Part shown: positions 1-55,700 of the stretch, one piece after another
Layout of the letters: each line of letters begins with the position of its first letter
Numbering within the stretch: position 1 is the first letter of the stretch
Position numbers and translations under genes: made by a program
The notes under the pieces: model-generated
What the model was told of the DNA's origin: nothing
Databases searched by the model: none
Seen by the model: only the letters and a program-made list of their open reading frames with translations
Assembly: GCA_038064915.1 (NCBI GenBank)
Contig: JBBTSB010000002.1
Coordinates: 1-55,700 of the forward strand
Direction of reading: 5' to 3'
Length of the DNA stretch: 55,700 bases
Origin: Patescibacteria group bacterium
Lineage (GTDB): Bacteria; Patescibacteriota; Minisyncoccia; 2-02-FULL-40-12; IGHO2-01-FULL-4-A

Positions 1-2
1 TT

Positions 3-338
3 GAACGCGGGAGAAACAATTGGGTCGAACCCTTGCGGAATTGGATTTTAGATACGAAACAAGCCGATTTTTTGTCTCATTCTGACAATCTCTACGAGAT
101 TAAAGCGTTTGTGCAAAAAATCGGAACGAACCCTGTGGTTCGTGACAAGTCCGCCCGCTTCGCCGTACCCTCCCCGTTCGGATTCACGGCCAGCCATCGA
201 GCCCGATTGCATCCGTTCGGATCCGTCACGCGCGCGCCCGATTCGCTTTCGGATTCCGAAGTTTCGATTTGCGGAGAGGGTGGGATTCGAACCCACGACG
301 GGCTTGCGCCCGGACGGTTTTCGAAACCGTTGGAATGA
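3..338 (+). CDS. 3' fragment of a gene entering from the left edge; probable C-terminal tail of a site-specific (serine) recombinase family protein, reading antisense into tRNA-Ser(CGA)
   Basis: Frame is open from nt 3 (ERGRNNWVEPLRNWILDTKQADFL...VQKIGTNP) to TGA at 336-338. The tail resembles tRNA-adjacent CPR recombinases from memory only; the catalytic domain is outside the window. Confidence 0.5.
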   Translation, partial: ERGRNNWVEPLRNWILDTKQADFLSHSDNLYEIKAFVQKIGTNPVVRDKSARFAVPSPFGFTASHRARLHPFGSVTRAPDSLSDSEVSICGEGGIRTHDGLAPGRFSKPLE

Positions 339-357
339 ACCACTATCCGACCTCTCC
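272..357 (-). tRNA. tRNA-Ser(CGA)
   Basis: GGAGAGG/CCTCTCC acceptor stem, anticodon arm ACGGT-TT-CGA-AA-ACCGT, long variable arm, GGTTCGAATCC T-arm, discriminator G; no encoded CCA. Confidence 0.96.
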
Positions 358-366
358 AGTATACCG

Positions 367-438
367 TATCCCCGAGAGGATTTGAACCTCTGACCTCTTC
401 CTTCGGAGGGAAGCGCTCTTCCGCTGAGCTACGAGGAC
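367..438 (-). tRNA. tRNA-Arg(CCG)
   Basis: GTCCTCG...CGGGGAT acceptor, anticodon arm CTTCC-CT-CCG-AA-GGAAG, GGTTCAAATCC T-arm. Confidence 0.94.
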
Positions 439-449
439 CTAGTGCTTGC

Positions 450-473
450 ACTGCGAAGCCTTGGCGAAGCAGT
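450..473 (-). repeat. Short palindromic element (ACTGCTTCGCCAAGGCTTCGCAGT) in the tRNA-Leu/tRNA-Arg spacer
   Basis: ACTGC/GCAGT terminal inverted repeat; core CTTCGCYAARGCTTCG is shared with 45615-45630 inside pyrF. Confidence 0.65.
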
Positions 474-556
474 GCTCGGAGTGGGATTTGAACCCACAAT
501 CCCTTGCGGGAGCGACATTTTAAGTGTCGTGCGTATGCCAGTTCCGCCATCCGAGC
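473..556 (-). tRNA. tRNA-Leu(TAA)
   Basis: GCTCGGA/TCCGAGC acceptor, anticodon arm CGACA-CT-TAA-AA-TGTCG, long variable arm, discriminator A. Confidence 0.95.
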
Positions 557-562
557 ATTTTG

Positions 563-635
563 AGGTGGCAGCGGGAATCGAACCCGCGCAATCGCGGTTT
601 TGCAGACCGCAGCGTTTCCACTTCGCCATGCCACC
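563..635 (-). tRNA. tRNA-Cys(GCA)
   Basis: GGTGGCA/TGCCACC acceptor, anticodon arm GCGGT-CT-GCA-AA-ACCGC, discriminator U. Confidence 0.95.
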
Positions 636-646
636 GACATCTTACT

Positions 647-970
647 TTACTCAGTTTCTAAGAGTTTTTCAATCCTCGCCGCTCGTTCTTCCGTCGAGTC
701 AATTTCAAACCGAATTTTCGGCACCGGACGCATGACGAGGGATTTGTTTACCATCTGCTGGAGATCGTAGATGCGATGATGGAGTTCTTTGAGAACCACA
801 TCGCTGCGTTCCGGAGGAAGCACGGAAATTTTGACAAGCGCATGTTCTCCGGTAGGCGAAACTTCTGCGCCCATTACCGTGACCAGGGGTGTGCCCTCGA
901 CGTCGAGTTCTTCTTCAACAATCTTTGCGACAACATCACGCAACAGATCGTTTAATTTTTTGTTCCTCAT
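647..970 (-). CDS. rbfA: Ribosome-binding factor A
   Basis: 107 aa KH-like protein with VTV..AEVSP..EHA.VKISV and MRPVPKIRFEID motifs, directly downstream of infB. Confidence 0.9.
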   Translation of the reverse strand: MRNKKLNDLLRDVVAKIVEEELDVEGTPLVTVMGAEVSPTGEHALVKISVLPPERSDVVLKELHHRIYDLQQMVNKSLVMRPVPKIRFEIDSTEERAARIEKLLETE

Positions 971-2435
971 AAATTTCTAGAACATCTCCCTCTTTAATCA
1001 ATAATGGTATGCCGAGTTCGGAGGGATTTACATCAATGCGTAATCCACATTCTAGGCCTTCGGCAACCTCCGACACGTCTGCTTTTTTTTGCTGGAGCTG
1101 GACGATTTTGCCGGTAGCAAAAAGCTTCGTTCCGCGCATGACGGTCACAAGCGCTCCACGCACTGCTTTGCCAGAAGTAACTTTGCCACCAACAATCTGC
1201 GTCTTTCCTTGCGTACCAAAGAGTGCGAGAATTTTTAATTTACCAAGGTCATTGCGCTTGATTTCGGGATCAAGCAAGTCAGACATGATGTCGCGAACGA
1301 GCTCAACGAGCTTGTAAATGATATCAAAAGTCTCCACGCGAACTTGCTCGCGTTCCGCCGCGCGCTTGGCCGAACTCTCGGTATCCACGTGAAAACCTAT
1401 TACTGCCGCGTGGGTGGCACTAGCAGACTTGATGTCGTTGTCGTTGATTTTGCCTACCCCAAATCCCACGACTTTGTAATCTACTTCTTCAGACTTGATG
1501 GTGCGAAGCACCTGATCAATTGCCTCCAGTGAACTTTGCACATCAGCTTTGATGATGAGATTCGCCGTGCGCTTGTCCGGCATGTTTTCGTGGGCGAAGA
1601 GTGCAACCGGCGCAAGCGCCGTGTTGACCTGAGCTTGTCGAAGGCCCTCATCACGACTCGCAACTTGGAACGTCGCTCCCAGTGGGGGAACACTCTCCCA
1701 GCCAAGAACCACACAGGGCTGTGACGGCCCGACTGATTTGGTCACTTTCCCCAAAAAATCTTCGAGTGATTTTACTTTTGCGATCGCCGTACCAGCCACC
1801 AGAGTATCGCCGATGTTCAGTGTTCCGGATTGTACGAGTAGCGTGGCTACAGTACCGCGCTTGCTATCCATGTGCGACTCCAGCACATAGCCATGTGCTG
1901 GTCCGGTCGCATGACCGGACAACTCTTCAAGTTCTGCCACCAATAGAATAGTCTCCAATAAGTGGTCGACACCTTGGCCAGTCTGACCGGAAATTTCCAC
2001 GACCGGCACCTGGCCACCGTAGTCTTCTACCATGACTTCCGCTTCGGCAAGCTCCTGGCGCACGCGCTGCGGATTGGCTCCATCTTTATCAATTTTATTA
2101 ATCGCCACGATAAAGGGCGTTTCTGATTCCTTGATAATCTTGATTGCTTCCTTGGTTTGCGGCTTGAGTCCCTCTTCGGCGGCGATCACGAGAATCGCAA
2201 TGTCCGCCACTTTTGCCCCTCGAGAGCGAATCGCACTAAATGCCTCATGGCCAGGAGTATCCAAAAACGTTATTCGTTTATCGTTGATCGTCGCAACGTA
2301 CGCACCGATATGCTGTGTAATCCCACCAGCTTCTTTTGCGGCGACGCGCGACTTGCGCACAAAATCGAGCAAGGTTGTCTTGCCGTGGTCTACATGGCCA
2401 AGTATGACGACGATAGGCGGGCGAATAGTGTCCAT
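936..2435 (-). CDS. infB: Translation initiation factor IF-2 (short form, no N-terminal domain)
   Basis: [51 protein letters not shown]; start reassigned to ATG 2435 (499 aa). Confidence 0.97.
1629..1643 (-). repeat. CTTCGACAAGCTCAG motif in frame in infB (encodes LRQAQ)
   Basis: Exact 15-mer seen. I recognise it from memory as a dispersed short repeat in environmental genomes; only one copy is in this window. Confidence 0.35.
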
Positions 2436-2446
2436 AAAGCTCAATA

Positions 2447-2475
2447 AGTCTACAATAAAATATGAAAAAAGTCTA
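2447..2475 (-). promoter_or_regulatory. Putative sigma70 promoter of infB (TAGACT-N17-TAGACT)
   Basis: Two TAGACT hexamers 17 nt apart; the -10 lies 11 nt upstream of the ATG. Confidence 0.55.
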
Positions 2476-2488
2476 CTAAAACGATACG

Positions 2489-2537
2489 CCCCCGACGATG
2501 TGAATCCAGGGTGACTGGAAGGCACGATCGTCGGGGG
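2489..2537 (-). terminator. GC-rich hairpin downstream of orphan 2550-3296
   Basis: Perfect 11-bp inverted repeat CCCCCGACGAT/ATCGTCGGGGG enclosing a second TCCAG/CTGGA stem; weak T-tract follows on the minus strand. Confidence 0.55.
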
Positions 2538-2549
2538 TGAAGAACGGTT

Positions 2550-3296
2550 CTAGTAGTTGTCCGACCTCTGCGGCCGGACTTGCGGGAGGCGCTTGGGCGA
2601 CCGCTCCGGAAGGAACGGGGGTGGAGTTGGAGTGGCGCGGAGACGACTGTCCCGCACCAAATCCTCGATCTTCCACTTGAGATTCCGCACCTCTCGCTGG
2701 ACGTCGCGAAGGGGGTCGGGCGTCGGGGTGGCGAAAGCACGGCGGGTGGGCTTCTTGGCCTTCGCCTTCGCCATGGCCGGCTTCGCAGGCACGGGCCCAG
2801 AGACGGTGGGCGTGGACTCCGGCGTGATGGCTGGGGCGGAAGCCACCCGGGCCGCCATCATCACCTGGGCCACCTGCTTTGCCCAGGGGCTCGTCGCGTA
2901 GTGGTAGCCCCGAAGGTTGGTCAGAACCGAGATCGCCCGCTGGCGCTTGGTTTCCAGCGATGCGTCCGCCTTCTCCGTCCAGTCCATGACCTCGCCAGCG
3001 AGTCTCGCGTACTCGACCTCCTCGAAGTTGTGGCTCATGTTCCATACATCCGAGGATTGCCCGAGATACCAGTTGAGCCGGTCCGCAATATTGCCAGCGA
3101 GGAGCTTTGCTTCAGGGGTTCCAAGACGGGCCTGCCACTGGTAGGCCTGCTCGAGCCGGGCGATATCCTCGTCGTCCTTCCAGTGTGAAGCGAGTTCGGG
3201 AAGCGCCGGCGGGACCGTGCTCTGATCCCGGAAGATGAGCAGCCCGAGGAGGAGGACGTTGATCGCGACGAGACCACCGATAAGCCACTTGGTCAT
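2550..3296 (-). CDS. Hypothetical membrane-anchored protein, GC-rich orphan
   Basis: 248 aa, N-terminal hydrophobic helix, Pro/Thr/Lys-rich linker, GGAGG SD 4 nt before ATG, own promoter. Confidence 0.75.
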   Translation of the reverse strand: MTKWLIGGLVAINVLLLGLLIFRDQSTVPPALPELASHWKDDEDIARLEQAYQWQARLGTPEAKLLAGNIADRLNWYLGQSSDVWNMSHNFEEVEYARLAGEVMDWTEKADASLETKRQRAISVLTNLRGYHYATSPWAKQVAQVMMAARVASAPAITPESTPTVSGPVPAKPAMAKAKAKKPTRRAFATPTPDPLRDVQREVRNLKWKIEDLVRDSRLRATPTPPPFLPERSPKRLPQVRPQRSDNY

Positions 3297-3371
3297 AACA
3301 CCTCCGAAAAGAGAAAAACGGAAACTGTCGTGGGGGCGGGATTGCCTTCCACGTGAATCTAAACCTGCTAT

Positions 3372-3399
3372 ATTATAACAGAAAATAAAGTATTGTCAA
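3372..3399 (-). promoter_or_regulatory. Consensus sigma70 promoter TTGACA-N16-TATAAT with extended -10 (TGn)
   Basis: Perfect -35 and -10 hexamers on the minus strand upstream of orphan 2550-3296. Confidence 0.75.
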
Positions 3400-3442
3400 A
3401 TGCCACGTAGACTTTTTCGAGATTTTGCGGTACGGTATACAG

Positions 3443-4828
3443 ATGCCAAAGCGTTTTACCATCGTCAACGCCATACCGTACGTCAACGCCAACGCTCACA
3501 TTGGTTTTGCTTTAGAATTGATTTTGTCTGATACTCTAGCGCGATATCATCGCCTGCAGGGTGAAGAAGTGCGATACACCACCGGCACCGATGAAAATTC
3601 CCTCAAAAATGTCCAAGCCGCAGAAAAGGCTGGCAAGCCGGTAGCGGATTTTGTAGCCGAGCATGCGGAGGTATTCAGGAAATTAAATACAACACTCAAT
3701 ATTTCCGCTGATGAGTTTATTCGTACTACCGAAGAGCGCCACATCATCGGCGTTCACAAAATCTGGAAGGCCTGTGATGCTACTGGGGATATTTACAAAA
3801 AGAAATACCAGGGACTCTACTGTGTGGGCTGTGAGGTGTTTTATACACAAAAAGATTTAGTCGATGGCCTCTGCCCGGAACACAAAACTAAACCCGAGCT
3901 TATCGAAGAAGAAAACTATTTTTTCAGACTCTCTAACTATCAAGATTGGTTGTTGCAAATTATTGAATCTGATGAGCTCAAAATCACACCAAGCTCACGC
4001 AAAAGCGAACTGACCGAATTTATAAAATCCGGTCTTGAGGATTTCAGTATCTCCCGGTCGAATGACCGGGCAAAAAATTGGGGAATTACGGTGCCTGGCG
4101 ATGACGAGCAAAAAATTTACGTCTGGTTTGATGCGCTGACAAATTATGTAAATGCAGTAGGGGTTGTGTGGTGGAATGATAGTTATCGCGCACACATGAT
4201 TGGAAAGGGCATTAGCAGGTTTCATGCGATCTACTGGCCCGCGATACTCAAATCCGCCGGACTTGCGACTCCCAACGAAATCTTTATTCACGGCTACGTG
4301 ACGGTAGACGGCGAGAAAATTTCAAAGTCGCTGGGCAATGTCGTGGACCCCTTTGAAGTGGTAGAAAAATATGGCGTTGATGCAGTGCGGTATTTTTTAC
4401 TTCGCGAAATCCCTTCGACAGGGGATGGAGATTTTTCCATTGCCAAACTCGAAGCTCGCTACAACGGCGATCTAGCAAATAACTTGGGAAATCTGGTAAG
4501 CCGCGTGGGAAAACTTTCAGAAAAACTCATATCGAAGGAAATTGATCCGGCCATTACGAAACAACTTGAAACGACCACTACCAAATATCACGAAGCTATC
4601 AAGACCTTTAAACTCCATGAAGCACTAGCGCATCTTTGGGAACTCTATACGTTTGCGAATGTGTACATGAATGAGAAGGCACCGTGGAAAACAGGTGATG
4701 CCCAGGCAGTTGCCAGTATTTCCCATCTTCTCCAGGAAAGCACCGCGCTCCTTGAACCCTTCCTTCCGGAAACCGCCCAAAAGATCCGAAGCAATACTCC
4801 GGGACCTCTCTTTCCCAAACTTCTCTAA
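3443..4828 (+). CDS. metG: Methionyl-tRNA synthetase (short form)
   Basis: AIPYVNANAHIGF (HIGH), TGTDENSLK, CVGCE..CPEH knuckle, IYVWFDALTNY, KISKSLGN (KMSKS); 461 aa. Confidence 0.97.
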   Translation: MPKRFTIVNAIPYVNANAHIGFALELILSDTLARYHRLQGEEVRYTTGTDENSLKNVQAAEKAGKPVADFVAEHAEVFRKLNTTLNISADEFIRTTEERHIIGVHKIWKACDATGDIYKKKYQGLYCVGCEVFYTQKDLVDGLCPEHKTKPELIEEENYFFRLSNYQDWLLQIIESDELKITPSSRKSELTEFIKSGLEDFSISRSNDRAKNWGITVPGDDEQKIYVWFDALTNYVNAVGVVWWNDSYRAHMIGKGISRFHAIYWPAILKSAGLATPNEIFIHGYVTVDGEKISKSLGNVVDPFEVVEKYGVDAVRYFLLREIPSTGDGDFSIAKLEARYNGDLANNLGNLVSRVGKLSEKLISKEIDPAITKQLETTTTKYHEAIKTFKLHEALAHLWELYTFANVYMNEKAPWKTGDAQAVASISHLLQESTALLEPFLPETAQKIRSNTPGPLFPKLL

Positions 4829-5748
4829 TGGAACCCAACAGCACACTGTTTGCCATATTTTGTATCGTCGTGGTTGGATTTTTGGTCGCTGATCTGGGCT
4901 ACTTCAACCGCAAGGCCCACAAGATATCGCTCTCCTCGGCCGTCATACAAACGGTTTTTTGGATCGCCGTATCACTTATCTTTGCCGCGCTGATCTTTTT
5001 TTGGATCGACCAGAAAACTGCCACGGAATTCCTTACCGCCTACGTCACCGAAAAAATGCTTTCCGTCGACAATCTGTTTGTCATCCTCCTGATTTTCAAC
5101 TTTTTCCGCATATCGGAACGCTACTACCACCGGGTTCTTTTTTGGGGCATCATGGGAGCCATTGTTTTTCGTGGCATATTCATAGGAGCCGGCGCGATTC
5201 TCGTAAGCAACTTCCACTGGATCCTCTACATCTTCGGGGCGATCCTCATCTACACGGGAATCAAATTGCTTTTTGACAAAAAAGAGGAACATGCGGATTT
5301 TAGCGATCATGGCGTCCTGCGGTTTGCAAAAAAGTTTTTTTCTTTCACTACCGACGACCACGGAGGAAAGTTTTTTGTCCGTAAACAAGGAAAGATTCAC
5401 GCCACCTTACTGTTCATGGTCATTTTGCTTGTCGAGGCGACGGACATCGTATTTGCTGTGGACTCCATACCGGCTGCGTTTGCAATCTCGCAGGATCCGT
5501 TTGTCGTTTTTACCTCAAATATTTTTGCTATCATGGGATTGCGGGCACTGTTTTTTGTCATCGAAAAAGTCGTCCACCGCTTCCACCACTTACAAAAGGG
5601 TTTGTCGTTTATCTTGGTGTTCATTGGGGTCAAGATGCTCGCGGGAATATTTGATATCCACCTTTCTTCGATGATTTCGTTTGCCATCATCATGTCCGCT
5701 TTAGCCATCTCGCTTATTATGTCTATTCTATTACCGAAAAAAATATAA
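4828..5748 (+). CDS. TerC/Alx family membrane protein
   Basis: EKMLSVDNLFV, RVLFWGIMGAIVFR, DIVFAVDSIPAAFAI, FTSNIFAIMGLRALFF. Confidence 0.92.
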   Translation: MEPNSTLFAIFCIVVVGFLVADLGYFNRKAHKISLSSAVIQTVFWIAVSLIFAALIFFWIDQKTATEFLTAYVTEKMLSVDNLFVILLIFNFFRISERYYHRVLFWGIMGAIVFRGIFIGAGAILVSNFHWILYIFGAILIYTGIKLLFDKKEEHADFSDHGVLRFAKKFFSFTTDDHGGKFFVRKQGKIHATLLFMVILLVEATDIVFAVDSIPAAFAISQDPFVVFTSNIFAIMGLRALFFVIEKVVHRFHHLQKGLSFILVFIGVKMLAGIFDIHLSSMISFAIIMSALAISLIMSILLPKKI

Positions 5749-5749
5749 C

Positions 5750-6556
5750 ATGCAATTTATCGACATCCATTCACACGTCCAGTTCGTAGCGTACGAAGCT
5801 GACCGCGACGCGGTAATACTGCGTGCAAAAGAGGGGAACACCAAGATGATCAACGTCGGCACGCAAAAAGATACCTCAAAAGCTGCCGTGGAGCTCGCGC
5901 ACCAATATCCTGACATCGCATGGGCGACGATTGGGCTTCATCCCATACACACGAGCAAAAGCTTTCATGACAAAAAAGAGTTAGGCGATGAAGGCGAAGA
6001 TTTCACGTCACGTGGCGAAGTGTTTGATTATGATTATTACCTTGAATTAGGAAAAGATCCGAGAGTGGTAGGCATAGGGGAGTGCGGCTTGGATTACTAT
6101 CGACTAAATCACGAAACACGCAACATACAACATGAAACATTCAAAAAACATATAGAACTAGCACTGGAACTAGACAAGCCCCTAATGATCCATTGTCGTG
6201 ATGCATATGACGATTTGCTTGCAATGCTAGATTCGCGATCACGGGGAAACATTCATTTTTTTGCTGGAAGTTGGGATGTTGCCAGGCGTTTTCTCGATCT
6301 CGGCTTTACGCTTTCATTTACCGGGGTAATCACCTTTGCCGATCAGTACGATGAAGTTGTAAAAAACACACCGCTTGATATGATTCTCACAGAAACGGAT
6401 TCGCCCTACATCACTCCAGCGCCCCTCCGAGGCAAGCGCAATGAACCGGTGAATGTACAATACGTCGTCGCTCGCATTGCGGAATTAAAAGGCCTGCCGG
6501 TCGAACAAGTCAGCGAGCAAATTATGCAAAACGCAAAACGAGTTTTTGGAATATGA
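5750..6556 (+). CDS. tatD: TatD family hydrolase/DNase
   Basis: DIHSH, GLHP, VGIGECGLDY, IHCRDA, ETDSPYITP..RGKRNEP. Confidence 0.93.
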   Translation: MQFIDIHSHVQFVAYEADRDAVILRAKEGNTKMINVGTQKDTSKAAVELAHQYPDIAWATIGLHPIHTSKSFHDKKELGDEGEDFTSRGEVFDYDYYLELGKDPRVVGIGECGLDYYRLNHETRNIQHETFKKHIELALELDKPLMIHCRDAYDDLLAMLDSRSRGNIHFFAGSWDVARRFLDLGFTLSFTGVITFADQYDEVVKNTPLDMILTETDSPYITPAPLRGKRNEPVNVQYVVARIAELKGLPVEQVSEQIMQNAKRVFGI

Positions 6557-6900
6557 AAAAAATTCTGAAAATAATTCTTACCATATTCATAATAGCGCCA
6601 ATAAGTTGGGTTATCTATGTGCTTGCATTTCAAGGCTTTCCTGATAATTATGATTTTTATCGTGATTGCAAAAAGGTTAAAGAGGGCATGACAAAACAAG
6701 AGATACAGATAATCTTGCAAAAATATATCAATGATTCAGAATTTGAAATAGAAGAGAAAAAACCAATAATAAATTATGGAGGGAAAATTATCTACGAGGA
6801 AGAGTGGGAATTGAGTACAGAAGGATTTGCAGATCGGTTGTTCTGTGGAGGATTTTTCAATGATAACATCCTCGTGAAAAAAACAATGACTTTTGATTAA
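6553..6900 (+). CDS. Hypothetical protein with N-terminal TM/signal segment (AT-rich)
   Basis: 115 aa ORF overlapping the tatD stop (ATGA); hydrophobic N-terminus. Confidence 0.7.
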   Translation: MKKILKIILTIFIIAPISWVIYVLAFQGFPDNYDFYRDCKKVKEGMTKQEIQIILQKYINDSEFEIEEKKPIINYGGKIIYEEEWELSTEGFADRLFCGGFFNDNILVKKTMTFD

Positions 6901-6903
6901 CAA

Positions 6904-7431
6904 ATGAAAAAATATTCCCTTCGAAAAATTAAAAAAGAAGTCAATTATGCGTTTATAGACAGCCAGAATTTGAACCTAAGCATTAGAGAACTGGGGTGGC
7001 GGTTGGATTACAGACGATTTCGAATATATCTGAAAGAAAAATACGGCGTCAGCAAAGCGTATCTTTTCATAGGATATGTTGAAGGAAATCAGTGGCTCTA
7101 CACATCTCTTCAAGACGCTGGATTTATTTGCATCTTCAAGCCCACGTTGCAATACAAAGATGGCACCACAAAAGGAAACTGCGATGCTGAACTAGTATTG
7201 CACGCTATGATTGAGTATCCTATCTATAACCAAGCAGTAATTGTAACGGGGGATGGTGATTTTTACTGTCTCGTGGAACACTTGATTGGGCAAAAGAAGC
7301 TAAAGGCAATTCTGATACCAAACAGGTTCAAATTTTCGGCGCTTCTGAAGCTATCATTGGTACGACCCTTTTTGAGATATATGAATGATTTAAAGGAAAA
7401 ATTGGCCCATAAAAAAGAAAAGGCCCCATAA
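6904..7431 (+). CDS. NYN domain (LabA/DUF88, PIN-like) ribonuclease
   Basis: AFIDSQNL, KGNCDAELV, VTGDGDF: the acidic active-site motifs are intact. Confidence 0.88.
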   Translation: MKKYSLRKIKKEVNYAFIDSQNLNLSIRELGWRLDYRRFRIYLKEKYGVSKAYLFIGYVEGNQWLYTSLQDAGFICIFKPTLQYKDGTTKGNCDAELVLHAMIEYPIYNQAVIVTGDGDFYCLVEHLIGQKKLKAILIPNRFKFSALLKLSLVRPFLRYMNDLKEKLAHKKEKAP

Positions 7432-7469
7432 GGACGAAACCTTAAGGGGTGATCTTTTCCGTTGGTGAT
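7411..7469 (-). ncRNA. Predicted ~60-nt antisense small RNA overlapping the NYN 3' end
   Basis: Downstream of a near-consensus minus-strand promoter; hairpin GAAAAG..CCCC.TAAGG-TTTCGT-CCTTA.GGGG.CTTTTC followed by a T-tract. Prediction only. Confidence 0.5.
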
Positions 7470-7475
7470 GATGCT

Positions 7476-7503
7476 AGTATAGACGAATAATCGGTAAAGT
7501 CAA
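7476..7503 (-). promoter_or_regulatory. Antisense sigma70 promoter TTGACT-N16-TATACT
   Basis: 5/6 match at both -35 and -10; no plausible minus-strand gene lies downstream. Confidence 0.62.
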
Positions 7504-7509
7504 TACATT

Positions 7510-7818
7510 ATGGAAACAAGACATCTCAAAGCAGCAGTCATATTGACGGGGATTATCTCACTGGTGGCAATCGTGAGCGCTTTTTATACGCAGTGGAGAG
7601 CCGAGCAAACGTTGACGCCAAAGTGCAGTTACCTGGACCCCATCCTCGTTGACTTGCTTGCTTTTTCCGCTGGACTGTTTCTTGTCCTGGAAGGATTGTA
7701 TCGTATCATCGAGCATCAGGAAATCAAAACTACCAAAGATCGACTTTTTTTGGCAATCCGCATAGCATTCGGGTGTGCCATTATCACACTCCACGTGATG
7801 CAATTTATTCATAAATAA
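7510..7818 (+). CDS. Hypothetical small membrane protein (about 3 TM)
   Basis: 102 aa with three hydrophobic stretches. Confidence 0.7.
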   Translation: METRHLKAAVILTGIISLVAIVSAFYTQWRAEQTLTPKCSYLDPILVDLLAFSAGLFLVLEGLYRIIEHQEIKTTKDRLFLAIRIAFGCAIITLHVMQFIHK

Positions 7819-7830
7819 TCGAAGTATCAC

Positions 7831-8088
7831 ATGATTTCAGAAATCTTAGCATATGTAGGGACAGGGCTGGTCATTATTGCATACTTTCCGCAAATTTTTC
7901 ATTTGATTCGTGAAAAGCGCTCTGCCGGTATCAGTCTCAACGCCTATTATCTATGGGGCACGGCGACTATACTTTTTTTGATCCACGCGATAGTGATCAA
8001 CGACTGGCCCTTCATCATCGTTCAATGCGTAGCTCTCGTGCTAGATGCCATTATCATTTTTTACACGATAAAGTACCAAGACGCATAA
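7831..8088 (+). CDS. PQ-loop / SemiSWEET-like small transporter
   Basis: 85 aa, 3 TM, AYFPQIFHLIREKRSAGIS motif. Confidence 0.8.
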   Translation: MISEILAYVGTGLVIIAYFPQIFHLIREKRSAGISLNAYYLWGTATILFLIHAIVINDWPFIIVQCVALVLDAIIIFYTIKYQDA

Positions 8089-8090
8089 CG

Positions 8091-9905
8091 ATGAAAAAGT
8101 ATTCTCCTCAAACAATCGAAAAGAAGTGGCAGAAGAAATGGAAAGCCCAAAAACTCTATGAGACTGCGGATGCGGTTTCGGGGAAAGAAAATTTTTACAA
8201 GCTCGTAGAGTTTCCATATCCGTCAGGGAATTTGCATATGGGACACTGGTACTCATTTGCAGTGCCGGATATTTTTGCAAGGTACAAGCGGATGAAAGGA
8301 TACAATGTGCTTTATCCGATGGGCTTTGACGCGTTTGGATTACCGGCAGAAAATGCGGCGATCAAAAATAACCTCCAGCCAGGCGAGTGGACCAAACAAA
8401 ACATCAAGACCATGACCAAGCAGATGGAGTCAATGGGTGCGATGTTTGATTGGTCGCGGATGGTGAGCACAATTGATCCTGACTATTACCGCTGGACGCA
8501 GTGGATATTCATACAATTTTACAAAGCCGGTCTGGCCTATCGAGCGAAGACGCTCGTGAACTGGTGCCCAAAGGACAAGACCGTCCTTGCCAATGAGCAA
8601 GTCGTGGATGGCAAATGCGAGCGTTGCGGGAGCGACGTGGAGCAGCGCGAGCGTGAACAGTGGATGTATCGTATTACCAAGTACGCCGATGCACTCGTTG
8701 ATGGTCTCGAAAAAGTCGACTGGCCGGAGGTCACTAAAACCGCACAACGAAATTGGGTATGGGACGTAGAGACAGGAGCGCTTCGCCTTCACGATTGGAT
8801 TTTATCGCGACAGCGGTATTGGGGCACGCCCATACCTATGATTATCTGTAAAGATTGCGGATATCATCCGGTGCCGGAAGAAAAATTGCCGGTGAAATTG
8901 CCTAAGTTGGAAAATTATCTACCAGTTGATGATGGATCTTCGCCGCTCGCGCGTGCCGAAAAGTGGGTCAATGCGAAGTGCCCAAATTGCGGCAAGAATG
9001 CAAAGCGCGAGACTGATACAATGGACACCTTTGTGGACTCAAGCTGGTACTACCTCGCGTATGCAACGCGAGGAATTTCCAATTTCCAATTTCCAATTTC
9101 CAACGATGCCTGGAATCCAGTGGATCTCTACACGGGTGGAGCGGAACATAACACGATGCACTTGCTTTACTCGCGGTTTTTCATCAAAGCACTGCATGAT
9201 TTGAAATTGGTAGACTTTGATGAACCGTTCACTATACGCCGCAACCACGGCACTGTGCTGGGGCCTGATGGTGCGAAGATGTCAAAGTCCAAAGGAAATA
9301 TTATCGACCCCGACAAAGAAGTCGCGCAGTTTGGTGCCGATGCAGTGAGAATGTACCTGGCGTTTCTGGGACCCTACGATACGTTCAATGGTCCGTGGAC
9401 ACCACAGGGGATCACGGGGATTTCGCGATTTTTAAACAAAGTTTGGAAATTGGCTCACGAGGAACAACAAGAAACAAATCAACAGAGACTTCACCAGGCG
9501 ATCAAAAAAGTTAGCGAAGACATCGAAGCCCTGCACTTTAACACTGCTATTTCTGAATTAATGAAGCTCTTGAATGAACGAGAAGTGATAGATGAGGCAT
9601 TTCTAAAATTGCTTGCACCATTTGCGCCGCACTTGGCCGAAGAACTTTGGAGTCGAAATCACAGCACGTCTATCCATCTCGAATTATTCCCTGTGTACGA
9701 TCCTCGCATGATCCAAGAATCTATGGTGGATTTTGTGATCCAGGTAAACGGCAAAACCCGGGGAGTCATTCAACTGCCAGTGGATAGTGATGAATCAGCA
9801 GTGCGTAGTGCGGCAGAAAAAGATGACAGGATAAAGCGCCATCTCACCAGTACGGTTAAAAAGGTAATTTTTGTAAAAGGTCGTCTGTGCAACTTTATTC
9901 TCTAA
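8091..9905 (+). CDS. leuS: Leucyl-tRNA synthetase lacking the CP1 editing domain
   Basis: FPYPSGNLHMGH, MGFDAFGLPAENAA, DW.LSRQRYWGTPIP, DTMDTFVDSSWY, YTGGAEH, KMSKSKGN; only 604 aa. Confidence 0.96.
   Translation: MKKYSPQTIEKKWQKKWKAQKLYETADAVSGKENFYKLVEFPYPSGNLHMGHWYSFAVPDIFARYKRMKGYNVLYPMGFDAFGLPAENAAIKNNLQPGEWTKQNIKTMTKQMESMGAMFDWSRMVSTIDPDYYRWTQWIFIQFYKAGLAYRAKTLVNWCPKDKTVLANEQVVDGKCERCGSDVEQREREQWMYRITKYADALVDGLEKVDWPEVTKTAQRNWVWDVETGALRLHDWILSRQRYWGTPIPMIICKDCGYHPVPEEKLPVKLPKLENYLPVDDGSSPLARAEKWVNAKCPNCGKNAKRETDTMDTFVDSSWYYLAYATRGISNFQFPISNDAWNPVDLYTGGAEHNTMHLLYSRFFIKALHDLKLVDFDEPFTIRRNHGTVLGPDGAKMSKSKGNIIDPDKEVAQFGADAVRMYLAFLGPYDTFNGPWTPQGITGISRFLNKVWKLAHEEQQETNQQRLHQAIKKVSEDIEALHFNTAISELMKLLNEREVIDEAFLKLLAPFAPHLAEELWSRNHSTSIHLELFPVYDPRMIQESMVDFVIQVNGKTRGVIQLPVDSDESAVRSAAEKDDRIKRHLTSTVKKVIFVKGRLCNFIL
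9074..9103 (+). repeat. Tandem heptamer (AATTTCC)x4 inside leuS
   Basis: Four perfect copies at 9074-9101, encoding ISNFQFPISN. Confidence 0.9.
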
Positions 9906-9959
9906 AGTCGCGTCGTACTAGGTATTGCGACAGTTGTGCTGCCAGCTTATACTTATCCT

Positions 9960-10505
9960 ATGAGGCTCAAACTGCTTGGACAATTCGAGAAGCTGGTTGA
10001 GCAATATCAGCGGGATATCGTCAATTTTCACTACCGACTGGTGGGGAATAGGCCCGACGCTGAGGATTTGGCGCAGGAAACATTTCTGAAGGTGTACCAC
10101 AAGCTCGATTCGCTCAAGGATCAGGAAAAAGTGAAAAGTTGGATGTATAGCGTCGCACGCAATGTGACGATAGATTTTTTTAGGAGAAACAAGAACAAAA
10201 GCATCCCGCTTGACAATCTTCTCCTGGAAAACTATGCGAGAGCGACCGCCGTAGATTACCGCGACGAAATTTCATCAAAAGAAATTTCTCAAGAATTGCA
10301 AAAAACGGTCGCACAGTTGAGCACGGAGGATCAGACGATCGTGAAACTGCTTTACTACGAAGGATTTTCGTACAGGGAAATCTGCGACCTTCTCCATATC
10401 AACCAAAATACCCTTAAAAGCCGACTTCATCGTGCACGCAAGGTCTTGTTGGCCGCGATCCAGGCAAACGACCTTCTGCGAGAAGTTGCCATTGAATATC
10501 AATAA
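9960..10505 (+). CDS. ECF-type RNA polymerase sigma factor
   Basis: Region 2 DAEDLAQETFLKVY..VKSWMYSVARN; region 4 YYEGFSYREICDLL..TLKSRLHRAR. Start 9960 is preferred over 9936. Confidence 0.92.
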   Translation: MRLKLLGQFEKLVEQYQRDIVNFHYRLVGNRPDAEDLAQETFLKVYHKLDSLKDQEKVKSWMYSVARNVTIDFFRRNKNKSIPLDNLLLENYARATAVDYRDEISSKEISQELQKTVAQLSTEDQTIVKLLYYEGFSYREICDLLHINQNTLKSRLHRARKVLLAAIQANDLLREVAIEYQ

Positions 10506-10863
10506 CGTCGATCAGTTTATTAGAACAAAAGTGGCTCATTTTTCATCACAACCGTATATTATTGAGCCTTCTACCGGCTTTGTCCGTCGCGTGGTAAACC
10601 ATGCTACCATGGTTGAAAAACAGCGTCGCGCGCGCATCAATATTTGGTTTGCTCTCGTTGCTTTGACACCATATGCGTTGCGGGCACTGTGGTCGCTCAT
10701 CAGGAGCGATTTTGTTTCTGTACTAAGCCTTCCTTTTGGAAATACTGTAAGTCAAGCTTATGGCGTTTTCATGTCATCAATCACTGCGTATGCAATGCTC
10801 GGAGCTGGAATTGTGCTTGCAGTTTATATAGTGGGTCTCCCACGATGGCGCAAGGTATGGTAG
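10492..10863 (+). CDS. Membrane protein, candidate anti-sigma factor
   Basis: Overlaps the sigma stop; short soluble N-terminus then 2 TM segments; TTG start inferred. Confidence 0.55.
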   Translation: MNINNVDQFIRTKVAHFSSQPYIIEPSTGFVRRVVNHATMVEKQRRARINIWFALVALTPYALRALWSLIRSDFVSVLSLPFGNTVSQAYGVFMSSITAYAMLGAGIVLAVYIVGLPRWRKVW

Positions 10864-10872
10864 GATAGGTCC

Positions 10873-11253
10873 ATGGCTGAAGGAGAAACGCCGGCAAAGC
10901 TCGAACAGGAAATCGCAAGCATTGAACGTGAACTCGCTGAAAAGCGAGAAGTTTTGCGGCGTGAATCTCTTCACGAAGTGATCAGACAAAAAATCGCTGA
11001 TGCGCCAACCCCTCAACCTCAAGTGCAACCATCTCCTGCCCCTACGCCAGCTTCTGACGGAACTTCGGTTCCTCCACAACTGTTCCACAAAGTGCAGGCA
11101 CTCGTGAATACAGCTTTTCTCAAGTCAATCGATGAAGCCATCAAAGAGGCAAAAGCAACCAACAATGCCGCCCTCATCGACGCGTTTCATGATCTATTAG
11201 TCGACGAACTCTACAACCACCTCATCGAGAGGGGAAAACTAAAGCAAATGTGA
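10873..11253 (+). CDS. Hypothetical protein (coiled coil plus Pro-rich linker)
   Basis: 126 aa; overlaps the next gene's start. Confidence 0.75.
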   Translation: MAEGETPAKLEQEIASIERELAEKREVLRRESLHEVIRQKIADAPTPQPQVQPSPAPTPASDGTSVPPQLFHKVQALVNTAFLKSIDEAIKEAKATNNAALIDAFHDLLVDELYNHLIERGKLKQM

Positions 11254-13706
11254 TGAATCTTTTAGTTCCTATTCTTTTGCTTCTCGTACTCGGAATTCTC
11301 TTTCTTGCCGCGTTTGTTGTCGTCGGGGGAGTGCGGACGAAGGGTCGTTTGCAACGCGCACTCAACATGACGCTCTTTTTGATTCAGGTTCCCAAGGAAC
11401 ACCCCAAGAATCAAGACAGCACCAATCAAAAGCAACTGGAAAAAGAAATGATCGCGATCGGCGAACAGCTTTTGACGAGCTTCAGCAATATCCACGACAA
11501 GGGATGGAACAAGTTCTTATACGGCGAGCCATATCTCGCTCTGGAAATGTCCGTCCACCACATTGGCGAGGAAACGAATCTTTACCTTGCTGTCCCCAAA
11601 AATTCAGCCGACATTATCGAAAAACAAATCCACAGCTACTACCCGACGGCGGATGTCTCGCGTGTTAAAGACTACAACATTTTTAATCCCGAAGGTGCGA
11701 CGGCGGGAGCATCCATTCGTCTGGAAAAATCAAAGGTGTTGCCCATTCGCACCTACCAGACCCTAGAGTCCGACCCCGTCAGTGCGCTATTGACAGCACT
11801 CTCCAAACTCGAGGCGGAGGGTGAAGGTGCGGCGGTACAAATCCTCATACGCCCCACCCATGCACGACGCCTCAAAGACCTCATGACAAGAGTCGCGAGG
11901 CAAATGCAATCCGGCTACGAGTTTGAGGTGGCCCTAAGGCGTGCTAAGCATCCGCCGAGCAAAGAAAAAGAGCGCAAATATGCGGAAAACGAACGCCTGC
12001 CCGAACATACAAAGATCGTCACCCCCACGGAAGATGCCATCATCAAAGCCATCACTTCAAAAATCGGAAAACAGATGTTTGATGTCAACATTCGTTTCCT
12101 CGCATCCGCCCCATCAGAACCTTTGGCCGACCAAATTCTCAAAGAACTGGAAGGATCGCTCGTGCAATTTGCCGGACCGGGACTCAACGGACTTACCATG
12201 AGCCGCCTGACCGGCAACGCCCTGCAAAAACTAATTTATAACTTTTCGTTCCGGCTTTTCAATGAACGGGAAAAAATGATTCTCTCCACCGAGGAGCTCA
12301 ACAGCCTCTACCACTTTCCCACCGCCGCCACGGCCGCACCCAAGGTAAAATTCCTCAAGTCCAAGGCATCTGAACCGCCTGCAGAGCTCCCGCGCGAGGG
12401 TGTGGTGATCGGACTCAACAAGTTCCGCGGTATCGAAAACCAGGTTCGCATATCGCCAAAGGATCGCAGGCGCCACCTGTACATCATAGGACAGACGGGC
12501 ACGGGCAAATCCAGCTTTATGAAACATATGATTGAGCAGGATCTTGCCAACGGCGAGGGGCTGTGTGTTATTGAGCCTCACGGAGATTTTGCCGAACACG
12601 CTCTGTCGGTCATCCCGCAAGAGCGTATCAACGATGTCGTCTACTTCAATCCTTCTGACCTGGAAATGCCGTTTGGTCTCAATATGCTGGAATTTGATCC
12701 TGCTCATCCGGAACAGAAAACACTTCTGATCAACGAACTCTTGAGCATCATCGACAAACTCTACAATTTAAAAGAAACGGGCGGTCCACTCTTCGAAAAA
12801 TATTTCAAAAACGCCTGTTTGCTCCTGATGAACGACTACCAGTACGACCCGACCAATGAGAGCAAGATTCCCGTGTTGGCCGACATCTCGCGAATTCTTG
12901 TGGATACTGATTTTCGCCTCGATAAACTTTCTCGCGAACAGGATCCGCTTGTACGCCAGTTTTGGGAACTGGAGGCTGCAAAGGCGGGAGGAGAGTCAAG
13001 TCTTGCCAACATGGCACCCTACATTTCCAGCAAAATCGACACCTTTGTGTCCAATGACTACCTACGCGTAATCATCAACCAAAAGCGCAGTACGATCAAC
13101 TTCCGGGAAATCATGGACCAGGGAAAGATTTTGATCTTGAGCCTTTCCAAGGGGAGAATCGGTGAGGTCAACGCACAGCTGTTGGGTATGATGGTGGTGG
13201 GCAAATTGCTCATTTCGGCTCTCTCGCGTGTCGATATACCGGAAGATCAGCGGAGAGATTTTTTCCTCTACATTGATGAATTTCAAAACGTGACCACCGA
13301 CAGTATCGCTACTATATTATCGGAAGCAAGAAAATATAGATTGAACCTTACCATCGCGCACCAGTTTATCAAACAGCTCAAGGAACCGATCCGCGATGCG
13401 GTATTTGGCAATGCCGGATCGTTTGTCGTCTTTCGTATCGGTCCCGATGACGCCGAATTTCTCAAAAACTTTTTCGATCCCTATTTTACACCGCAAGACC
13501 TGGTCAACATTGACAACTTCAACGCCTATGTAAAACTACTTATGAACGACAAGACAACTAAACCCTTCAACATCCAGACTATACGGGAAGGGGTTGGGTC
13601 CCCGGAAATGTTTGAGTTCATTCGTGAACATTCGCGAAGCGTGTACGGCCGGCCGCGCGCGCTCGTGGAAGAAGAGATTCGTCGTGGATTTGAAAACGCA
13701 CTATGA
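11250..13706 (+). CDS. VirD4/TraG-like coupling protein / HerA-FtsK family ATPase with N-terminal TM anchor
   Basis: RRRHLYIIGQTGTGKS (Walker A), LYIDEFQN (Walker B), ILSEARKYRL.LTIAHQF..QL. Confidence 0.85.
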   Translation: MMNLLVPILLLLVLGILFLAAFVVVGGVRTKGRLQRALNMTLFLIQVPKEHPKNQDSTNQKQLEKEMIAIGEQLLTSFSNIHDKGWNKFLYGEPYLALEMSVHHIGEETNLYLAVPKNSADIIEKQIHSYYPTADVSRVKDYNIFNPEGATAGASIRLEKSKVLPIRTYQTLESDPVSALLTALSKLEAEGEGAAVQILIRPTHARRLKDLMTRVARQMQSGYEFEVALRRAKHPPSKEKERKYAENERLPEHTKIVTPTEDAIIKAITSKIGKQMFDVNIRFLASAPSEPLADQILKELEGSLVQFAGPGLNGLTMSRLTGNALQKLIYNFSFRLFNEREKMILSTEELNSLYHFPTAATAAPKVKFLKSKASEPPAELPREGVVIGLNKFRGIENQVRISPKDRRRHLYIIGQTGTGKSSFMKHMIEQDLANGEGLCVIEPHGDFAEHALSVIPQERINDVVYFNPSDLEMPFGLNMLEFDPAHPEQKTLLINELLSIIDKLYNLKETGGPLFEKYFKNACLLLMNDYQYDPTNESKIPVLADISRILVDTDFRLDKLSREQDPLVRQFWELEAAKAGGESSLANMAPYISSKIDTFVSNDYLRVIINQKRSTINFREIMDQGKILILSLSKGRIGEVNAQLLGMMVVGKLLISALSRVDIPEDQRRDFFLYIDEFQNVTTDSIATILSEARKYRLNLTIAHQFIKQLKEPIRDAVFGNAGSFVVFRIGPDDAEFLKNFFDPYFTPQDLVNIDNFNAYVKLLMNDKTTKPFNIQTIREGVGSPEMFEFIREHSRSVYGRPRALVEEEIRRGFENAL

Positions 13707-14302
13707 CTGTTGTTTCACGTAAAGATTTTACCAATGCGATCATCACCGGACTCACCGCTGGACTGTTGGCATGGGCGGTGCTCACGTACCTTCAAAAATC
13801 GCTACCGTACGGCTTTGCCGCCGCATGGCTGGTACTGATCATCCCCATTCTCTGGATCGCCGGCGTACAGTTGGGATACATTTTGGGACGATGGTTTGGT
13901 TTTTTTAATCAGTTTGGCAAATATGCGGCCACGGGATTTACCAATTTTGCCGTAGACGCGGGAGTATTGAACCTTTTATTTTCTTTGACGCATATTGCCG
14001 AGGGACCCATCTATTCTCTTGAAAAAGGGGCCTCGTTTTTGGTTGCTGTGACCCACAGCTACTACTGGAACAGACGCTGGGCGTTTCAATCTGATCAATT
14101 GATGACCCGAAAGGAATTCACAAAGTTTATGATCGTAAACATCATCGGCCTCATCATCAACAACAGCGTCGCTTCCGCCATCGTCCACTTCATCCCGCAT
14201 ACCGCGTCACCCGAAGTGTGGGGCAACGTGGGTGCAATCGGCGGTGCCGCAGTAGCCTTGATCTTTAACTTCATCGGATTTAGGATACTCGTATTCAAAT
14301 GA
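13703..14302 (+). CDS. GtrA family membrane protein
   Basis: QFGKYAATGFTNFAVDAGVLNLL, SYYWNRRWAF, EFTKFMIVNIIGLIIN. Confidence 0.85.
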   Translation: MTVVSRKDFTNAIITGLTAGLLAWAVLTYLQKSLPYGFAAAWLVLIIPILWIAGVQLGYILGRWFGFFNQFGKYAATGFTNFAVDAGVLNLLFSLTHIAEGPIYSLEKGASFLVAVTHSYYWNRRWAFQSDQLMTRKEFTKFMIVNIIGLIINNSVASAIVHFIPHTASPEVWGNVGAIGGAAVALIFNFIGFRILVFK

Positions 14303-15306
14303 CACTCTATCGCACGTATCGCCCAAAAACCTTTGGTGAGCTGGAAGGGCAGGAACATGTCGTGCAAACCTTGCAAGGAGCGCTTTCTTCGGGTCGCATC
14401 GGACATGCGTATTTGTTTTGTGGTCCTCGGGGTACGGGGAAAACGACCATGGCTAGACTTTTGGCCAAAGCGCTAAACTGTGAAAAGCGCGATACCGAGC
14501 CTTGCAACAAATGTTTTTCCTGCACCGAAATCAACGCCGGAAAGTCTATGGATTTGATTGAGATCGATGCTGCATCGAATAGGGGAATCGATGAAATCCG
14601 CAATGTAAAAGAGTCGGCTCAAGTCGCCGCCACGTCCTCGAGATTCAAAGTGTTTATCGTGGATGAAGTGCATATGCTCACCACGCCGGCATTCAACGCA
14701 CTTCTGAAAACACTCGAAGAACCACCCTCTCATACGCTCTTCATTCTTGCCACGACCGAACCGCATAAAGTCCCCGAGACGATTCTTTCGCGCGTCCAGC
14801 GGTTTGATTTCAAAAAGCTCAATCATGATCAGATCATCGCCAAACTCCGCACCGTTGCAAAGGCGGAAAACCTCACCATGGACGATGAATCGTTTAGGGC
14901 GATTGCGACTGCCGCTTCCGGTTCACTACGAGATGCGGAATCCGCACTAGCAAAGGTGATTTCCTATACCGGAACCACCATCAATGGCGAGGAAACATCA
15001 AAAATCCTGGGCATCATCCCGCTCAAAGTCCACGAAGAACTGCTGTCACTCATTGCACAAAAACAAACCGCACAAGCGATAGCAAAAATAGCGGACCTCC
15101 ACGAGTCCGGGGTGCATCTGGATCACTTTGCAAAACAGTTTATTGACTATCTCCGAGCGGAACTCCTCGCCCAGCTTCCCAATGCATCCTTGGTTCCCGT
15201 CGTCCAGCGTTTCATGCAAGCCCGCCAGGATTTGCGCCACAGCCCTATTCCTCAACTTCCCCTGGAGCTTGCGATCATTGATCTCACCACCCATGCATCC
15301 CGCTAG
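14299..15306 (+). CDS. dnaX: DNA polymerase III subunit gamma/tau (short, 335 aa)
   Basis: LYRTYRPKTF, GPRGTGKTT, C-rich Zn motif, EIDAASNRGIDEIR, DEVHML, LLKTLEEPP, SRVQRF. Confidence 0.95.
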   Translation: MTLYRTYRPKTFGELEGQEHVVQTLQGALSSGRIGHAYLFCGPRGTGKTTMARLLAKALNCEKRDTEPCNKCFSCTEINAGKSMDLIEIDAASNRGIDEIRNVKESAQVAATSSRFKVFIVDEVHMLTTPAFNALLKTLEEPPSHTLFILATTEPHKVPETILSRVQRFDFKKLNHDQIIAKLRTVAKAENLTMDDESFRAIATAASGSLRDAESALAKVISYTGTTINGEETSKILGIIPLKVHEELLSLIAQKQTAQAIAKIADLHESGVHLDHFAKQFIDYLRAELLAQLPNASLVPVVQRFMQARQDLRHSPIPQLPLELAIIDLTTHASR

Positions 15307-16366
15307 AAGCAACCGTGGCAGACTCGTTTTTTATGCGATTACCATCGCGGCGATCATTATCGTCTTTCTTAAATTTTCGGAGCTTCGCTACATCGGAGAT
15401 TTGTTCCGCAAATCCAACTGGCACTACCTCGGTATCGTGCTGGTAGTCGAGTTTTTTTCCTACCTGGCTCAAGCGCTCAATTTTCAGGCAGTTCTCAAAA
15501 TCAAACAACACCACGTCGGCGTGTGGGAACTGTTTCCCATAAGCTATGTGGTACAGTTCATCAGCCAGGCAATCCCGACCGGGGGGCTATCCGGTCAAGT
15601 GTTTTTTATCTACTATTTGCGAAGATACGGTATCACATTTGCCGAGGGATTTGGCCGAGCCATTTTGGAAGTTGCGTCGCTATATACCGCCTATGCGCTT
15701 TACTTTATCACTGCCGCCATTTTGCTGGTGCGCGCCGATGCGTTCCAAAACGAACCGCGGTTGGTGGTCTTTATCTATGCGGTAGTGATATTTTTCGGCA
15801 TTTGCAGCTTCGTCATTTTTTTGAGCCAAAAACGCAAACGTGATTCGCGCATTCACTGGCTGTTTGATCGCGCCGCACGCTATGTGAAAAAAAGTTCCCT
15901 CATGCAAATGCCCGGGTTGCGCGCCATCAACGATCACAGCGACCACCTGGCCATGATCAAAGACCAGTTTAATGCGACTCTGGGGTGGGAACATTTCAAA
16001 AAAAATATTCGCCTGTTTGCCCTCGCGTCGTTCTGGCAGGTTGTCCACCTGATGACGCATGTGGTGACTCTTTTTGTCATTTCCCACGCGCTTGGTACTC
16101 CCATAGCGTTTTGGATTTGTTTCATTGCGTTTACATTTTCAAAGTTTATTTCCATGATTTCTATCGTTCCCGGTGCCCCCGGAGTTTTTGAGGGTGTTAT
16201 GACGCTAGTGCTTTTGGCATTTGGCGTCGATGCGCACATAGCTCTCGCGGCGACCATTCTTACCCGTGCGTTTACCTTCTGGCTCCCCATGCCAATCGGC
16301 TGGATTCTCTACCATCGCTACATGAGGCAATTTGAAAAGATGAATGACAACCTCGTCGTTTCGTGA
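15293..16366 (+). CDS. Lysylphosphatidylglycerol synthase TM / flippase-like (UPF0104) membrane protein
   Basis: Multi-TM; ISQAIPTGGLSG, VPGAPGVFEG, RAFTFWLP motifs. Confidence 0.82.
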   Translation: MHPARSNRGRLVFYAITIAAIIIVFLKFSELRYIGDLFRKSNWHYLGIVLVVEFFSYLAQALNFQAVLKIKQHHVGVWELFPISYVVQFISQAIPTGGLSGQVFFIYYLRRYGITFAEGFGRAILEVASLYTAYALYFITAAILLVRADAFQNEPRLVVFIYAVVIFFGICSFVIFLSQKRKRDSRIHWLFDRAARYVKKSSLMQMPGLRAINDHSDHLAMIKDQFNATLGWEHFKKNIRLFALASFWQVVHLMTHVVTLFVISHALGTPIAFWICFIAFTFSKFISMISIVPGAPGVFEGVMTLVLLAFGVDAHIALAATILTRAFTFWLPMPIGWILYHRYMRQFEKMNDNLVVS

Positions 16367-16382
16367 TATAAAGTAACAACAT

Positions 16383-16453
16383 TCCCGGGTCGTCTAATGG
16401 TAGGACAGTAGCCTTTGAAGCTATTAATTGGGGTTCGAATCCCTGCCCGGGAG
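16383..16453 (+). tRNA. tRNA-Gln(TTG)
   Basis: TCCCGGG/CCCGGGA acceptor, anticodon arm GTAGC-CT-TTG-AA-GCTAT, GGTTCGAATCC T-arm. Confidence 0.94.
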
Positions 16454-16456
16454 CAA

Positions 16457-17110
16457 CTATTTTTTCAGTCCTTCCACTTCTTTTTGAGATAGCCTTCGAT
16501 ACGCTCCTGGCTTGAGATTACCGAGTTTGATACTACCGATCCTCCATCGCTTCAGACTGACAACCGTCAAATGCATCGCGTCGCACATGCGGCGGATTTG
16601 ATGGTTGCGGCCTTCACGTAGGAGAATGCGGAAGCTTGAATCTCCCAACGATTTCGTTTGCGCTGGAAGAGTCATTCCATCTTCCAAACGGATGCCCGAG
16701 GCCATTTTTTTGAGTTTTGATTCCGTTACACGCTCGCGAACTTTGACCTCGTATTCTTTTTCTATGGTATGTTCATCACTCGTCACGGACGCGGTGAGAG
16801 CGCCATCATTTGAAAACAGCAACAACCCCTCACTTTCCTTGTCGAGTCGCCCCACGCTGTTTAGGCCTTGATATTCTTTGGGAAGAAACGTGGGTTCTGA
16901 AATCACTCCGCGTGGTTTATTGGCGGCAATCGTGATTTTTTCCTGCTTGTCTTGACCAAACAGTTCAATCTTGTCTTTCGCAGAGTCAATTTGCGTAGCA
17001 AGATTTGTGACCACAATGCCATTCACTTTCACCAAGCCCTGCGTGATATACCGCTCCGCTTCACGGCGTGAGCAAATTTTTTGTTCTGATAGGTATTTCT
17101 GAATCCGCAT
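16457..17110 (-). CDS. rRNA pseudouridine synthase (RsuA/RluB/RluF family)
   Basis: S4 domain MRIQKYLS..CSRREAE, VGRLDKESEGLLL, EKEYEV, EGRNHQIRRM. Confidence 0.93.
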   Translation of the reverse strand: MRIQKYLSEQKICSRREAERYITQGLVKVNGIVVTNLATQIDSAKDKIELFGQDKQEKITIAANKPRGVISEPTFLPKEYQGLNSVGRLDKESEGLLLFSNDGALTASVTSDEHTIEKEYEVKVRERVTESKLKKMASGIRLEDGMTLPAQTKSLGDSSFRILLREGRNHQIRRMCDAMHLTVVSLKRWRIGSIKLGNLKPGAYRRLSQKEVEGLKK

Positions 17111-17116
17111 GTATTT

Positions 17117-17126
17117 TGGTATACTA
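17117..17126. promoter_or_regulatory. Overlapping divergent -10 elements in a 23-bp gap
   Basis: TGGTATACT on plus, 8 nt before ATG 17134; TATACC/TAGTAT on minus, 7-10 nt before ATG 17110. Confidence 0.55.
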
Positions 17127-17133
17127 GCATGAA

Positions 17134-18738
17134 ATGTCTCTTGAACAAGAACTCCGAAATTTGATCAAAGGCGGAGTCAGCACAGATCCCAAAACTCTGG
17201 ATCACTATTCGCGCGACTGGAGTTTGTTTCAGGTAATACCAAAACTCGTTGTATTCCCAAAGGATACCGAAGATATACAGGCCCTCGTGAAGTGGGGGAA
17301 GCTTTCGCTCACCGCTCGCGCTGCTGGTACTGATATGAGTGGCGGACCGCTTGGAGAAGGGGTGATTATGGATTTCACCAAGTATATCAACAAGCTCAAG
17401 GAAGTCGGGTCAGACTTTGCCATTGTGGAGCCAGGGATGTACTATCGAGATTTTGAAAAAGAAGTTGCAAGGTATGGACTTTTGTTTCCTTCCTATACTG
17501 CATCCAAGAGCCTTTGCGCGATTGGTGGCATGGTGGCAAACAACGCCGGCGGCGAGAAATCACTGACGTATGGAAAGACCGAGCGGTGGGTCAAAGAAAT
17601 CAAGATGGTGTGCGCAGACGGCGAAGAACATACGTTCTCTGCCGAACACCATGATGACCCGTACTCAAAGCAAATCTACGCACTATGCACTAACAACTAC
17701 GCACTTCTTCAATCCGCAAAGCCGAAAGTTTCCAAAAACTCGGCCGGCTACGCTCTCTGGAATGTTATCGACAAGGAAAAAAATATTTTCGACATGACGC
17801 AACTCATCACCGGTTCTCAAGGAACTCTTGGTATCATCACTGAAGTCACGCTAAAGCTGGTTCGCCCCAAGGAGCATTCTGCGCTCCTCGTGCTGATGAT
17901 CGATCAAAAACACTTTGGCGATCTGGGAAAGATTATTCTCAAAACGCTTGAGTTCAAACCGGAGAGCCTTGAGTCCTACGATGACCATACGTTTAAAATC
18001 GCCGTAAAATACCTGCCAAGTATGATCAGATCCATGGGAGCGGGAAATCTCATCTCACTGGGTCTCCAGTTTCTCCCCGAGGTCTGGATGGCTATGACCG
18101 GAGGAATACCTAAGATCATTCTCGTAGCTGAATTCACAGGAGACTCTGAAGAAGAAATTTACCAAAAAGCTCGCGCGGCCGAATCCGATATCAAACCATT
18201 TGGCATCCGCACCCACATCGCCAAAAACGACCAAGAAGAAAGCAAGTACTGGACGATCCGTCGCCAGAGCTTCAAGCTTTTGACCGATCACTCCCATGGC
18301 CAGCGAACTCTGCCCTTTATCGATGACATCGTGGTCAATCCCGAGCACCTGCCGGAATTTTTACCCCGGCTCCAGGAAATCATGTCACACTATGATCTGA
18401 CCTTTACTATCGCGGGCCACGCAGGGGATGGCAATTTTCATATCATACCCCTGGACAAGATCGGTGATCAAAAACTTAAAACCATCGTTCCCGAGCTTTC
18501 TGAAAAAGTTTTCGATCTGGTCGCAGAGTACAAAGGTTCTCTGACCGGAGAGCACAACGACGGACTTGTACGCACGCCGTATCTCAACAAAATGTTCAGT
18601 CCCGAAGTGTTACAGCTCTTTGCTGAAGTAAAAAAAATCTTTGATCCCAAGAATATCTTCAACCCTGGCAAAAAAACAGGCGAAACCCTGGACTATGAGG
18701 TCAAACACATTGACCTTGATCCCACTCGGCATTGGTAG
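17134..18738 (+). CDS. FAD-linked oxidoreductase (GlcD / D-lactate dehydrogenase-like)
   Basis: ARAAGTDMSG, AIGGMVANNAGG, GSQGTLGIITE, GHAGDGNFH, LTGEHNDGLVR, DPKNIFNPGK. Confidence 0.88.
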   Translation: MSLEQELRNLIKGGVSTDPKTLDHYSRDWSLFQVIPKLVVFPKDTEDIQALVKWGKLSLTARAAGTDMSGGPLGEGVIMDFTKYINKLKEVGSDFAIVEPGMYYRDFEKEVARYGLLFPSYTASKSLCAIGGMVANNAGGEKSLTYGKTERWVKEIKMVCADGEEHTFSAEHHDDPYSKQIYALCTNNYALLQSAKPKVSKNSAGYALWNVIDKEKNIFDMTQLITGSQGTLGIITEVTLKLVRPKEHSALLVLMIDQKHFGDLGKIILKTLEFKPESLESYDDHTFKIAVKYLPSMIRSMGAGNLISLGLQFLPEVWMAMTGGIPKIILVAEFTGDSEEEIYQKARAAESDIKPFGIRTHIAKNDQEESKYWTIRRQSFKLLTDHSHGQRTLPFIDDIVVNPEHLPEFLPRLQEIMSHYDLTFTIAGHAGDGNFHIIPLDKIGDQKLKTIVPELSEKVFDLVAEYKGSLTGEHNDGLVRTPYLNKMFSPEVLQLFAEVKKIFDPKNIFNPGKKTGETLDYEVKHIDLDPTRHW

Positions 18739-18753
18739 TATACTGCGTCCATT

Positions 18754-19308
18754 ATGTCACCACTCATTATTATTCTCATAGTTGCAGGGTTGGTTGCGGT
18801 ATGGCTTATTGCCACATTCAATGGCCTCGTTCGGGCTCGGAATCGAGTCAAAGAAGCCTGGTCGGACATCGATGTCCAACTCAAACGTCGGTATGACCTT
18901 ATTCCAAATTTGGTAGAAACCGTCAAAGGCTACGCCAAGCATGAATCTGGAGTTTTTGAAAATGTCACGAAGGCACGCGCGGCGGCCATGGGCGCCCAAA
19001 CAGTCGCCGAGCATGGCCAAGCCGAAAACATGCTCGCCGGAGCGCTCAAGAGTTTGTTTGCGGTTTCGGAAGCCTATCCGGACCTCAAGGCAAACATGAA
19101 TTTTGGCAAACTCCAAGACGAACTATCGGATACTGAAAACAAAATCCAAGCCGCCCGACGGTTTTATAATTCCAATGTGCTGAATCTGAATACCAAGATC
19201 GAAACCTTCCCGACCAATATGATCGCAGGAATGTTTGGATTTGCAAAGGAAGCGTTTTTCGAAATTGAAAACCCAGCGGAAAAAGAAAATGTCAAAGTAA
19301 GTTTCTAA
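18754..19308 (+). CDS. lemA: LemA family protein
   Basis: [45 protein letters not shown]. Confidence 0.95.
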
Positions 19309-20934
19309 ATGCCAAAAACAAAATTTATCTTCATAGTCGGAGGTGTCATGTCCGGAATCGGCAAGGGCATCACCACCAGCTCGATCGGCCGTGTCCTCAA
19401 GGACTACGGCTTTTCGGTTACGGCCTGTAAAATTGATCCATACTTCAACGTAGATGCCGGGACGCTCAACCCCATCGTACATGGTGAAGTTTTTGTGACG
19501 GATGACGGAACGGAAGCAGATCAAGATTTAGGAAACTACGAGCGATTCCTGGAACAGGACATGGGGAAAGATAACATCATGACCTCCGGCCTCGTGTACC
19601 GCACGGTCATCGAACGCGAACGCAATCTTGAGTACGGTGGCAAGGATGTGCAAATGATGAGCGATGTACCAGATGAGGTGATCCGCCGCATCAAGCATAC
19701 CGCTGAAAGAACGAAATCAGAGTTTATCATCGTCGAAATCGGTGGCACAGCAGGGGACAACGAAAATCTCGTATTCCTCGAAGCGGCGCGTGTAATGAAG
19801 CTCAACAATCCAAGCGATGTTCTGTTTGTTCTGGTGAGTTACCTTCCGGTCCTTCACAGCGTAGGTGAAATGAAATCTAAACCCACTCAACATGCTGTGC
19901 GCGCACTTAACTCTGTTGGTATTCAGACGGATATCTTGATCGCCCGATCTCGCGTACCCATGGATCAGCCTCGAAAAGAAAAGATTTCGCGCATCTGCAA
20001 CATGCACGCGGATGATATCATTTCTGCTCCTGACGTTGCGTCCATCTACGAAGTACCGCTCAATTTTGAGCGTGATCACATCGGCAAGCGAATTTTGGAA
20101 AAATTAGATTTGAAAGTAAAGAAACACGACAGCAGTCAGTGGCAAAAACTTGTCGATTCCATCGGTAAAGCAAGAAATTCAGTCAAAATTGGCATTGTGG
20201 GAAAGTACTTCGTTAGCGGAGATTTTTCTCTCACCGATGCATACCTCTCCGTGATCGAAGCGATCAAACACGCCTCCTGGGCGCATGGACGCAAGCCCGA
20301 AATTACTTGGATTGATGCGGCCACGTACGAAAGAGATAAGGAAAAGATCAAGGAGCTTTCAGATTATAGCGGCATAATTGTACCGGGAGGGTTTGGGGAG
20401 CGAGGAATTGAAGGCAAAATCCTCGCCGTAGAATACACACGGAAGAACAACATCCCGTACCTTGGACTCTGCTATGGACTTCAGATGGCAGTGATTGAAT
20501 ATGCGCGCAATGTGGTTGGTCTCCAAGGTGCACATACTACCGAGATTGATCCCAAAACTCCGCATCCGGTTGTTCATACCCTGCCGGATCAAATCAAAAA
20601 GATAGCACTCAAACAGATGGGGGGAACGATGCGTCTTGGCGCATATGACTGCAATCTGAAAAAGGGAAGTCTCGCCGAAAAACTCTATGGCACCAAAAAA
20701 ATATCCGAACGCCACCGCCATCGCTATGAAGTCAACAACGAATACAAAGAACAAATAGAGAAGGCTGGTCTCATGATCTCCGGCACCAATCCACAATCCA
20801 ATCTCGCCGAAATCATCGAGCTACCTGGACACAAGTTTTTTATGGGATCGCAATTTCATCCAGAACTGAAAAGCAGACCGTTGCACCCACATCCTCTGTT
20901 TCTAGGTTTTATTGAAGCGGCAATACGATCCTAA
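19309..20934 (+). CDS. pyrG: CTP synthase
   Basis: GGVMSGIGKG, DPYFNVDAGT, HGEVFVTDDG, PGGFG, GLCYGLQ, ERHRHRYE, QFHPE. Confidence 0.97.
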   Translation: MPKTKFIFIVGGVMSGIGKGITTSSIGRVLKDYGFSVTACKIDPYFNVDAGTLNPIVHGEVFVTDDGTEADQDLGNYERFLEQDMGKDNIMTSGLVYRTVIERERNLEYGGKDVQMMSDVPDEVIRRIKHTAERTKSEFIIVEIGGTAGDNENLVFLEAARVMKLNNPSDVLFVLVSYLPVLHSVGEMKSKPTQHAVRALNSVGIQTDILIARSRVPMDQPRKEKISRICNMHADDIISAPDVASIYEVPLNFERDHIGKRILEKLDLKVKKHDSSQWQKLVDSIGKARNSVKIGIVGKYFVSGDFSLTDAYLSVIEAIKHASWAHGRKPEITWIDAATYERDKEKIKELSDYSGIIVPGGFGERGIEGKILAVEYTRKNNIPYLGLCYGLQMAVIEYARNVVGLQGAHTTEIDPKTPHPVVHTLPDQIKKIALKQMGGTMRLGAYDCNLKKGSLAEKLYGTKKISERHRHRYEVNNEYKEQIEKAGLMISGTNPQSNLAEIIELPGHKFFMGSQFHPELKSRPLHPHPLFLGFIEAAIRS

Positions 20935-21016
20935 TTTTCAATTTGCAATTTCCAATTTTCAATCAATTCTTAAATTTAAATATTGAAAATTCACTGAAAA
21001 TTGATAATTGAAAATT
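20933..21016. repeat. Palindromic array of AATTTTC-type heptamers between pyrG and htpX
   Basis: Left arm AATTTTC AATTTGC AATTTCC AATTTTC; right arm GAAAATT x3 plus GATAATT (reverse complement). Confidence 0.8.
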
Positions 21017-21023
21017 CTAAATT

Positions 21024-21926
21024 ATGCCCAACCTATATACCAACAAAAGCTCCAATATCCGTAAAACTGTTTTATTGATGACAGTCTTTTTGGTACTGCT
21101 CATCGCCGTCGGCTATGCGCTCTCGATGTATTTTGGTGACGTAAACATCCTTTATATCGCCATCATCTTGAGTATCGTGATGAACTTTGCCGCCTACTGG
21201 TGGTCGGACAAAATCGCGCTCTCTATGTCGAGAGCTCATGCTGTTTCCCGCACTGAAGCAGTTGAGTTATACCGAATCGTAGAAAATCTCTGCATCACCG
21301 CCGGCCTTCCTCTACCAAAAATCTATATTATGCAAGCCGCGCAGATCAATGCCTTTGCCACGGGCCGCAATCCCGAGCATGCGGCTATCGCGGTCACTAC
21401 AGGCGCTTTGCAAAAATTAAATAACGAGGAACTCGAAGGCGTCCTCGCCCATGAGATGTCTCACATCGGCAACAGAGATATTTTGATTTCATCGGTTGTA
21501 GTTGTCTTGGCTGGTGTGATTGCCATCGTAGCCGATATAGGCCTTCGTATGTCTTTCTTTGGAGGACGCCGCCGAAGCAATGACAATGGTGGGGGAGGCA
21601 TCGGCCTCATCATCGGACTTGCCGCCATGATCATCGCACCCATTGCCGCCACCATGATCCGCCTCGCCGTCTCTCGCCAACGCGAATATCTTGCCGATAC
21701 CTCCGGTGCATTGCTGACCCGCTACCCCGATGGCCTAGCCTCTGCCCTTGAAAAAATCCGTGCCGATCACACCGTCATGCCCCACACCCACACCGCCACC
21801 GCGCACCTCTTCATCGGCAATCCTCTGAACGAAGACGACACCGAAGAACCCAGTTTCCTGGCAAAGCTTTTCATGACGCATCCACCTTTGTCGGATAGGA
21901 TAAAAAGATTAAGAGAGACAAGATAA
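21024..21926 (+). CDS. htpX: HtpX-like M48 zinc metalloprotease
   Basis: NAFATGRNPEHA, ELEGVLAHEMSHI, SRQREYLAD, LASALEKI, THPPLSDRI. Confidence 0.94.
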   Translation: MPNLYTNKSSNIRKTVLLMTVFLVLLIAVGYALSMYFGDVNILYIAIILSIVMNFAAYWWSDKIALSMSRAHAVSRTEAVELYRIVENLCITAGLPLPKIYIMQAAQINAFATGRNPEHAAIAVTTGALQKLNNEELEGVLAHEMSHIGNRDILISSVVVVLAGVIAIVADIGLRMSFFGGRRRSNDNGGGGIGLIIGLAAMIIAPIAATMIRLAVSRQREYLADTSGALLTRYPDGLASALEKIRADHTVMPHTHTATAHLFIGNPLNEDDTEEPSFLAKLFMTHPPLSDRIKRLRETR

Positions 21927-21928
21927 AA

Positions 21929-22717
21929 ATGGCCAGAGAAAAACCCAAAATCAAAGCCGGAACCGTGGAACTCGGAGAAATGCTTGGTCATGGTCTTGAA
22001 AAAGCAGTATATGAAAACAAAAATAACCCTGATCAAATAATCGGGATTTATCTGAAAGGATGGAAACGAAAACCTGAAGTTACTAAAGCTCGATACTATC
22101 TGACGAACATACTTCATATGCTCTATCCTAAGTGGTTTTATACGATCCATCAGGTAGGGCATGAACAATTGTATAAGAAAGGTACGCAAAAAACTGCAAA
22201 TTATTTTATCGCAGATAAGATGGTGCTCGGGGAAGATCATAAAAGAATGGAGGAACTTGGGTATTTGGGAGATGAAAATGAAAAAAAAGAAATCGACAAA
22301 CGCTTACGTTCAGATCCTCAATATCTTGATTTCATTCAGGAAATGGAACGCATCGGAATGATGGTAGGCCATACGACACCAGGAGGAGTTGAATCAACCA
22401 CCGGAAATTTTTCAAAAGATCCTGAAGGAAACCTTCAGTATGTTGACACCATCGATCCTTTTTTTGATCACGGCCGCTTGGTATGGGATGAGTTAGAGCT
22501 TGCATTCAGCCCAATCAAGCTCAAAACTCGCATCATGGAAAAACTTTCAGGCCATGAGCAAGTTCAAGCCTTGGCATATCTCGATAGAATTCTTGTTCTA
22601 AAAAATGAACTGCAAGAAAAATTAATTCAAGAAAAGCAAAAACAAGAAATAGAGGTTAATCGTAGAAATCAAAAAAATCTGGAAGAAGTACGAAAAATGC
22701 GAAAACCAAAAAAGTGA
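21929..22717 (+). CDS. Hypothetical protein with weak kinase-like motifs
   Basis: 262 aa; LGHGLEKAVY and GNF.KD..GNLQYVD. Confidence 0.6.
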   Translation: MAREKPKIKAGTVELGEMLGHGLEKAVYENKNNPDQIIGIYLKGWKRKPEVTKARYYLTNILHMLYPKWFYTIHQVGHEQLYKKGTQKTANYFIADKMVLGEDHKRMEELGYLGDENEKKEIDKRLRSDPQYLDFIQEMERIGMMVGHTTPGGVESTTGNFSKDPEGNLQYVDTIDPFFDHGRLVWDELELAFSPIKLKTRIMEKLSGHEQVQALAYLDRILVLKNELQEKLIQEKQKQEIEVNRRNQKNLEEVRKMRKPKK

Positions 22718-22797
22718 TCAACCGCGATTTGGCAGAATCCTACAAAACCTGGTTCCGGCTGATTTGGGATTTCTTGCCGGAAAAGAAAAAATAACTC

Positions 22798-22846
22798 TTG
22801 ACTCCATTTTCCCGTCTTGGTAGTATATATAAGATACATATATAAT
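22798..22846 (+). promoter_or_regulatory. TA promoter TTGACT-N17-TAGTAT with operator-like inverted repeat TATATAT-N7-ATATATA
   Basis: Hexamers at 22798-22803 and 22821-22826; inverted repeat at 22824-22844 overlaps the -10 and start site. Confidence 0.62.
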
Positions 22847-22859
22847 CCATATACATACC

Positions 22860-23117
22860 ATGGCTATAGTAAATTTTACGATTCCAAAAGAGCTTGAGCG
22901 GCAGGTAACCGCCGTGATTAAAAAGCGTGGTTTTGCGAGCAAAGCAGAGTTTTTCCGCTTCAGCGCGATGCGCTTTGTAATGGAAGAGTCTCGAAAACCA
23001 TTTGCCACCCAGGATGAGCGCCGAGCGTACTTAGTCCAGGAGATTGAACGAGAAATTGCACACCGATTCAAGGGGAAAAAATTTCCATCGCTGGAGAAAG
23101 TACTGGCCAATGTATAA
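22860..23117 (+). CDS. Ribbon-helix-helix (CopG-like) antitoxin candidate
   Basis: N-terminal VNFTIPKELERQV...GFASKAEFFR pattern; upstream of and overlapping the toxin-like ORF. Confidence 0.72.
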   Translation: MAIVNFTIPKELERQVTAVIKKRGFASKAEFFRFSAMRFVMEESRKPFATQDERRAYLVQEIEREIAHRFKGKKFPSLEKVLANV

Positions 23118-23454
23118 ACCGCTCTGGCTCCCGCATTTTGGTCGTCAGCTCAAGCAACTGAGCAAGAAATATGTTCATCTCCAAGAAGTCATCACGAAGG
23201 CTTTGCATCGTTTCCGAAAAGATCAAACTGTTTCTCTTGGCGACAATCTGTATAAACTCCGCTTAGCATCGAAAAAGGACATTCCACGCGGCAAAAATAA
23301 ATCATTTCGCCTGGTCTTGCTGGTGTTGGAAACAAAATCCGCCCTGGTACCCGTCACAATCTATTTCAAAGGAGACCGGCGGGACATGTCTGTTCGAGAA
23401 CTCAATGATCACCTTGAAGTTATTCTCACAGAATTACGATCATATGAAAACTAA
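23110..23454 (+). CDS. RelE/HigB-like toxin candidate
   Basis: 114 aa basic protein: F.RQLKQL.KKY, LYKLRL, GKNKSFRLV, IYFKGDR. Confidence 0.68.
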   Translation: MYKPLWLPHFGRQLKQLSKKYVHLQEVITKALHRFRKDQTVSLGDNLYKLRLASKKDIPRGKNKSFRLVLLVLETKSALVPVTIYFKGDRRDMSVRELNDHLEVILTELRSYEN

Positions 23455-24811
23455 CAAAACACAACCGTTTCGCAACAAAAAAGTCCTCATTTTTGGGCTT
23501 GGCCTGCTTGGGGGTGGGGTTGCGACGGCGAATTGGTTTATCAAGCAGGGAGCCAAGGTCACGATTACGGATCTGAAGAATGCAAAGCAGCTTGCGCCAT
23601 CGATCAAACAGCTCAAAGGCAAATACAAGCTCGCGCTTGGCAAGCATAAAGTTTCGGACATCAAAACAGCCGATATTGTTGTTTTGAATCCCGGTGTTCC
23701 GGCAAATCATCCACTGCTGAAGAAAGCAAAACAAGTGGTCAACGAAGCTACTATTTTTTATAATTCTTTCCCCGGAAAAATTGTTGGCGTAACGGGTACC
23801 CGCGGAAAGACAACTACCGCAAACTGGATTGCGCACTTGATTGGCAAAGAAGTAATCTTAGCGGGAAATAATCCGGAGCATGCATTTCTGAAAGCTATCG
23901 AAGCTAAAGCAGCTAATGAAGCTAGCGAAGCTGTTACTGAAATGTCTTCTTTCTCTCTTGAATTATTCACCCCCGAAACTCGAAAGCCTGATATCGCCGT
24001 CATCACCAATATCTACCAAGATCACTTTAATCGATACAAAAACTACCGTGACTATGTTGCCACCAAGGCAAATTTGTTTATCAATCAAAAAGCCGATCAA
24101 CATGTCATATTGAACTACGACAACTCCTGGACGTCGCATCTCTTGAGTCTGCCACACAAGTCTAATGAGTGGTTTTTTTCGCTTACCAAGCTTCCGGAAA
24201 AGTTTGATGGTCTCCATTATGAAAATGGTCGGGGATATTTTTTGGGCAAGCCGGTGTTGGAACTTGCAAAGTTTTCTGCCACATGGGGTAATCACAATGT
24301 AGAAAATCTTCTGGCCGCCGCTCTTGCGGCACATCTGAGTGGTGTCTCGTGGACTGATATACAATCAAAACTTTCCACAATGCCAAACGTTCCGTTTAGA
24401 CAGGAAGTTGTTTTTCAGAACAACCATCTCACTATCATCAATGACACCACGGCAACATCACCTGAAGGCACGATTGCCGCCGTAAAGCGCTTCGGCTCAC
24501 CAACGACAGTCCTGATCACGGGTGGAACGGATCGTATGCTGGAATACAAAACCTGGGCAAAGATTATTCTCAATTACATCGTGCCTGAGCATATTGTCCT
24601 TCTTGATGGTAGCGCGACAAAAAAAATGTTGCATGCGCTAAACAAAAAACTTCACACGTATCCGACGCTCAAGATCTGCCTGGAAGCCGCTTTGGCTATG
24701 GGGCCGCACGTAATACTGTTTTCCCCGGGATCCAAGAGTTTTGAAAAATTTACCAACGAATACGACCGGGGAGAACAGTTTAATGCTCTCGTCAAACGTC
24801 TCATAAAGTGA
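23444..24811 (+). CDS. murD: UDP-N-acetylmuramoyl-L-alanine--D-glutamate ligase
   Basis: VLIFGLGLLGGG, LNPGVP, GVTGTRGKTTT, EMSSFSLE, NIYQDHFNRY, NDTTATSP, LFSPGSKSFEKF.NEYDRG. Confidence 0.93.
   Translation: MKTNKTQPFRNKKVLIFGLGLLGGGVATANWFIKQGAKVTITDLKNAKQLAPSIKQLKGKYKLALGKHKVSDIKTADIVVLNPGVPANHPLLKKAKQVVNEATIFYNSFPGKIVGVTGTRGKTTTANWIAHLIGKEVILAGNNPEHAFLKAIEAKAANEASEAVTEMSSFSLELFTPETRKPDIAVITNIYQDHFNRYKNYRDYVATKANLFINQKADQHVILNYDNSWTSHLLSLPHKSNEWFFSLTKLPEKFDGLHYENGRGYFLGKPVLELAKFSATWGNHNVENLLAAALAAHLSGVSWTDIQSKLSTMPNVPFRQEVVFQNNHLTIINDTTATSPEGTIAAVKRFGSPTTVLITGGTDRMLEYKTWAKIILNYIVPEHIVLLDGSATKKMLHALNKKLHTYPTLKICLEAALAMGPHVILFSPGSKSFEKFTNEYDRGEQFNALVKRLIK
23891..23935 (+). repeat. Degenerate 9-nt tandem repeat (core AGCT) x5 in frame in murD
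   Basis: AAAGCTATC GAAGCTAAA GCAGCTAAT GAAGCTAGC GAAGCTGTT = KAIEAKAANEASEAV. Confidence 0.7.
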
Positions 24812-24844
24812 TATAACAAACGATAGGAAAGTTGATAGTGTTCA

Positions 24845-24873
24845 TTTACACGAATCAATAAGCACGCTATAAT
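24845..24873 (+). promoter_or_regulatory. Promoter TTTACA-N17-TATAAT (predicted leaderless) with palindrome ACGCTA-TAA-TAGCGT over the -10
   Basis: The -10 ends 7 nt before ATG 24881. Confidence 0.7.
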
Positions 24874-24880
24874 AGCGTAC

Positions 24881-25306
24881 ATGGATAGAAAAACATTAAC
24901 TATCCTTGGGGCATCGTTATATGCTTGCGTGGGTACCAAAGCACGGAGAGATTTTCGATCAAAAAATCGATATATTTATTCGATGGAGTTAACAAATTCA
25001 GATCCAAACATAATCAGAAGTTTCTCGACTTTCATGAAAGAGATCATCAGAGCCGACTGGAAGCGAGTAAGAGGACAGTTATTTTTTTATCCTGACTTGG
25101 ACGAGAATAAGCTAAAAGCGATTTGGTCTGAAGCGTCTGGTATTCCTATGGATCAGTTTCAAAAATCGATTTGTTTGAAACAAAAAACAGGAAAGTTTAA
25201 AGCAAATCCTTTAGGAACATTTAAAATTAGATATTCCTGTAAAGAGCATTTCTTAAAGCTACAGGAAATGATTGATAATTTGTGGAGAGGTCGCATAGTG
25301 GCCTAG
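24881..25306 (+). CDS. LAGLIDADG-like (homing endonuclease fold) protein of the CPR tRNA-associated type
   Basis: LGASLYACVGTK helix, ELTNSDPNIIRSF..F, KAIWSEASGIP, GTFKIRY; the last codons are encoded by the tRNA 5' end. Confidence 0.6.
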   Translation: MDRKTLTILGASLYACVGTKARRDFRSKNRYIYSMELTNSDPNIIRSFSTFMKEIIRADWKRVRGQLFFYPDLDENKLKAIWSEASGIPMDQFQKSICLKQKTGKFKANPLGTFKIRYSCKEHFLKLQEMIDNLWRGRIVA

Positions 25307-25373
25307 TGCGCCGCCTTGGAAAGGCGGTATACTCGAAAGGGTATCGAGGGTTCAAATCCCTCCCTCTCCGCCA
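25284..25373 (+). tRNA. tRNA-Ser(GGA)
   Basis: GGAGAGG/CCTCTCC acceptor, anticodon arm CCGCC-TT-GGA-AA-GGCGG, long variable arm, encoded CCA. Confidence 0.96.
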
Positions 25374-25416
25374 AAAATTGTAATAAACAAACTTATTGAC
25401 AAAATATTTTTAAGTT

Positions 25417-25980
25417 ATGGAAAAAGAAAATCTTAAAAACTCATTGTCTAAAAAACGAAGGGTAAGCCTAATGGTTTTGTTTTTGCTGGTAGTAATCATT
25501 TCCACTTCTTATATTACATCCTATGTAATAAAACAGGGTCATAAGTTTGATCTACTTTATCAGTACGAAGTCATACCCGACATTGAACTAAAAAATACCC
25601 TACTTGAAACACAAAATGGCCTAATCGGGGAGATACGCGGTTTTGTAAAATTTGATAATGTTGCAGATCAGCCATCAAATTCGCGACAATATTATATTCT
25701 TCAGACGCTCAACAAATTTGACGAGAATTCACATCAGCATTTCTCACTGGAGGAAGTAATAAAGATGCAATATCTTTCGCCAAGAAGTTTGGGTGTCTCG
25801 GAATTAGTTGAAGTAAGTAAAACTGGCAACACTATAACGTTGGAAGATGAAAACGGAAATAAGTTTTTTATTGATAAATTAACCAAATACGTCTCGATGC
25901 GAGATACTAACGGAGACAGTGCTTCATTGATTACAGATGATGGTGGCTACAGAGATTTCGTTGAAGGATGGTTAAAATAA
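25417..25980 (+). CDS. Hypothetical single-TM protein (AT-rich) at the tRNA 3' end
   Basis: 187 aa; basic N-terminus then a hydrophobic helix. Confidence 0.72.
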   Translation: MEKENLKNSLSKKRRVSLMVLFLLVVIISTSYITSYVIKQGHKFDLLYQYEVIPDIELKNTLLETQNGLIGEIRGFVKFDNVADQPSNSRQYYILQTLNKFDENSHQHFSLEEVIKMQYLSPRSLGVSELVEVSKTGNTITLEDENGNKFFIDKLTKYVSMRDTNGDSASLITDDGGYRDFVEGWLK

Positions 25981-26005
25981 TCTTAGGTTGTCTTTGTTTC
26001 TATAT

Positions 26006-26914
26006 ATGAAAAACATACTTGTCACCGGTGCGTTTGGACAAATCGGATCGGAGTTGGTTCCTGCACTCCAAAAAAAGAAAGGAGTGGAAACGGTCGTTGC
26101 CAGCGATATACGCGATGGCTTACGCGTCGATGTGACTGATGTCAGCTCTCTAGAAAAGGCAATTCGAGATAATAAGATTGATACAATCTTTCATCTTGCG
26201 GGCCTTCTGTCTGCCGCAGGTGAACGCAATCCTGAACTCGCGTGGCAGGTCAATCTCATTGGCCTCAAAAATGTTCTTGATCTTGCACTTCAATACAAAC
26301 TCCGGGTTTTTTGGCCAAGCTCTATCGCAGCATTTGGGCCCACAACCCCTCGCGAAAAAACACCACAACATACTATCCTCGAACCTACGACAATGTACGG
26401 AATGAACAAAGTCGCGGGTGAATTGCTTTGTCAGTATTATTTTTTAAAGTACGGTTTGGATGTGCGCAGCATCCGGTATCCAGGATTGATTACCTACAAA
26501 ACTGAGCCCTCCGATGGAACAACAGAGTATTCTATTGCCATGTTTTTTGAGGCACTGCGGAAAGGAAACTATCAGTGTTTTCTTTCCAAGGATACAATAT
26601 TGCCCATGATGTACATAGACGATGCGATCCGTGGCACCATTGACCTTATGGAAGCTCCCGCAAAAAAGATCAGTATTCGCACGAGTTACAATTTCAGTGC
26701 CATGAGTTTTTCACCCGAAGAATTGGCACAAGAAATCAACAAGCACATTCCGCTCAAGATAACCTACAAGCCCGACTTTCACCAAGCCATCGCCGACTCC
26801 TGGCCCCAATCAATCGACGATTCGCAAGCGCGCAACGACTGGGGATGGAAGCATGAATTTGATCTTGTAAAAATGACAAAAGAAATGATCAAGAACCTCA
26901 AACATGTTCACTAA
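26006..26914 (+). CDS. tdh: SDR-type L-threonine 3-dehydrogenase (NAD-dependent epimerase family)
   Basis: LVTGAFGQIGSEL, HLAGLLSAAGE, PSSIAAFG, YGMNK, RYPGLI, PMMYIDDA, ADSWPQSIDDS; overlaps kbl. Confidence 0.85.
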   Translation: MKNILVTGAFGQIGSELVPALQKKKGVETVVASDIRDGLRVDVTDVSSLEKAIRDNKIDTIFHLAGLLSAAGERNPELAWQVNLIGLKNVLDLALQYKLRVFWPSSIAAFGPTTPREKTPQHTILEPTTMYGMNKVAGELLCQYYFLKYGLDVRSIRYPGLITYKTEPSDGTTEYSIAMFFEALRKGNYQCFLSKDTILPMMYIDDAIRGTIDLMEAPAKKISIRTSYNFSAMSFSPEELAQEINKHIPLKITYKPDFHQAIADSWPQSIDDSQARNDWGWKHEFDLVKMTKEMIKNLKHVH

Positions 26915-28091
26915 CATCAAGGAGCAATTTAAAAAGGATCTTGCGGAGATGCGCGAGAATGGCACCTACAAAGAAGAGGGTGTAATTATCGGCAAGCAGG
27001 GAACAGAAATACAAGTCGGCGACAAGAAACTTTTAAATTTTTGTGCAAACAACTATCTCGGCTTGGCTTCCAGCAAAGAGCTCGAAGAAGCTGCTATAGA
27101 GGGTGTAAAAAAATACGGCTACGGCATGGCCAGTGTGCGATTTATCTGTGGAACTTCTACGATTCACAAAGACCTCGAAAAAGAAATATCGAAGTTTTTT
27201 GGCACCGAAGATGCGATTCTCTACACATCATGTTTTGATGCAAATACGGGTTTATTTGAAACTATATTGCAGGAAGGTGATGCACTGTTTAGCGATGAGC
27301 TAAATCACGCCTCAATTATAGACGGTGTGCGTCTCTGCAAAGCAGAGCGATTTCGGTACAAGCATTCGGATATGTCTGATCTAGAACGACAACTTGTCGA
27401 GGCCGGGCCTCGGCGAAGAATGCTAATCTGCACCGACGGCGTATTTTCCATGGACGGCGACACAGCAAAGATTTCAGAAATTTGCGACTTGGCGGAAAAA
27501 TATGGCGCACTGGTTATGATAGATGACTCTCACGGAAGTGGCGTGTTGGGTAAAAACGGCAGGGGAAGCATCGAGGGTCTCATGGATAGAGTAGACATCC
27601 TCACTTCTACGTTTGGCAAAGCCCTGGGCGGCGCAGGCGGAGGATTTACCACTGGACGCAAAGAAATCATCGAGTACCTGCACCAGCGCAGCCGCACGAC
27701 GCTTTTTTCAAACAGCCTGCCACCCATGATTGCTGCGGCAGCTTTGTATGTATTACAAAACTTTGATAGCACACTTGCGAAACGTCGGAAACAACTTTCC
27801 GAAAACACGGCATATTTCCGCACCGAAATCTCGAAGCTGGGCTTTACGCTGGGCGGTGATGGTAAACATCCCATCAATCCGGTCATGCTCTTTGAGGAAA
27901 AACTCGCCTCTGATATGGCACGTAAGCTTTTTACCGAAGGCATCTACGTGCGCGGGTTTACCTATCCCGTGGTCCCCAAAGGCAAAGCCCGCATCCGTGT
28001 GCAAATTTCCGCCGCCCACACCAAATCCCAAATCGACCGCACCGTAGCCGCGTTTGCAAAGATCGGTGAGGAAATGGGAATAATCAAATGA
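26904..28091 (+). CDS. kbl: Glycine C-acetyltransferase (2-amino-3-ketobutyrate CoA ligase)
   Basis: NFCANNYLGLA, ASVRFICGT, LNHASIIDGVRLCKA, TFGKALGGAGGG, YPVVPKGKARIRVQ. Confidence 0.94.
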   Translation: MFTNIKEQFKKDLAEMRENGTYKEEGVIIGKQGTEIQVGDKKLLNFCANNYLGLASSKELEEAAIEGVKKYGYGMASVRFICGTSTIHKDLEKEISKFFGTEDAILYTSCFDANTGLFETILQEGDALFSDELNHASIIDGVRLCKAERFRYKHSDMSDLERQLVEAGPRRRMLICTDGVFSMDGDTAKISEICDLAEKYGALVMIDDSHGSGVLGKNGRGSIEGLMDRVDILTSTFGKALGGAGGGFTTGRKEIIEYLHQRSRTTLFSNSLPPMIAAAALYVLQNFDSTLAKRRKQLSENTAYFRTEISKLGFTLGGDGKHPINPVMLFEEKLASDMARKLFTEGIYVRGFTYPVVPKGKARIRVQISAAHTKSQIDRTVAAFAKIGEEMGIIK

Positions 28092-28396
28092 GTATTCCAC
28101 CAGACGACGCGGTTACCATCGCTCCTGATATTCACAAACTCGTTTATGATGACGAAGAGCTTCGCATACTTGATGTGCACGTAAAGCCAGGCGAAAAAGC
28201 CGGCATGCACCGCCACCCGAGAAATATCACATACATTCTCAAGGGTGGGATGCTACGCTTTACCGACGAAACGTGGAAAACAAAAGACGTCACTTTTGCT
28301 GACGGCCACACCGCCCACATGCCTGAAACGCTCCATGCCGTCGAAAACACCGGCCAATCCGAAATCCACGCAATACAGATTGAATTTAAGAAATGA
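28088..28396 (+). CDS. Cupin domain protein
   Basis: PGEKAGMHRHP, HAVENTG.SEIHAIQIEFK. Confidence 0.8.
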   Translation: MSIPPDDAVTIAPDIHKLVYDDEELRILDVHVKPGEKAGMHRHPRNITYILKGGMLRFTDETWKTKDVTFADGHTAHMPETLHAVENTGQSEIHAIQIEFKK

Positions 28397-29190
28397 AACT
28401 CATTTCTTGGAACATCAACGGCATTCGGGCGGTGCATAAGAAGGGGCTTTTTGTGCCGTTCGTAGAGAAGTACCATCCCGATATTTTGTGTTTGCAAGAA
28501 ACCAAAGCCCATCAGCATCAAAGTGAAGTGGATCTGCCCGACTATGAGGAATACTGGAATTCGGCCGAGCGGCCGGGATATTCGGGTACAGCGATCTTTT
28601 CTAACACGAAGCCTTTGTCAGTCACGCTTGGACTCCCTGATTTGATCAAGAAGCAATTTGATATGTCTGGCGATGGCTACGGCGACCCCAATAGTGAAGG
28701 CCGCGTGACGGCGTTGGAGTTTGATGACTACTATGTGGTGACGGTCTATACGCCAAATGCCAAAGATGATCTCTCGCGCATTCCGCTCCGCCATAAGCAC
28801 TGGGATCCGGCGTTTCTCGCGTACATGAAAGAATTAGAGAAAACCAAACCGGTAATTTTTTGCGGAGATCTGAACGTCGCGCATACGCCTGATGATCTTG
28901 CGCGACCCAAAGAAAATGAAGGCAAAAAAGGATACACCGTGGAAGAACGGGAAGGGATCGATAAGATAGTCAACGCCGGCTTTGTGGACACCTTTCGCAT
29001 CCTTACCAAAGGCAAGGGACACTACACCTGGTGGTCTCATTTTGCAAACGCCCGCGAGCGCAACATCGGCTGGAGAATTGACTATGTTTTTGTAAGTGAG
29101 AAATTGAAATCAAAAGTTAAAACAGCCTCCATCCACGCATCAGTCCTCGGCTCCGATCATTGCCCGGTGGAGATTGAGATTGCGTTATAA
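28393..29190 (+). CDS. xth: Exodeoxyribonuclease III
   Basis: SWNINGIRA, LCLQETK, VYTPN, CGDLNVAH, YTWWS, GWRIDY, SDHCPV. Confidence 0.95.
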   Translation: MKLISWNINGIRAVHKKGLFVPFVEKYHPDILCLQETKAHQHQSEVDLPDYEEYWNSAERPGYSGTAIFSNTKPLSVTLGLPDLIKKQFDMSGDGYGDPNSEGRVTALEFDDYYVVTVYTPNAKDDLSRIPLRHKHWDPAFLAYMKELEKTKPVIFCGDLNVAHTPDDLARPKENEGKKGYTVEEREGIDKIVNAGFVDTFRILTKGKGHYTWWSHFANARERNIGWRIDYVFVSEKLKSKVKTASIHASVLGSDHCPVEIEIAL

Positions 29191-29957
29191 TGCCAACTGA
29201 TCCAAAAACAATCAAAGCATACGATGACTACGCGGCCCGATGGGCGAATCGGCTCGACGAAAAAGAAAACCTCGCGCACGAGTACCTCGAAAAACCCGCC
29301 ATGTATGCAAAGCTTCCGGATTTGAAAGGCAAGGACGTCTTGTGTTTAGGGTGCGGGGCAGGACAGGAGTGCCTCCAACTTGCCGGGCGGGGCGCGCGGG
29401 TGATCGGCACCGACATCTCATCGGGCCTCATCGATCTTGCCAAGCAAAAATATCCGCACTTGGATTTTCGTGTCATGGATATGGAAAAGCTGGACTTTCC
29501 GGATGATGCATTTGACTATGTTTACTCAAGTCTCGTGATGCACTACGTAAAAAATTGGGGTAAAACTCTGCATGAAGTCTACAGGGTTTTAAAAAACAAC
29601 GGCACATTTCTCTTTTCCACGCATCATCCTGTCAGGTGGGGAATGGAATCGATCAAAGATGAAGACAAACACGTTAATCAACTTTCATATATCAAGCATA
29701 AAAGCGGCAAAGCCGAAATCCACGGTGATTATTTGAATACACGGAAAGTGAATGATTTGTGGTTTGGAGATTTTCAGGTAACGTATTACCATAAGCCGTT
29801 GTCGGAAATCATGAAAGAAATTCGTGAAGCCGGTTTTGAAATAGTGGATTTTCTGGAACCCAAAGCCACCGAAGGCGCCAAGAAACTCAAGCCGTCCTTC
29901 TACGAAATCCACCAAAAAATCCCGATGTTTATGATTTTTGAATTGAAAAAATCATGA
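29190..29957 (+). CDS. Class I SAM-dependent methyltransferase
   Basis: VLCLGCGAG, GTDISSGLI, FDYVYSSLVMHY, LFSTHHP. Confidence 0.88.
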   Translation: MPTDPKTIKAYDDYAARWANRLDEKENLAHEYLEKPAMYAKLPDLKGKDVLCLGCGAGQECLQLAGRGARVIGTDISSGLIDLAKQKYPHLDFRVMDMEKLDFPDDAFDYVYSSLVMHYVKNWGKTLHEVYRVLKNNGTFLFSTHHPVRWGMESIKDEDKHVNQLSYIKHKSGKAEIHGDYLNTRKVNDLWFGDFQVTYYHKPLSEIMKEIREAGFEIVDFLEPKATEGAKKLKPSFYEIHQKIPMFMIFELKKS

Positions 29958-30466
29958 CACTCGTACCGATCGTAGACGAACACGACAACATCATCGATCA
30001 CATGGAGCGTGAGGACGTTGATGGCTCGGGGCAGCTACGTCGTATCGCATCGCTGTGGCTAACGAATTCTCATGGTGAGATTTTGCTAGCCAAACGCTCT
30101 TCTCACAAAAAACATCATCCCAATAAATGGGGCTTTGCCGTCGCAGGGGCAGTCGAGAAAGAAGAGTCGTACGAAGAAACTATTCGGCGTGAATTAGGAG
30201 AGGAATTAGGGATATATGATCTTGCGATGACCTTGGGACCAAAATTTATTACCAGAGAATCGGATCGTGAGCGATTCTATTGTCAGTACTTTTTTGCAAC
30301 TAAAGATATTCCGCGACAAGAATTCCATCTCGATCCACTCGAAGTTGCCGAAGTTCGATGGTTTACAGTGTCTGGTCTTCTGACGGAGCTCGAAAAAGTT
30401 CCAGATGGTTTTCTCAACAATAGCGCCGGCTGGAAAGAGTGGATCACCAATAATCATCCGTTTTAA
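29954..30466 (+). CDS. Nudix hydrolase (IDI-like)
   Basis: GAVEKEESYEETIRRELGEELGI Nudix box. Confidence 0.85.
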   Translation: MTLVPIVDEHDNIIDHMEREDVDGSGQLRRIASLWLTNSHGEILLAKRSSHKKHHPNKWGFAVAGAVEKEESYEETIRRELGEELGIYDLAMTLGPKFITRESDRERFYCQYFFATKDIPRQEFHLDPLEVAEVRWFTVSGLLTELEKVPDGFLNNSAGWKEWITNNHPF

Positions 30467-30510
30467 GGCCTGTTCAAAGTTTTGGATTCACGCTAGGATC
30501 TGACTAGACT

Positions 30511-30888
30511 ATGGGTACGCAATTTACTCACAACGATTCACTCCAAATCACGCGCGAGCAGGGGTTTCCGGCAGAGCTCGTATATGAGGAGCATCTGAAA
30601 AAGAATCTCAAGGCCGAAGACTTTGCTGATCGAGTGTTTGAATTTCACGACAAGAAGGGCCTGCGTTTTTATCACGCGCCGCCCACACGGAATTTTTTGA
30701 TCGAAAATCGCGACGGCAAGTTGCTCTACTGGGGCCTGGTACATATCCTTGAATTGCATCTCGACTATGTAAATCAAATCGCCTCCGGTAAATTTAAAAT
30801 CATCTACATCAACACGCCGGAGGAAATGAAACAGGCGTATCAGCTTATGGATCAGCGCGAGGGAATGAATTTTTTTGAAGAACAATGA
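30511..30888 (+). CDS. Conserved-looking hypothetical protein
   Basis: 125 aa; overlaps the next start (ATGA). Confidence 0.72.
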   Translation: MGTQFTHNDSLQITREQGFPAELVYEEHLKKNLKAEDFADRVFEFHDKKGLRFYHAPPTRNFLIENRDGKLLYWGLVHILELHLDYVNQIASGKFKIIYINTPEEMKQAYQLMDQREGMNFFEEQ

Positions 30889-31793
30889 AAAATGCGCTTT
30901 TAGTCGATATCATCATAGAAATTCCTAAGCCCTATCTTGATCGAATCACGCGTAGATTTAGTATTCAACGCGTGAAATCCGACAGTCCTGATTTTAACAA
31001 AGCCCTCGCGGGTGCTGATGCAATTTTCTGCAATATATCTACAAAAGTTTCCAAAAAAGTTATAGATGCGGCACCGAAACTCAAATACATCGGTACGCTC
31101 TCAACGGCCTATGATGGTGTCGACGCAGCATATGCTCACAAGAAAGGTATCGTAGTTTGCAATCTGGGCGGGTACAGTACCGAAGCTGTGGCCGAGTGGA
31201 CGATCGCGGTTTTGTTTGAGCATATGCGAGAACTGGAGCGTGCAAAAGTCCAAGCACGGACAGGAGACTATTCCTTTGCTTCTTTCGTAGGTACCGAATT
31301 GGCAGGCAAAACACTCGGAGTAGTCGGTACAGGAAAGATCGGAAGCCGCGTGGCGGAAATCGGCCACGGCATCGGCATGAAGGTGCTATACTTTTCCCGC
31401 CACCGAAAGAATGCTTCGTTGGAAAAACTCCTTAAGGCAAGCGACGTGATCTCTCTCAACGTAATCCAGAATGAGAGTACCGATGGTATGATAGGAAAAA
31501 AACAGATCGGACTCATGAAGCAAGGGGTAATTTTTATAAATACAGCAGGATCGCGTCCGATTGATTGGAATGCCATGCGATCAGTGGTGAAAAGCGGAAA
31601 AGTACATTTGCTTTTCCACAATGCGCACGGTCTCGATCCAGCTATCATCAAAGAATTGTCTCCGCTCAAGAACGTGGAATTTTATCCAGGCATTGCCTTC
31701 CGTACCAAAGAATCGATGCAAAATATGTTTGAAACTTTTACTTCCAACATCGAACAGTTTTTGAAAGGTAAACCACAAAACGTGGTGAATTAA
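30885..31793 (+). CDS. D-2-hydroxyacid dehydrogenase-fold protein with degenerate catalytic triad
   Basis: STAYDGVD, STEAVAE, GKTLGVVGTGKIG; NTAGS and YPGIA replace NTARG and TPHIA. Confidence 0.82.
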   Translation: MKNALLVDIIIEIPKPYLDRITRRFSIQRVKSDSPDFNKALAGADAIFCNISTKVSKKVIDAAPKLKYIGTLSTAYDGVDAAYAHKKGIVVCNLGGYSTEAVAEWTIAVLFEHMRELERAKVQARTGDYSFASFVGTELAGKTLGVVGTGKIGSRVAEIGHGIGMKVLYFSRHRKNASLEKLLKASDVISLNVIQNESTDGMIGKKQIGLMKQGVIFINTAGSRPIDWNAMRSVVKSGKVHLLFHNAHGLDPAIIKELSPLKNVEFYPGIAFRTKESMQNMFETFTSNIEQFLKGKPQNVVN

Positions 31794-31794
31794 T

Positions 31795-32244
31795 ATGCCT
31801 GACCCTAAAGACCTATACTACATAGCAGTAAAACTATTTCTGGTTGACGGCCCGCCTGGCGGCGAGGCAAGTAAGCTTTTTATTTTTAAAGACAAATTCG
31901 GCGATTGGGATTTGCCCGGCGGGAGGATTCGCAAGGATGAATTCGATACGCCGCTGGAGGAGGTGATCAAACGCAAAATATTGGAGGAGTTGGGAGATGA
32001 CGTGCGGTACGAGATTGGCAAACCCGTAGTGTTTTTCAGACATGAGCGAATCGAAAACTCATCGGGCCAATCTGTGCGGATTTTTGCCGTAGGCTACGAA
32101 GCAAAGTTTTTGGGAGGGAAAATCAAGCTTTCAGAACTGCATACACAAAGCGAATGGGTAGACATCGCCACGTTCAAACCCGAAGACTACTTCACCGGTG
32201 GTTGGCTCAAAGGGGTCAAGGAATATCTAGACAGGCACTCCTGA
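31795..32244 (+). CDS. Nudix hydrolase
   Basis: WDLPGGRIRKDE..LEEVIKRKILEELG (variant box), LSELHTQSEWV. Confidence 0.82.
   Translation: MPDPKDLYYIAVKLFLVDGPPGGEASKLFIFKDKFGDWDLPGGRIRKDEFDTPLEEVIKRKILEELGDDVRYEIGKPVVFFRHERIENSSGQSVRIFAVGYEAKFLGGKIKLSELHTQSEWVDIATFKPEDYFTGGWLKGVKEYLDRHS
31849..31872 (+). repeat. GC-rich imperfect palindrome in frame in the Nudix gene (GPPGGEAS)
   Basis: GGCCCGCCTGGCGGCGAGGCAAGT sits in a predicted turn between two beta-strands. Confidence 0.5.
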
Positions 32245-32263
32245 CCATCATATAATACGTTAC

Positions 32264-33964
32264 ATGCATCCGCACAAACGAATTTCACTCTTACTTTGCA
32301 TTCTGTTTTCTTTTCTTGCAATCAGCGCAGTCATCACCTGGTGGGCGCGGACACACGAGGTGGCGCTCGAATTTTCCGAAAGTGAAGCCTCAACGGCATC
32401 GTTGACGCCGACATTCACCTGGACTACCATCCAGGGCGCTGCAAAGTACGATTTTTGGATCAGCAAAAAAGAGACCCCCAACAATCCATACTACCGCAAC
32501 CAAGAAATAACCACCACGTCATTTACGATTCCATCAGACTTTTTGGAACCAAACACCACCTACACCTGGTGGGTGAGAAACGCCGCCGGAGGCGCATGGT
32601 CAAAGGGCATCGATTTCACAACTGCATCTGTTGTCCGACCCGATCACTACACCATTGTTGTTCTGCCAGACACTCAGCACTACGTAGATGACGCGGGTCG
32701 TGCGGGAATTTTTACCAAACAGACACAATGGATACGGGATACTAAAGCAAAAGAGAATATTGCCTTTGTTTTCCATGTGGGAGACATCGTAGAAAACGGA
32801 ACAAATACTATCGAGTGGTCTCGCGCAAAAAAAAGCATGGGGCTTCTCGACGGCATAGTTCCCTACGCTTTTTCCTTGGCCGCACATGATTGGGGAATTA
32901 GTCCCGTCAACGACAGCCTCTACAATAAGAACTTCCCAGCCAGTGTTTTCCCCAATTTGAGCGGCGTATACGACAAAGAACCAACGAAAACAAACAATAC
33001 CTACCACACGTTTCAGGTCGGAGGTACTCAATGGCTGGTTCTTGCTCTCCAGGAACATCCTACCGACGATATGCTCCGCTGGGGAAACGAGGTGATCACA
33101 AGCCATCCCAATCATAAAACCATCGTTCTCAACCATAGCTATCTTTTAGCAAGCGGGAAGCGATCTCTGGAAGGAGAAAATATTTGGAATAAGCTGGTAC
33201 GCAAGCATAAAAATATCGCATTCACCATTCATGGCCATGAGTGGGATTGGAGTTATCTCGCAAGCACGGGCGATAATGGCAATCGCATTCATCAAATCAT
33301 GGCAAATTTTCAGGGTTTGTATCAATGCGGATATTCGACAAACTACGTCGGCGGCACATCATGTCCCTTCAACGGAGCATCAGTAGATGGAGATAAAGGT
33401 GGAGGGTACGTTCCGCCATCCGAGTACCCACATTCTTTCGAAGGCGGCAGTGGATATCTGCGCATTATGAGGTTTTATCCAGCGACGGGTACGGCAACGG
33501 TTCGCACCTTTTCTCCGCATCTGGACGCATACGTAGCTGATTCGGGCAATGTGAAAAATGCTTTACGAAATCATTTCGATATTTCGGGTCTCTCCCTATC
33601 GACTTCGCAGCCTTCGCCAACGCCTACAAACGGCAACCAAGCACCTATCGGGTGGCTTGATTCTGTTGATAACGGAGAAGCCCGGGGATGGGCATTGGAT
33701 CCCAATGATACCTCCTCGCCCATCAATGTTCATTTTTATATAGACGGCCCCGCCGGAACAGGAACACTGGCAGCAGGAGTAACCGCCAACCAATTCCGTT
33801 CCGACGTAGGTAATCATGGTTTTATGTGGAAGATTCCAACAATATATCGAGACGGTAAATCTCATACACTCTATGTGTACGGTATTGACGCGCAAGGAGG
33901 CACAAATCCTTCTCTTTCCGGCGTTCCGAAAACATTTCTCATCCAAAAGGGAAATAGGAAATAG
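32264..33964 (+). CDS. Membrane-anchored/secreted protein: FN3-like + calcineurin-like metallophosphoesterase + Ig-like domain
   Basis: N-terminal TM; LPDTQHY, HVGDIV, AAHDW, NHSY, HGH; C-terminal APIGWLD...GWALDP...HGF domain. Confidence 0.82.
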   Translation: MHPHKRISLLLCILFSFLAISAVITWWARTHEVALEFSESEASTASLTPTFTWTTIQGAAKYDFWISKKETPNNPYYRNQEITTTSFTIPSDFLEPNTTYTWWVRNAAGGAWSKGIDFTTASVVRPDHYTIVVLPDTQHYVDDAGRAGIFTKQTQWIRDTKAKENIAFVFHVGDIVENGTNTIEWSRAKKSMGLLDGIVPYAFSLAAHDWGISPVNDSLYNKNFPASVFPNLSGVYDKEPTKTNNTYHTFQVGGTQWLVLALQEHPTDDMLRWGNEVITSHPNHKTIVLNHSYLLASGKRSLEGENIWNKLVRKHKNIAFTIHGHEWDWSYLASTGDNGNRIHQIMANFQGLYQCGYSTNYVGGTSCPFNGASVDGDKGGGYVPPSEYPHSFEGGSGYLRIMRFYPATGTATVRTFSPHLDAYVADSGNVKNALRNHFDISGLSLSTSQPSPTPTNGNQAPIGWLDSVDNGEARGWALDPNDTSSPINVHFYIDGPAGTGTLAAGVTANQFRSDVGNHGFMWKIPTIYRDGKSHTLYVYGIDAQGGTNPSLSGVPKTFLIQKGNRK

Positions 33965-33965
33965 G

Positions 33966-36900
33966 TCAACCAATAATTTCTTGCCAACTTCGCGGTTGTA
34001 GTTTTTTCAGGTCCACTTCTGCAAGACAACGCATGAGAAGCGCTCCTATGTTTGCGTTGGTGATGAGCGGAATATGATTGTCGATAGCGAGACGACGAAT
34101 AGTTTTTGCATCACCAATGCCATCGCCCGGGGAAGGGACATTGATCACGAGATCTACGCCACTTTCTCTGATAATCTTCTCAATCGTCGGTTCACGCTCA
34201 CCTAAACGGTTCAGGAGAACAGACGAAATACCATGCTGTTTGAGAAAATCGTGCGTGCCCTTAGTAGTGAATAATGTGTAGTGGTTAGTGGATAGTAATC
34301 TAATACTAGAAAGCATTTTTTGTTTTGCTTCATCGGCGATACTCAAGAGAATCCGCTTGCCATCAACAGACTGATCGGTCGAAAGCCACGAGCGATAAAA
34401 AGCCTCGAGTAAATCTCCGCCCAGGCACGCAACTTCCCCAGTAGAAGCCATCTCCACGCCCGCCACCGGATCAGCACCCTTGAGACGTCCATAGGAAAAC
34501 TGAGGGCTTTTTACGCCGACATAGTCCAAATCCAGCGTACGGAAATGTACGTCGTGTTTAATCCCCAGCATCGCTTCGGTTGCAAGCTCAATAAAATTTC
34601 GATTGATCACCTTGGAAACAAACGGGAAGGAGCGCGAAGCACGGACATTGCACTCGATGACCTTGATTTCGTTATCCTTGGCGATGAATTGAATATTAAA
34701 TGGACCGGTAATCTTGAGAGTGGCGGCGATTTTTTTTGCTACACGCTTAGCTCGACGGACCGTTTCGAGGTAAAGCCGCTGCGGAGGAAGTACTACGGTG
34801 GCGTCGCCCGAATGCACGCCAGCGTTTTCGATATGCTCGGAAATCGCAAATATCACCATCTCTCCTTTGTGTGCGACTGCGTCAATTTCAAACTCTTTTG
34901 CCCCAGTGATAAATTTTGAAATCACCACCGGATGATCAGGGGAAAGCTGGGTTGCGGCAGTGAGATATTCTTTGAGCTGACGCTCATCGGTAACCACATT
35001 CATGGCGCCACCGGAGAGCACATAGGAAGGGCGGATTAGGACGGGATACCCGAAATGTTTAGCAAATGCTTTGGCTTTGGCAAGGGTCGTGACTTGAGTC
35101 CAGGCGGGTTGATCGATACCGAGGTCACCAAGCATCGCAGAAAATTTGTTGCGATCCTCGGCCCGGTCGATGTCTTTGGCGGAAGTACCAAGAAGTGCAT
35201 AGCCACTAGTACTTAATGGCAGAGCAAGATTGTTTGCAATTTGTCCGCCCACCGAGACTACGATAGAGGGATCGTTTTCAAAATCGGCAATATCACGAAC
35301 ACGCTCAAGCGTGAGCTCTTCAAAATACAATCGATCTGATATGTCAAAATCGGTTGAGACAGTTTCGGGATTGGAGTTTACGACGATCGTTTTCTTGCCA
35401 TGCTTGCGAAGCGTTTTGACCGTATTCACTGCTGACCAATCAAATTCCACTGACGAGCCAATACAGTACGACCCGGAACCAAGCACAATCATGGGCTTCT
35501 TGAGGGGTTCTACATCGTGCTCGGTTCCATGATAGGTCGTGTAGAGATAATTTGTCTCCGAATCAAACTCTCCGGCAAGTGTGTCAATTTGTTTCACGAT
35601 CGGCACAATGCCTTGCTTGATTCGCCGCTGGCGAATTTTCTCTTCTGTCGTTCGTAGCTTTTTTGCTATGTCTCTATCAGAAAAGCCAAGTTGTTTTGCT
35701 TCGCGAAGATTATCTTTTTTGATTTTAAACGTTGCAATTGTCTTGATATGCTCCAAAAACCACGGCGTGATTTGGGAAAGTTGATGGGCTTTTTTGACCG
35801 TCATGCCTTGGCGAAATGCTTCTAACAAGGCAAACAATCTTCTATCAGTAGGGTGTTTGATTTCGTCGAGGTAATTCAGTCCGCCGGAGGCGGATCCTCC
35901 TCCGGAGGACATCCGTATGGCTTTCTGCAGAGCTTCTGGGAACGATCTCCCCAGAGCCATGACTTCGCCCACACTTTTCATTTCAGAACCAATATGGTGA
36001 TCACTGGATTTCATCTTCTGCAAATCCCATCGCGGAATCTTTACTGCCAGGTAATCCAGTGCCGGCTCAAAAAAAGCAGATGTGCTTTTGGTCACCGCAT
36101 TCTTGAGTTCGTGAAGGCGATAGCCAAGCGCGAGCTTTGCGGCGACATAGGCAAGAGGATAGCCGGTGGCCTTTGAGGCCAGGGCACTGGAGCGGGAAAG
36201 ACGCGCATTCACCTCGATCACTCTATAATCTCCCGAGGTAGGATGGAGCGCATATTGAATATTGCACTCACCGACAATGCCAAGATGATTGATGGTTTTT
36301 ATCGCGATTTCGCGGAGCATGTGGTACTCGTGATTGTTGAGCGTCTGGCTCGGGGCAACCACTATACTTTCTCCCGTGTGAATGCCCATCGGATCGAGGT
36401 TTTCCATGTTGCATACCGTGATCGTATTTCCATCGCGATCGCGGACAACTTCGTATTCAATTTCCTTCCAGCCCGTAAGGTACTCTTCAATGAGCATTTG
36501 CTTTTCTAACACACGACTCTTAAGCTCCGCTTCGCTATTTATTCGTCCGGATCCAAGGCCTCCCAAAGAGTATCCCGATCGAATCATTACCGGATAGCCA
36601 ATTTCTCTTGCGGCCGCCACAGCTTCTGTCATTGAGTATACGGCAATACTGCGTGGCGTTTTGACAGAGATTTTTCCCAGTTCCTTTTTAAAAAGATCGC
36701 GATCTTCGGTGATTTTTATTGTTTTGACGGGTGTACCAAGGATTCGTACTCCCTCCAGTTGTAGTCCCAAATTCAATGCAGTCTGCCCACCAAAACTCAC
36801 CAGTACTCCATCCGGTTTTTCGCGCTTGATAATCTTCTGTACGATATCCAACTGCAGAGGCTGGAAATACACTTTGTCAGCCATATCTCCATCTGTTTGG

Positions 36901-37049
36901 ACGGTGGCAATATTGGGATTGATAAGTACAGTTTGAATGCCTTCTTCTTTAAGCGCTTTGATCGCCTGTGAACCGGAATAATCAAACTCCCCGGCCTGTC
37001 CGATGCGTAACCCCCCGGAACCTAATATAAGTACTTTTGAAAGTTTCAA
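33966..37049 (-). CDS. carB: Carbamoyl-phosphate synthase large subunit
   Basis: [69 protein letters not shown]; TTG start. Confidence 0.97.
   Translation of the reverse strand: [1027 protein letters not shown]
35880..35909. repeat. Double mini-hairpin TCCGCC-GGA-GGCGGA / TCCTCC-TCC-GGAGGA in frame in carB ([10 protein letters not shown])
   Basis: Two adjacent perfect 6-bp inverted repeats. Confidence 0.7.
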
Positions 37050-37072
37050 GTTTAAGAGTTTAAAAGTTTAAG
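37041..37072. repeat. 7-8 nt tandem repeat (core AGTTT) x4 at the carA/carB junction
   Basis: AAGTTTC AAGTTTA AGAGTTTA AAAGTTTA AG spans the carA stop and carB start. Confidence 0.7.
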
Positions 37073-38032
37073 GAAATGATCAAATAGCCATCTTGTGTCT
37101 GTCGGGCCTGGGTGGGATTCGGGATGGAACTGAACCGAGAAGAATGGCTTTGTTTTGTGAGCAACACCCTCTACAGAACTATCATTGAGATTTCTAAAAT
37201 TCACGTACCAGTCACTGGGAAGTGTTTTCTCATCTACCGCATATCCATGATTCTGCGATGTGATAAAACATTTTCCATCATCCATTTGAACAGGTTGGTT
37301 ATGCCCGCGATGGCCGAATTTCAACTTGTACGTCTTCGCCTCTGCTGCAAGACCCATAATCTGGCTTCCCAAACAAATGCCCATCACTGGGATATTTTTC
37401 TTGAAAACCTTCTTTAATATTGCAATGGTCTCTGTGTAATCCGCAGGATCGCCAGGACCGTTTGAAAGAAACACGCCCGCAAAATCTTCTTGAGAGTAGT
37501 CATAATCTCTCGGCACGCGCTTAATCTGAAACGGCAATTTCATCAACTCGCGCAAAATATTCATCTTCATCCCGCAGTCTACTAAGATAATTGTTTTTTT
37601 AAATTGCGTATTATATGAAATAGGCTTTGGAATAGAAACAAAAGGAATATCTCCCGAACTTCCTTTTACTAACATAGTTCCTTTGGACCGGAGGTATTTT
37701 GTCAGCGCTCTCGTGTCGACTCCGGTCATGAGTGGTACGTTTTGATCTTGAAGCCACTTCGCAAACGATTCACTCGCTGTGCTGGTCACAACTCCAGTTG
37801 CATGAATTTTCGTGGACTCCCAAGTTTCTTTTGGCGAAACACCGTAATTACCGATCAGCGGATAGGTAAACACCAAAATCTGCCCGGAGTAACTTGGATC
37901 CGTGAGCGACTCCACATATCCCGTCATGCCTGTGCTAAAGACAACTTCACCAAAAAAAATGCCCCTATTGGGGCGAGGAGTCTCTCCTTGAAATCTAGTT
38001 CCATCTTCGAGAATGAGGTTGGATGTATGCAA
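37052..38032 (-). CDS. carA: Carbamoyl-phosphate synthase small subunit
   Basis: LILEDG, GEVVFSTGMTGYVESLTDPSY, SNGPGDP, GICLGSQ, TSQNHGYAV, QFHPESHPGP; TTG start inferred. Confidence 0.95.
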   Translation of the reverse strand: MHTSNLILEDGTRFQGETPRPNRGIFFGEVVFSTGMTGYVESLTDPSYSGQILVFTYPLIGNYGVSPKETWESTKIHATGVVTSTASESFAKWLQDQNVPLMTGVDTRALTKYLRSKGTMLVKGSSGDIPFVSIPKPISYNTQFKKTIILVDCGMKMNILRELMKLPFQIKRVPRDYDYSQEDFAGVFLSNGPGDPADYTETIAILKKVFKKNIPVMGICLGSQIMGLAAEAKTYKLKFGHRGHNQPVQMDDGKCFITSQNHGYAVDEKTLPSDWYVNFRNLNDSSVEGVAHKTKPFFSVQFHPESHPGPTDTRWLFDHFLKLLNS

Positions 38033-38124
38033 ACTTACAGAAGGATACCAAATTGCTATCCGCAAGGCAAGCAAGTCTTGCGAAGAAAGAAGCAGGTGAG
38101 GTATGGTATTGGTGGAGGTGCCAC

Positions 38125-38511
38125 ATGGCCGAGATGATGTCGCAACAGGCAAGAGGTCCGGGAACAGCCAACTACTGGAGCTTCATGGCCAGTGCGATGG
38201 CTCAACAGCTCCAAACGGCTGTGCATCACAAACGGATTGATGCCAACCAGTTTCCTTCGGGCATCCTCCGGGATGCGATCTGGTTCTGCGCAATCACGCT
38301 CGAATCGGATTCCGAGAGAAGACTCCAGCTCGAAGGTGCCACGGAGCTGGGCGAACGCGTCCTGGAGTCAGTCCATGGTGTTCGTGATCAGGTGGTTGCC
38401 CTCAAGGAGCTCCTGTCTAGTTGCTCCTCGCCTCGCATGCTGACCGCTCAAGAAGTCGAGGTGGCGATGTTCGGCTGCTGCTTTTTCAACGCACTCCGTG
38501 AAATGGAGTAG
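38125..38511 (+). CDS. Hypothetical GC-rich orphan between carA and pyrB
   Basis: 128 aa from the ATG preceded by GGAGGT; followed by hairpins. Confidence 0.65.
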   Translation: MAEMMSQQARGPGTANYWSFMASAMAQQLQTAVHHKRIDANQFPSGILRDAIWFCAITLESDSERRLQLEGATELGERVLESVHGVRDQVVALKELLSSCSSPRMLTAQEVEVAMFGCCFFNALREME

Positions 38512-38561
38512 CATGTACCTACCCGACAACGGCCGCTCTCCGTGAAAACGGATGGAGCACA

Positions 38562-38595
38562 GACGACCCGCCTAGAGGTCGTCGTTGCATTTTTA
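38562..38595 (+). terminator. Hairpin GACGACC/GGTCGTC plus T-rich tail
   Basis: 7-bp perfect stem followed by GTTGCATTTTT. Confidence 0.5.
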
Positions 38596-38613
38596 TGAGG
38601 TTCGCATTACACT
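38585..38613 (+). promoter_or_regulatory. pyrB promoter TTGCAT-N17-TACACT (predicted leaderless)
   Basis: The -10 ends 7 nt before ATG 38621. Confidence 0.62.
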
Positions 38614-38620
38614 TTCGATA

Positions 38621-39547
38621 ATGAAGCTACGTCATATCGTGACCGCAGAACAGTTTTTAGATAGGAAATTTCTGGACAAACTTTTCGTGTTGGCTCGCAA
38701 AATGGAAAAAACCGACATGCGAGGATACACCAACGCACTCAGGGGAAAAATTCTCGCCACAGTCTTTTATGAACCGAGTACTCGAACTCGGTTTTCTTTT
38801 GAATCAGCCATGATGAAACTCGGTGGGCAGGTGCTCACTACCGAAAGTGCGGGGCAATTTTCATCGGCCGTCAAAGGCGAAACATTGGAAGATAGCATCC
38901 GAATAATCGAGGGCTACGCCGACGCTATCGTCCTGCGCCATCCGCAAACCGGCGCTGCACGGATTGCTTCTGATATCGCATCAGTACCTGTTATTAACGC
39001 GGGTGACGGAAGCGGGGAACATCCAACACAAGCCTTGCTCGATTTGTACACCATCCACAAAGAAAAAGGTTCGCTTGATAACTTACATATCTCTTTAGTG
39101 GGAGATCTACTCTACGGTCGCACGATCCACTCACTTCTCAAATTTTTTCCGCTGTATAAAAATCTCACCGTGTCTTGCGTCTCACCCAAAAAACTAAAAC
39201 TTCCCGACGAACATTTGCAGTATTTAAAAAACAACAACGTTGGAGTGGAAATGCAGCAGAACATGAAACCGGTACTTGCTCGATCTGACGTGCTGTATAT
39301 GACGCGGGTACAAAAGGAACGTTTTTCTTCTCTAAAGGAATACGAATCTGTGAAAGGAACATATGTGCTCGACCAACCGATGCTTACCTCGTTTAAAAAA
39401 GATGGAATCGTCATGCACCCTCTTCCACGCGTCAACGAAATCGCCGCGATCGTAGACCAAGATCCACGGGCACTGTATTTCAAACAAGCAAAAAATGGCC
39501 TTTATATCCGTGCGGCACTGCTGCATTGGGTATTTAAAGGGAAATAA
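38621..39547 (+). CDS. pyrB: Aspartate carbamoyltransferase
   Basis: FYEPSTRTRFSFESA, KGETLEDS, NAGDGSGEHPTQALLD, GRTIHSL, YMTRVQKERF, HPLPR. Confidence 0.97.
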   Translation: MKLRHIVTAEQFLDRKFLDKLFVLARKMEKTDMRGYTNALRGKILATVFYEPSTRTRFSFESAMMKLGGQVLTTESAGQFSSAVKGETLEDSIRIIEGYADAIVLRHPQTGAARIASDIASVPVINAGDGSGEHPTQALLDLYTIHKEKGSLDNLHISLVGDLLYGRTIHSLLKFFPLYKNLTVSCVSPKKLKLPDEHLQYLKNNNVGVEMQQNMKPVLARSDVLYMTRVQKERFSSLKEYESVKGTYVLDQPMLTSFKKDGIVMHPLPRVNEIAAIVDQDPRALYFKQAKNGLYIRAALLHWVFKGK

Positions 39548-40573
39548 ATGCCTATCACCAAACTCCCAGGACTTATTGATGTCCATGTCCACCTCCGCGA
39601 AACCGGAGCGATTCATAAAGAAGATTTTGTCACGGGCAGTCGCGCAGCTATCAAGGGCGGCTTTACCTATATTCTGGATATGCCCAACAATCCGCAACCC
39701 ACCTTCACGCGTGAGCGAATGGAGGAAAAAATTTCTCTTTCAAAGAAAGGATTATGCGATATCGGATTTTATGCAGGTACGGACGGGAAAAATCTTTCAG
39801 AATTTTTGTGGTTTGCAAACAACCCGCACGTCTTTGGCTTAAAAGTGTACTGCAATCACACAACAGGAGAGTTATTAATCGAGGATAAAAAAAGTATAGA
39901 AAAAATATTCAAGGCATGGGAATCAAAGAAGCTCCTCCTCGTCCACGCGGAAATGGAGAAACTGGAACTCGCTCTTCATATGGCAAAAAAGTACAAACGC
40001 CGACTACACCTCTGTCATATCGCCCGCAAAGAGGAAGTAGAAATGATTCGAAAAGCGAAACAAAAAGGTCAGGATGTGACGACGGGCGTCACGCCACATC
40101 ACCTCTACCTCACGAACCTCCACGTAAATGTCATGAAAGGCTACGCATTTATGAAGCCGGAACTCGGAGAGTTGCCGGATCAAGAAGCTTTGTGGGAGGG
40201 ACTACTCGACCATACGATTGATCTGGTAGAAAGTGATCACGCTCCCCACACCAAAGAGGAAAAAGAAAAAAATCCTCCGGTTTCTGGCGTGCCAGGACTT
40301 GAAACGACACTCGGACTCCTGGGGCGAGCGGTCATGCGCAAGCGTATCAAGCTATCTGACATCAAACGGCTATTGTATATAAACCCAAAAAGGATTTTCA
40401 ACGTTCCCTCACAGCCTAATACCTACATTGAAGTAGATTTTTCTAAGAGCTACACTGTAGGTAGCGACGGATATGAGACCAAGTGCAACTGGTCACCGTT
40501 TGATGGCTGGGAAGTCTATGGGAAAGTTTTAAAAACTGTCATACGTGGAAACACCGTTTTTCGATCCAAATAA
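39548..40573 (+). CDS. pyrC: Dihydroorotase
   Basis: PGLIDVHVHLRE, DMPNNPQP, VHAE, HLCH, TPHHL, SDHAPH, GVPGLET. Confidence 0.92.
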   Translation: MPITKLPGLIDVHVHLRETGAIHKEDFVTGSRAAIKGGFTYILDMPNNPQPTFTRERMEEKISLSKKGLCDIGFYAGTDGKNLSEFLWFANNPHVFGLKVYCNHTTGELLIEDKKSIEKIFKAWESKKLLLVHAEMEKLELALHMAKKYKRRLHLCHIARKEEVEMIRKAKQKGQDVTTGVTPHHLYLTNLHVNVMKGYAFMKPELGELPDQEALWEGLLDHTIDLVESDHAPHTKEEKEKNPPVSGVPGLETTLGLLGRAVMRKRIKLSDIKRLLYINPKRIFNVPSQPNTYIEVDFSKSYTVGSDGYETKCNWSPFDGWEVYGKVLKTVIRGNTVFRSK

Positions 40574-41597
40574 AACATACTACGAGAACTGGGAGCAGGG
40601 CCCTTTTGGGGCTTTCATAGATCCAAAAGATTCACTCGGGAAATATCCCGCAATTCCTTTTGGTATCGCAGCGGGACCGCTTCTCAATGCACGCTTTATG
40701 AAGGCAGCGATGCTGATGGGCTTTGATCACGTGGTATACAAAACGGTCCGCACGCGTGAGAAAAAATCAAACCAGTGGCCCAACGTTGTCTCTGTCGATA
40801 TCAAAGGAGATCTTTCTATAGAGCAGGCCAAAAAAGGAGTTACGACAAAAGAAGGATTTGCAGAGCCACTTGCCATCACCAACTCCTTTGGCAATCCCTG
40901 CTATCCGGTAGACGTTTGGCAGCAAGATATCGCAGAACTCGTCGAATGGGCAAAAGATCGCAAAGGTCAGCGGGTCAGCGCAATGATCGAAGGCACACGT
41001 TGGGATGAGACATATACTGACAAAAAATTCCTCGAAGACTGGGTCTTGGCCGCGCAACTGATGCAGGAAACAAAAGTTCCTGAAATCGAAGCAAACTTTA
41101 GTTGCCCCAACGAAGGCAACTTGGTAAAAACCTTGCTGTGCTATGATACCTCTTCATCTCGCCGCATTGCCGAGGCAATCAAAAACAAAATCGGCAACGT
41201 GCCGTTGATAATAAAAATTTCGTATTTTGAAGATCAAAATGAGCTTGAGTATTTTGTAAAAGAGCTTGGCACGGTAGTAGACGGCTTTTCAGCGATTAAT
41301 ACTATTCAGACCCCGGTATACAATGCAAAAGGCAAGCAAGCTCTCCCAGGCGGAGATTGGAGATTAAAATCCGGCATCTGCGGCACACCGATCAAATGGG
41401 CGGGGCTCGATATGGTCCAACGCTTGAAATCTCTCCGAGAAAAGCTCAAGATGAACTACCAGATCATCGGCGTAGGCGGGGTCATGAGTTCGGACGATTA
41501 CCACGAATACCGCTCCGCCGGAGCCGACGTCGTCATGTCCGCCACGGGAAGTATGTGGAACCCGCATCTGGCAGTAGATATTAAAAAAACATTATGA
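40545..41597 (+). CDS. pyrD: Dihydroorotate dehydrogenase (class 1-like)
   Basis: PFGIAAGP, YKTVRT, TNSFG, NFSCPN, INT, SGICG, IGVGGV; in the pyr operon. Confidence 0.85.
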   Translation: METPFFDPNKTYYENWEQGPFGAFIDPKDSLGKYPAIPFGIAAGPLLNARFMKAAMLMGFDHVVYKTVRTREKKSNQWPNVVSVDIKGDLSIEQAKKGVTTKEGFAEPLAITNSFGNPCYPVDVWQQDIAELVEWAKDRKGQRVSAMIEGTRWDETYTDKKFLEDWVLAAQLMQETKVPEIEANFSCPNEGNLVKTLLCYDTSSSRRIAEAIKNKIGNVPLIIKISYFEDQNELEYFVKELGTVVDGFSAINTIQTPVYNAKGKQALPGGDWRLKSGICGTPIKWAGLDMVQRLKSLREKLKMNYQIIGVGGVMSSDDYHEYRSAGADVVMSATGSMWNPHLAVDIKKTL

Positions 41598-42226
41598 ACC
41601 AAGAAGTCAACGATATTTTGCAAAAAACAGGAGCGGTACTGCGTGATAGCCATTTTGTGTATGTGTCAGGTAAGCACTCTTCTATCTATGTGAACAAAGA
41701 CTATGTGTATCCACATATTAAGCATACTTCTCGTATCGCCGAAATCATCGCTGAAAAATATAAAGACAAACCCATTGACGTTGTGGTTGGTCCTTCCATC
41801 GGAGGAATTATTTTATCCCAATGGGTTGCCTATCATTTATCAAAAATGAAGGGGCAAGAAATATTGAGCGTGTACACCGAAAAGCAACCGGACAAGGATC
41901 AGATTTTCACTCGAGGATACGATCAGTTCGTAAAAGATAAAAATGTTTTGGTAGTGGAAGATATTGTAACTACGGGTGGTTCAGTGAAAAAAGTCATTCA
42001 CAGCGTAGAAAAAGCTGGTGGCAAAACACTCGCTGCATGCTGCATCGTGAACAAAGATCCTGAACATATCAATCCTGCATTTATTGGGGTGCCGTTTGAT
42101 TACCTCACGATCGTGGGTGTTGATGTATACAATCCTGAAAATTGCCCGCTCTGCAAATCCGGCGTTCCCATCAACACCAAAATCGGCCACGGTAAAAAGT
42201 TTTTGGAAGAACAAAAGAAAAAATAA
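41594..42226 (+). CDS. pyrE: Orotate phosphoribosyltransferase
   Basis: HFVYVSGKHS.YVNK, VLVVEDIVTTGGS PRPP loop. Confidence 0.9.
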   Translation: MNQEVNDILQKTGAVLRDSHFVYVSGKHSSIYVNKDYVYPHIKHTSRIAEIIAEKYKDKPIDVVVGPSIGGIILSQWVAYHLSKMKGQEILSVYTEKQPDKDQIFTRGYDQFVKDKNVLVVEDIVTTGGSVKKVIHSVEKAGGKTLAACCIVNKDPEHINPAFIGVPFDYLTIVGVDVYNPENCPLCKSGVPINTKIGHGKKFLEEQKKK

Positions 42227-42227
42227 T

Positions 42228-42656
42228 ATGGACTGGAAAATTATCGCAATCTTCGCTCCAACATTTTTCGTAGCCTACCAGGCCCTTTCGAAGTTACTAC
42301 CAAAAGATATCTCGGTATTCTTGGTCAATGCCTATGCGTCACTTATTGGTGCGGTGGTAATGATCATCTTGCACTTTTTATTTTCTGCACAAAAGGGTTT
42401 TGCGATCACCTCGAAATCCCTCTCAATAGCATTAGGTATCGGTCTCTTGATCAGCGGTGGAAATTTCATGATCATCAAAGCCTACTCGCTTGGTGCTCCG
42501 CAGACGCTATTCACTGCTATCTTCTATCCAGCACTCATCATTTATGCAACGCTGGTGGGACTTCTAATCTGGCATGAGAAATTGAATTTTCTTCAAGGCA
42601 TAGGGGTAGTACTATCAATCGTTGGGATTTTGATGATTTTCTATTTTAAAAAATAA
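42228..42656 (+). CDS. EamA/DMT family small transporter
   Basis: 142 aa, about 5 TM segments, GIGVVLSIVGI. Confidence 0.75.
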   Translation: MDWKIIAIFAPTFFVAYQALSKLLPKDISVFLVNAYASLIGAVVMIILHFLFSAQKGFAITSKSLSIALGIGLLISGGNFMIIKAYSLGAPQTLFTAIFYPALIIYATLVGLLIWHEKLNFLQGIGVVLSIVGILMIFYFKK

Positions 42657-42658
42657 GT

Positions 42659-43081
42659 ATGGACATTAAACTTTTCGTTGCGACTAAAGGATTCATCAAT
42701 TACAAAGGCAAAGTTTTGATTGTGCGGGAATCGGTGAAATACAAAGACGCTACAAACGTAGCGAAGTTCGATATAGTGGGCGGACGTATGGAAGTTGGGC
42801 AACGATTTGATGAGAGCCTGCTTCGTGAAGTCAAAGAGGAAACAGGATTGGAAGTAAAAATCGGCAAACCGTTTTTTGTAAACGAATGGCGACCGGTGGT
42901 GCGCGGCGAGCAGTGGCAAATTGTTGGCATCTTTTTTGAATGCACTACGGCTTCAGAAACGGTGACGTTGAGTCAGGATCATGACAAATTCGAATGGATC
43001 GATCCCAAAAAATACCAAGACTACCCCGTGATAGAAAATCTCTATCCGGCTTTTGAAGCATACCTCAATGGAATATCTTGA
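42659..43081 (+). CDS. Nudix hydrolase (MutT-like)
   Basis: GGRMEVGQRFDESLLREVKEETGL; LSQDHDKFEWI. Confidence 0.88.
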   Translation: MDIKLFVATKGFINYKGKVLIVRESVKYKDATNVAKFDIVGGRMEVGQRFDESLLREVKEETGLEVKIGKPFFVNEWRPVVRGEQWQIVGIFFECTTASETVTLSQDHDKFEWIDPKKYQDYPVIENLYPAFEAYLNGIS

Positions 43082-43568
43082 TGTTATTGATCAGCATAAC
43101 AAGGTCGTAGGCAAGGCTGCTAAGAATGAGATTTATGAAAAAAAGCTCCCCCACCGGATCGTGCACGTGTGGCTTTTTAATGATAGGGGGGAATTGGCCG
43201 TAGCAATGCGAGCTGCAGGAGTTTCATATAAACCCTTGCATTGGTGTTCCACAGCTGCTGGCCATGTTTCTGCAGGCGAATCCTTTCTCGATGCCGGATA
43301 CCGCGAACTCATGGAAGAGTGCAAAATCAAAACAGATCTCAAACTCAAAGATTCAGTCTGGTACGAGGGCGCCGATGCACCAGGCCTCAAAAAAATTCTC
43401 GGCCTCTGTGAGGGCTCTTACCAAACACCTATTGCCATTCGTAACGCAGAAGTTGACCGAGTAGAGTTTCTTTCAATCAATAAAATACAGAATCTTATCA
43501 AACACGGTGAGCCCATCCATCCGGAATTTTTATTTCTCTTCAATAAGCACTACCCCTCAATAACCTAA
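43068..43568 (+). CDS. Nudix hydrolase (IDI/YfcD-like)
   Basis: LPHRIVHVWLFN, AAGHVSAGES..AGYRELMEE. Confidence 0.85.
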   Translation: MEYLDVIDQHNKVVGKAAKNEIYEKKLPHRIVHVWLFNDRGELAVAMRAAGVSYKPLHWCSTAAGHVSAGESFLDAGYRELMEECKIKTDLKLKDSVWYEGADAPGLKKILGLCEGSYQTPIAIRNAEVDRVEFLSINKIQNLIKHGEPIHPEFLFLFNKHYPSIT

Positions 43569-43569
43569 A

Positions 43570-43600
43570 GCGCCCCGAGAAGCAGGATGCTCTAGGGCGC
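43570..43600. terminator. GC hairpin between convergent genes
   Basis: GCGCCC/GGGCGC outer stem with inner GAG/CTC and AGCA/TGCT pairing. Confidence 0.45.
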
Positions 43601-43623
43601 ACGGGAACTGCAGCAAAGCATGA

Positions 43624-43812
43624 TCACTTTTTCCTCCGTTTCGTTTTGATCGAGATCTTCTTACGCGGCTTTTTGCGATCAAGCCTCTTCACAGAAGACT
43701 CGAACTTCTTGATCTCGGTGAGTGTCGTGCAGAGACAGTCATTGAGGAAACCACCGCACTTTCCACACTCCCCGATGACGAGCTCCATGATATCCTGGCG
43801 ACTTTCGGGCAT
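43624..43812 (-). CDS. Small Cys-containing basic orphan
   Basis: 62 aa, CGKC..CLC, Lys/Arg tail; GGAGG SD and TTGATC-N17-TAGGGT promoter upstream. Confidence 0.6.
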   Translation of the reverse strand: MPESRQDIMELVIGECGKCGGFLNDCLCTTLTEIKKFESSVKRLDRKKPRKKISIKTKRRKK

Positions 43813-43868
43813 CGTTCCTCCCTCTCTTTCGGCTTTACCCTAGCACCAAAAGTCGTTATGATCAATTG

Positions 43869-44705
43869 GTGGTCAGAACTACTGAAACCCCCGCATTGTT
43901 CGAGCAAACTCCTATCCGGCGAGTTTGGGATGAAAAAGAGGAGAAGTGGTGGTTTTCGGTTGTGGATGTGGTAGGGATTTTGGCAGAAAGTGCCGATGCG
44001 AGAAAATACTGGAATAAGCTAGCCCAAAGACTACGAGAAGAAGGGAGTGAAGTGGTGACAAAATGTCACCAGTTGAAATTATTAGCAGCGGATGGGAAAA
44101 TGCGCCTTACTGACGTAGCAGAAACACAAACCCTCTTCCGAATTATCCAAAGCATACCATCTCCCAAAGCCGAACCTTTTAAGCTTTGGCTGGCCAAAGT
44201 CGGGTACGAGCGGATCAAGGAAACTGCCGATCCCCAAATAGCAGTTGACCGTGCGCGAAAACACTGGAAAAAGATGGGTAGATCGGAAAAATGGATTGAG
44301 ATGCGGATGCGTGGAATCGAATTGCGCAATAAACTCACTGATTATTGGAATGAGAGTGGCGTCAAAGAAGGTAAAGAATATGCCATACTGACAGACATCA
44401 TCCACCAGGAATGGAGCGAACTGACTACGAAGCAACATAAACATCTCAAAGGGTTGCAGGCTCAAAATCTTCGAGACCATATGGATGATGCCGAGTTGAT
44501 CTTTACTGCGTTGGCAGAACTTTCGACAAATCAAATTGCTAAAAGCGACGAGGCAAAGGGTTTTGATGAAAACACCATGTCAGCCCACAAAGGCGGCCGT
44601 ATTTCCGGCAATGCCCGCAAAGCTCTGGAGAACCAAACCGGCAAAAAAGTCGTGAGCGGAGAAAATTTCCTACCTCCAAAGAAGAAGATTAAACGTCTTA
44701 CTTGA
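43869..44705 (+). CDS. Bro-N domain (phage antirepressor-like) protein
   Basis: IRRVWDE..EKWWFSVVDVV, RIIQSIPSPKAEPFKLWLA.VG.ERI.E; TTTACC-N17-TATGAT just upstream of the GTG. Confidence 0.88.
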   Translation: MVRTTETPALFEQTPIRRVWDEKEEKWWFSVVDVVGILAESADARKYWNKLAQRLREEGSEVVTKCHQLKLLAADGKMRLTDVAETQTLFRIIQSIPSPKAEPFKLWLAKVGYERIKETADPQIAVDRARKHWKKMGRSEKWIEMRMRGIELRNKLTDYWNESGVKEGKEYAILTDIIHQEWSELTTKQHKHLKGLQAQNLRDHMDDAELIFTALAELSTNQIAKSDEAKGFDENTMSAHKGGRISGNARKALENQTGKKVVSGENFLPPKKKIKRLT

Positions 44706-44707
44706 AT

Positions 44708-45520
44708 ATGCAACAACAAACAAAAACAATCATTCGGTGGATCTTGGCGCCTATTATAGGTTACGGGATCGCGTTTATCGTGGCTGTTGGTTTTGTTTTT
44801 GGTAGTATTTTTGGTGTCATTCCCATGTTGGATTCCGTCAACGGATTATTTTTGATCTTGGCTTTCGCGAGCACCTTTGCTTCGGTGATCGTGGGCTCAC
44901 TCATTGCGCCATCACATAAAACACAGACTGCTCTTGCGCTTTCCCTAGGTCTACCTCTGGTCAGTTTTCTGATTAACCGAGACTTTCAATCAATGTTTTG
45001 GGTAAACGCAGGCGGGATGGTAGCGGGGGGACTATTCGCAACACTTCTGACTTGGCTTTGGACAAAACCTAATCGTACACAACAAACGCACAAAGTTATA
45101 GTCATAGTTTGTACACTTGTTTTTGTTGCGGGCGGTGGGATACTTTTTGCACGCCTCATGGATTACCCGGCAAAACCAGACTCTACGCCCGGGACCTTGT
45201 CATGGTACCCAGTCTCTGCTTTCTATTCATATCGATTGGCCGGTTTTATCGATGAAACCAATTTCTGGCGCTTCGAGGCAAACAAAGAAACTATACAAAA
45301 AATTGCAGTAGACTCCCGCTTTGAACAAACGACTGATGTACCAGATGATTTCTTTTACTATCGACCTTACTGGTGGCCCAAGAAATTGCCACAAAACTAT
45401 CTAGCATTCAAATCTCCCGAATTTTCTTTTGATGTTCGTCCTGGAGACGGCGATTACTATTTCCTCGTCTACGATCAAGATCTCCAACGAGCTTATGTTT
45501 GGGTAGATGATAATTTCTAG
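44708..45520 (+). CDS. Hypothetical multi-TM protein with C-terminal soluble domain
   Basis: About 5 TM segments followed by an aromatic-rich domain. Confidence 0.72.
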   Translation: MQQQTKTIIRWILAPIIGYGIAFIVAVGFVFGSIFGVIPMLDSVNGLFLILAFASTFASVIVGSLIAPSHKTQTALALSLGLPLVSFLINRDFQSMFWVNAGGMVAGGLFATLLTWLWTKPNRTQQTHKVIVIVCTLVFVAGGGILFARLMDYPAKPDSTPGTLSWYPVSAFYSYRLAGFIDETNFWRFEANKETIQKIAVDSRFEQTTDVPDDFFYYRPYWWPKKLPQNYLAFKSPEFSFDVRPGDGDYYFLVYDQDLQRAYVWVDDNF

Positions 45521-45522
45521 TT

Positions 45523-46326
45523 ATGTCCATCATTGATAAATACAATTCCAGGGCTGAAAAAGTAAACTCACTCGTGTGCGTAGGGCTTGACAGTGAATAT
45601 GAAAAGCTTCCCTCCTTCGCTAAAGCTTCGGCGGGCGAGGGGCGGCAGTTTGAGTTTAATAAAAAAATTATAGATCAAACGCATGAGTATGTGGCAAGCT
45701 ACAAGGCAAATATTGCTTTTTATGAGGCGAGGGGGGATGAGGGATTGAGGGAACTCAAAAAAACGATGGACTACTTGCGTGAGAAGCATCCGGATATATT
45801 TTTGATCTGCGATGCGAAGCGCGGAGATATTGGCAATACGAATCGAGGATACATTGCAGAAATCTTTGACTGGCTTGGCTTTGACGCCATGACATTGCAT
45901 CCCTATTTTGGTCGTGAATCAATCATGCCATTCCTCGAACGAAAAGATAAGTGCTCTATTATTCTTTGTCGATCTTCAAATCCAGGGGCAGGAGAGCTAC
46001 AGGACTTAACGGTAGATGAAAAACCTCTGTGGCGTGTGGTAGCAGAAAAGGTCCACAAGGAATGGAACTTCAACAACAACTGCATGCTCATGGCGGGGGC
46101 GACCTATCCAGAGGAAATGAAAAAAATCCGCGAGCTTGTCGACGATATGACATTTTTGGTTCCCGGCATTGGTGCACAGGGAGGAAACGTAAAAGAAACC
46201 GTTGAAGCAGGACTCAATAGTCAGAAGAAGGGTCTGATTATCCACAGCGCGCGTGGAATTATCTTTTCCGATGATCCAAAACGTGAGACAATACGGCTAT
46301 ATGAAGAAATTAATCGTCACCGGTAG
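45523..46326 (+). CDS. pyrF: Orotidine-5'-phosphate decarboxylase
   Basis: [50 protein letters not shown]. Confidence 0.95.
45611..45640 (+). repeat. Palindromic element in frame in pyrF ([10 protein letters not shown])
   Basis: CCTCCTTCGCTAAAGCTTCGGCGGGCGAGG; same core as the tRNA spacer element at 450-473. Confidence 0.7.
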
Positions 46327-47191
46327 TCTCGCAGCGCTCGCTGCTTTATTTTTTGTTGGTGGGACTAATGCAAGTAGTAGTTTGTTTAGTGATGGATTTG
46401 AGTCAGATGATTTTTCAAACTGGACGTCGTCGGAAGTACCATGGACAGTCAATGGCACTAGCAGTATTAGTGCGCATATGGGCATAAAGCGGGCAACGGC
46501 AGAGGGCTTGACGGCAGAAGGTTCAGAAATTGGCTCCATCACCAAAATGCTGTCAACGGCTGGCTTTGAAAACATCTCACTATCTTACTGGTATCGAATA
46601 AAAGAAAATATGGAAACTGGTGATCATGTATGGGTCCAGTGGAGTACCGATGGAAATACATGGAACCAAATTGCAGATCACACTGGAACAGCAACGACTT
46701 CATTTCAATTTGCCAGCTTGGCGCTTCCTTCAGATGCAAATAACCTTGTTGATTTTCAATTCCGGTTTTATGCAAGCTTGGGAAATTCCGGCGATGACTT
46801 CTGGCTCGATGATGTGGAGCTAACGGGCGATGCGATTGCGACTCCGACGCCAACATCGACCCCGACGCCCACTCCGACTCTGGAACCAACTCCTACGCCT
46901 ACCTTGGAGCCAATCCCGACAGTAACTCCAACACCAGAGCCCAGTATCGAGCCCACCCCAACGCCTTCACCTACTCCTGAAATTACTCCAACACCTGAAC
47001 CGACTCCCACTCCAACTCCAGAGCCTACTCCGACTCCAACACCTACCCCGGAACCAACTCTAGAGCCCACTCCCGAGCCGACTGCTCATCTTGATCCTGA
47101 TCCGATCCTCGACGAATCAAATCCCGCCAATGAAAATGCTCTGACACATATCCTCCGCAACATTGCACGGTGGATTGAAAAACATGTATAA
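46301..47191 (+). CDS. Secreted protein: jelly-roll/lectin-like beta domain plus Pro-Thr stalk
   Basis: Signal peptide MKKLIV...[24 protein letters not shown], long PT/PE repeat. Confidence 0.78.
46841..47082 (+). repeat. Low-complexity (Pro-Thr/Glu) coding repeats
   Basis: [20 protein letters not shown]...; codons are diverged between units. Confidence 0.9.
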
Positions 47192-47200
47192 TAGCATCAT

Positions 47201-47707
47201 ATGAGGAACACTCTTGCTCACGCATTACTTGCACTGTTTGTTGTCACTCTTGCCGCATCGAATATGCTCCTTGCCGACAAGTTTGTTGACGCTCAATCGC
47301 AGATTCCGGCGCTCGCCGGACGCTTGGCGGTTTTAGAAACTACTCACCTGCCTATTCCCAGCCCCACGTCGACTCCACTTCCCATCCCCACAAATGCTCC
47401 GCTCATAGAATCGTTGACACCAGCGATTGGCAGAGCTGGGACGACCGTGACGGTAAAAGGAATTGATTTTCTCCCTACGGGAAATGAGGTCATCATTGGC
47501 ACCACCTGGGTGGGAAGCTTTATCAGCCGTGATGGCAACACGATTCGATTTACCGTACCGCAACGCATGGTGACGTGCATGGGTGAGGGTGACCGAGAAA
47601 TATGCAAAATCACGTCCACGAGTACTTTTGTCGGAAAATCGCCACTCGTATGGATTCGCAACGCTTACGGCCAAAGCAATCGTGTTCCTTTCTTCATAAA
47701 GAAATAG
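47201..47707 (+). CDS. IPT/TIG domain protein with N-terminal TM
   Basis: PLIESLTPAIGRAGTTVTVKGIDF..GNEV; TIRFTVP; NAYGQSN.V.F. Confidence 0.8.
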   Translation: MRNTLAHALLALFVVTLAASNMLLADKFVDAQSQIPALAGRLAVLETTHLPIPSPTSTPLPIPTNAPLIESLTPAIGRAGTTVTVKGIDFLPTGNEVIIGTTWVGSFISRDGNTIRFTVPQRMVTCMGEGDREICKITSTSTFVGKSPLVWIRNAYGQSNRVPFFIKK

Positions 47708-47708
47708 T

Positions 47709-50700
47709 CTACACCAGTGCGGTAACCGACTTCACATCATCACACAAAAGTTTGGGGACTCCATCGCGGTCGTTGAGTTTGCCGCTCACCACGACGATGT
47801 TGTTTTCCACAAAGGCATTCGGATACTGATCGAGTACCGTAGGGAAGACCACAAGCTCAATTTTTGATGTTATGTCTTCAATCCAGGTAAACAACATCGG
47901 CTTGCCGGTTTTGGTGACGATTTTTTGAACCTTGATAACCAGTCCGCTTACATGGACGGATGAAGTCGATTTCTTTTGTACGACATCACGAATAGATGAC
48001 GTGCCGTTTGCGTAATCTCGCAACGGATGGTCCGTAATGAAAAGGCCAAGAAGCTCCTTTTCCCAGAGGAGTTTTTCAAAGCGCCGTGCCGGAGAGACTT
48101 CCTTGAGTCGAAGTGCGGGAAGAACAACAACATCCCCTCCAAACAAACTTGATTGCCCCATACTAGACTGTCGTTGATGTTCGCGGGCATGAGTGAGCAA
48201 CTCATCTACGCTTGCCAGAAGCGCCGTTCGTTCACCACACACATCCAGGGCACCACATTTAATGAGACTTTCGAGAGATTTTTTGTTGAGATCCTTGCTT
48301 TGCACTCGCTGAACGACATTTTCCGCCGTAGTAAAAGGACCATTGGCCAGACGCTCTTTGATAATCGCATCGACAACATTGATGCCAACATTTTTTATGG
48401 CAGCTAGCCCGAATCGAATCTTATTCTCTCCGGGTATAACAGTAAATCCAGCCATACTCTCATTGATTTGTGGTGGTAGCACTTCGATATCCATCGTCCG
48501 ACATTCATCAATCAAAAATGCCACGCGCTCAATATCACCGGAATCAGAATTCATAAGCGCCGCCATGAATTCAATCGGATAATTGCCTTTCAAGTATGCC
48601 GTCTGATACGCAAGCATCGCATAGCATGCCGCATGGGAACGATTAAATGCATAGCGATTGAATGGTTCTACGAGTTCCCAAAATTTATCGGCGATAGCCT
48701 TGGGAGTTCCCACCTTTTCTGCTCCCGATTTAAATTTCTCTTCCTGCTCATCAAGTAGTTTTTTGATTTTTTTACCTACGGCTCTTCGCAAAACATCCGC
48801 TTCCGAAGGAGTAAAGCCCGCCAATACCTGAACAGCTTGGATCAGCTGTTCCTGGTAGACCATAATGCCATAGGTGTTTTTGAGTACCGGTTCTAGGTTC
48901 GGATGGAGATAGGTGATAGCTTTCTTGCCGTGTTTGCGATCTATATACTCGGGAATGAGCTCCATCGGACCTGGACGGTACAAGGAGACCATGGCGATAA
49001 TGTCTTCTATCTCCGTGGGCTTGAGATTTTTGAGGTAGCGTTTCATGCCGCTGGATTCAAGCTGGAATACACCCGTCGTCTGTGCTTTTTTGAAAACCTG
49101 AAAAGCTTTTTTGTCATCCAGAGGAATTTCATCAATATTGATTTTTATGCCGTGGTTTTGCTCGATGATTTTGAGAGCATTTTGAATGATCGTAAGGTTG
49201 GCAAGTCCCAAAAAATCCATTTTTAAAAGACCGAGATCTTCAATGGCATGCATTTCATACTGGGTGATTATGTCATTCTCTTTTGTGCCACGCTGGAGGG
49301 GAACATACTCGGTCAGCGGTTTTGGCGTGATCACCACGGCACAAGCATGCGTTGAGGAGTGTCGTGCCACGCCTTCCAGTGACATGGCCGCGTCGATGAG
49401 TTTCCTGACGTCTTGATTCGTATGGTAGAGTTGTTTGAGCTCATCAACATCCTCAATGCAGCGTTTCAGGTAGCCAGATTTTTCTCCTTGTTGAGGATTG
49501 ACGGGAATAAGCTTTGCCACACGATCACAAAGGTCATAGGAATATCCAAGAGCGCGCCCCGCATCGCGAATGCCTCCACGGGCTGCCATGGTACCAAAGG
49601 TAATAATTTGCGCAAAATGATCTTTTCCGTATTTTTCACGAACATACTGAAACACTTCATCGCGGCGTGCATCGTCAAAGTCGATATCGATATCTGGCTG
49701 ACTCACCCGAGCAGGATTGAGAAAACGTTCAAAGAGGAGATTATATTTAATGGGGTCGACGTTGGTAATGTTCAAGAGGTAGGTAATCAAACTTCCCGCA
49801 GCTGAACCTCGGCCTGGACCCACAATGATGCCTTGCTGCTTCGCCCAATTTACAAAATCTTGCACAATCAAGAAGTATGATGCAAATCCGGTGGTTTTGA
49901 TGACATCGAGCTCGTAATTCAGACGTGTGCGAATCTCATCACTGATATCCGTTCCATATCGACGCACCAAGCCTTGTGAAGCAAGTTCGGTGAGATAGCT
50001 ATTGGCATCGTGTCCGGACGGAAGGGGAAATTCTGGAAGCTGGATAGTTCCCAACGGGATTTCCACATTGCAACGATCAGCAATGCGAGCAGTATTTTCT
50101 ATTGCTTCGGGAACATCAGAAAATTTTTCTTCTATCTGCTGAGCTGAGGAAATAGAGAAATCCCCCTGTCGCATAGAGAAACGATCTTTTTCATCAAGGT
50201 TATTTCCCGTCTGGACTGCAAGGAGCACTTCATGCGCATGTCCGTCTTCAGTACGCAAATAATGCGCATCCGCCGTTACAACCAGCGGAATCCCCGTATC
50301 CCGAGCGAGGGCGATCAATTTTGGAGTTACGGTATTTTGATCTTCGATATTTTGGTGACGTTGCAACTCTATAAAAAAATTCCCTTTCCCAAACATTTCC
50401 TGGTACTGCATAGCAATCTGTCTGGCTTTCCCGTCGTTTCCAGACAGCAATGCTCGGGAGATTTCTCCTCCCAAACATGCCGAGAGAGCAATGAGTCCTT
50501 CTGTATGCCGTGCTAAAAGATTTTTATCGATGCGCGGCTTGTAGTAAAACCCGTCCAGATGTGCCGCCGTGGTGAGCTTAATGAGGTTTTTGTATCCTGT
50601 TGTGTTTTCGGCAAGAAGAATGAGATGATAGTAGTTCTTTCCATCAGCACCGGGGCGTTTATCATACATGTTGTCCGCCACGTACGCTTCAATACCAATG

Positions 50701-50885
50701 ATCGGCTTGATGCCGGCCTTTATGGCCTTCTGATAAAACTCGATCGCACCATACAGTACTCCATGATCCGTGATCGCGATCGCATCCATGCCGAGTTCTT
50801 TGGTACGTGCGATCAGGTCATCAATTTTTGAGAGCCCATCGAGGAGGGAATAGTGAGTATGGTTGTGGAGATGCACAAAACGCAT
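47709..50885 (-). CDS. dnaE: DNA polymerase III alpha subunit
   Basis: FVHLHNHTHYSLLDG, GPGRGSAAGS, PDIDIDFD, KMDFLGL, GVFQLES, YAFNRSHA; no intein. Confidence 0.98.
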   Translation of the reverse strand: MRFVHLHNHTHYSLLDGLSKIDDLIARTKELGMDAIAITDHGVLYGAIEFYQKAIKAGIKPIIGIEAYVADNMYDKRPGADGKNYYHLILLAENTTGYKNLIKLTTAAHLDGFYYKPRIDKNLLARHTEGLIALSACLGGEISRALLSGNDGKARQIAMQYQEMFGKGNFFIELQRHQNIEDQNTVTPKLIALARDTGIPLVVTADAHYLRTEDGHAHEVLLAVQTGNNLDEKDRFSMRQGDFSISSAQQIEEKFSDVPEAIENTARIADRCNVEIPLGTIQLPEFPLPSGHDANSYLTELASQGLVRRYGTDISDEIRTRLNYELDVIKTTGFASYFLIVQDFVNWAKQQGIIVGPGRGSAAGSLITYLLNITNVDPIKYNLLFERFLNPARVSQPDIDIDFDDARRDEVFQYVREKYGKDHFAQIITFGTMAARGGIRDAGRALGYSYDLCDRVAKLIPVNPQQGEKSGYLKRCIEDVDELKQLYHTNQDVRKLIDAAMSLEGVARHSSTHACAVVITPKPLTEYVPLQRGTKENDIITQYEMHAIEDLGLLKMDFLGLANLTIIQNALKIIEQNHGIKINIDEIPLDDKKAFQVFKKAQTTGVFQLESSGMKRYLKNLKPTEIEDIIAMVSLYRPGPMELIPEYIDRKHGKKAITYLHPNLEPVLKNTYGIMVYQEQLIQAVQVLAGFTPSEADVLRRAVGKKIKKLLDEQEEKFKSGAEKVGTPKAIADKFWELVEPFNRYAFNRSHAACYAMLAYQTAYLKGNYPIEFMAALMNSDSGDIERVAFLIDECRTMDIEVLPPQINESMAGFTVIPGENKIRFGLAAIKNVGINVVDAIIKERLANGPFTTAENVVQRVQSKDLNKKSLESLIKCGALDVCGERTALLASVDELLTHAREHQRQSSMGQSSLFGGDVVVLPALRLKEVSPARRFEKLLWEKELLGLFITDHPLRDYANGTSSIRDVVQKKSTSSVHVSGLVIKVQKIVTKTGKPMLFTWIEDITSKIELVVFPTVLDQYPNAFVENNIVVVSGKLNDRDGVPKLLCDDVKSVTALV

Positions 50886-50992
50886 GCATCATCTTAGCAC
50901 TGTAAGAATTGATCAGCAACTTCGTTAATTACAAACTGTGCTGTAATGTTTGTCAATCTCTTTTCGTCTTATATAGCCAGAGGGAGGAATTC

Positions 50993-51097
50993 ATGAGAAG
51001 AATCCGCCAAGCCATTCAGCTCCTCCGTACCCAGCGCAACACGCCCGCGATTCGCCGCAGAGTCGCCCTGCTGTACCTCGAGGCAAAGCGCAAGTAG
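50993..51097 (+). CDS. Small basic orphan peptide (34 aa)
   Basis: GAGGGAGG SD 5 nt before ATG; MRRIRQAIQLLRTQRNTPAIRRRVALLYLEAKRK; hairpin follows. Confidence 0.5.
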   Translation: MRRIRQAIQLLRTQRNTPAIRRRVALLYLEAKRK

Positions 51098-51103
51098 CAC
51101 CCC

Positions 51104-51130
51104 GAGCCACCGCCTCCCCAGGCGTGGCTC
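51104..51130 (+). terminator. GC hairpin GAGCCAC..GCCT/AGGC..GTGGCTC
   Basis: Immediately after the 34-aa ORF; no strong T-tract. Confidence 0.4.
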
Positions 51131-51184
51131 AAGCATGCGTACATGTGGTATAGTAAGAAAAATAATGATTTTGCGTCTAGTTCT

Positions 51185-51685
51185 ATGGTTATCGACACAG
51201 CGACATTTGAAAAGATATACGATGATTTTGCCCCGAAAATCTTCAAGTTTTGCTACTTTCGGGTAAGCTCCAAAGAGGAGGCAGAGGACATCGCTTCGCT
51301 GGTATTTATCCGGGCATGGGATCATATTGCTGTCGGCAAAGAAGTGACCAATGTTCAGGGATTCCTCTATCGAATCGCGAACAACCTGGTCATCGATTTT
51401 TACCGGAAGAACAAAGATAAGCGCGAGCTGTCTATAGATGATCCCGTCAACCCCATCGATGTTCCCGATAAAGCAGATTTTGTCGAACAGCTTGATCAGC
51501 GCATGCTTGTTCAAGAGATTCAAGGAAAACTCGAACGTCTACAGGACAATTACCGTGACGTCATTGTCATGAAGTACATCAACGATCTTTCAATAAAAGA
51601 AATTGCCGAAGTATTGGAGACGTCTGAAAATAACATATCTGTCCGTCTCCATCGAGCCATAGAAAAATTAAAAACACTGACATGA
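51185..51685 (+). CDS. ECF-type sigma factor (second)
   Basis: FEKIYDDFAPKIFKFCYFRV..EEAEDIAS.VF; FLYRIANNLVIDFYR; LSIKEIAEVL..SVRLHRA. Confidence 0.92.
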   Translation: MVIDTATFEKIYDDFAPKIFKFCYFRVSSKEEAEDIASLVFIRAWDHIAVGKEVTNVQGFLYRIANNLVIDFYRKNKDKRELSIDDPVNPIDVPDKADFVEQLDQRMLVQEIQGKLERLQDNYRDVIVMKYINDLSIKEIAEVLETSENNISVRLHRAIEKLKTLT

Positions 51686-52737
51686 ACAAGGACATCACAA
51701 AACAATTAGAAAAACTTTCACGATACTCCATCGTAGATAAAAAATGGATTACCTCCAACAAGCGGCGTTTGGTTGCCTACATGGATCAGCATCCAAAGAG
51801 TCCTCATCTCATACGATCTCGATATTTGTTCCGTCTCGCACCGGCATTTCTTGTAGCTCTGCTTATCGTGGTAACAAGCGGCGTGACGTTTGCTTCTCAA
51901 TACAGCATCCCCGGTGATTTTCTCTACGCATGGAAAGTGGGAGTTGTTGAAAATGTTGAATCGATGTTTGTCATCGGCGTACAGAGCCGTGCGAATTTTG
52001 AAGTTGAACTCACCACGAAACGATTGCAAGAAATGACTGAATTGACGGTGAGTAAGACGGCAAACCCTGTGATTGTGCAAAAAGCCCGTGAACGACTCCA
52101 AAATCAAATTACAGTTGCATCTACAACTATTGCAGCAGCGGCTTCTCAAGATACCGGGAAAGCTCTGGAAACAGCGGTGAAACTGGAAGCTGCACTGAAT
52201 GCCCACCAAAATGTTTTGACTACGATTCAGGAAAAAGTGAGCGAGGAAGCACATTCACAAGTTCAAGACACACTTTCGACGCTCCAAGACACAGCAGATG
52301 ACATTCACGATGCAATTGAAACCCTGAAGGTACAAAATGAACAATCTTGGGTCTTGACCAAAACAGAAGCTGACCTCAAAATTGAAGCGGAAAATAAGCT
52401 TAAGTCTACCCAAGAACAGCTGGATGCCATGTGGAACACCATGGTCACTATTGAGCATACAAGCGATTTGAGCCTTGAAGCCGAACAAAATCTCGAGGCA
52501 GCACAAGAAGCGCTAACGAATGCAGAGCTCCTTCTCGAAGCTGAAGTTTATAGTGATGCATTGCTAGAAATACAAAGCGCCACACAACTCATTTCAAAAA
52601 CCAAAGCTCTTTTTACGGCGACCCAGGAATCAGGAACTATTGTAAAAGAAATCTTAGATGTGACTCCAACGCCTTCCCCAACTATTAATCCAACGCCGAC
52701 TCCTCCGGCAACTAATTCCTTGCCAATTAATATGTAA
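51682..52737 (+). CDS. DUF5667-like membrane-anchored helical protein, candidate anti-sigma
   Basis: TM segment then SIPGDFLYAWK..VENV...KRLQEM; long helical region; overlaps the sigma stop. Confidence 0.72.
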   Translation: MNKDITKQLEKLSRYSIVDKKWITSNKRRLVAYMDQHPKSPHLIRSRYLFRLAPAFLVALLIVVTSGVTFASQYSIPGDFLYAWKVGVVENVESMFVIGVQSRANFEVELTTKRLQEMTELTVSKTANPVIVQKARERLQNQITVASTTIAAAASQDTGKALETAVKLEAALNAHQNVLTTIQEKVSEEAHSQVQDTLSTLQDTADDIHDAIETLKVQNEQSWVLTKTEADLKIEAENKLKSTQEQLDAMWNTMVTIEHTSDLSLEAEQNLEAAQEALTNAELLLEAEVYSDALLEIQSATQLISKTKALFTATQESGTIVKEILDVTPTPSPTINPTPTPPATNSLPINM

Positions 52738-52755
52738 CATGGTAGGTTAGGAACC

Positions 52756-52980
52756 ATGGGCGTTCCACGAGCACATTCAACACGAGGGCAAAAAGGACGA
52801 AGACGAAGCCACCTCTCACTGAAGCCAGGGGTGTTTTCAGTTTGTAGCCACTGCAAAAAACCTACCCTTCCCCACACTGTCTGCCGATACTGCGGATTCT
52901 ATGAGGGAAAGGAAGTCGTCAATGTCCTTGCTCGTGAATTGAAAAAACAAGAAAAGCAAAAGAAACGAGCTACTTCATAA
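52756..52980 (+). CDS. rpmF: 50S ribosomal protein L32
   Basis: [19 protein letters not shown]; [14 protein letters not shown]. Confidence 0.95.
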
Positions 52981-53444
52981 TGGCCTCGCGACATCTTTCA
53001 CGTTCGATTGCCATGCAATCTCTCTATGAGTGGGATTTCAAAGGACGGGATCCGGTGATCCTGGATGAGATCGTAACTCACAATGTCAAAGAATTCGCAC
53101 CCGGCATGGACAGCACCAAGTTCATCAAAAACCTGGTGGATGGTGCGGTGAGTCGTCTAAGAGAAATTGATACTATCATAGAAAAAGCCGCTCCTCAGTG
53201 GGCCATTGATCAGATCGCCCCCGTAGATCGCGCAGTGTTGCGACTTGGCATATACGAACTTCTCTTTGGAAATCAAGATGAGGTACCTCCAAAAGTCGCC
53301 ATAAACGAGGCTATTGAACTAGCAAAAACGTTTGGCGGCGACTCCTCGGGAAAATTCGTCAACGGCGTACTGGGCACGATCTACCGAGAAATCGGCGAGC
53401 CAAGAAAATTTGAAACATCAAAGAAAAAAAATGAACAATCTTGA
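52980..53444 (+). CDS. nusB: Transcription antitermination factor NusB
   Basis: [49 protein letters not shown]. Confidence 0.96.
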
Positions 53445-54096
53445 AGCACTATTCAAAAATAAAGATCTTCTGCGAACGGCACTGACGCATCGATCTTACT
53501 TGAATGAGAATCCATCATGGAACTACGAACACAACGAACGCCTGGAATTTTTGGGGGACGCGGTCTTGGAGCTGGTGGTGACCGAATATCTTTATTTAAA
53601 CTACTCCAATCCAGAGGGGGAGATGACCAACTGGCGAGCTGCGTTAGTAAACTCTGTGATGCTTTCGAAAGTCGCCGGCAAAATAGGACTTAATGAGCAT
53701 CTGTTGCTTTCTCGCGGAGAAGCCAAAGACACTGGACGTGCCCGCCAATATATTTTGGCAAACGCCGTTGAAGCGGTCATCGGAGCGCTCTACCTCGATC
53801 AGGGGTACGAAGCGGCAAAGAAATTGATTATGGAATTTATCATGGATGAGCTTGCTTCTATTTTACAAGAAAAAACCTACCGAGATGCAAAAAGCCGTTT
53901 CCAGGAAGAAGCGCAGGAACGCCTAAGTATCACCCCGAATTATCAGGTATTGGAGGAATGGGGACCGGATCATGCGAGAAATTTCAAAGTCGGAGTCTAC
54001 TTGGAAAAAGATCTTGTAGGCGAAGGAAGTGGCCCCTCGAAGCAAGAAGCCCAGCAATCTGCCGCCGAAGATGCACTTGCAAAAAAGGGCTGGTGA
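53431..54096 (+). CDS. rnc: Ribonuclease III
   Basis: [33 protein letters not shown], dsRBD KSRFQE...[11 protein letters not shown]. Confidence 0.96.
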
Positions 54097-54112
54097 TGGT
54101 ATTCTCACATCC

Positions 54113-54403
54113 ATGTTAAAGATGCGATTACAACGAATTGGCAAGCCTGGTCATGCATACTTTCGCCTGGCTGTTCTTGAACATACAACCAAAGCACAAG
54201 GAAAATACCTGGAACTTTTGGGTTCCTATGATCCGCACAAGAAACAGCTACAGGCAAAAAAAGAGAGGATTCGGTATTGGATGAGCAAGGGGGTTCAACT
54301 TACGCCATCAGTAAACAACCTTCTTATTACCCATAACGTCATACAAGGAGAAAAGGTAAAAGCGTGGAAGCCAAAAATAAATAAAGCGGCACCAGCGGCA
54401 TAA
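54113..54403 (+). CDS. rpsP: 30S ribosomal protein S16
   Basis: MLKMRLQRIGK, ELLGSYDP, YWMSKGVQLT. Confidence 0.93.
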   Translation: MLKMRLQRIGKPGHAYFRLAVLEHTTKAQGKYLELLGSYDPHKKQLQAKKERIRYWMSKGVQLTPSVNNLLITHNVIQGEKVKAWKPKINKAAPAA

Positions 54404-54407
54404 TACT

Positions 54408-54767
54408 ATGACAGACCAGCACGGAGACAAGGATTTCGTCGAATACATCATTAAGAACATCGTCAACCATCCTGAAGAAGTTGTAGTAAGCAGAAAAACG
54501 GATGAGATGGGTGTGTTGCTCGAAGTAAAAGTAAATCCCGAGGACATGGGGCTTTTGATAGGACGATCTGGAGCAACCGCAAAAGCAATCCGCATTCTCG
54601 CTCGTATCATCGGTATGCGCAACAACGCCCGCGTAAACCTACGCATTTTGGAACCCGAGGGCAGTACTCACGGACAGCAAATGCCCCCAATTCAAGAACC
54701 CAAAAAACCAAGCGAACCTCAAATGCGAGATCTCGATGATGTCGTCGGAGACATCGGAAAATTCTAA
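54408..54767 (+). CDS. khpA: KH-domain RNA-binding protein
   Basis: DMGLLIGRSGATAKAIR; position between rpsP and trmD. Confidence 0.88.
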   Translation: MTDQHGDKDFVEYIIKNIVNHPEEVVVSRKTDEMGVLLEVKVNPEDMGLLIGRSGATAKAIRILARIIGMRNNARVNLRILEPEGSTHGQQMPPIQEPKKPSEPQMRDLDDVVGDIGKF

Positions 54768-55420
54768 TGCGCTTTGATATTCTGACGATCTTCCCGGACC
54801 TGTTTAAGAGCTTCTCCCAAGAAGCTCTTATTGCACGTGCCCAGGCAAAAAATATTATCTCTATCAATACGCACTTCTTGCGCGATTCAGGCGAAGGCCC
54901 GCATCGCAAAGTAGACGATCGACCCTATGGCGGGGGGGCTGGAATGGTCTTAATGCCAGGTCCGATTGCATCGGAACTGGCTAAAATCAAAATTAAAAAA
55001 TCAAAATGCAAAATAGTCGTATTTTCTGCTAAAGGAAAAAAGTTCAATCAGGCTATGGCAAGAAAATACGCAAAGCTCGATCAGCTCATCATGATCTGCG
55101 GGCGCTACGAAGGCATCGATGAACGCGTGGCGCAATACCTAGCTGACGAAGAAATTTCAATCGGCGACTATGTCCTCTTTGGCGGTGAAGTCCCCGCCAT
55201 GGTGGTCATGGAAGCGGTGACCCGATTGCTTCCCGAAAGTTTAGGCAATCCAGGATCTTTACACGAGGAAAGCTTTTCCAAACATATTCAAAAAGAATAT
55301 CCGTGGTATACACGACCCGAAGTCTGGCAAGGCCACCGCGTCCCTCCGGTGTTGCTTTCGGGTAATCACAAAAAGATTGAGGAGTGGCGAAGGAAAAAGA
55401 CTAGAATAAAGGCCTCTTGA
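54767..55420 (+). CDS. trmD: tRNA (guanine-N1)-methyltransferase
   Basis: VDDRPYGGGAGMV, CGRYEGIDERV, SIGDYVLFGGE, YTRPE, VLLSGNH. Confidence 0.97.
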   Translation: MRFDILTIFPDLFKSFSQEALIARAQAKNIISINTHFLRDSGEGPHRKVDDRPYGGGAGMVLMPGPIASELAKIKIKKSKCKIVVFSAKGKKFNQAMARKYAKLDQLIMICGRYEGIDERVAQYLADEEISIGDYVLFGGEVPAMVVMEAVTRLLPESLGNPGSLHEESFSKHIQKEYPWYTRPEVWQGHRVPPVLLSGNHKKIEEWRRKKTRIKAS

Positions 55421-55445
55421 CGTTGATAAGTTGCTCTGCTAAACT
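55417..55445 (+). promoter_or_regulatory. Putative rRNA operon promoter TTGACG-N17-TAAACT
   Basis: About 200 nt upstream of the 16S start. Confidence 0.55.
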
Positions 55446-55651
55446 ACCAACACGATGAGATAAAACCCTTACAAACACTGCATTTATTGAATGCTCGGGA
55501 TTGTCTCTTTATAGGGTCAGTCCCGAGTGTTTTTTACGGAAAGAACGTTGACAATTTTGATAGTGAGCAACGATACAAAAGATCCACCTACGTTATTTTG
55601 TATCGTTAACCAGATTAAGTAGTATAAGCGAAAGCTTAACTATTCTTTAAG

Positions 55652-55700
55652 AGAGTTTGATCCTAGCTCAGGATGAACGCTGGCGGCGTGGATAAGGCAT
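55652..55700 (+). rRNA. rrs: 16S rRNA, 5' end (truncated by the window)
   Basis: AGAGTTTGATCCTAGCTCAGGATGAACGCTGGCGGCGTGGATAAGGCAT. Confidence 0.97.

Follow-up and report, generated by a model that had tools for sequence, protein, structure and literature searches.

A 23-nt hairpin sequence dispersed among environmental bacteria appears in frame in a Nudix hydrolase gene of a Parcubacteria-type genome

We analysed a 55,700-nt stretch of DNA (the window), which belongs to a Parcubacteria-type (CPR) genome. An initial annotation had grouped five sites in this DNA into one family of short palindromic elements inserted in frame into housekeeping genes, namely peptide segments in pyrF, carB, a Nudix gene and possibly infB, together with a copy between two tRNA genes. 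All four reported peptides were recovered by translation at their reported positions, and Pfam confirmed the identities of the genes that hold them (Table 1). The window has ~30 local GC-rich islands, which include the segments in pyrF, Nudix and carB.

Table 1 Features of the window discussed in the text.
Feature	Position	Strand	Remarks
Spacer hairpin, tRNA-Arg/tRNA-Leu	448-475	.	7-bp stem, 14-nt loop
infB segment LRQAQ	1629-1643	-	inter-domain linker
Weak element look-alike, GGCCCG--TGCCTGCGAAGCCGG	2777..2797	-	model R1, 13.6 bits, E 0.23
Host gene, Nudix hydrolase, 149 aa, Parcubacteria-type family	31795..32244	+	Pfam NUDIX
Element copy	31849..31871	+	window form GGCCCGCCTGGCGGCGAGGCAAG, canonical form GGCCCGCCTGCCGGCGAGGCAGG
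Peptide GPPGGEAS, Nudix gene	31849-31872	+	
carB segment SSGGGSASGG	35880-35909	-	variable linker, start of oligomerisation domain
pyrF loop	45610..45645 (reported peptide 45610-45639)	+	lineage-specific expansion

The closest named homologue of the Nudix protein comes from Candidatus Yanofskybacteria, in which a Nudix protein with the element is found on 24 contigs. Alignment revealed a seven-residue insert directly after the host residues DG in 3 of 120 homologues; the window copy reads G-PPGGEAS, a net gain of 21 nt (7 aa, PPGGEAS) relative to orthologues without the insert. The inserted DNA is almost the same in three species and far better conserved than the codons that flank it: the codons of the insert are identical at 6 of the 6 residues common to these species, compared with a gene-wide codon identity of 40-55% at identical residues. 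Insert carriers were monophyletic in 0 of 100 bootstraps, and the window protein grouped with the insertion-less homologues P0002 and P0003 in 87 of 100. Such a patchy distribution within the family implies that the insert was either precisely lost more than once or gained more than once. In an AlphaFold2 model of the protein (mean pLDDT 93.4), GPPGGEAS occupies a loop (residues 19-26) flanked by strands 7-18 and 27-33, and the element is thus predicted to lengthen the turn of the first beta-hairpin. A covariance model of a dispersed element (R1) matched this site at 38 bits (E 2e-8) and gave no other significant match in the window, while approximate matching placed the site one edit from the 19-nt core of that element. 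On sequence comparison, the Nudix site is a slightly diverged copy of a dispersed 23-nt hairpin element.

A pattern scan found the canonical 23-mer in at least 120 metagenome stretches with unrelated flanks, drawn from JGI, ENA, NCBI and Logan assemblies; the number of matches expected in shuffled versions of the window is zero. All counts of the element derive from this one scan, which demanded 19 fixed bases and imposed the 5' GGC, so that the diversity of the element is under-sampled; with that constraint, 89 of 141 copies were identical over all 23 positions. No position outside the 23 nt was conserved (91 distinct low-GC copies among the matches listed), and the element is a sharply bounded 23-nt block. 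The insertion unit is 21 nt, as one GG of the arrangement GG + 19 nt + GG is attributable to the target. Each copy adds exactly seven codons: a desulfoferrodoxin with the element aligned to solved desulfoferrodoxins with a clean 7-aa gap, and GltX orthologues with the element are 7 aa longer than those without it. We also found perfect tandem arrangement with a period of 21, and 12-nt direct repeats of heptamer units flank three copies. Arrays of half-elements are present as well. The contigs that hold the 23-mer span 31-67% GC, with low-GC contigs in the majority among the matches listed. In high-GC Acidobacteria-like contigs, the same 23-mer is nested inside another repeat, an occurrence not accounted for by a mobile element specific to one lineage. 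Copies are sparse: model R1 detected one in the 55.7-kb window, and about 14-19 second copies were found in 0.6-0.74 Mb of contigs chosen for already holding one (~1 per 30-50 kb).

In its folded form, the element is a hairpin whose 7-bp stem contains a bulged A and is capped by a 4-nt loop (T-N-N-C). This fold is supported by pairing in 96% of cells and by compensatory changes at 3 pairs, and 0 of 500 shuffles equalled it; the same test did not support an alternative hairpin. The bulged A is invariant, and loop positions N10-N11 vary freely. No stop codon occurs in any of the six frames of the element, and 104 of 120 copies among the matches listed lie in open stretches of at least 120 codons (16 of 120 lie outside). 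These 104 intragenic copies are read in frame F0 (26), R0 (52) or one of the remaining four frames (26 together), and the main readings are GPPAGEAG (forward) and PASPAGGP (reverse). Relative to the host gene, 43 copies are forward and 61 reverse; that both orientations are common favours a DNA-level over an RNA-level entity. Hosts recognised by Pfam or PDB include UvrA, UvrB, TopA, ValRS, GatB, class II RNR, Mur ligase, transketolase, PGK and desulfoferrodoxin, with GltX also among the ORFs that hold the element, and hosts with full Pfam domain sets are among them.

Several known systems resemble this element in part. Rickettsia palindromic elements (RPEs), described in Rickettsia, are palindromic sequences of about 150 bp (about 50 aa) that lie in frame in unrelated, often essential genes, where they add a conserved peptide to a protein that is kept (PMC10969869); they carry a CGTC tag (PMC3733652). 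The element likewise sits in frame in unrelated genes that are left intact, but at 21-23 nt (7 aa) it is far below the RPE range of about 100-150 bp (about 30-50 aa), lacks CGTC on either strand of GGCCCGCCTGCCGGCGAGGCAGG, and has as hosts environmental bacteria, CPR-type and others, over a wide GC range. Repetitive extragenic palindromes (REPs), which go with RAYT (Y1 HUH) transposases, have also been reported from within genes, often ones for replication and repair (PMC3733652), and UvrA, UvrB, TopA and RNR are similarly among the hosts of the element. Like REPs, which measure 20-40 nt, the element is a short, GC-rich hairpin whose imperfect stem leaves a base unpaired, and it is found as dispersed copies and in head-to-tail arrays. 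It differs from REPs in that neither strand, nor the unconserved flanks, contains a GTAG/CGTC tag, and in being mainly intragenic, whereas REPs are mainly extragenic and downstream of genes. It also differs in being a fixed 21-nt, stop-free unit of low copy density, in having one sequence common to very different genomes, and in that no RAYT gene has so far been found with it by an approximate TnpA query on short contigs. A third group, the IS200/IS605 elements, has short, imperfect sub-terminal hairpins with an extrahelical base; their Y1 HUH transposases bind the single-stranded form and generate no classical target duplication. By analogy, the short, imperfect hairpin of the element with its extrahelical base may be comparable to such ends, but adjacent tnpA/tnpB and a conserved IS-end flank were absent from about 114 distinct copies. 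As for MITEs, which derive from an IS and have terminal inverted repeats and a target-site duplication, the stem arms of the element could count as inverted repeats, the sole candidate duplication is GG...GG, and no parent IS was seen. We found no published description of a 23-base in-frame hairpin element in the literature.

We consider it probable, with appreciable room for doubt, that the Nudix site is a copy of a REP/RPE-like, non-autonomous miniature element mobilised in trans, and that the other four sites are ordinary. Rather than a mobile element, the hairpin could be a host-functional site or signal that acts at the DNA level and is possibly read as RNA, acquired long ago and held by purifying selection, with the peptide as a tolerated by-product. 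At 21 same-site pairs in orthologous genes, the mean identity was 0.96 for the element and 0.70 for the flanks (96-100% versus 55-90%), and near-perfect elements within flanks that have diverged to 55-70% identity are no better explained by simple selfish spread than by a host-level function or repeated conversion. The compensatory changes that keep the stem, the invariant bulged A and the free variation at N10-N11 point the same way. Against a host function, copies show no positional logic, being scattered arbitrarily over unrelated genes and facing either way (43 versus 61), the patchiness in the Nudix family would still demand its repeated losses or gains, and the perfect tandem and half-element arrays look more like the outcome of replication or mobility than like sites under regulation. 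On balance, we regard a host-functional signal as unlikely.

Still less probable, in our view, is that the motif was spread by biased DNA uptake and homologous recombination, a molecular drive of the kind seen in Neisseria and Pasteurellaceae. The element does resemble DUS/USS in being a short motif that is conserved at the nucleotide level beyond its flanks, identical over many genomes including related species, biased toward preferred coding frames and patchy among orthologues; in addition, CPR bacteria probably rely on DNA and nucleotides taken in from outside. DNA uptake sequences, however, occur about once per kb, and the element, at about one per 30-55 kb, is far sparser. It also differs from them in forming its own hairpin and in adding length, as its copies are fixed 21-nt insertions and not motifs made by point mutation. 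Finally, hosts that range from 31 to 67% GC make one common uptake system unlikely.

The remaining sites of the window bear on whether all five are copies, possibly decayed, of a single short palindromic insertion family. The pyrF, carB and Nudix segments are indeed GC-rich islands in loops, carB and the element have CCGCCT-CCGGCG in common when a single gap is permitted, and pyrF shares with it GGCGAGG and the peptide AGE-G. Nevertheless, the five sites have no common sequence except short GC-rich words, and both approximate matching and the covariance model tie only the Nudix site to the element: model R1 did not match the pyrF, carB, infB or tRNA-spacer site even at E<=10, and the pyrF and carB cores, the two that were searched, had no match in 210 metagenome loci. 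The similarity of carB to the element, an edit distance of 5 of 19, is at chance level, with 8-10 such matches arising per shuffled window. The word GCTTCG, common to the pyrF and tRNA-spacer sites, was only mildly enriched (48 observed versus 34 expected).

Palindromy and insertion, the two properties that had been ascribed to the whole set, proved to hold at different sites. When folded as DNA and compared with 200 shuffles, only carB did better than expected (z-score -2.64; 3 of 200 folded equally well), and its DNA is palindromic because the Ser codon TCC and the Gly codon GGA are reverse complements; the Nudix segment (-0.71), the tRNA spacer (-0.95, with a sequence unrelated to the element), infB (+0.38) and pyrF (+1.17, no excess palindromy) did not. 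Conversely, homologue alignments revealed a clean insertion only at the Nudix site. The carB segment aligns on a conserved 'L-x-I-G-x-x-G-L...' stretch at which 17 relatives have ~6 aa more than the window protein, and its QKAxRM-PTxxR linker measures 19 aa against 19-36 aa in homologues; the segment is a low-complexity substitution in the linker with no insertion. Against Thermus IF2 (3j4j, 5lmv), the gaps near LRQAQ fall in the window protein, which is shorter there than solved IF2, ruling out an insertion in infB. In pyrF, the loop is of fixed length ('PE-KFKxxxNP') in 115 of 120 homologues and has 4 residues in the four closest relatives (KGES or GGLS); that of the window is 2 aa longer than the former and 8 aa longer than the latter, contains an internal 8-nt direct repeat (AAAGCTTC, 19-nt spacing) and has a form unique among the 120 homologues. 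It represents a lineage-specific expansion of the loop in which no copy of the element can be recognised. The four sites are unexceptional loops, linkers or spacers of the kind that evolves fast, and we find a common family of five very hard to credit. What stands of the original proposal, an in-frame palindromic element much smaller than RPEs in housekeeping proteins, stands for the Nudix site, whereas the idea of self-templating elements received no support. A further weak look-alike of the element lies in a Pro/Ala/Lys-rich ORF ('...SGPVPAKPAMAKAKAKK...'), and its resemblance is probably due to chance.

That every site, the Nudix site included, is an ordinary loop indel or an assembly or sequencing artefact merits almost no credence: pyrF and carB loop lengths do vary among homologues and GC-rich Gly/Ala/Pro codons readily yield chance palindromes, but recurrence of the exact, sharply bounded 23-mer at at least 120 unrelated loci, in assemblies from all the sources named above and in a protein found on 24 contigs, refutes this reading for the Nudix site, as do in-frame, frame-biased and stop-free copies with no match expected by chance.

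Returning to a miniature element mobilised in trans, we propose that a trans-acting enzyme, for which an HUH/Y1-type transposase (RAYT or IS200/IS605 kind) is the most plausible candidate, would copy or move the element in the form of single-stranded hairpin DNA, and that the element would land beside a GG dinucleotide. No transposase or partner gene was present among the Pfam-scanned genes of the window, and tblastn with IS200 TnpA found none in ~2 Mb of metagenome loci and the window, a weak negative given an approximate query sequence and short contigs; no target duplication was found beyond the ambiguous GG...GG. In AT-rich coding DNA, GG and CC would mostly belong to the opening positions of Gly (GGN) and Pro (CCN) codons, and these codons are frequent in turns. 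Targeting of GG combined with selection would explain both the surviving frames, GPPAGEAG and PASPAGGP, and the loop positions, and a stop-free length of 21 nt could allow the element to persist inside essential genes of gene-dense CPR genomes. More tentatively, and as a possibility that we would not yet call probable, this 21-nt stop-free hairpin may be smaller than any other coding-tolerant mobile DNA seen to date. It would still be undergoing active copying, both within CPR bacteria and other phyla and between them, would enter the GG of Gly or Pro codons, striking the same sites repeatedly, and would be kept near-invariant by continuing turnover or by a nucleotide-level function. If so, the element would seed seven-residue loop extensions in essential proteins.

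Alignment of 34 homologues revealed seven additional residues (PPGGEAS) in the Nudix protein encoded in the window, following a conserved D-G. Just two other aligned proteins have an insert at this site, P0004 (PPSGEAR) and P0006 (PPAGEAG), and these three are the only carriers among 120 Nudix homologues. The insert DNA reads GGC CCG CCT GGC GGC GAG GCA AGT in the window, GGC CCG CCT GCC GGC GAG GCA GGA in P0006 and GGC CCG CCT AGC GGC GAG GCA AGG in P0004, with identical codons in all three for the shared residues; over the rest of the gene, codon identity at identical residues is just 40-55%. In a neighbour-joining tree made with the insert columns excluded, the carriers were monophyletic in 0 of 100 bootstraps, and the window protein paired with the insertion-less homologues P0002/P0003 in 87 of 100. 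The insert, patchy as it is across Nudix orthologues, falls in a turn (residues 19-26) joining strands 7-18 and 27-33 in an AlphaFold2 model (mean pLDDT 93.4). The empty site in this family is GAT GGA AAG, and the filled site is GAC GG[C ... GG]A AAG.

The Nudix insert is one copy of a sharply bounded, dispersed, hairpin-forming element of 21-23 nt that lengthens many unrelated genes by seven codons. A single metagenome contig scan with the pattern GGCCCGCCTNNCGGCGAGGCA matched at least 120 stretches; the contigs of the matches listed range from 31 to 67% GC (mostly 35-50%), and the contexts are unrelated. Cluster look-ups yielded a taxonomy for almost none of these host contigs. Among the matches listed, 114 copies have distinct flanks, and the 91 low-GC-contig copies contain the 23-nt block GGCCCGCCTGCCGGCGAGGCAGG, on both sides of which conservation drops straight to background. 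All 23 positions are identical in 89 of 141 copies (at most 5 mismatches, among the matches listed), and variation in these copies is concentrated at positions 10-11. Pfam and PDB searches identified the host genes as those for UvrA, UvrB, topoisomerase I, ValRS, GatB, class II ribonucleotide reductase, Mur ligase, transketolase, PGK and desulfoferrodoxin; GltX, a second GatB (locus L160) and PheT were assigned by reading the sequence alone. The identical 23-mer also occurs in contigs of 60-65% GC (L093, L124, L132, L133, L136, L152 and L203), which indicates that the element is not confined to CPR-like low-GC genomes. In high-GC contigs it is nested within another repeat, 'GTCATCCCGAGCG...GGATCTGC', of a type characteristic of bacteria from soil or peat. 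Counting 13-mers in 0.74 Mb of fetched loci revealed no sibling GC-rich repeat families apart from an Acidobacteria-type repeat.

Several observations define the added unit as 21 nt: comparison of the desulfoferrodoxin host with solved structures leaves a clean seven-residue gap following 'LADG', one of two GltX orthologues is seven residues longer at the element site, and a tandem array in L194 has a period of 21. The 23-nt block is GG + 19 nt + GG, and one of the two GG can be assigned to the target. By direct reading, stop codons are absent from all frames on both strands. Of the 120 copies among the matches listed, 104 lie in open stretches of at least 120 codons and two benign reading frames dominate, forward GPPAGEAG (26 copies) and reverse PASPAGGP (52); the four Arg/Cys/Leu-rich frames hold 26 together. 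The element lies in loops where its placement was checked. Relative to the host gene, 43 of the listed copies are forward and 61 reverse, and that both orientations are common argues against a strand-specific RNA signal.

In the hairpin, positions 2-8 pair with 13-16 and 18-20, leaving a bulged A17 and the loop T9-C12. It is paired in 96% of cells, which 0 of 500 shuffles matched, and three pairs are changed on both sides (e.g., AACCTGCC...GGCAAGGTAGG and GGCCTGTC...GACAAGGCCGG); pair counts gave no support to an alternative hairpin, CCTGCC/GGCAGG. Among the 114 copies with distinct flanks in the matches listed, no duplication beyond GG was seen. Candidate long target-site duplications at 3 of the 114 were set aside, the flanks there being heptamer tandem repeats (units GGGATTT, GGGAAAT and CGGATTT) that form 12-nt direct repeats; these copies either entered heptamer repeats or represent an extended, composite version of the element. 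A bulge-less 22-nt perfect palindrome, (N)ACCTGCCTGCCGGCAGGCAGG, is related and may represent a sister family.

The initial annotation had grouped in-frame segments of pyrF, carB, the Nudix gene and possibly infB, together with a spacer between tRNAs (here tRNA-Arg and tRNA-Leu), as one family of short palindromic elements. All four peptides it named are present in the window at the stated sites, and a tiny element does occupy the Nudix gene, but the grouping was wrong for the other four sites. A mismatch search and an edit-distance scan against Markov simulations rejected a single family. So did the covariance model of the element (R1), run over the entire window with filters off: it recovered the Nudix copy at 38 bits (E 2e-8), the second-best hit scored 13.6 bits (E 0.23), and the other four sites gave no hit up to E<=10. 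Neither the pyrF core TCGGCGGGCGAGGG nor the carB core TCCGCCTCCGGCGGA had an exact match in the 210 fetched loci. The spacer does contain a hairpin with a 7-bp stem, which is not a related copy by R1.

Palindromy held for carB alone. DNA fold z-scores (200 shuffles) were -2.64 for carB, -0.71 for Nudix, -0.95 for the tRNA spacer, +0.38 for infB and +1.17 for pyrF, so that only carB has excess self-complementarity; its palindromes arise where Ser TCC alternates with its reverse complement, Gly GGA. A listing of the window's stems of at least 7 bp, which included only the carB site, looked ordinary and gave little sign of a general hairpin excess. The window has roughly 30 local GC-rich islands, and the pyrF, Nudix and carB segments belong to them.

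As for insertion, the Nudix segment alone qualifies. In carB, SSGGGSASGGL aligns over a conserved 'L-x-I-G-x-x-G-L...' at the start of the oligomerisation-domain linker in 17 relatives, where the window CarB is about six residues shorter. Across 120 aligned fragments, the QKAxRM-to-PTxxR stretch spans 19-36 residues where both anchors were found, and the window's 19 is the shortest. These alignments rule out an insertion, and the segment is a substitution within a variable linker. For infB LRQAQ, insertion was rejected because nearby gaps fall in the window protein relative to Thermus IF2 (3j4j, 5lmv). The pyrF loop has the fixed-length form 'PE-KFKxxxNPQFEFNK' in 115 of 120 homologues and four residues (KGES or GGLS) in the four closest relatives (73-76% identity); the 12-residue loop of the window is unique among the 120. 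An 8-nt direct repeat, AAAGCTTC, with a spacing of 19 nt suggests that the loop arose by a local duplication and additional small indels. The pyrF loop is a real lineage-specific expansion, not a discrete palindromic insert, and the carB, infB and pyrF sites are all ordinary.

The window is ~46% GC and densely packed with genes (tRNAs, a short infB, carAB, pyrimidine genes, dnaE and the Nudix gene). The nearest named homologues belong to CPR bacteria of the Parcubacteria type; the Nudix protein shares 72-74% identity with a Candidatus Yanofskybacteria protein, and a syntenic contig (L209/L210) shares pyrB-pyrF and dnaE. For a CPR genome, a complete pyrimidine gene set is unusual. CarB lacks close relatives; its best match, from Saccharimonadales, is just 67% identical, so lateral acquisition is possible. 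One spot within the cluster is variable, as the 272-aa ORF there has an 86-aa counterpart in L209. From its domains, an 818-aa protein resembles a type IV secretion coupling protein.

Positions of features in the window and in fetched loci
Feature	Sequence	Positions	Remarks
infB, short, 529 aa	window	936-2525	match to solved IF2 begins at residue ~35; E. coli-type long N-terminal region absent
Strongly GC-rich stretch	window	2550-3300	several 24-nt windows at 79-88% GC; codes for low-complexity Pro/Ala/Lys-rich protein; contains weak R1 hit 2777-2797
818-aa protein	window	11250-13706	domains HerA/DUF87, TrwB, TraG-D_C
Element copy in Nudix gene	window	31849-31871 (+)	
carB, carA, pyrB, pyrC, pyrD, pyrE, pyrF	window	33966-46326	Pfam and synteny with L210
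Bro-N-domain gene and 272-aa ORF without Pfam hit	window	43866-45520	between HAD-type gene and pyrF
Perfect tandem array	L194	1-100	contig end; period 21, 4.8 copies
Half-element arrays	L157	1230-1310	(GGCCCGCCTGAC)x3 then (GGCGAGGCA)x4, encoding GPPD...GEAGEAGEAG
Further element arrays	L103, L090		near their copies
12-nt direct repeats on both sides of a copy	L117	~895-975	
12-nt direct repeats on both sides of a copy	L134	~1457-1540	
12-nt direct repeats on both sides of a copy	L160	~4366-4450	also L151
22-nt palindrome	L106	3283-3304	
22-nt palindrome	L145	3682-3703	
22-nt palindrome	L112	7521-7542	
22-nt palindrome	L110	355-376	
Sole viral match	L208	8314-8333	variant GPPGGEA within 708-aa ORF, high-GC viral contig

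We infer that the element is non-autonomous and REP-like, copied or moved in trans; the most plausible agent is an HUH/Y1 transposase acting on it as single-stranded DNA. In AT-rich genes, the GG target would lie mainly within codons for Gly (GGN) and Pro (CCN), and the bias in frame and loop position would follow from such a target together with selection. Against mobilisation in trans, no associated transposase was found by tblastn in ~2 Mb of fetched loci (a weak test with an approximate query), the tag (GTAG or CGTC) that marks classical REPs is absent, duplication is limited to GG, copy density is low, and the same 23-mer sits inside another repeat in high-GC contigs. The element is also better conserved than its flanks: 21 same-site copy pairs in orthologous genes have a mean identity of 0.96 in the element and 0.70 in the flanks, and pairs with flanks just 55-70% identical still have elements 96-100% identical. 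Identity so far above that of the flanks is equally compatible with a host function or with conversion. Viral carriage was rejected, with one match in 2.9 million viral contigs.

Like Rickettsia palindromic elements (RPEs), the element adds in-frame palindromic segments to essential proteins, but its length is about one-seventh of theirs and its host is not Rickettsia (PMC10969869). It also looks like a REP, and intragenic REPs are already recorded in replication and repair genes (PMC3733652); however, the defining GTAG/CGTC tag is missing, copies lie mainly within genes, and no RAYT was found. These differences set it outside both classes. A full-text literature search of incomplete coverage returned no description of 'PPAGEAG' or of such an element in Patescibacteria, and the element is apparently a widespread, so far undescribed micro-element.

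For annotation, a recurrent GPPAGEAG or PASPAGGP peptide is the footprint of a DNA element, not a protein motif. Near-invariance at diverged orthologous sites raises the question of whether mobility or conversion is ongoing or the hairpin itself has a function. Confirmation would place the element at the lower size limit of the REP/RPE kind, as one that resides mainly within genes, and would show how repeats can be maintained where intergenic space is almost absent. The element would also offer a sequence tag to trace DNA exchange between uncultivated groundwater bacteria, and would reveal a simple route of loop extension in essential enzymes, with the same seven residues in UvrA, UvrB, TopA and tRNA synthetases, among others.

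Follow-up and report, generated by a model that had tools for sequence, protein, structure and literature searches.

The described systems closest to the genes reported here are phage morons, flexible genomic islets, integron cassettes under a Pc promoter and, for the mode of initiation, rpsU of Flavobacteriia, which is reportedly a rare Shine-Dalgarno (SD)-led gene for a ribosomal protein with a regulatory role in genomes that are mostly non-SD. Transferred genes, like ORFans, usually have a lower G+C content than the genome that carries them. Genomes of the CPR/Patescibacteria, whose hosts are mostly unknown, are thought to be streamlined. About half of Parcubacteria have no detectable anti-SD (PMC9297842).

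We analyzed a stretch of 55,700 nucleotides (hereafter the window; WIN in the locus comparisons) that is the terminal part of a 163-kb contig obtained from Hainich groundwater and belonging to a Paceibacteria (Parcubacteria, CPR) genome, together with loci from relatives (L009, L010, L014, L092, L176, L177, L178 and L180). The nearest syntenic relative is L014, with a DnaE 76% identical to that of the window, and the core proteins of the closest relatives are only 76-79% identical, so that loss in the relatives is conceivable wherever they lack a gene. Four ORFs were found at the positions given in the initial annotation, each with GGAGG 4-6 nt ahead of its ATG, and gene calls and Pfam confirmed the flanking pairs named there: infB/metG (ORF1), carA/pyrB (ORF2), Nudix/Bro-N (ORF3) and dnaE/ECF sigma (ORF4). 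Their description as inserts is also supported, as sites 1, 2 and 4 are empty in syntenic relatives (32-98 bp) and the island carrying ORF3 is absent from L014.

The four ORFs resemble phage morons in being single genes between conserved neighbors, absent in relatives, of atypical composition and equipped with their own translation signal and hairpin, to which ORF1 adds a strong promoter. In contrast to morons, they have core chromosomal neighbors (infB, metG, carA, pyrB and dnaE), and a convincing promoter is seen for ORF1 only. The moron origin suggested in the initial annotation is not supported: the ORFs lie outside any prophage and are thus not morons in the strict sense, and no phage relatives were found in IMG/VR (ORF1-3) or among GenBank phages (ORF1). 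Most likely, the four ORFs are recent foreign additions and not a new kind of mobile element.

Signals and products of the four units

ORF1 (positions 2550-3296, minus strand; 248 aa, G+C 0.65) is preceded by a putative promoter, P (3372-3399, minus strand), that reads TTGACA-16-TGtTATAAT with a TG-extended -10 box, matches the consensus at 12/12 positions and is the sole perfect match in the 35 kb of the window scanned. The 5' leader of about 68 nt (3297-3365, minus strand) contains GGAGGTG (3299-3305) 4 nt from the ATG, with a predicted duplex energy of -13.3 kcal/mol; a predicted fold in which the SD pairs with an upstream UUUCCG is not significant (z = -0.9). The protein has an N-terminal hydrophobic anchor (residues ~4-22), a helical region and a Pro/Thr/Ala/Lys-rich tail, a layout that tentatively suggests a membrane-anchored surface protein. 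Downstream lies a hairpin (2478-2537, minus strand) with an 11-bp G+C stem and an inner stem-loop, followed by CGUAUCGUUUU; it folds at -32.8 kcal/mol (z = -5.85; 0/200 shuffles fold equally well), and its U tract is short and offset. Beyond the hairpin come the infB promoter and short leader (GACTTTTTT...TATTGTAGACTTATTGAGCTTT-ATG; 2436-2475, minus strand), which are kept both in L178, where the site is empty, and in L180. Only self-hits were returned for ORF1 by a search of 5.8e9 clustered proteins and by a full HMMER read of 1.84e9 representatives, and neither IMG/VR, GenBank phages and PLSDB plasmids nor the sequences in PDB yielded a relative. We also considered that ORF1 might be a familiar gene translated in an incorrect frame and rejected this, no Pfam match being found in the other long frames of the region.

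ORF2 (38125-38511, plus strand; 128 aa) follows the SD GGAGGTG (38114-38120, plus strand; predicted duplex -12.9 kcal/mol). The gene caller of the ENA contig starts it at ATG 38023; the G+C-rich stretch and the strong SD start near 38114-38125, and GC3 of 38023-38124 is about 0.50 by eye. Its promoter, read from the sequence, matches at about 8/12 positions and falls below the scan threshold. Two hairpins follow (38535-38593, plus strand), the second of which (38562-38583) is succeeded by GTTGCATTTTT. The product, predicted to be helical and containing Cys, may be a cytoplasmic protein, a weak assignment from sequence features; it gave only a self-hit in 5.8e9 clustered proteins and no relative in IMG/VR or sequence match in PDB. 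For ORF1 and ORF2, AlphaFold models from the single sequence reached a pLDDT of 46 and 54, respectively, too low for a fold search. The true start of carA is TTG 38032, which makes the carA-pyrB gap 588 bp long versus 32 bp in L014. A terminator-like GCCCCAATAGGGGC-T8 ahead of the carA start as called was considered as a pyrimidine attenuator and dismissed, because the true coding region of carA, with its conserved PRPNRGIFFGE, includes it.

ORF3 (43624-43812, minus strand; 62 aa) runs antisense to the neighboring genes behind a GGAGG in AGAGGGAGGAA (43817-43821, minus strand; predicted duplex -11.9 kcal/mol), with a promoter of about 7/12 as read from the sequence. A CxxC-x6-CxC cysteine cluster and a Lys/Arg-rich tail weakly suggest that this small, basic-tailed protein binds zinc and possibly nucleic acid. 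Its hairpin (GCGCCC...GGGCGC; 43570-43600, minus strand), followed by UUUAGGUUAU, is weak (-22.7 kcal/mol, z = -1.4). The ORF sits in a 3.3-kb island between pyrE and pyrF, two genes that are directly adjacent in L014, where the whole island is missing. ORF3 had no match in PDB sequences or IMG/VR, nor did its Bro-N neighbor in IMG/VR.

ORF4 (50993-51097, plus strand; 34 aa) has its GGAGG in the same AGAGGGAGGAA context (50983-50987, plus strand; predicted duplex -11.9 kcal/mol) and would encode a very basic, likely helical peptide (12 Arg/Lys, 1 Glu), again a weak assignment. Its promoter candidate, read from the sequence, has either a spacer of 14 nt or a poorly matching -10 box. The hairpin (51104-51130, plus strand) has no U tract and abuts the conserved promoter of the ECF sigma gene (TGTGGTATAGT; -10 box 51149-51154), whose -10 box and leader recur in L014 and L009. 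Between dnaE and the ECF sigma gene, the window has 299 bp, whereas L014 (about 56 bp) and L009 (98 bp) have shorter gaps, both without ORF4. Neither ORF3 nor ORF4 is called as a gene in public assemblies. A type I toxin-antitoxin role was rejected for both: they are strongly basic, not hydrophobic, and no antitoxin RNA of Rfam matched.

The initial annotation overstated some of these signals. Of the sigma70-like promoters described there, two as clear and two as weaker, that of ORF1 stands and those of ORF2-4 are sub-threshold. A hairpin does follow each of the four stops (z = -5.9, -1.9, -1.4 and -3.2 for ORF1-4), and only that of ORF2 has an adjacent T run accepted by the terminator scan.

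The inserts are real DNA and no assembly error. Their junctions are spanned by contigs from several runs and years; ORF1 with both junctions recurs in independent assemblies from 2018 to 2025, Logan contigs of three different runs cross from carA over ORF2 into pyrB with zero differences, and an independent Logan contig has an identical 299-bp dnaE-ECF gap.

Initiation signals and base composition

The GGAGG-type SD separates the four ORFs from the genes around them. Predicted energies of the duplex with the anti-SD tail range from -11.9 to -13.3 kcal/mol in the four ORFs, whereas 59 host genes average -1.9 kcal/mol and go no lower than -8.7 kcal/mol. Such an SD precedes 4/4 orphans and 0/59 neighboring genes (Fisher's test, P = 1.7e-6); SD use is clearly not uniform across these genes. 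A -10-like hexamer lies 4-14 nt upstream of the start in 19 of 23 unit-leading host genes (7/23 and 5/23 in control windows), which indicates that their mRNAs are leaderless or nearly so, and later genes overlap the preceding gene, which suggests translational coupling. From these sequence features, the neighboring genes look leaderless or translationally coupled. The SDs of the four ORFs are probably readable by the host ribosome, judging from the 16S rRNA of relatives: its 3' end keeps CACCUCCUUUC in L010 and L092, the members of the group at 66-67% DnaE identity in which this end lies within the compared locus. In addition, infB of L176 and L177 uses GGGAGGTG.

The ORFs are also G+C-richer than the host. 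GC3 reaches 0.81, 0.67, 0.68 and 0.77 in ORF1-4, respectively, above every host gene (mean 0.48, sd 0.06, maximum 0.59), and the coding order GC3 > GC1 >= GC2 holds in all four. The codon-position values of ORF1 (0.65/0.48/0.81) are those of a gene from a genome of about 65% G+C.

It is quite unlikely that ORF4, and perhaps ORF3, are frames that arose by chance in structured, G+C-rich inserts that encode no protein, either small RNAs or relics of foreign DNA, in which the GGAGG is left over. Their 34 and 62 codons, uncalled in any public assembly, would fit such an origin, as would the scarcity of stop codons in G+C-rich DNA, the stable fold of the ORF4 region (z = -3.2) and a stretch of about 500 bp just beyond the window that is G+C-rich and has no called gene, showing that such DNA gets into the genome. 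However, the coding order of G+C in all four has a chance of about (1/6)^4 in non-coding DNA, and each ATG is ideally spaced from a perfect SD. In the 3,820 nt of intergenic DNA, we counted 5 GGAGG-N4-6-ATG motifs versus 0.32 expected in total (P(>=4) = 0.0005). No Rfam family was found in any of the four gaps (a single miRNA match is a chance hit), and frames the size of ORF1 (248 codons) and ORF2 (128 codons) exceed what chance would give.

A pattern-based survey of SD-led small units in 138 related loci placed the layout in context. Such units with terminators are common there, and only a minority are GC3-rich, most having host-like GC3; outside the window, the association of SD with high GC3 is weak (P = 0.10). 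The combination of SD and hairpin thus looks like the usual build that leadered genes standing alone have in this clade, and not like the mark of a vehicle. Gene finders left ORF3 and ORF4 uncalled and placed the starts of ORF2 and carA wrongly, which shows that annotation adjusted to a single initiation mode fails in these genomes.

The metG-infB slot

The gap between metG and infB could be followed across lineages. It is empty in two relatives (85-98 bp), and the empty site of L177 looks like a deletion. Promoters of the P type stand at the equivalent position in L176 and L180, and WIN and L176 align at 76% identity from metG across P to a point right after the -10 box. Behind the promoter, L176 holds three unrelated G+C-rich SD-led ORFs in series and L180 another one, all units in the slot being closed by terminators. 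The variable part extends from just after the -10 box of P, approximately the transcription start, to the terminator. We found no residual similarity among the slot proteins of the window, L176 and L180. As read from these alignments and predicted features, metG-infB is a re-used slot, in which a putative strong promoter of conserved position precedes unrelated G+C-rich orphans, mostly predicted to be membrane-anchored, in three lineages.

Alternatively, the gaps could hold native genes of long residence and very fast evolution, such as those of surface proteins subject to diversifying selection, which would have diverged past recognition, with SD and hairpin being the clade's norm for stand-alone leadered genes. 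This is unlikely, although several observations would fit: P and the slot are conserved in lineages about 65% identical in infB+metG, with the occupied state scattered on the tree; a hydrophobic N-terminal segment is present in four of five slot proteins (ORF1, two of the three in L176 and that of L180, the exception being the 68-aa ORF of L176); the small units of the 138 loci mostly have host-like GC3; and no donor was found. Long residence should, however, have drifted these genes toward host composition, and GC3 is 0.16-0.33 above that of the host in three lineages. The missing similarity among slot proteins argues in the same direction, and at sites 2 and 4 the gaps of L014 (32 and about 56 bp) are too short for a gene.

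The initial annotation proposed a common source or delivery route for all four units. This could take the form of RNA-copied transcript-shaped cassettes, or of an unseen recombinase that places cassettes beside promoters in the manner of an integrase-less integron. The transcript-like extent of the variable part, the array-like series in L176 and the position of three of the four inserts just upstream of the promoter of the next gene, in the same orientation, are consistent with such a route. A T(T/G)GAC(T) motif also occurs on both sides of the slot insert in WIN, L176 and L180, but it is merely the -35 consensus of two promoters and is expected anyway. Beyond this consensus, neither a target duplication nor an A tail was seen at the slot. 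Nothing common to the four ORFs was detected beyond the SD core, in sequence similarity or in terminal repeats; no reverse transcriptase occurs in the window or in the examined parts of the contig beyond, and no integrase or reverse transcriptase adjoins the four sites (gene calls, Pfam). The absence of integrase and terminal repeats noted initially therefore holds at all four sites, and a common vehicle is unsupported. No excision joint or presence/absence polymorphism was found at sites 1 and 2, where four runs contained no insert-free allele, in assembler contigs that drop rare variants. Taken together, a shared delivery mechanism is highly improbable.

We also regard as distinctly improbable the broader model in which strong promoters in divergent intergenic regions of Paceibacteria act as landing pads, where foreign G+C-rich units of transcript length are swapped without a dedicated integrase. 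The exchange might be RNA-mediated, or it might follow natural transformation, with the conserved flanks or the promoter sequences as sites of recombination. If true, the repertoire of membrane or secreted proteins of these surface-attached symbionts would keep changing, with the metG-infB slot as the first example of such exchange, and the G+C-rich codon usage might point to the host of the symbiont, or to mobile elements of that host, as the source.

Origin of the units and comparison with known systems

No ORF had a match in Pfam, PHROGs, NCBIfam or PADLOC (PHROG hits only at E > 0.05), and no further copies were present in the window or in 182 related loci. Flanking direct repeats of at least 8 nt were absent from the four sites, apart from one ATGAGGTT pair at site 2 that is likely due to chance. 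An insertion sequence or MITE was rejected, as there were no terminal repeats, no duplication and no multiple copies. A large serine recombinase gene that ends at window position 338 is unrelated to the four ORFs. No donor for ORF1 or ORF2 was detected, metagenomes of the same aquifer included; the lack of a donor or homologue is odd for unameliorated genes of recent transfer and speaks against the origin favored below, as do the shortness of the uncalled ORF3 and ORF4, the weak SD-GC3 link across related loci, the conceivable loss in relatives and the frequent lack of a detectable anti-SD in Parcubacteria.

We favor, with a probability of about 0.58, the reading that the four ORFs are unrelated lineage-specific accessory genes, each of which most likely entered on its own, and not long ago, through horizontal transfer out of a G+C-richer gene pool that uses SDs; the transfer itself, its direction, its source and the expression of the ORFs are what we infer. 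The genes may persist where a streamlined genome of overlapping operons tolerates insertion, that is, in promoter-bearing gaps beside divergently transcribed genes. Each unit, being leadered, SD-dependent and hairpin-closed, could be expressed in any context, and in the metG-infB gap this kind of unit may have been exchanged repeatedly under a promoter of conserved position. If the ORFs are recent imports, foreign genes would be recognizable in such genomes by their translation start (SD leader versus leaderless or coupled) besides their composition. The imports would, unusually, be G+C-richer than the recipient, and their codon usage may hint at the donor, possibly the physical host. The slot also provides a specific setting in which the repeated replacement of genes behind a conserved promoter can be tested.

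Among known systems, rpsU of Flavobacteriia offers a likeness in that a few genes with a perfect SD stand in a genome nearly all of whose genes lack one; there, however, the SD gene is conserved and regulatory, whereas the SD-led ORFs of the window lack conservation and are foreign in composition. Integron cassettes under Pc share with the slot the sequence of a conserved promoter followed by one or several unrelated hairpin-ended ORFs, three in series in L176. They differ in that the present sites have no intI and no attI, no tyrosine recombinase was found around them in the Pfam-annotated gene calls, and the hairpins, read by eye, contain no attC cores (RYYYAAC...GTTRRRY); moreover, the ORFs carry their own leaders and the sites are scattered, with no array. 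The features of horizontally acquired ORFans and flexible islets were observed, namely absence from relatives (76-79% identical in core proteins), atypical composition and, for ORF1 and ORF2 in the large protein libraries, no homologues. As in flexible genomic islets, the units occupy a fixed place between conserved genes, and at metG-infB their content varies with lineage. In contrast to those islets, they are G+C-richer than the host and shrink to a single gene of 34-248 codons, and at the metG-infB slot the promoter is conserved and the gene behind it is swapped.

Four SD-led orphan ORFs

Groundwater from Hainich well H51 yielded the source contig (ENA ERZ1292627; 163,264 bp), whose final 55.7 kb make up the window (window x = contig x + 107,142). 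The genome (G+C ~47%) encodes a DnaE 76% identical to that of the same-well Patescibacteria MAG H51-bin006_1 and 64-69% identical to those of MAGs labelled Yanofskybacteria, Paceibacteria or Parcubacteria. All four ORFs of the initial annotation were present as described: ORF1 (2550-3296, minus strand; 248 aa) between metG and infB, ORF2 (38125-38511, plus strand; 128 aa) between carA and pyrB, ORF3 (43624-43812, minus strand; 62 aa) in an island between pyrE and pyrF, and ORF4 (50993-51097, plus strand; 34 aa) between dnaE and an ECF sigma gene. The inserted DNA is real: the metG-ORF1-infB, carA-ORF2-pyrB and dnaE-gap-ECF arrangements were identical in independent ENA and Logan assemblies, and the junctions of ORF1 (contigs of 2018, 2021 and 2025 runs) and ORF2 (three 2021 runs) were covered with zero differences. 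No insert-free alleles were seen in the run contigs, although assembler contigs would miss rare alleles.

Each ORF carries GGAGG 4-6 nt upstream of its ATG as a Shine-Dalgarno (SD) motif (GGAGGTG at ORF1 and ORF2, AGAGGGAGGAA at ORF3 and ORF4). Predicted pairing with the CACCUCCUUU tail reached -11.9 to -13.3 kcal/mol, compared with a mean of -1.9 (sd 2.6, best -8.7 kcal/mol) for the 59 host protein genes (public-assembly gene calls with Pfam labels). The neighbouring starts are indeed SD-poor, with an SD at 4/4 ORFs versus 0/59 host genes (Fisher p = 1.7e-6). The intergenic DNA (3,820 nt) holds five copies of GGAGG-N4-6-ATG where 0.32 would be expected (P(>=4) = 0.0005); four occurrences are the ORFs themselves and one lies antisense within ORF4. 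The observation of four SD-led orphan ORFs is real and statistically strong. A hairpin follows every stop codon. Those of ORF1 (-32.8 kcal/mol, z = -5.9) and ORF4 (z = -3.2) are strong, those of ORF2 (z = -1.9) and ORF3 (z = -1.4) modest, and a scan-accepted T run adjoins that of ORF2 only. A promoter at all four had been overstated: ORF1 has a 12/12 match (TTGACA-16-TGtTATAAT), the sole perfect one in two scanned stretches (35 kb total), whereas ORF2, ORF3 and ORF4 fell below the scan threshold. In the ORF1 leader (3297-3365, minus strand), the SD pairs with an upstream UUUCCG in a predicted fold that is not better than shuffles (z = -0.9); such masking could hide the ribosome-binding site.

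ORF1 retrieved only itself from a search of 5.8 billion clusters and a full HMMER pass over 1.84 billion representatives, and ORF2 only itself from the former. None of the four matched Pfam, PHROGs, NCBIfam or PADLOC; ORF1-3 had no match in PDB sequences or IMG/VR, and ORF1 none in GenBank phages or PLSDB plasmids; the other long frames of its region matched nothing in Pfam. From its sequence, we would guess that ORF1 encodes a protein anchored in the membrane, its tail rich in Pro and Thr. A cysteine cluster and a basic tail characterise ORF3, and ORF4 would give a highly basic peptide directly upstream of the ECF sigma gene. Both are absent from the gene calls of public assemblies, and G+C at codon positions follows GC3 > GC1 >= GC2 in 4/4 ORFs, the order expected for true coding sequence; a reading in which ORF4, and to a lesser degree ORF3, goes untranslated is in our view quite unlikely.

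Composition and neighbourhood of the inserts

GC3 was 0.81, 0.67, 0.68 and 0.77 in ORF1 to ORF4, compared with a host-gene mean of 0.48 (sd 0.06, maximum 0.59). Because the ORFs had been picked by SD and orphan status rather than composition, this anomaly independently supports their difference from their surroundings. The G+C of ORF1 by codon position (0.65/0.48/0.81) fits a gene shaped in a ~65% G+C genome, judging from codon-position G+C trends. A second atypical class comprises four hypothetical genes of very low GC3 (0.31-0.35; 6553-6900, 21929-22717, 24881-25306 and 25417-25980), none with an SD and at least three (hyp262, hyp141 and hyp187) without a Pfam match; two of the class flank tRNA-Ser(GGA) (25284-25373).

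Two of the gaps are much smaller in relatives. Measured from the carA TTG at 38032, the carA-pyrB gap spans 588 bp versus 32 bp in the related locus L014, and the dnaE-ECF gap spans 299 bp versus ~56 bp in L014 and 98 bp in a second relative, L009, with the ECF -10 box and leader (TATAGTAAGAAAA...TTTTCGTCT...ATGG) conserved to the right of the ORF4 insert. Adjacent in L014, pyrE and pyrF are separated here by 3.3 kb (42228-45520) holding EamA, two Nudix genes, ORF3, a Bro-N gene and one further gene. The other island genes resemble the host in GC3 and lack an SD, which makes ORF3 an outlier within an older island. We favour, with a probability of roughly 0.58, the reading that the four ORFs are independent, recent horizontal acquisitions from G+C-richer, SD-using sources, which would have been retained in insertion-tolerant gaps. 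What weakens it most is the absence of a donor or homologue for ORF1 or ORF2 in very large databases, the same aquifer included. A native, fast-evolving origin would account for that absence and for the conserved metG-infB slot, but it leaves the unameliorated composition and the tiny L014 gaps unexplained, and we consider it unlikely.

Several neighbours merit mention. As it is absent from the closest relative, the pyrE-pyrF block may be a small defence islet; its Bro-N protein (43869-44705, plus strand) has a full-length match to PDC-S13, a candidate defence family in PADLOC (E = 7.7e-126). In NCBIfam this protein reaches DNA damage-inducible protein D with only 18 bits, far below the cut-off of 242. 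One of the Nudix genes is a weak match to PDC-S07, and transcription of ORF3 points away from the PDC-S13 gene. Public calls start carA (37052-38032, minus strand) at ATG 37927, cutting the CPSase domain; alignment with L014 places the start at TTG 38032, neither the called ATG nor the longest frame, with TATCCT 9 nt upstream. An uncalled 74-codon ATG ORF (52756-52980, plus strand) fills most of the 242-nt gap upstream of nusB, a gap that is larger (~585 bp) at the same place in L009 and L014, so this place may hold an overlooked small conserved gene or RNA.

A re-used slot between metG and infB

Among five infB relatives, the metG-infB gap is empty in L178 (79%; 98 bp) and L177 (78%; 85 bp), holds metK in L174, and is occupied by three ORFs of 145, 170 and 68 aa in L176 (77%) and by a single 151-aa ORF in L180 (75%). 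The slot ORFs of L176 and L180 are SD-led with a canonical terminator at the end, and their GC3 exceeds that of their own genomes (0.68-0.70 versus ~0.52 and 0.80 versus ~0.64, respectively). ORF1 showed no similarity to the two larger L176 slot proteins, the only pairings compared; an N-terminal hydrophobic segment occurs in these two, in ORF1 and in the L180 protein but not in the 68-aa protein. The latter (L176:5631-5837) carries an HxxxCxxC motif and weakly matches zf-HC2 (anti-sigma zinc finger; E = 0.0045, below the Pfam cut-off).

A strong promoter, TTGAC[A/T]-N16-18-TGnTATAATATA, stands at the same position in the window, L176 and L180; the window and L176 align (76% identity) from the metG coding region across this promoter to a point just past the -10 box, and infB's own conserved promoter lies right of each slot terminator. 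Occupancy is scattered over the infB+metG tree, (WIN,(L176,L177)), L178, (L180,L174), where WIN is the window. The shared promoter position, unlike contents and scattered occupancy show that the slot is old and its content has been replaced over time. The empty site of L177 probably arose by deletion, since the conserved segment to the left is missing there as well. T(T/G)GACT on both sides of the insert in the window, L176 and L180 was rejected as a target duplication because it is the -35 consensus of the two promoters.

No common vehicle evident, and an SD-poor host

The initial annotation also proposed a common source or delivery route. The four cassettes have only the SD core in common; flanking repeats are absent, as are adjacent recombinase or reverse transcriptase genes. 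A shared transcript-shaped or integron-shaped mechanism, of which slot anatomy is the sole hint, is very unlikely. The interpretation in the initial annotation was half right, as the inserts are foreign in character but no common vehicle is evident. Across 138 dereplicated related loci (2.08 Mb; ORFs outside longer ORFs), terminators followed 32% of SD-led ORFs versus 13% of comparable ORFs without SD, and the excess of GC3-rich ORFs was only slight (13.6% versus 8.3%; p = 0.04, or 0.10 excluding the window). Look-alike units occur, for example, at L095:8632-8799, L074:18197-18676, L110:5617-5718, L091:15611-16021 and L098:10357-11004; they combine a consensus promoter and AGGAGG with a terminator and a small ORF, often for a membrane protein. 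We conclude that stand-alone small genes of this clade are ordinarily built with leader, SD and terminator, and that G+C-richness and absence from relatives set apart the probably foreign subset.

Elsewhere, a large serine recombinase gene (Resolvase/Recombinase/Zn_ribbon_recom; plus strand) ends at 338, overlapping an opposite-strand tRNA-Ser (271-357). Beyond it, in contig DNA just left of the window, lies an A+T-rich block (L001:12959-20747; GC 0.36-0.38) with HTH, N6_N4 methyltransferase, DEAD/ResIII helicase and SduA_C protein genes; together these features suggest a defence island integrated at a tRNA cluster. Between the recombinase and HTH genes, ~500 bp of DNA without a called gene (L001:14546-15047) forms a further G+C-rich stretch in this genome.

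A -10-like hexamer (TAnnnT, >=4/6 matches to TATAAT) lies 4-14 nt before the start codon of 19/23 unit-leading host genes, compared with 7/23 and 5/23 in control windows farther upstream. Leaderless-looking examples occur at 24865-24880, 32248-32263 and 47185-47200, and TATAAT stands 7-8 nt upstream of hyp141, the metallophosphatase gene and the TIG-domain gene. Most remaining host genes overlap or abut the preceding gene. We infer that resident genes would be translated from mRNAs with no leader or a very short one, and through translational coupling; the orphan ORFs have leaders of ~15-70 nt with a canonical SD. The 16S 3' end keeps the anti-SD (GGAUCACCUCCUUUC / CACCUCCUUUC) in L010 and L092, the relatives in the 66-67% DnaE-identity group with that end inside the fetched locus; among more distant relatives, L025 has CAUCUCCUUUC instead, and L129 and L075 have lost it. 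This pattern among related Paceibacteria matches the detection of the motif in only 48% of Parcubacteria (PMC9297842). The infB genes of L176 and L177 carry GGGAGGTG, and some genes of this group therefore use SD natively.

Overall, the four ORFs appear to be a variant of known horizontally acquired ORFan islets. Two features are unusual: the orphans are SD-led and G+C-rich in a CPR genome that is itself SD-poor and apparently leaderless, and one of their sites is a promoter-anchored, re-used slot.

Follow-up and report, generated by a model that had tools for sequence, protein, structure and literature searches.

A candidate small antisense RNA gene conserved at the 3′ end of an NYN ribonuclease gene in Patescibacteria

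An NYN gene and a convergent small RNA gene

The DNA analyzed here is a 55.7-kb stretch from a Patescibacteria group bacterium (hereafter, the window). It contains a gene for a predicted ribonuclease of the NYN (LabA-like) family, which converges with a small RNA gene predicted on the opposite strand (Table 1). The protein matches the Pfam profile PF01936 over residues 17–137 (47.6 bits for a cut-off of 24.2), and no NCBIfam model matches it. The first-pass annotation of this DNA had described the acidic motifs of the protein as intact. Indeed, the acidic metal-binding residues D19, D94, D117 and D119 are invariant across 27 NYN homologues. The AlphaFold model of the protein (mean pLDDT 82) presents a PIN-like alpha/beta NYN fold and a conserved C-terminal helical extension, confidently modeled at residues ~146–167, which lies beyond the Pfam domain. 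Structural searches of this model with Foldseek retrieved the LabA-like protein 2QIP (E = 1.4e-7), also found by a profile search of PDB sequences; T5 flap endonuclease was also among the best matches, and the NYN domain of Marf1 aligned with a TM score of 0.58–0.66. The bacterial NYN proteins LabA/VPA0982 (PDB 2QIP) and Rae1/YacP have their domain, fold and conserved acidic active-site residues in common with this protein. Unlike them, the NYN clades described here form a tight subfamily with an extra conserved C-terminal helical segment. We know of no partner RNA reported for LabA/VPA0982 or Rae1/YacP.

Table 1. Features of the NYN gene and of the predicted small RNA gene in the window
Feature	Positions	Strand	Basis or remark
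NYN (LabA-like, PF01936) ribonuclease gene, 175 aa	6904..7431	+	Open reading frame and Pfam; RNase activity predicted
Small RNA gene, ~58–60 nt; predicted transcript 7469 to ~7411	7410..7469	-	Covariance model R1 and fold
-35 hexamer TTGACT of the predicted small-RNA promoter	7498..7503	-	TTGAC[A/T] at the same position in 111/137 distinct loci
-10 hexamer TATACT (spacer of 16 nt); 6 nt separate it from the predicted start A7469	7476..7481	-	
Single-stranded 5′ tail AUCACCAAC	7461..7469	-	Near-invariant within NYN clade 1; outside the NYN reading frame in the window
Outer helix, 5′ arm GGAAAAG	7454..7460	-	Pairs with 7416–7422
Inner helix, 5′ arm CCCCUUAAGG	7440..7449	-	Pairs with 7424–7433
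Apical loop UUUCGU (consensus UUYCGU within GGUUYCGUCC)	7434..7439	-	Most conserved element across all clades
Inner helix, 3′ arm CCUUAUGGGG	7424..7433	-	NYN stop codon (7429–7431) lies opposite this arm
U-tract CUUUUCUUUUUU: outer helix, 3′ arm, and terminator tail	7411..7422	-	
Plus-strand reading of the hairpin, then UCUUUUCC; probable NYN mRNA terminator	7416..7460	+	Fold of -20.3 kcal/mol

The first-pass annotation had also proposed that a minus-strand RNA, running from about 7469 to 7411 and made of a hairpin and a U-tract, lies over the stop codon of the NYN gene. Both the fold and a covariance model built from homologous loci (R1) confirm this proposal. The predicted RNA, AUCACCAACGGAAAAGAUCACCCCUUAAGGUUUCGUCCUUAUGGGGCCUUUUCUUUUUU (7469 to 7411, minus strand), folds as one interrupted hairpin followed by a U-tract (-18.6 kcal/mol; z = -3.1). 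With this model, the minus strand of the window obtains 85.7 bits (E = 2.7e-17) and the plus strand 12 bits; the RNA occurs once in the 55.7 kb. The overlap of the RNA with the NYN gene is 21 nt long and takes in the last six codons and the stop, and the U-tract region CUUUUCUUUUUU read on the plus strand encodes the lysine-rich tail of the protein. Transcription of the NYN mRNA probably ends at the same hairpin, which would act as a shared bidirectional terminator with a weaker U-tract on the plus strand. A scan of the window at the gathering scores of Rfam 15 yielded tRNAs only. Below threshold, the trpB motif matched at 30.4 bits relative to the 59 bits needed, with an alignment confined to the terminator, and this candidate was rejected.

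The promoter previously noted for this RNA, TTGACT-N16-TATACT (7503–7476, minus strand), is present as claimed. It matches the consensus at 10/12 positions and ranks among the three best in the first 20 kb. Elsewhere in the window, a promoter with a perfect 12/12 match (3399–3372) lies ahead of an ordinary gene whose Shine-Dalgarno sequence is GGAGGTG, which indicates that sigma-70-type promoters are in use by this organism. Taken singly, these features could be read as an ordinary bidirectional terminator next to a chance promoter, or as a stem-loop of the NYN mRNA that undergoes self-cleavage in the manner of Regnase-1. Indeed, the hairpin is bordered by an A-tract on one side and a U-tract on the other and can form on either strand, and promoter-like matches are frequent in AT-rich DNA (37 found vs 22 expected). 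The comparison of homologous loci bears directly on this reading.

Conservation, covariation and strand of the RNA

We collected 80 NYN loci from Patescibacteria contigs (one genome per species) using two NYN peptide motifs. Each of these 80 loci has the RNA unit in antisense orientation where the NYN gene ends, with its elements always in the same order: TTGAC(A/T), 16–18 nt, TAnnnT, 6–8 nt, AUCACCAAYGGAAAAG, stem, UUYCGU, stem and U-tract. Another 85 loci were retrieved from metagenomes by a DNA pattern of the RNA sequence only. The promoter is also found at these loci, which were picked by a pattern that did not include it. Some of the promoters are preceded by a sequence resembling a DnaA box. 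Across 137 distinct loci, the mean promoter match is 9.9/12 (6.4 in shuffles), the spacer is 16–17 nt long in 124, and the -10 hexamer ends 6–8 nt before the A of AUCACC in 126. Positions 1–8 of the RNA are 94–100% conserved in the 137 loci. The position of the promoter, the 5′ tail and the apical loop GGUUYCGUCC are near-invariant across homologous loci. By eye, the RNA variants seem to group with the lineages given in the titles of the records, some of which are genomes assembled from metagenomes with unreliable taxon labels. The Peregrinibacteria/Peribacteria-type variant, for instance, presents the -35 hexamer TTGATT.

The predicted structure is supported by covariation. Over its two helices, 96% of the cells of the alignment are standard pairs and 13 of the 17 pairs present changes on both sides. 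The outer helix contributes 97.4% of paired cells with both-side changes in 6/7 pairs, and the inner helix contributes compensatory changes in 7/10 pairs. None of 500 shuffles reached these values of pairing and covariation, and controls in which the structure was slid along the alignment dropped to 41–71% of paired cells. RNAalifold independently gave the same structure, with compensatory changes in 11/15 pairs. The first-pass annotation had singled out the conservation of the promoter and the covariation of the hairpin as the check to be made on homologues; promoter and hairpin were both kept in 80/80 loci, with covariation.

These data also indicate which strand is under selection. The alignment contains 135 G·U pairs when the minus strand is read as the RNA and 11 when the plus strand is, and the fractions of paired cells are 96.0% and 86.4%, respectively. 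Together with the scores of the covariance model on the two strands, this asymmetry indicates that the RNA that functions as a structure is the one transcribed antisense to NYN. A plain bidirectional terminator is contradicted by the conservation of the promoter and of the tail: the promoter keeps its position and spacing in two phyla, the region from promoter to hairpin is invariant, and the asymmetry of the G·U pairs favors the minus strand. The eukaryotic protein Regnase-1 (ZC3H12A) is likewise an NYN/PIN-like RNase with a conserved stem-loop in the 3′ UTR of its own mRNA, reminiscent of the terminal hairpin of the NYN mRNA, but no antisense RNA is involved there, whereas the structural selection observed here acts on the opposite strand. 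A terminator combined with a chance promoter, or a self-cleavage stem-loop, thus appears very improbable.

Other structural features were considered. The ACGGAA of the 5′ region is complementary to the loop UUCCGU, yet a pseudoknot between them would compete with the covarying outer helix; there is no linker that would allow the helix to be crossed, and G-to-A variants are uncompensated, so this candidate was rejected. A resemblance of the 5′ AUCACC to the 3′ tail of 16S rRNA, and of the loop to the T-loop of tRNAs, gained no support from the analyses.

The conservation of the unit makes it very probable that a dedicated antisense RNA gene coupled to NYN exists, in agreement with the independently promoted antisense RNA over the NYN 3′ end that had been proposed from the window and that is found as a unit in 80/80 loci. 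By its sequence, this gene is equipped with its own sigma-70-type promoter and with a terminator hairpin that is common to, and overlaps, the 3′ end of NYN.

Evolution of the NYN–RNA pair

The RNA gene appears to have shaped the end of the NYN protein. Depending on the lineage, the same DNA is read as the C-terminal tails KKEKAP, KKRPHKDETL or KKEKAPQGRNLEG, each followed by the stop codon, and the stop falls 20, 36, 41 or 57–64 nt inside the RNA gene, in two frames. Of the 71 homologues in which the coding overlap with the RNA was measured, 68 have one of 20–64 nt. The use of different stops and of two frames over the same conserved DNA indicates that the lysine-rich tail of NYN is dictated by the RNA gene, which bears out an earlier suggestion that KKEKAP is imposed by RNA structure. 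A programmed frameshift at the A-rich run was rejected because the alternative tails come from distinct lineages, each with its own stop, rather than from one gene. This constitutes a clear case of an RNA gene shaping the C-terminus of the protein encoded on the other strand.

The tail also provides a signature of the RNA at larger scale. The NYN homologues are 72–82% identical, and among the matches listed all are from Patescibacteria (CPR). At 90% identity, this group of proteins (clade 1) splits into at least 8000 clusters. A library clustered at 50% identity retains one representative of clade 1 NYN and contains 142 clusters with E ≤ 1e-30. Many of the divergent representatives of the 50% clusters end in a KK(E/R)(K/R)P..DET tail, a sequence signature that betrays the predicted RNA on the other strand.

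A second NYN clade presents the same arrangement. Among the matches listed, members of clade 2 are 83–93% identical to the search query; for the two full-length members, identity to clade 1 is ~44% (tblastn) and roughly 50% (by eye). The clade 2 gene has its own diverged convergent RNA with a promoter of the type TTGACA-N16/17-TATAAT. The architecture and the loop of this RNA are as in clade 1, but its 5′ tail differs (AUUUCUA). At one locus (L200), modules of clade 1 and clade 2 stand in tandem. Homologues annotated as Omnitrophota carry a further variant of the RNA (AUCACGAUGAGAGG...GGGUUCGUCCC...CCUCUCUUUUU) with the promoter TTGACA-N17-TATACT, and these versions keep the loop as UUCGU/UUUCGU. 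The 5′ tail is thus AUCACCAAC, AUUUCUA or AUCACGAU according to the clade. No such RNA was found in a divergent NYN clade with an acidic tail (P0319/P0391), which marks a boundary of the association between NYN and the RNA.

The RNA is also found without the protein. Of 79 loci selected by the RNA and flanked by sufficient DNA, 14 (~11 distinct) have no intact NYN gene beside the RNA. Several of these 14 loci retain a remnant of 15–40 codons of the NYN C-terminus, and at one of them the ...KKEKTPQGRNLEG tail has become part of a NUDIX-like gene. The promoter, tail, hairpin and U-tract of the orphan RNAs look intact, in a sample whose retrieval needed an intact RNA core and in which decayed copies were therefore undetectable. 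These orphans raise the alternative of a stand-alone sRNA, trans-acting or housekeeping, that has its targets elsewhere and merely has a terminator in common with NYN. Such an RNA could be kept whole where often only a short NYN remnant is left, and its invariant 5′ tail is seed-like. However, the NYN genes of these clades are always accompanied by the RNA (80/80), and diverged paralogues each maintain a diverged RNA with its own promoter, which would be needless for one trans-acting RNA. In addition, the search of the window for targets of the 5′ tail revealed no outstanding complementary site (22 near-matches vs 14.9 expected, the best of them within coding regions). A trans-acting role as the main function is therefore improbable in our view.

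We further analyzed the selection acting on the pair over a gap-free block of 140 codons from 74 NYN genes. Synonymous sites are saturated (median pS of 0.88) and the median pN is 0.19. The median identity of the NYN proteins is 71% across the 74 genes, and the nucleotide identity of the RNA is 82%. These values indicate that the NYN–RNA pair is ancient, has evolved under strong purifying selection and has not spread recently; a mobile element or a recent horizontal spread was rejected because of the saturation of synonymous sites. In the window, the neighboring genes are housekeeping genes (MetRS, TerC, TatD and LeuRS). No conserved partner gene was identified, the largest family of neighbors being present in 6/77 loci, which suggests that the module consists of NYN and the RNA only. 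The next gene usually has the same orientation as NYN, so that transcription of the RNA opposes the prevailing local direction.

Several of these observations bear on whether the pair is a type I toxin–antitoxin or abortive-infection system, with NYN as the toxin and the RNA as an unstable antisense antitoxin comparable to TxpA/RatA. This was an interpretation put forward as a possibility by the first-pass annotation, together with an anti-phage role. The layout it had likened to TxpA/RatA holds in that the antisense RNA is complementary to the NYN mRNA and the two genes converge with a 3′ overlap, but it does not extend to the protein, a soluble nuclease of 175 aa that departs from the small hydrophobic membrane peptides of this type. 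NYN was never observed without the RNA (80/80), whereas orphan RNAs exist; tandem cognate pairs occur (L200) and the genomic context is variable, all of which would agree with a toxin and its antitoxin. The NYN model of PADLOC also matches the protein, weakly and at the level of the domain (27.5 bits), with no recurrent neighbors at the NYN loci. In contrast, purifying selection across the phylum and saturated synonymous sites are unlike what is seen in toxin–antitoxin genes, whose turnover is fast, and the window contains one copy of the module amid aminoacyl-tRNA synthetase genes. Defense genes do not recur near the NYN loci. Among viral sequences, the 16-mer ATCACCAAYGGAAAAG matched 90 times in IMG/VR, about the number expected by chance according to a rough estimate, and none of the matches contained the hairpin. 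One group of matches that looked promoter-linked falls within a phage coding region and was discarded. Viral contigs thus yielded no full copy of the RNA. An invariant 5′ tail and loop would moreover be superfluous for an antitoxin acting purely as a cis-antisense RNA. These results leave the toxin–antitoxin, abortive or anti-phage interpretation poorly supported, and we regard it as quite improbable. The NYN–RNA pair most likely acts as a core cellular function of Patescibacteria rather than as a mobile toxin–antitoxin or defense cassette.

Proposed function and relation to known systems

The layout resembles the antisense control through 3′ overlap known in Bacillus, and cis-antisense decay was for this reason taken as the most likely primary mechanism. 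The RNA would be transcribed constitutively from its near-consensus promoter and would encounter the NYN mRNA at its 3′ end, where the complementary hairpin lies. First contact could be made by loop–loop pairing of UUYCGU with ACGRAA, and the pairing would then extend into a duplex of 45–50 bp. The duplex would be cut, probably by RNase III, whose role we assume by analogy with the type I systems of Bacillus, or the mRNA would lose its protective 3′ hairpin. In either case, the synthesis of a potentially harmful RNase would be kept low. We give about even chances to this full reading, in which an ancient two-gene module uses a cis-antisense RNA, possibly also bound by a protein, to limit the synthesis of a core RNase.

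A pure cis-antisense role nevertheless leaves the invariant 5′ tail and loop unexplained, as well as the 14/79 orphan loci. The 5′ tail likely lies beyond the 3′ end of the NYN mRNA, barring read-through of the weak plus-strand terminator. A loop conserved across clades, an invariant 5′ tail specific to each clade and an RNA that outlasts NYN point to recognition by a protein. Thus, the RNA is probably also recognized by a protein, most plausibly NYN itself, for which it could be an inhibitor, a substrate or a cofactor. The more specific proposal that NYN binds the RNA as an inhibitor, a guide-like cofactor or a decoy, and that the two form a core housekeeping pair of Patescibacteria and Omnitrophota, is a tentative one that we consider possible.

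It can also be imagined that the RNA is mainly a structured ligand of NYN, such as a type III-like inhibitor, a substrate or decoy, or the cofactor of an RNase–RNA particle, and that the antisense layout serves mostly for linkage. The loop GGUUYCGUCC is kept in the versions of clade 1, clade 2 and Omnitrophota, and neither this loop nor the clade-specific 5′ tail is required for pairing in cis. NYN remains ~71% identical across the phylum despite the saturation of synonymous sites, its C-terminal helical extension is conserved and predicted with confidence outside the Pfam domain, and each NYN paralogue keeps its own RNA. However, the RNA loci devoid of NYN would be partnerless unless another copy of NYN is encoded elsewhere in the genome, and the loop could equally be preserved by fast kissing between RNAs. 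A role mainly as a ligand, the principal competing reading, is somewhat unlikely, and cis-antisense control, possibly combined with protein binding, is the reading that we prefer.

The module is distinct in its defining features from the systems that it most resembles (txpA/RatA, bsrG/SR4, SymE/SymR, RalR/RalA, ToxIN and Regnase-1). The txpA/RatA and bsrG/SR4 pairs of Bacillus subtilis are likewise convergent; their antisense RNA pairs with the coding mRNA at its 3′ end, and the duplexes are degraded by RNase III. These pairs encode small membrane-peptide toxins on prophage-like elements and their RNAs are poorly conserved and 180–220 nt long, whereas the NYN module combines a nuclease of 175 aa with an RNA of ~58 nt that contains invariant sequence elements, and it presents conservation across the phylum with apparently vertical descent. 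In SymE/SymR and RalR/RalA, a nuclease-type protein is checked by a short cis-encoded antisense RNA, as proposed here for NYN. Their RNAs, however, overlap the 5′ end or the interior of the mRNA rather than its 3′ end, their distribution is narrow (enterobacteria and the prophage rac), and the AbrB-like fold of SymE and the small DNase fold of RalR differ from NYN. The type III system ToxIN, in which a structured RNA neutralizes an endoribonuclease and cognate pairs co-diverge, offers a possible parallel for the NYN–RNA pair. The ToxIN antitoxin RNA consists of tandem repeats encoded upstream on the strand of the toxin, by which it is processed; none of these properties is found here, the NYN RNA being a single copy on the opposite strand and downstream of NYN rather than the tandem repeat of type III systems.

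The literature that we searched on NYN proteins, antisense RNAs, surveys of structured RNAs and small RNAs of Saccharibacteria contains no description of an NYN–RNA pair, and no regulatory RNA of Patescibacteria was found in it; to our knowledge, none has been described. Patescibacteria are ultra-small bacteria with tiny genomes; they represent a large share of bacterial diversity and are almost entirely uncultured. The RNA gene of ~58 nt described here, with its predicted promoter, covarying structure and invariant elements, constitutes a candidate for a new Rfam family. Its partner gene encodes one of the best conserved among the uncharacterized proteins of Patescibacteria, and the pair opens RNA-based regulation and RNA turnover in these bacteria to experimental test. 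If the RNA does bind the nuclease, the two would represent a new kind of RNase–RNA pair, and a protein-bound core RNA of this sort would define a new, widely conserved class of bacterial non-coding RNA with a protein partner.

Genes accompanying the RNA

We observed that the RNA is not always associated with a NYN gene. At locus L234, a gene encoding a NUDIX-like hydrolase takes the place of NYN; its reading frame continues across the RNA hairpin, by which the protein gains the tail ...AKKEKTPQGRNLEG. DUF3800-like genes were also seen beside the RNA, 3' of it on the same strand at L181 and convergent to it at L235. Locus L200 carries, in a single genome, a tandem pair of NYN-plus-RNA modules belonging to different clades, each with a separate promoter and a separate RNA variant.

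The divergent NYN clade represented by P0319 and P0391 (L270/L271) presents an acidic C-terminal tail, and no partner RNA was detected at these loci. Translation of this NYN gene with table 11 does not give the query protein, which may point to an alternative genetic code there.

In a group of phage contigs (L098 and related viral contigs), the first 16 nt of the RNA were also found, 3' of a sequence that resembles a promoter. Since this site lies inside a 488-aa phage ORF, at its 3' end, and lacks the hairpin, we judged it to be a chance match.

Other features of the window

The 115-aa ORF directly 5' of the NYN gene has no match in Pfam or NCBIfam; its sole match, PADLOC LmuA, is marginal (E 0.0012), and the ORF is not kept beside NYN in other loci. 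The minus-strand gene starting at window position 3296 has a GGAGGTG ribosome-binding site and is preceded, ~70 nt upstream, by a sigma-70 consensus promoter, which is ordinary yet shows the promoter type of this organism. Six tRNA genes are present in the window.

Coordinates of features in the window and in the compared loci
Sequence	Position	Strand	Feature
Window	272-635	-	four tRNA genes, tight cluster at window start
Window	3372-3399	-	sigma-70 promoter, 12/12 match, TTGACA-N16-tgtTATAAT with extended -10
Window	6553-6900	+	115-aa ORF
Window	16383-16453	+	tRNA gene
Window	25284-25370	+	tRNA gene
L200	4977-6407		tandem NYN-plus-RNA modules
L234	108-165	+ (by chosen orientation)	RNA
L234	125-556	opposite to RNA	NUDIX-like ORF
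L270/L271	679-1290		divergent NYN gene
L098 (related: L110, L123, L135, L169)	11232-11247		match to first 16 nt of RNA

DnaA-box-like sites upstream of RNA promoters

We searched the RNA promoters for a DnaA-box-like 9-mer, defined as TTATCCACA or TGTGGATAA with at most one mismatch. The window's own RNA promoter lacks this 9-mer. Among homologous loci, including L047, L200, L062, L217 and L011, it lies 12-20 nt 5' of the -35 element and is seen in both orientations. In total, 20 of the 136 distinct promoters present the 9-mer just 5' of the -35, against none of the 136 in a control window farther upstream of the same promoters. This difference in sequence content suggests that the RNA could be under DnaA-linked control in a subset of lineages.

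Follow-up and report, generated by a model that had tools for sequence, protein, structure and literature searches.

A leucyl-tRNA synthetase without CP1 editing domain in a groundwater member of the Patescibacteria, and its likeness to the enzyme of Mycoplasma mobile

The leucyl-tRNA synthetase (LeuRS) of Mycoplasma mobile is the textbook case of the natural loss of a whole editing domain, and the notion that parasites may have a "statistical proteome" is built on it. Degeneration of editing sites in host-restricted organisms with small genomes was reportedly described by Li et al. in 2011 and Melnikov et al. in 2018. Two papers deal with such degeneration, microsporidia included, and with the loss of synthetase editing and mistranslation in Mycoplasma (PMC7373986, PMC10057733). 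In the M. mobile enzyme the nonapeptide 227-KEEIDGKIT-235 replaces the editing domain CP1 and the tetrapeptide GKDG replaces the leucine-specific domain (LSD); experiments showed that aminoacylation is sustained with both linkers, and of the changes made in GKDG only those from Gly to Pro were reported to be harmful, position 2 having been tested only as Ala (PMC3643597). Norvaline arises as a by-product of the leucine pathway and is misrecognised by LeuRS at ~10^-2 (PMC4932531). A report of a CP1-less LeuRS in Patescibacteria/CPR was not found in the literature searched.

The stretch of DNA analysed here (55.7 kb in total, referred to as the window) encodes a LeuRS of 604 residues, very probably the working housekeeping enzyme of its organism, reduced to the catalytic core after the proofreading domain CP1 had been lost within the Patescibacteria. 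The gene comprises the following features:

8091–9905, plus strand: leuS coding sequence, 604 codons plus stop, a minimal bacterial-type LeuRS (TIGR00396, AF2)
8235–8246, plus strand: HMGH, the class I HIGH motif, residues 49–52, aligned with HMGH of Thermus thermophilus and Escherichia coli LeuRS
8757–8783, plus strand: nine-residue linker VWDVETGAL, residues 223–231, instead of the ~188-residue CP1 (phmmer; block pLDDT 81)
8847–8990, plus strand: second zinc-binding module, C253/C256/C297/C300, aligned to T. thermophilus LeuRS 439–487
9074–9103, plus strand: perfect tandem repeat (AATTTCC)x4.3, encoding ISNFQFPISN in place of a clade-conserved loop
9261–9272, plus strand: GPDG tetrapeptide, residues 391–394, in place of the LSD (phmmer; spacing count)
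9276–9290, plus strand: KMSKS catalytic loop, residues 396–400 (80-sequence alignment)
9381–9902, plus strand: anticodon-binding helical domain and C-terminal tRNA-binding domain (Pfam Anticodon_1; phmmer against T. thermophilus)

With a score of 708.6 bits the protein passes the curated cutoff (548.4 bits) of the TIGR00396 (leuS_bact) profile, the match being split into two stretches because CP1 is missing. Pfam matches comprise tRNA-synt_1, tRNA-synt_1g and Anticodon_1, and the AF2 model exhibits a pLDDT of 90.9 and a pTM of 0.85. In an 80-sequence alignment of relatives no variation is seen at H49, G51, H52, M397, S398, K399 or S400, and very little at K396; of the zinc-module cysteines, C253, C256 and C297 are invariant and C300 nearly invariant. 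Residues 394–603 align to 635–875 of T. thermophilus LeuRS, up to its end, so that the bacterial-type C-terminal tRNA-binding domain is present; it is modelled with block pLDDT values of 81–97. Overall, the protein is an intact LeuRS: its Rossmann fold still carries HMGH and KMSKS, and the two zinc modules as well as the anticodon-binding and C-terminal domains are kept. Position R323 is Ala here, though identical in all 79 other aligned sequences, and its loop is encoded by the heptanucleotide repeat; these unusual changes weigh against the reading as a working enzyme. The start codon ATG at 8091 lies 2 nt past the stop of an upstream PQ-loop gene. A 650-residue open reading frame from 7953 was rejected as gene start, homologs beginning with MKKY.

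A reading made from the sequence alone had proposed a LeuRS of 604 residues with the entire CP1 deleted, which is borne out by phmmer, Pfam and a CP1 profile. Its motif positions are correct: QRNW comprises residues 219–222 (8745–8756), and residue 231 (8781) is the first of LRLHDW. Between W222 and R232 lie nine residues, VWDVETGAL, so the spacing from AQRNW to RLHDW amounts to 9 residues in comparison to 140–220 in ordinary relatives. The alignment with T. thermophilus and E. coli LeuRS that had been suggested as a check confirms that the whole domain is gone. Against PDB sequences, residues 1–227 correspond to T. thermophilus 1–228, residues 231–391 to 417–579, and residues 394–603 to 635–875; T. 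thermophilus ~229–416, that is CP1, has no counterpart, and the comparison with E. coli LeuRS turns out alike. The CP1 domain family PF13603 was not found in the protein by Pfam search; it is precomputed for nearly all relatives. An HMM of CP1 built from 70 relatives gave only noise in the protein, whereas CP1-bearing relatives scored 113–200 bits.

T. thermophilus ~580–634, the LSD of roughly 55 residues, likewise has no counterpart. The sequence-only reading had seen no obvious LSD before KMSKS. The absence holds, but it is not peculiar to this enzyme, being common to the nearest Patescibacteria homologs: the spacing from EPF to KMSKS is 15 residues here and 14–15 residues in every homolog with both anchors found (~105 of the best 120 Patescibacteria LeuRS listed). 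The loss of the LSD is old and clade-wide in this lineage, in contrast to the apparently recent and patchy loss of CP1. With GPDG, the present linker carries Pro at position 2, a further point against the reading as a working enzyme.

Closest to the present enzyme are CP1-bearing LeuRS of Patescibacteria, with 72–80% identity. CP1 loss appears to be a recent, patchy event of few lineages in a narrow clade rather than a general trait of Patescibacteria. Several intermediate states were observed. In the relative P0005, CP1 is 31–39% identical to that of relatives whose core is 73–79% identical, giving a CP1/core identity ratio of 0.41–0.54, whereas the 5th percentile of the background is 0.64, and the threonine-rich motif FTTRxDT has decayed to FDSVPQT. 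Three others (P0007, P0009 and P0002) keep only positions ~1–38 and 83–146 of the 190 positions of the CP1 HMM. Decay and shrinkage suggest that the constraint on CP1 was relaxed within a clade of 100% bootstrap support. In some relatives of the clade unrelated hydrolase or NUDIX domains are fused into CP1.

For the number of losses, the trees give a mixed picture. The seven lineages lie at almost equal distances from one another, and LeuRS-core and flanking-gene trees conflict: in the LeuRS-core neighbour-joining tree the present enzyme groups with P0002 (44–58%) and P0004 with P0006 (79%), whereas in the flanking-gene trees the present lineage, P0003 and P0007 are grouped (79–86%). The three CP1-less enzymes, the present one, P0003 and P0004, share the signature [DT]G[SA]L-RLHDW, with Leu at a site occupied by Tyr in almost every CP1-bearing relative. 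This signature, the equal length of nine residues and the gapless DNA alignment favour a single CP1 loss for the three. P0025, with a 14-residue connector and IGRSE...TY retained, looks like an independent loss. We therefore leave the count as a range of one to three probable losses inside the clade and at least one outside. It is conceivable, and put forward here tentatively, that one clade of genus or family level is in the middle of dismantling its LeuRS proofreading, CP1 being conserved with a fused hydrolase, decayed, shortened to ~110 residues or replaced by a nine-residue connector, with excision maybe repeated. If true, post-transfer editing by LeuRS would be dispensable in non-parasitic, environmental ultra-small bacteria, and CP1-bearing and CP1-less species in the same groundwater samples would represent a natural experiment on the cost of losing it.

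The surroundings of the gene in the window were compared with those in the relatives:

472–556, minus strand: tRNA-Leu(UAA), the presumed substrate, with long variable arm and discriminator A73 (ARAGORN, Rfam, fold)
3443–4828, plus strand: metG, a minimal MetRS of 461 residues, a conserved neighbour of leuS in the contigs of relatives
9960–16366, plus strand: downstream neighbourhood of ECF-type sigma factor, small ORF, DUF87/DUF8128 ATPase (817 residues), GtrA, holB-like clamp-loader subunit and LPG-synthase-like membrane protein

The order metG-tatD-...-leuS-ECF sigma-DUF87 ATPase-gtrA-holB is the one found around the CP1-containing leuS of the closest relatives, and its downstream part recurs beside leuS of P0002 to P0007. 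The same gene order flanks leuS in the CP1-less lineages (the present one, P0003 and P0004), in P0007 with its mini-CP1 and in the CP1-bearing P0002, P0005 and P0006. The gene is a positional ortholog of the CP1-bearing leuS of sister genomes, a housekeeping copy rather than a paralog. Pairwise comparison of the three CP1-less genes gave pN of 0.17–0.20 and pS of 0.72–0.77, with dN/dS of about 0.1 where computable, the synonymous sites being saturated. To judge by this substitution pattern, the gene is under purifying selection.

An assembly collapse, the real molecule possessing CP1, or a decaying, non-functional pseudogene can hardly be credited. Logan unitigs do break within leuS, and many unrelated contigs pile up there, but this occurs at the heptamer repeat (9074–9097), and the CP1 junction (8745–8800) lies well within single error-free contigs from four runs of two studies. 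A contig of 1656 bases from runs X1 to X3 matches 7600–9097 without a single difference or gap, and one of 206 bases from X4, which belongs to another study, matches 8662–8867 without a difference. At the junction, neither insertions nor deletions are reported in the contigs of these four public runs. Where CP1 in the reads had been reckoned with as counter-evidence, the contigs of all four runs carry the deletion. Depth is matched on either side of the repeat (14.5/15.2, 12.3/11.4 and 8.2/7.2), and the identical protein is encoded on at least four assembled contigs, independent assemblies among them. Further, the frame of 604 codons is unbroken, two other species, at 77% identity, have the same nine-residue junction, and selection on leuS is strongly purifying. 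Read joints such as 8756->9072 were disregarded and read as partial matches of other sequences, since the shorter side comprises only 21–30 bases each. Rather improbable, too, is an auxiliary or specialised paralog, inhibitor-resistant or non-translational, accompanied by a canonical CP1-bearing leuS elsewhere in the genome. In the small genomes of this group, duplication of synthetase genes is uncommon. Other organisms do carry duplicate LeuRS genes, among them A. radiobacter K84 with AgnB2 (PMC5059758; 5ah5) and N. magadii with LeuRS1/2 (PMC4005665), and some other metagenomic clusters of CP1-less LeuRS-like proteins (P0225, P0209) have degenerate HIGH/KMSKS motifs or lie in phage-like surroundings. 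The present gene, however, has intact catalytic motifs and occupies exactly the locus of the CP1-bearing leuS in sister genomes. The CP1-bearing homolog of the same sample, P0005, lies on a separate contig with its own flanking genes and therefore belongs to a different genome.

A compensation in trans, by which a free-standing deacylase encoded elsewhere (CP1-like, of AlaX/YbaK/ProX type or another hydrolase) would clear mischarged tRNA-Leu, is somewhat easier to imagine but still unlikely. For other synthetases, editing factors acting in trans are known (PMC11415595), and the hydrolase and NUDIX domains fused into CP1 of clade relatives hint at unusual chemistry near the site. On the other hand, a search of all six frames of the 55.7-kb window revealed no CP1-like segment at E <= 10, with positive controls working, and none of the 30 larger ORFs scanned in the window belongs to the AlaX, YbaK or DTD families. 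We know of no description of a free-standing CP1 for tRNA-Leu. The search for a free-standing CP1, AlaX or YbaK, advised by the sequence-only reading, yielded none within the window. As to the second leuS it had also asked for, the CP1-bearing genes of the relatives belong to other genomes, where they are orthologs, and do not represent an additional copy here.

For the housekeeping LeuRS reduced to its core, the following mode of action can be proposed. By analogy with M. mobile LeuRS, the enzyme should activate leucine and charge tRNA-Leu. Post-transfer editing in cis would be impossible because the hydrolytic site of CP1 is absent, and fidelity would have to rest on discrimination in the synthetic site and on any pre-transfer hydrolysis. 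The sequence-only reading had offered a tolerated statistical proteome, a trans-editing factor and CP1-independent fidelity as alternatives. Beyond the junction, the alignment revealed no synthetic-site substitutions that separate CP1-less from CP1-bearing relatives; an active site rebuilt for greater selectivity finds no support there. Selection for CP1 editing was presumably relaxed in this small-genome lineage, most likely because norvaline, the chief physiological target of editing, is a by-product of leucine biosynthesis (leuABCD), which is generally absent from Patescibacteria. On this view, additional errors at Leu codons would either seldom occur or be tolerated.

In comparison to the known systems, M. 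mobile LeuRS, already cited by the sequence-only reading, proved to be the right precedent, with the same architecture and a structural match over the full length. Similar to the M. mobile enzyme (3ZIU), the present one belongs to the range of ~600–640 residues and is devoid of both CP1 and LSD, with connectors of nine residues (VWDVETGAL and KEEIDGKIT, respectively) and with G-x-D-G in place of the LSD (GPDG and GKDG). In phmmer, residues 4–604 align unbroken to M. mobile 9–637, and a short query over the junction matched 3ZIU in a single stretch (query 3–52 to chain 215–267). Foldseek comparison of the model with 3ZIU gave TMq 0.85 and TMt 0.82 for chain A, and 0.83 and 0.87 for chain B with an rmsd of 2.7 Å, whereas CP1-bearing LeuRS reached TMt values of only 0.57–0.65; 3ZIU is the sole solved structure matching the model across both full lengths. 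Descent, in contrast, is independent. Identity to M. mobile LeuRS is 38–39%, and phmmer gave 454 bits for this enzyme but 545 bits for T. thermophilus LeuRS. Since the nearest relatives are CP1-bearing Patescibacteria and M. mobile is more distant than T. thermophilus, sequence comparison indicates that the CP1 deletion arose within Patescibacteria independently of Mycoplasma and that the likeness to the M. mobile enzyme is convergent. That the same linker solutions, nine residues and G-x-D-G, were reached argues that the core architecture dictates how CP1 can be removed. The hosts differ as well, M. mobile being a vertebrate parasite and the present organism an uncultured ultra-small groundwater bacterium.

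With E. coli and T. thermophilus LeuRS the enzyme shares the catalytic core, HMGH, KMSKS, the zinc modules and the anticodon-binding and C-terminal domains at 50–56% identity in aligned blocks. Unlike these canonical enzymes it lacks the ~188 residues of CP1 with the post-transfer editing site and the LSD of ~55 residues. The CP1 editing site is the benzoxaborole target in LeuRS entries such as 4ARI and 3ZJT; in practical terms, CP1-less enzymes are without the site bound by inhibitors directed to it. Similar to the editing losses of Mycoplasma and microsporidia, proofreading is gone in a reduced-genome lineage with a presumed dependent lifestyle. In contrast to the degenerate editing sites of those organisms, the whole domain was excised instead of mutated, and intact, degenerate, shrunken and absent CP1 coexist among species of one narrow clade. 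With such orthologs available at 73–80% core identity, some of them co-occurring, both cost and cause of the loss of proofreading become testable. The enzyme adds an independent second origin of CP1-less LeuRS, from an environmental uncultured phylum, and represents a convergent second natural example of the kind known from M. mobile.

The leuS frame at 8091-9905 (+) is translated without interruption into 604 residues. The ATG at 8091, which follows the stop codon of an upstream PQ-loop gene by 2 nt, was preferred as start over a longer frame opening at 7953, since homologs all start with MKKY. Against the NCBIfam model of bacterial leucine-tRNA ligase (TIGR00396, cutoff 548.4 bits) the query scores 708.6 bits, the match being split in two stretches. 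Pfam analysis revealed class I catalytic and anticodon-binding domains and no match to the CP1 editing domain (PF13603). In comparison with solved-structure sequences, residues 1-227 correspond to Thermus thermophilus LeuRS 1-228, 231-391 to 417-579 and 394-603 to 635-875; the pattern with E. coli LeuRS is the same. The alignment blocks therefore leave two stretches without a counterpart: CP1 (about 188 residues) and the leucine-specific domain (LSD; about 55 residues). The two alignments, proposed in the sequence-only reading, and the missing PF13603 confirm the loss of CP1 claimed there and bear out the missing LSD; the coordinates it gave for QRNW and LRLHDW are exact.

Motifs of the query LeuRS
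8745-8756 (+), QRNW
between W222 and R232 (+), connector VWDVETGAL in place of CP1
from 8781 (+), LRLHDW
residues 49-52, HMGH
residues 396-400, KMSKS

The query retains HMGH and KMSKS as well as its zinc cysteines and C-terminal domain, and across 80 relatives these vary little or not at all.

Assembly collapse, which would have undone the claim, is excluded for the CP1 junction by error-free spanning contigs and by an identical protein recorded in four or more assembled contigs of up to 163 kb. Words of leuS are present in eight public runs, with the complete set in three groundwater metagenomes. In each of these three a 1656-base contig spans 7600-9097 with 0 differences and 0 gaps, and a 206-base contig from a run of another study spans 8662-8867 with 0 differences. 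No insertion or deletion at the junction was reported in the contigs of the public runs examined. Further downstream, Logan unitigs end at a perfect heptanucleotide repeat, (AATTTCC)x4.3, at 9074-9103 (region 9053-9103), where unrelated repeat-bearing contigs accumulate (word depth about 2500). The array is preceded by an inverted repeat with a 6-bp stem (CTCGCG-TATGCAA-CGCGAG) and codes for ISNFQFPISN in place of a clade-conserved loop; the query has Ala at R323, which is identical in 79/79 other alignment sequences. A copy-number slip would frameshift this essential gene, because the unit length is not a multiple of 3. A related imperfect array, (AATTTTC)x4.4, lies at 20933-20963 between the CTP synthase and M48 peptidase genes, and A/T-rich 7/14-bp repeats continue up to 21023.

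The gene order is infB-rbfA (divergent), metG, TerC, tatD, small ORFs, leuS and an ECF-type sigma factor, followed by a small ORF, an 817-aa DUF87 ATPase, gtrA, holB and an LPG-synthase-like gene. The leuS neighbourhood order recurs in the nearest homologs, P0003 and P0004 (CP1-less), P0007 (shrunken CP1) and P0002, P0005 and P0006 (full or enlarged CP1); these genes are therefore positional orthologs, whatever their CP1 state. P0005 comes from the same sample as the query, but lies on a separate contig with its own flanking genes and thus belongs to another organism. Among the three CP1-less genes non-synonymous differences amount to 0.17-0.20 per site and synonymous ones to 0.72-0.77 (saturated), with dN/dS of about 0.1 where computable; they have stayed under purifying selection. 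The same conserved cluster holds a minimal MetRS gene (461 aa; catalytic core and short anticodon-binding domain, no C-terminal appendage). Four tRNA genes are tightly clustered (Ser-CGA, Arg-CCG, Leu-UAA, Cys-GCA), overlapped by a probably spurious ORF. The window also encodes nearly all of the de novo pyrimidine pathway (33966-46326), which stands out in a lineage usually described as poor in biosynthesis; the BRO-N family is frequent on phage or mobile DNA.

Other features of the window
92-640 (-), ORF overlapping the tRNA cluster
271-635 (-), four tRNA genes
472-556, tRNA-Leu(UAA), normal, long variable arm, discriminator A
3443-4828, minimal MetRS
19309-20934, CTP synthase
33966-37049 (-), carB
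37052-38152 (-), carA
38585-39547, aspartate/ornithine carbamoyltransferase
39548-40573, amidohydrolase, dihydroorotase-like
40545-41597, DHO dehydrogenase
41594-42226, phosphoribosyltransferase
43866-44705, BRO-N-domain ORF between NUDIX and pyrimidine genes
45523-46326, OMP decarboxylase

The domain survey covered the 120 nearest proteins listed, with segment lengths from regex anchors and domain families from the homolog search. The EPF-to-KMSKS spacing is 14-15 residues in every sequence with anchors found (about 105 of the 120), so the absence of the LSD is old and clade-wide. The AQRNW-to-RLHDW segment is highly variable.

AQRNW-to-RLHDW segment among the 120 nearest proteins listed
9 aa, query, P0003, P0004: CP1 absent
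14 aa, P0025: CP1 absent
110-115 aa, P0007, P0009: mini-CP1
140-221 aa, most proteins: ordinary CP1
294-357 aa, several proteins: extra domain within CP1 (alpha/beta-hydrolase, Ser-hydrolase, NUDIX)

The query belongs to a nine-sequence clade (bootstrap 100%). Here the full-length CP1 of P0005 (locus L091, 4922-7324) is evolving far more rapidly than the core of the protein, with 31-39% identity to clade relatives versus 73-79% for the cores (the ratio, 0.41-0.54, is lower than the 0.64 of the background 5th percentile). Its threonine-rich motif FTTRxDT has decayed to FDSVPQT, so that the editing site is probably inactive. The mini-CP1 forms (about 110 residues; P0007 at L085 6843-8864, P0009, P0002) retain HMM positions of about 1-38 and 83-146 of 190, with the motifs TTRPDT and GTGAIMGVPAYDERD among them, and lack the middle (39-82) and the C-terminal third. 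Due to these two states, constraint on CP1 appears relaxed across the clade. Many Patescibacteria LeuRS bear a foreign domain in or beside CP1 (Abhydrolase_6, Ser_hydrolase PF06821, NUDIX PF00293, PF04480+PF18741), namely P0002 (L084 10001-12679), P0006 (L089 7413-10289), P0008, P0057, P0067, P0068, P0072, P0078, P0083 and P0108; they measure 890-980 aa, cluster representatives up to 1000-1340 aa. These domains may represent new accessories for editing or deacylation.

Gene trees conflict on the history of CP1 loss, the lineages being nearly equidistant. The gapless alignment of the three 9-residue junctions and their common [DT]G[SA]L-RLHDW signature favour one deletion event for the query, P0003 and P0004, and the loss in P0025 looks independent. 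Beyond the clade, the 150 best representatives of 50%-identity clusters include eight short LeuRS that give one unbroken match (seven of 611-650 aa; P0256 of 706 aa). These CP1-less, LSD-less LeuRS-like proteins (P0158, P0162, P0209, P0225, P0233, P0247, P0252, P0256; 43-50% identity, separate clusters) have differing junctions. LeuRS-like proteins devoid of CP1 thus recur in metagenomes. The HIGH motif is degenerate in P0225 and P0162, KMSKS is replaced by KFSKR in P0225 and AMSKS in P0252, and some cluster members are labelled Nanoarchaeota or Bacillota. P0209 (L093 6001-7854) adjoins a Clp protease, a split Pol III alpha and an intein-type homing endonuclease and may stand in a phage or mobile context. 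In the literature searched nothing relevant on CP1-less LeuRS in Patescibacteria/CPR was found; an earlier mention is possible.

The cell could cope with CP1 loss in three ways, as the sequence-only reading proposed. Proofreading could be supplied in trans. The CP1 profile search, with positive controls at 113-200 bits, found no CP1-like sequence in any frame of the 55.7-kb window at E <= 10, and the 30 larger window ORFs scanned contain no AlaX, YbaK or DTD-type gene and, as only other synthetase, the MetRS; the proposed search for a free-standing factor thus yielded none within the window. A trans-acting factor or second leuS may lie elsewhere in the genome. A more selective synthetic site finds no sequence evidence in the CP1-less enzymes versus their CP1-bearing relatives, as alignment comparison yielded no separating residues outside the junction. 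As to tolerance, Cvetesic et al. reportedly identified norvaline as the physiological editing target in 2014. This amino acid arises as a by-product of the leucine biosynthetic pathway and is misrecognized by E. coli LeuRS at about 10^-2 (PMC4932531). For the physiological consequence of CP1 loss, we infer that without a leucine pathway this main substrate would be scarce and selection on CP1 relaxed, and that leftover errors at Leu codons would be tolerated.

Mycoplasma LeuRS are editing-defective with Leu codons mistranslated, and degenerate editing sites are common in small-genome, host-restricted organisms, according to reviews (PMC7373986, PMC10057733). M. mobile LeuRS lacks CP1 and LSD; in their place stand nine residues, 227-KEEIDGKIT-235, and four, 398-GKDG-401, respectively. 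E. coli LeuRS with this nonapeptide in place of CP1 still aminoacylates, and its LSD is replaceable by GKDG, not by AAAA (PMC3643597). In the query these two positions are taken by a nine-residue connector and by GPDG. Its AlphaFold2 model, built with an 80-sequence alignment, reached a mean pLDDT of 90.9 and pTM of 0.85 (connector-holding block, pLDDT 81). All top Foldseek matches in the PDB are LeuRS; M. mobile LeuRS (3ZIU) alone aligns along the entire length of both proteins (chain A, TMq 0.85/TMt 0.82; chain B, 0.83/0.87, 2.7 Å), whereas CP1-bearing structures are covered over just 0.57-0.65 of their own length. The reciprocal match and the analogous linkers support the structural interpretation and the precedent named in the sequence-only reading. 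In sequence, however, T. thermophilus LeuRS is the nearer of the two to the query (545 bits, against 454 bits and 38-39% identity for M. mobile LeuRS), and the closest homologs of the query are LeuRS that carry CP1 and bear the labels Patescibacteria, Parcubacteria or Yanofskybacteria; the resemblance to M. mobile LeuRS is convergent. The query is a minimal LeuRS of the M. mobile kind, arisen convergently; what it adds is that its close relatives display CP1 in a naturally occurring range of intermediate states.
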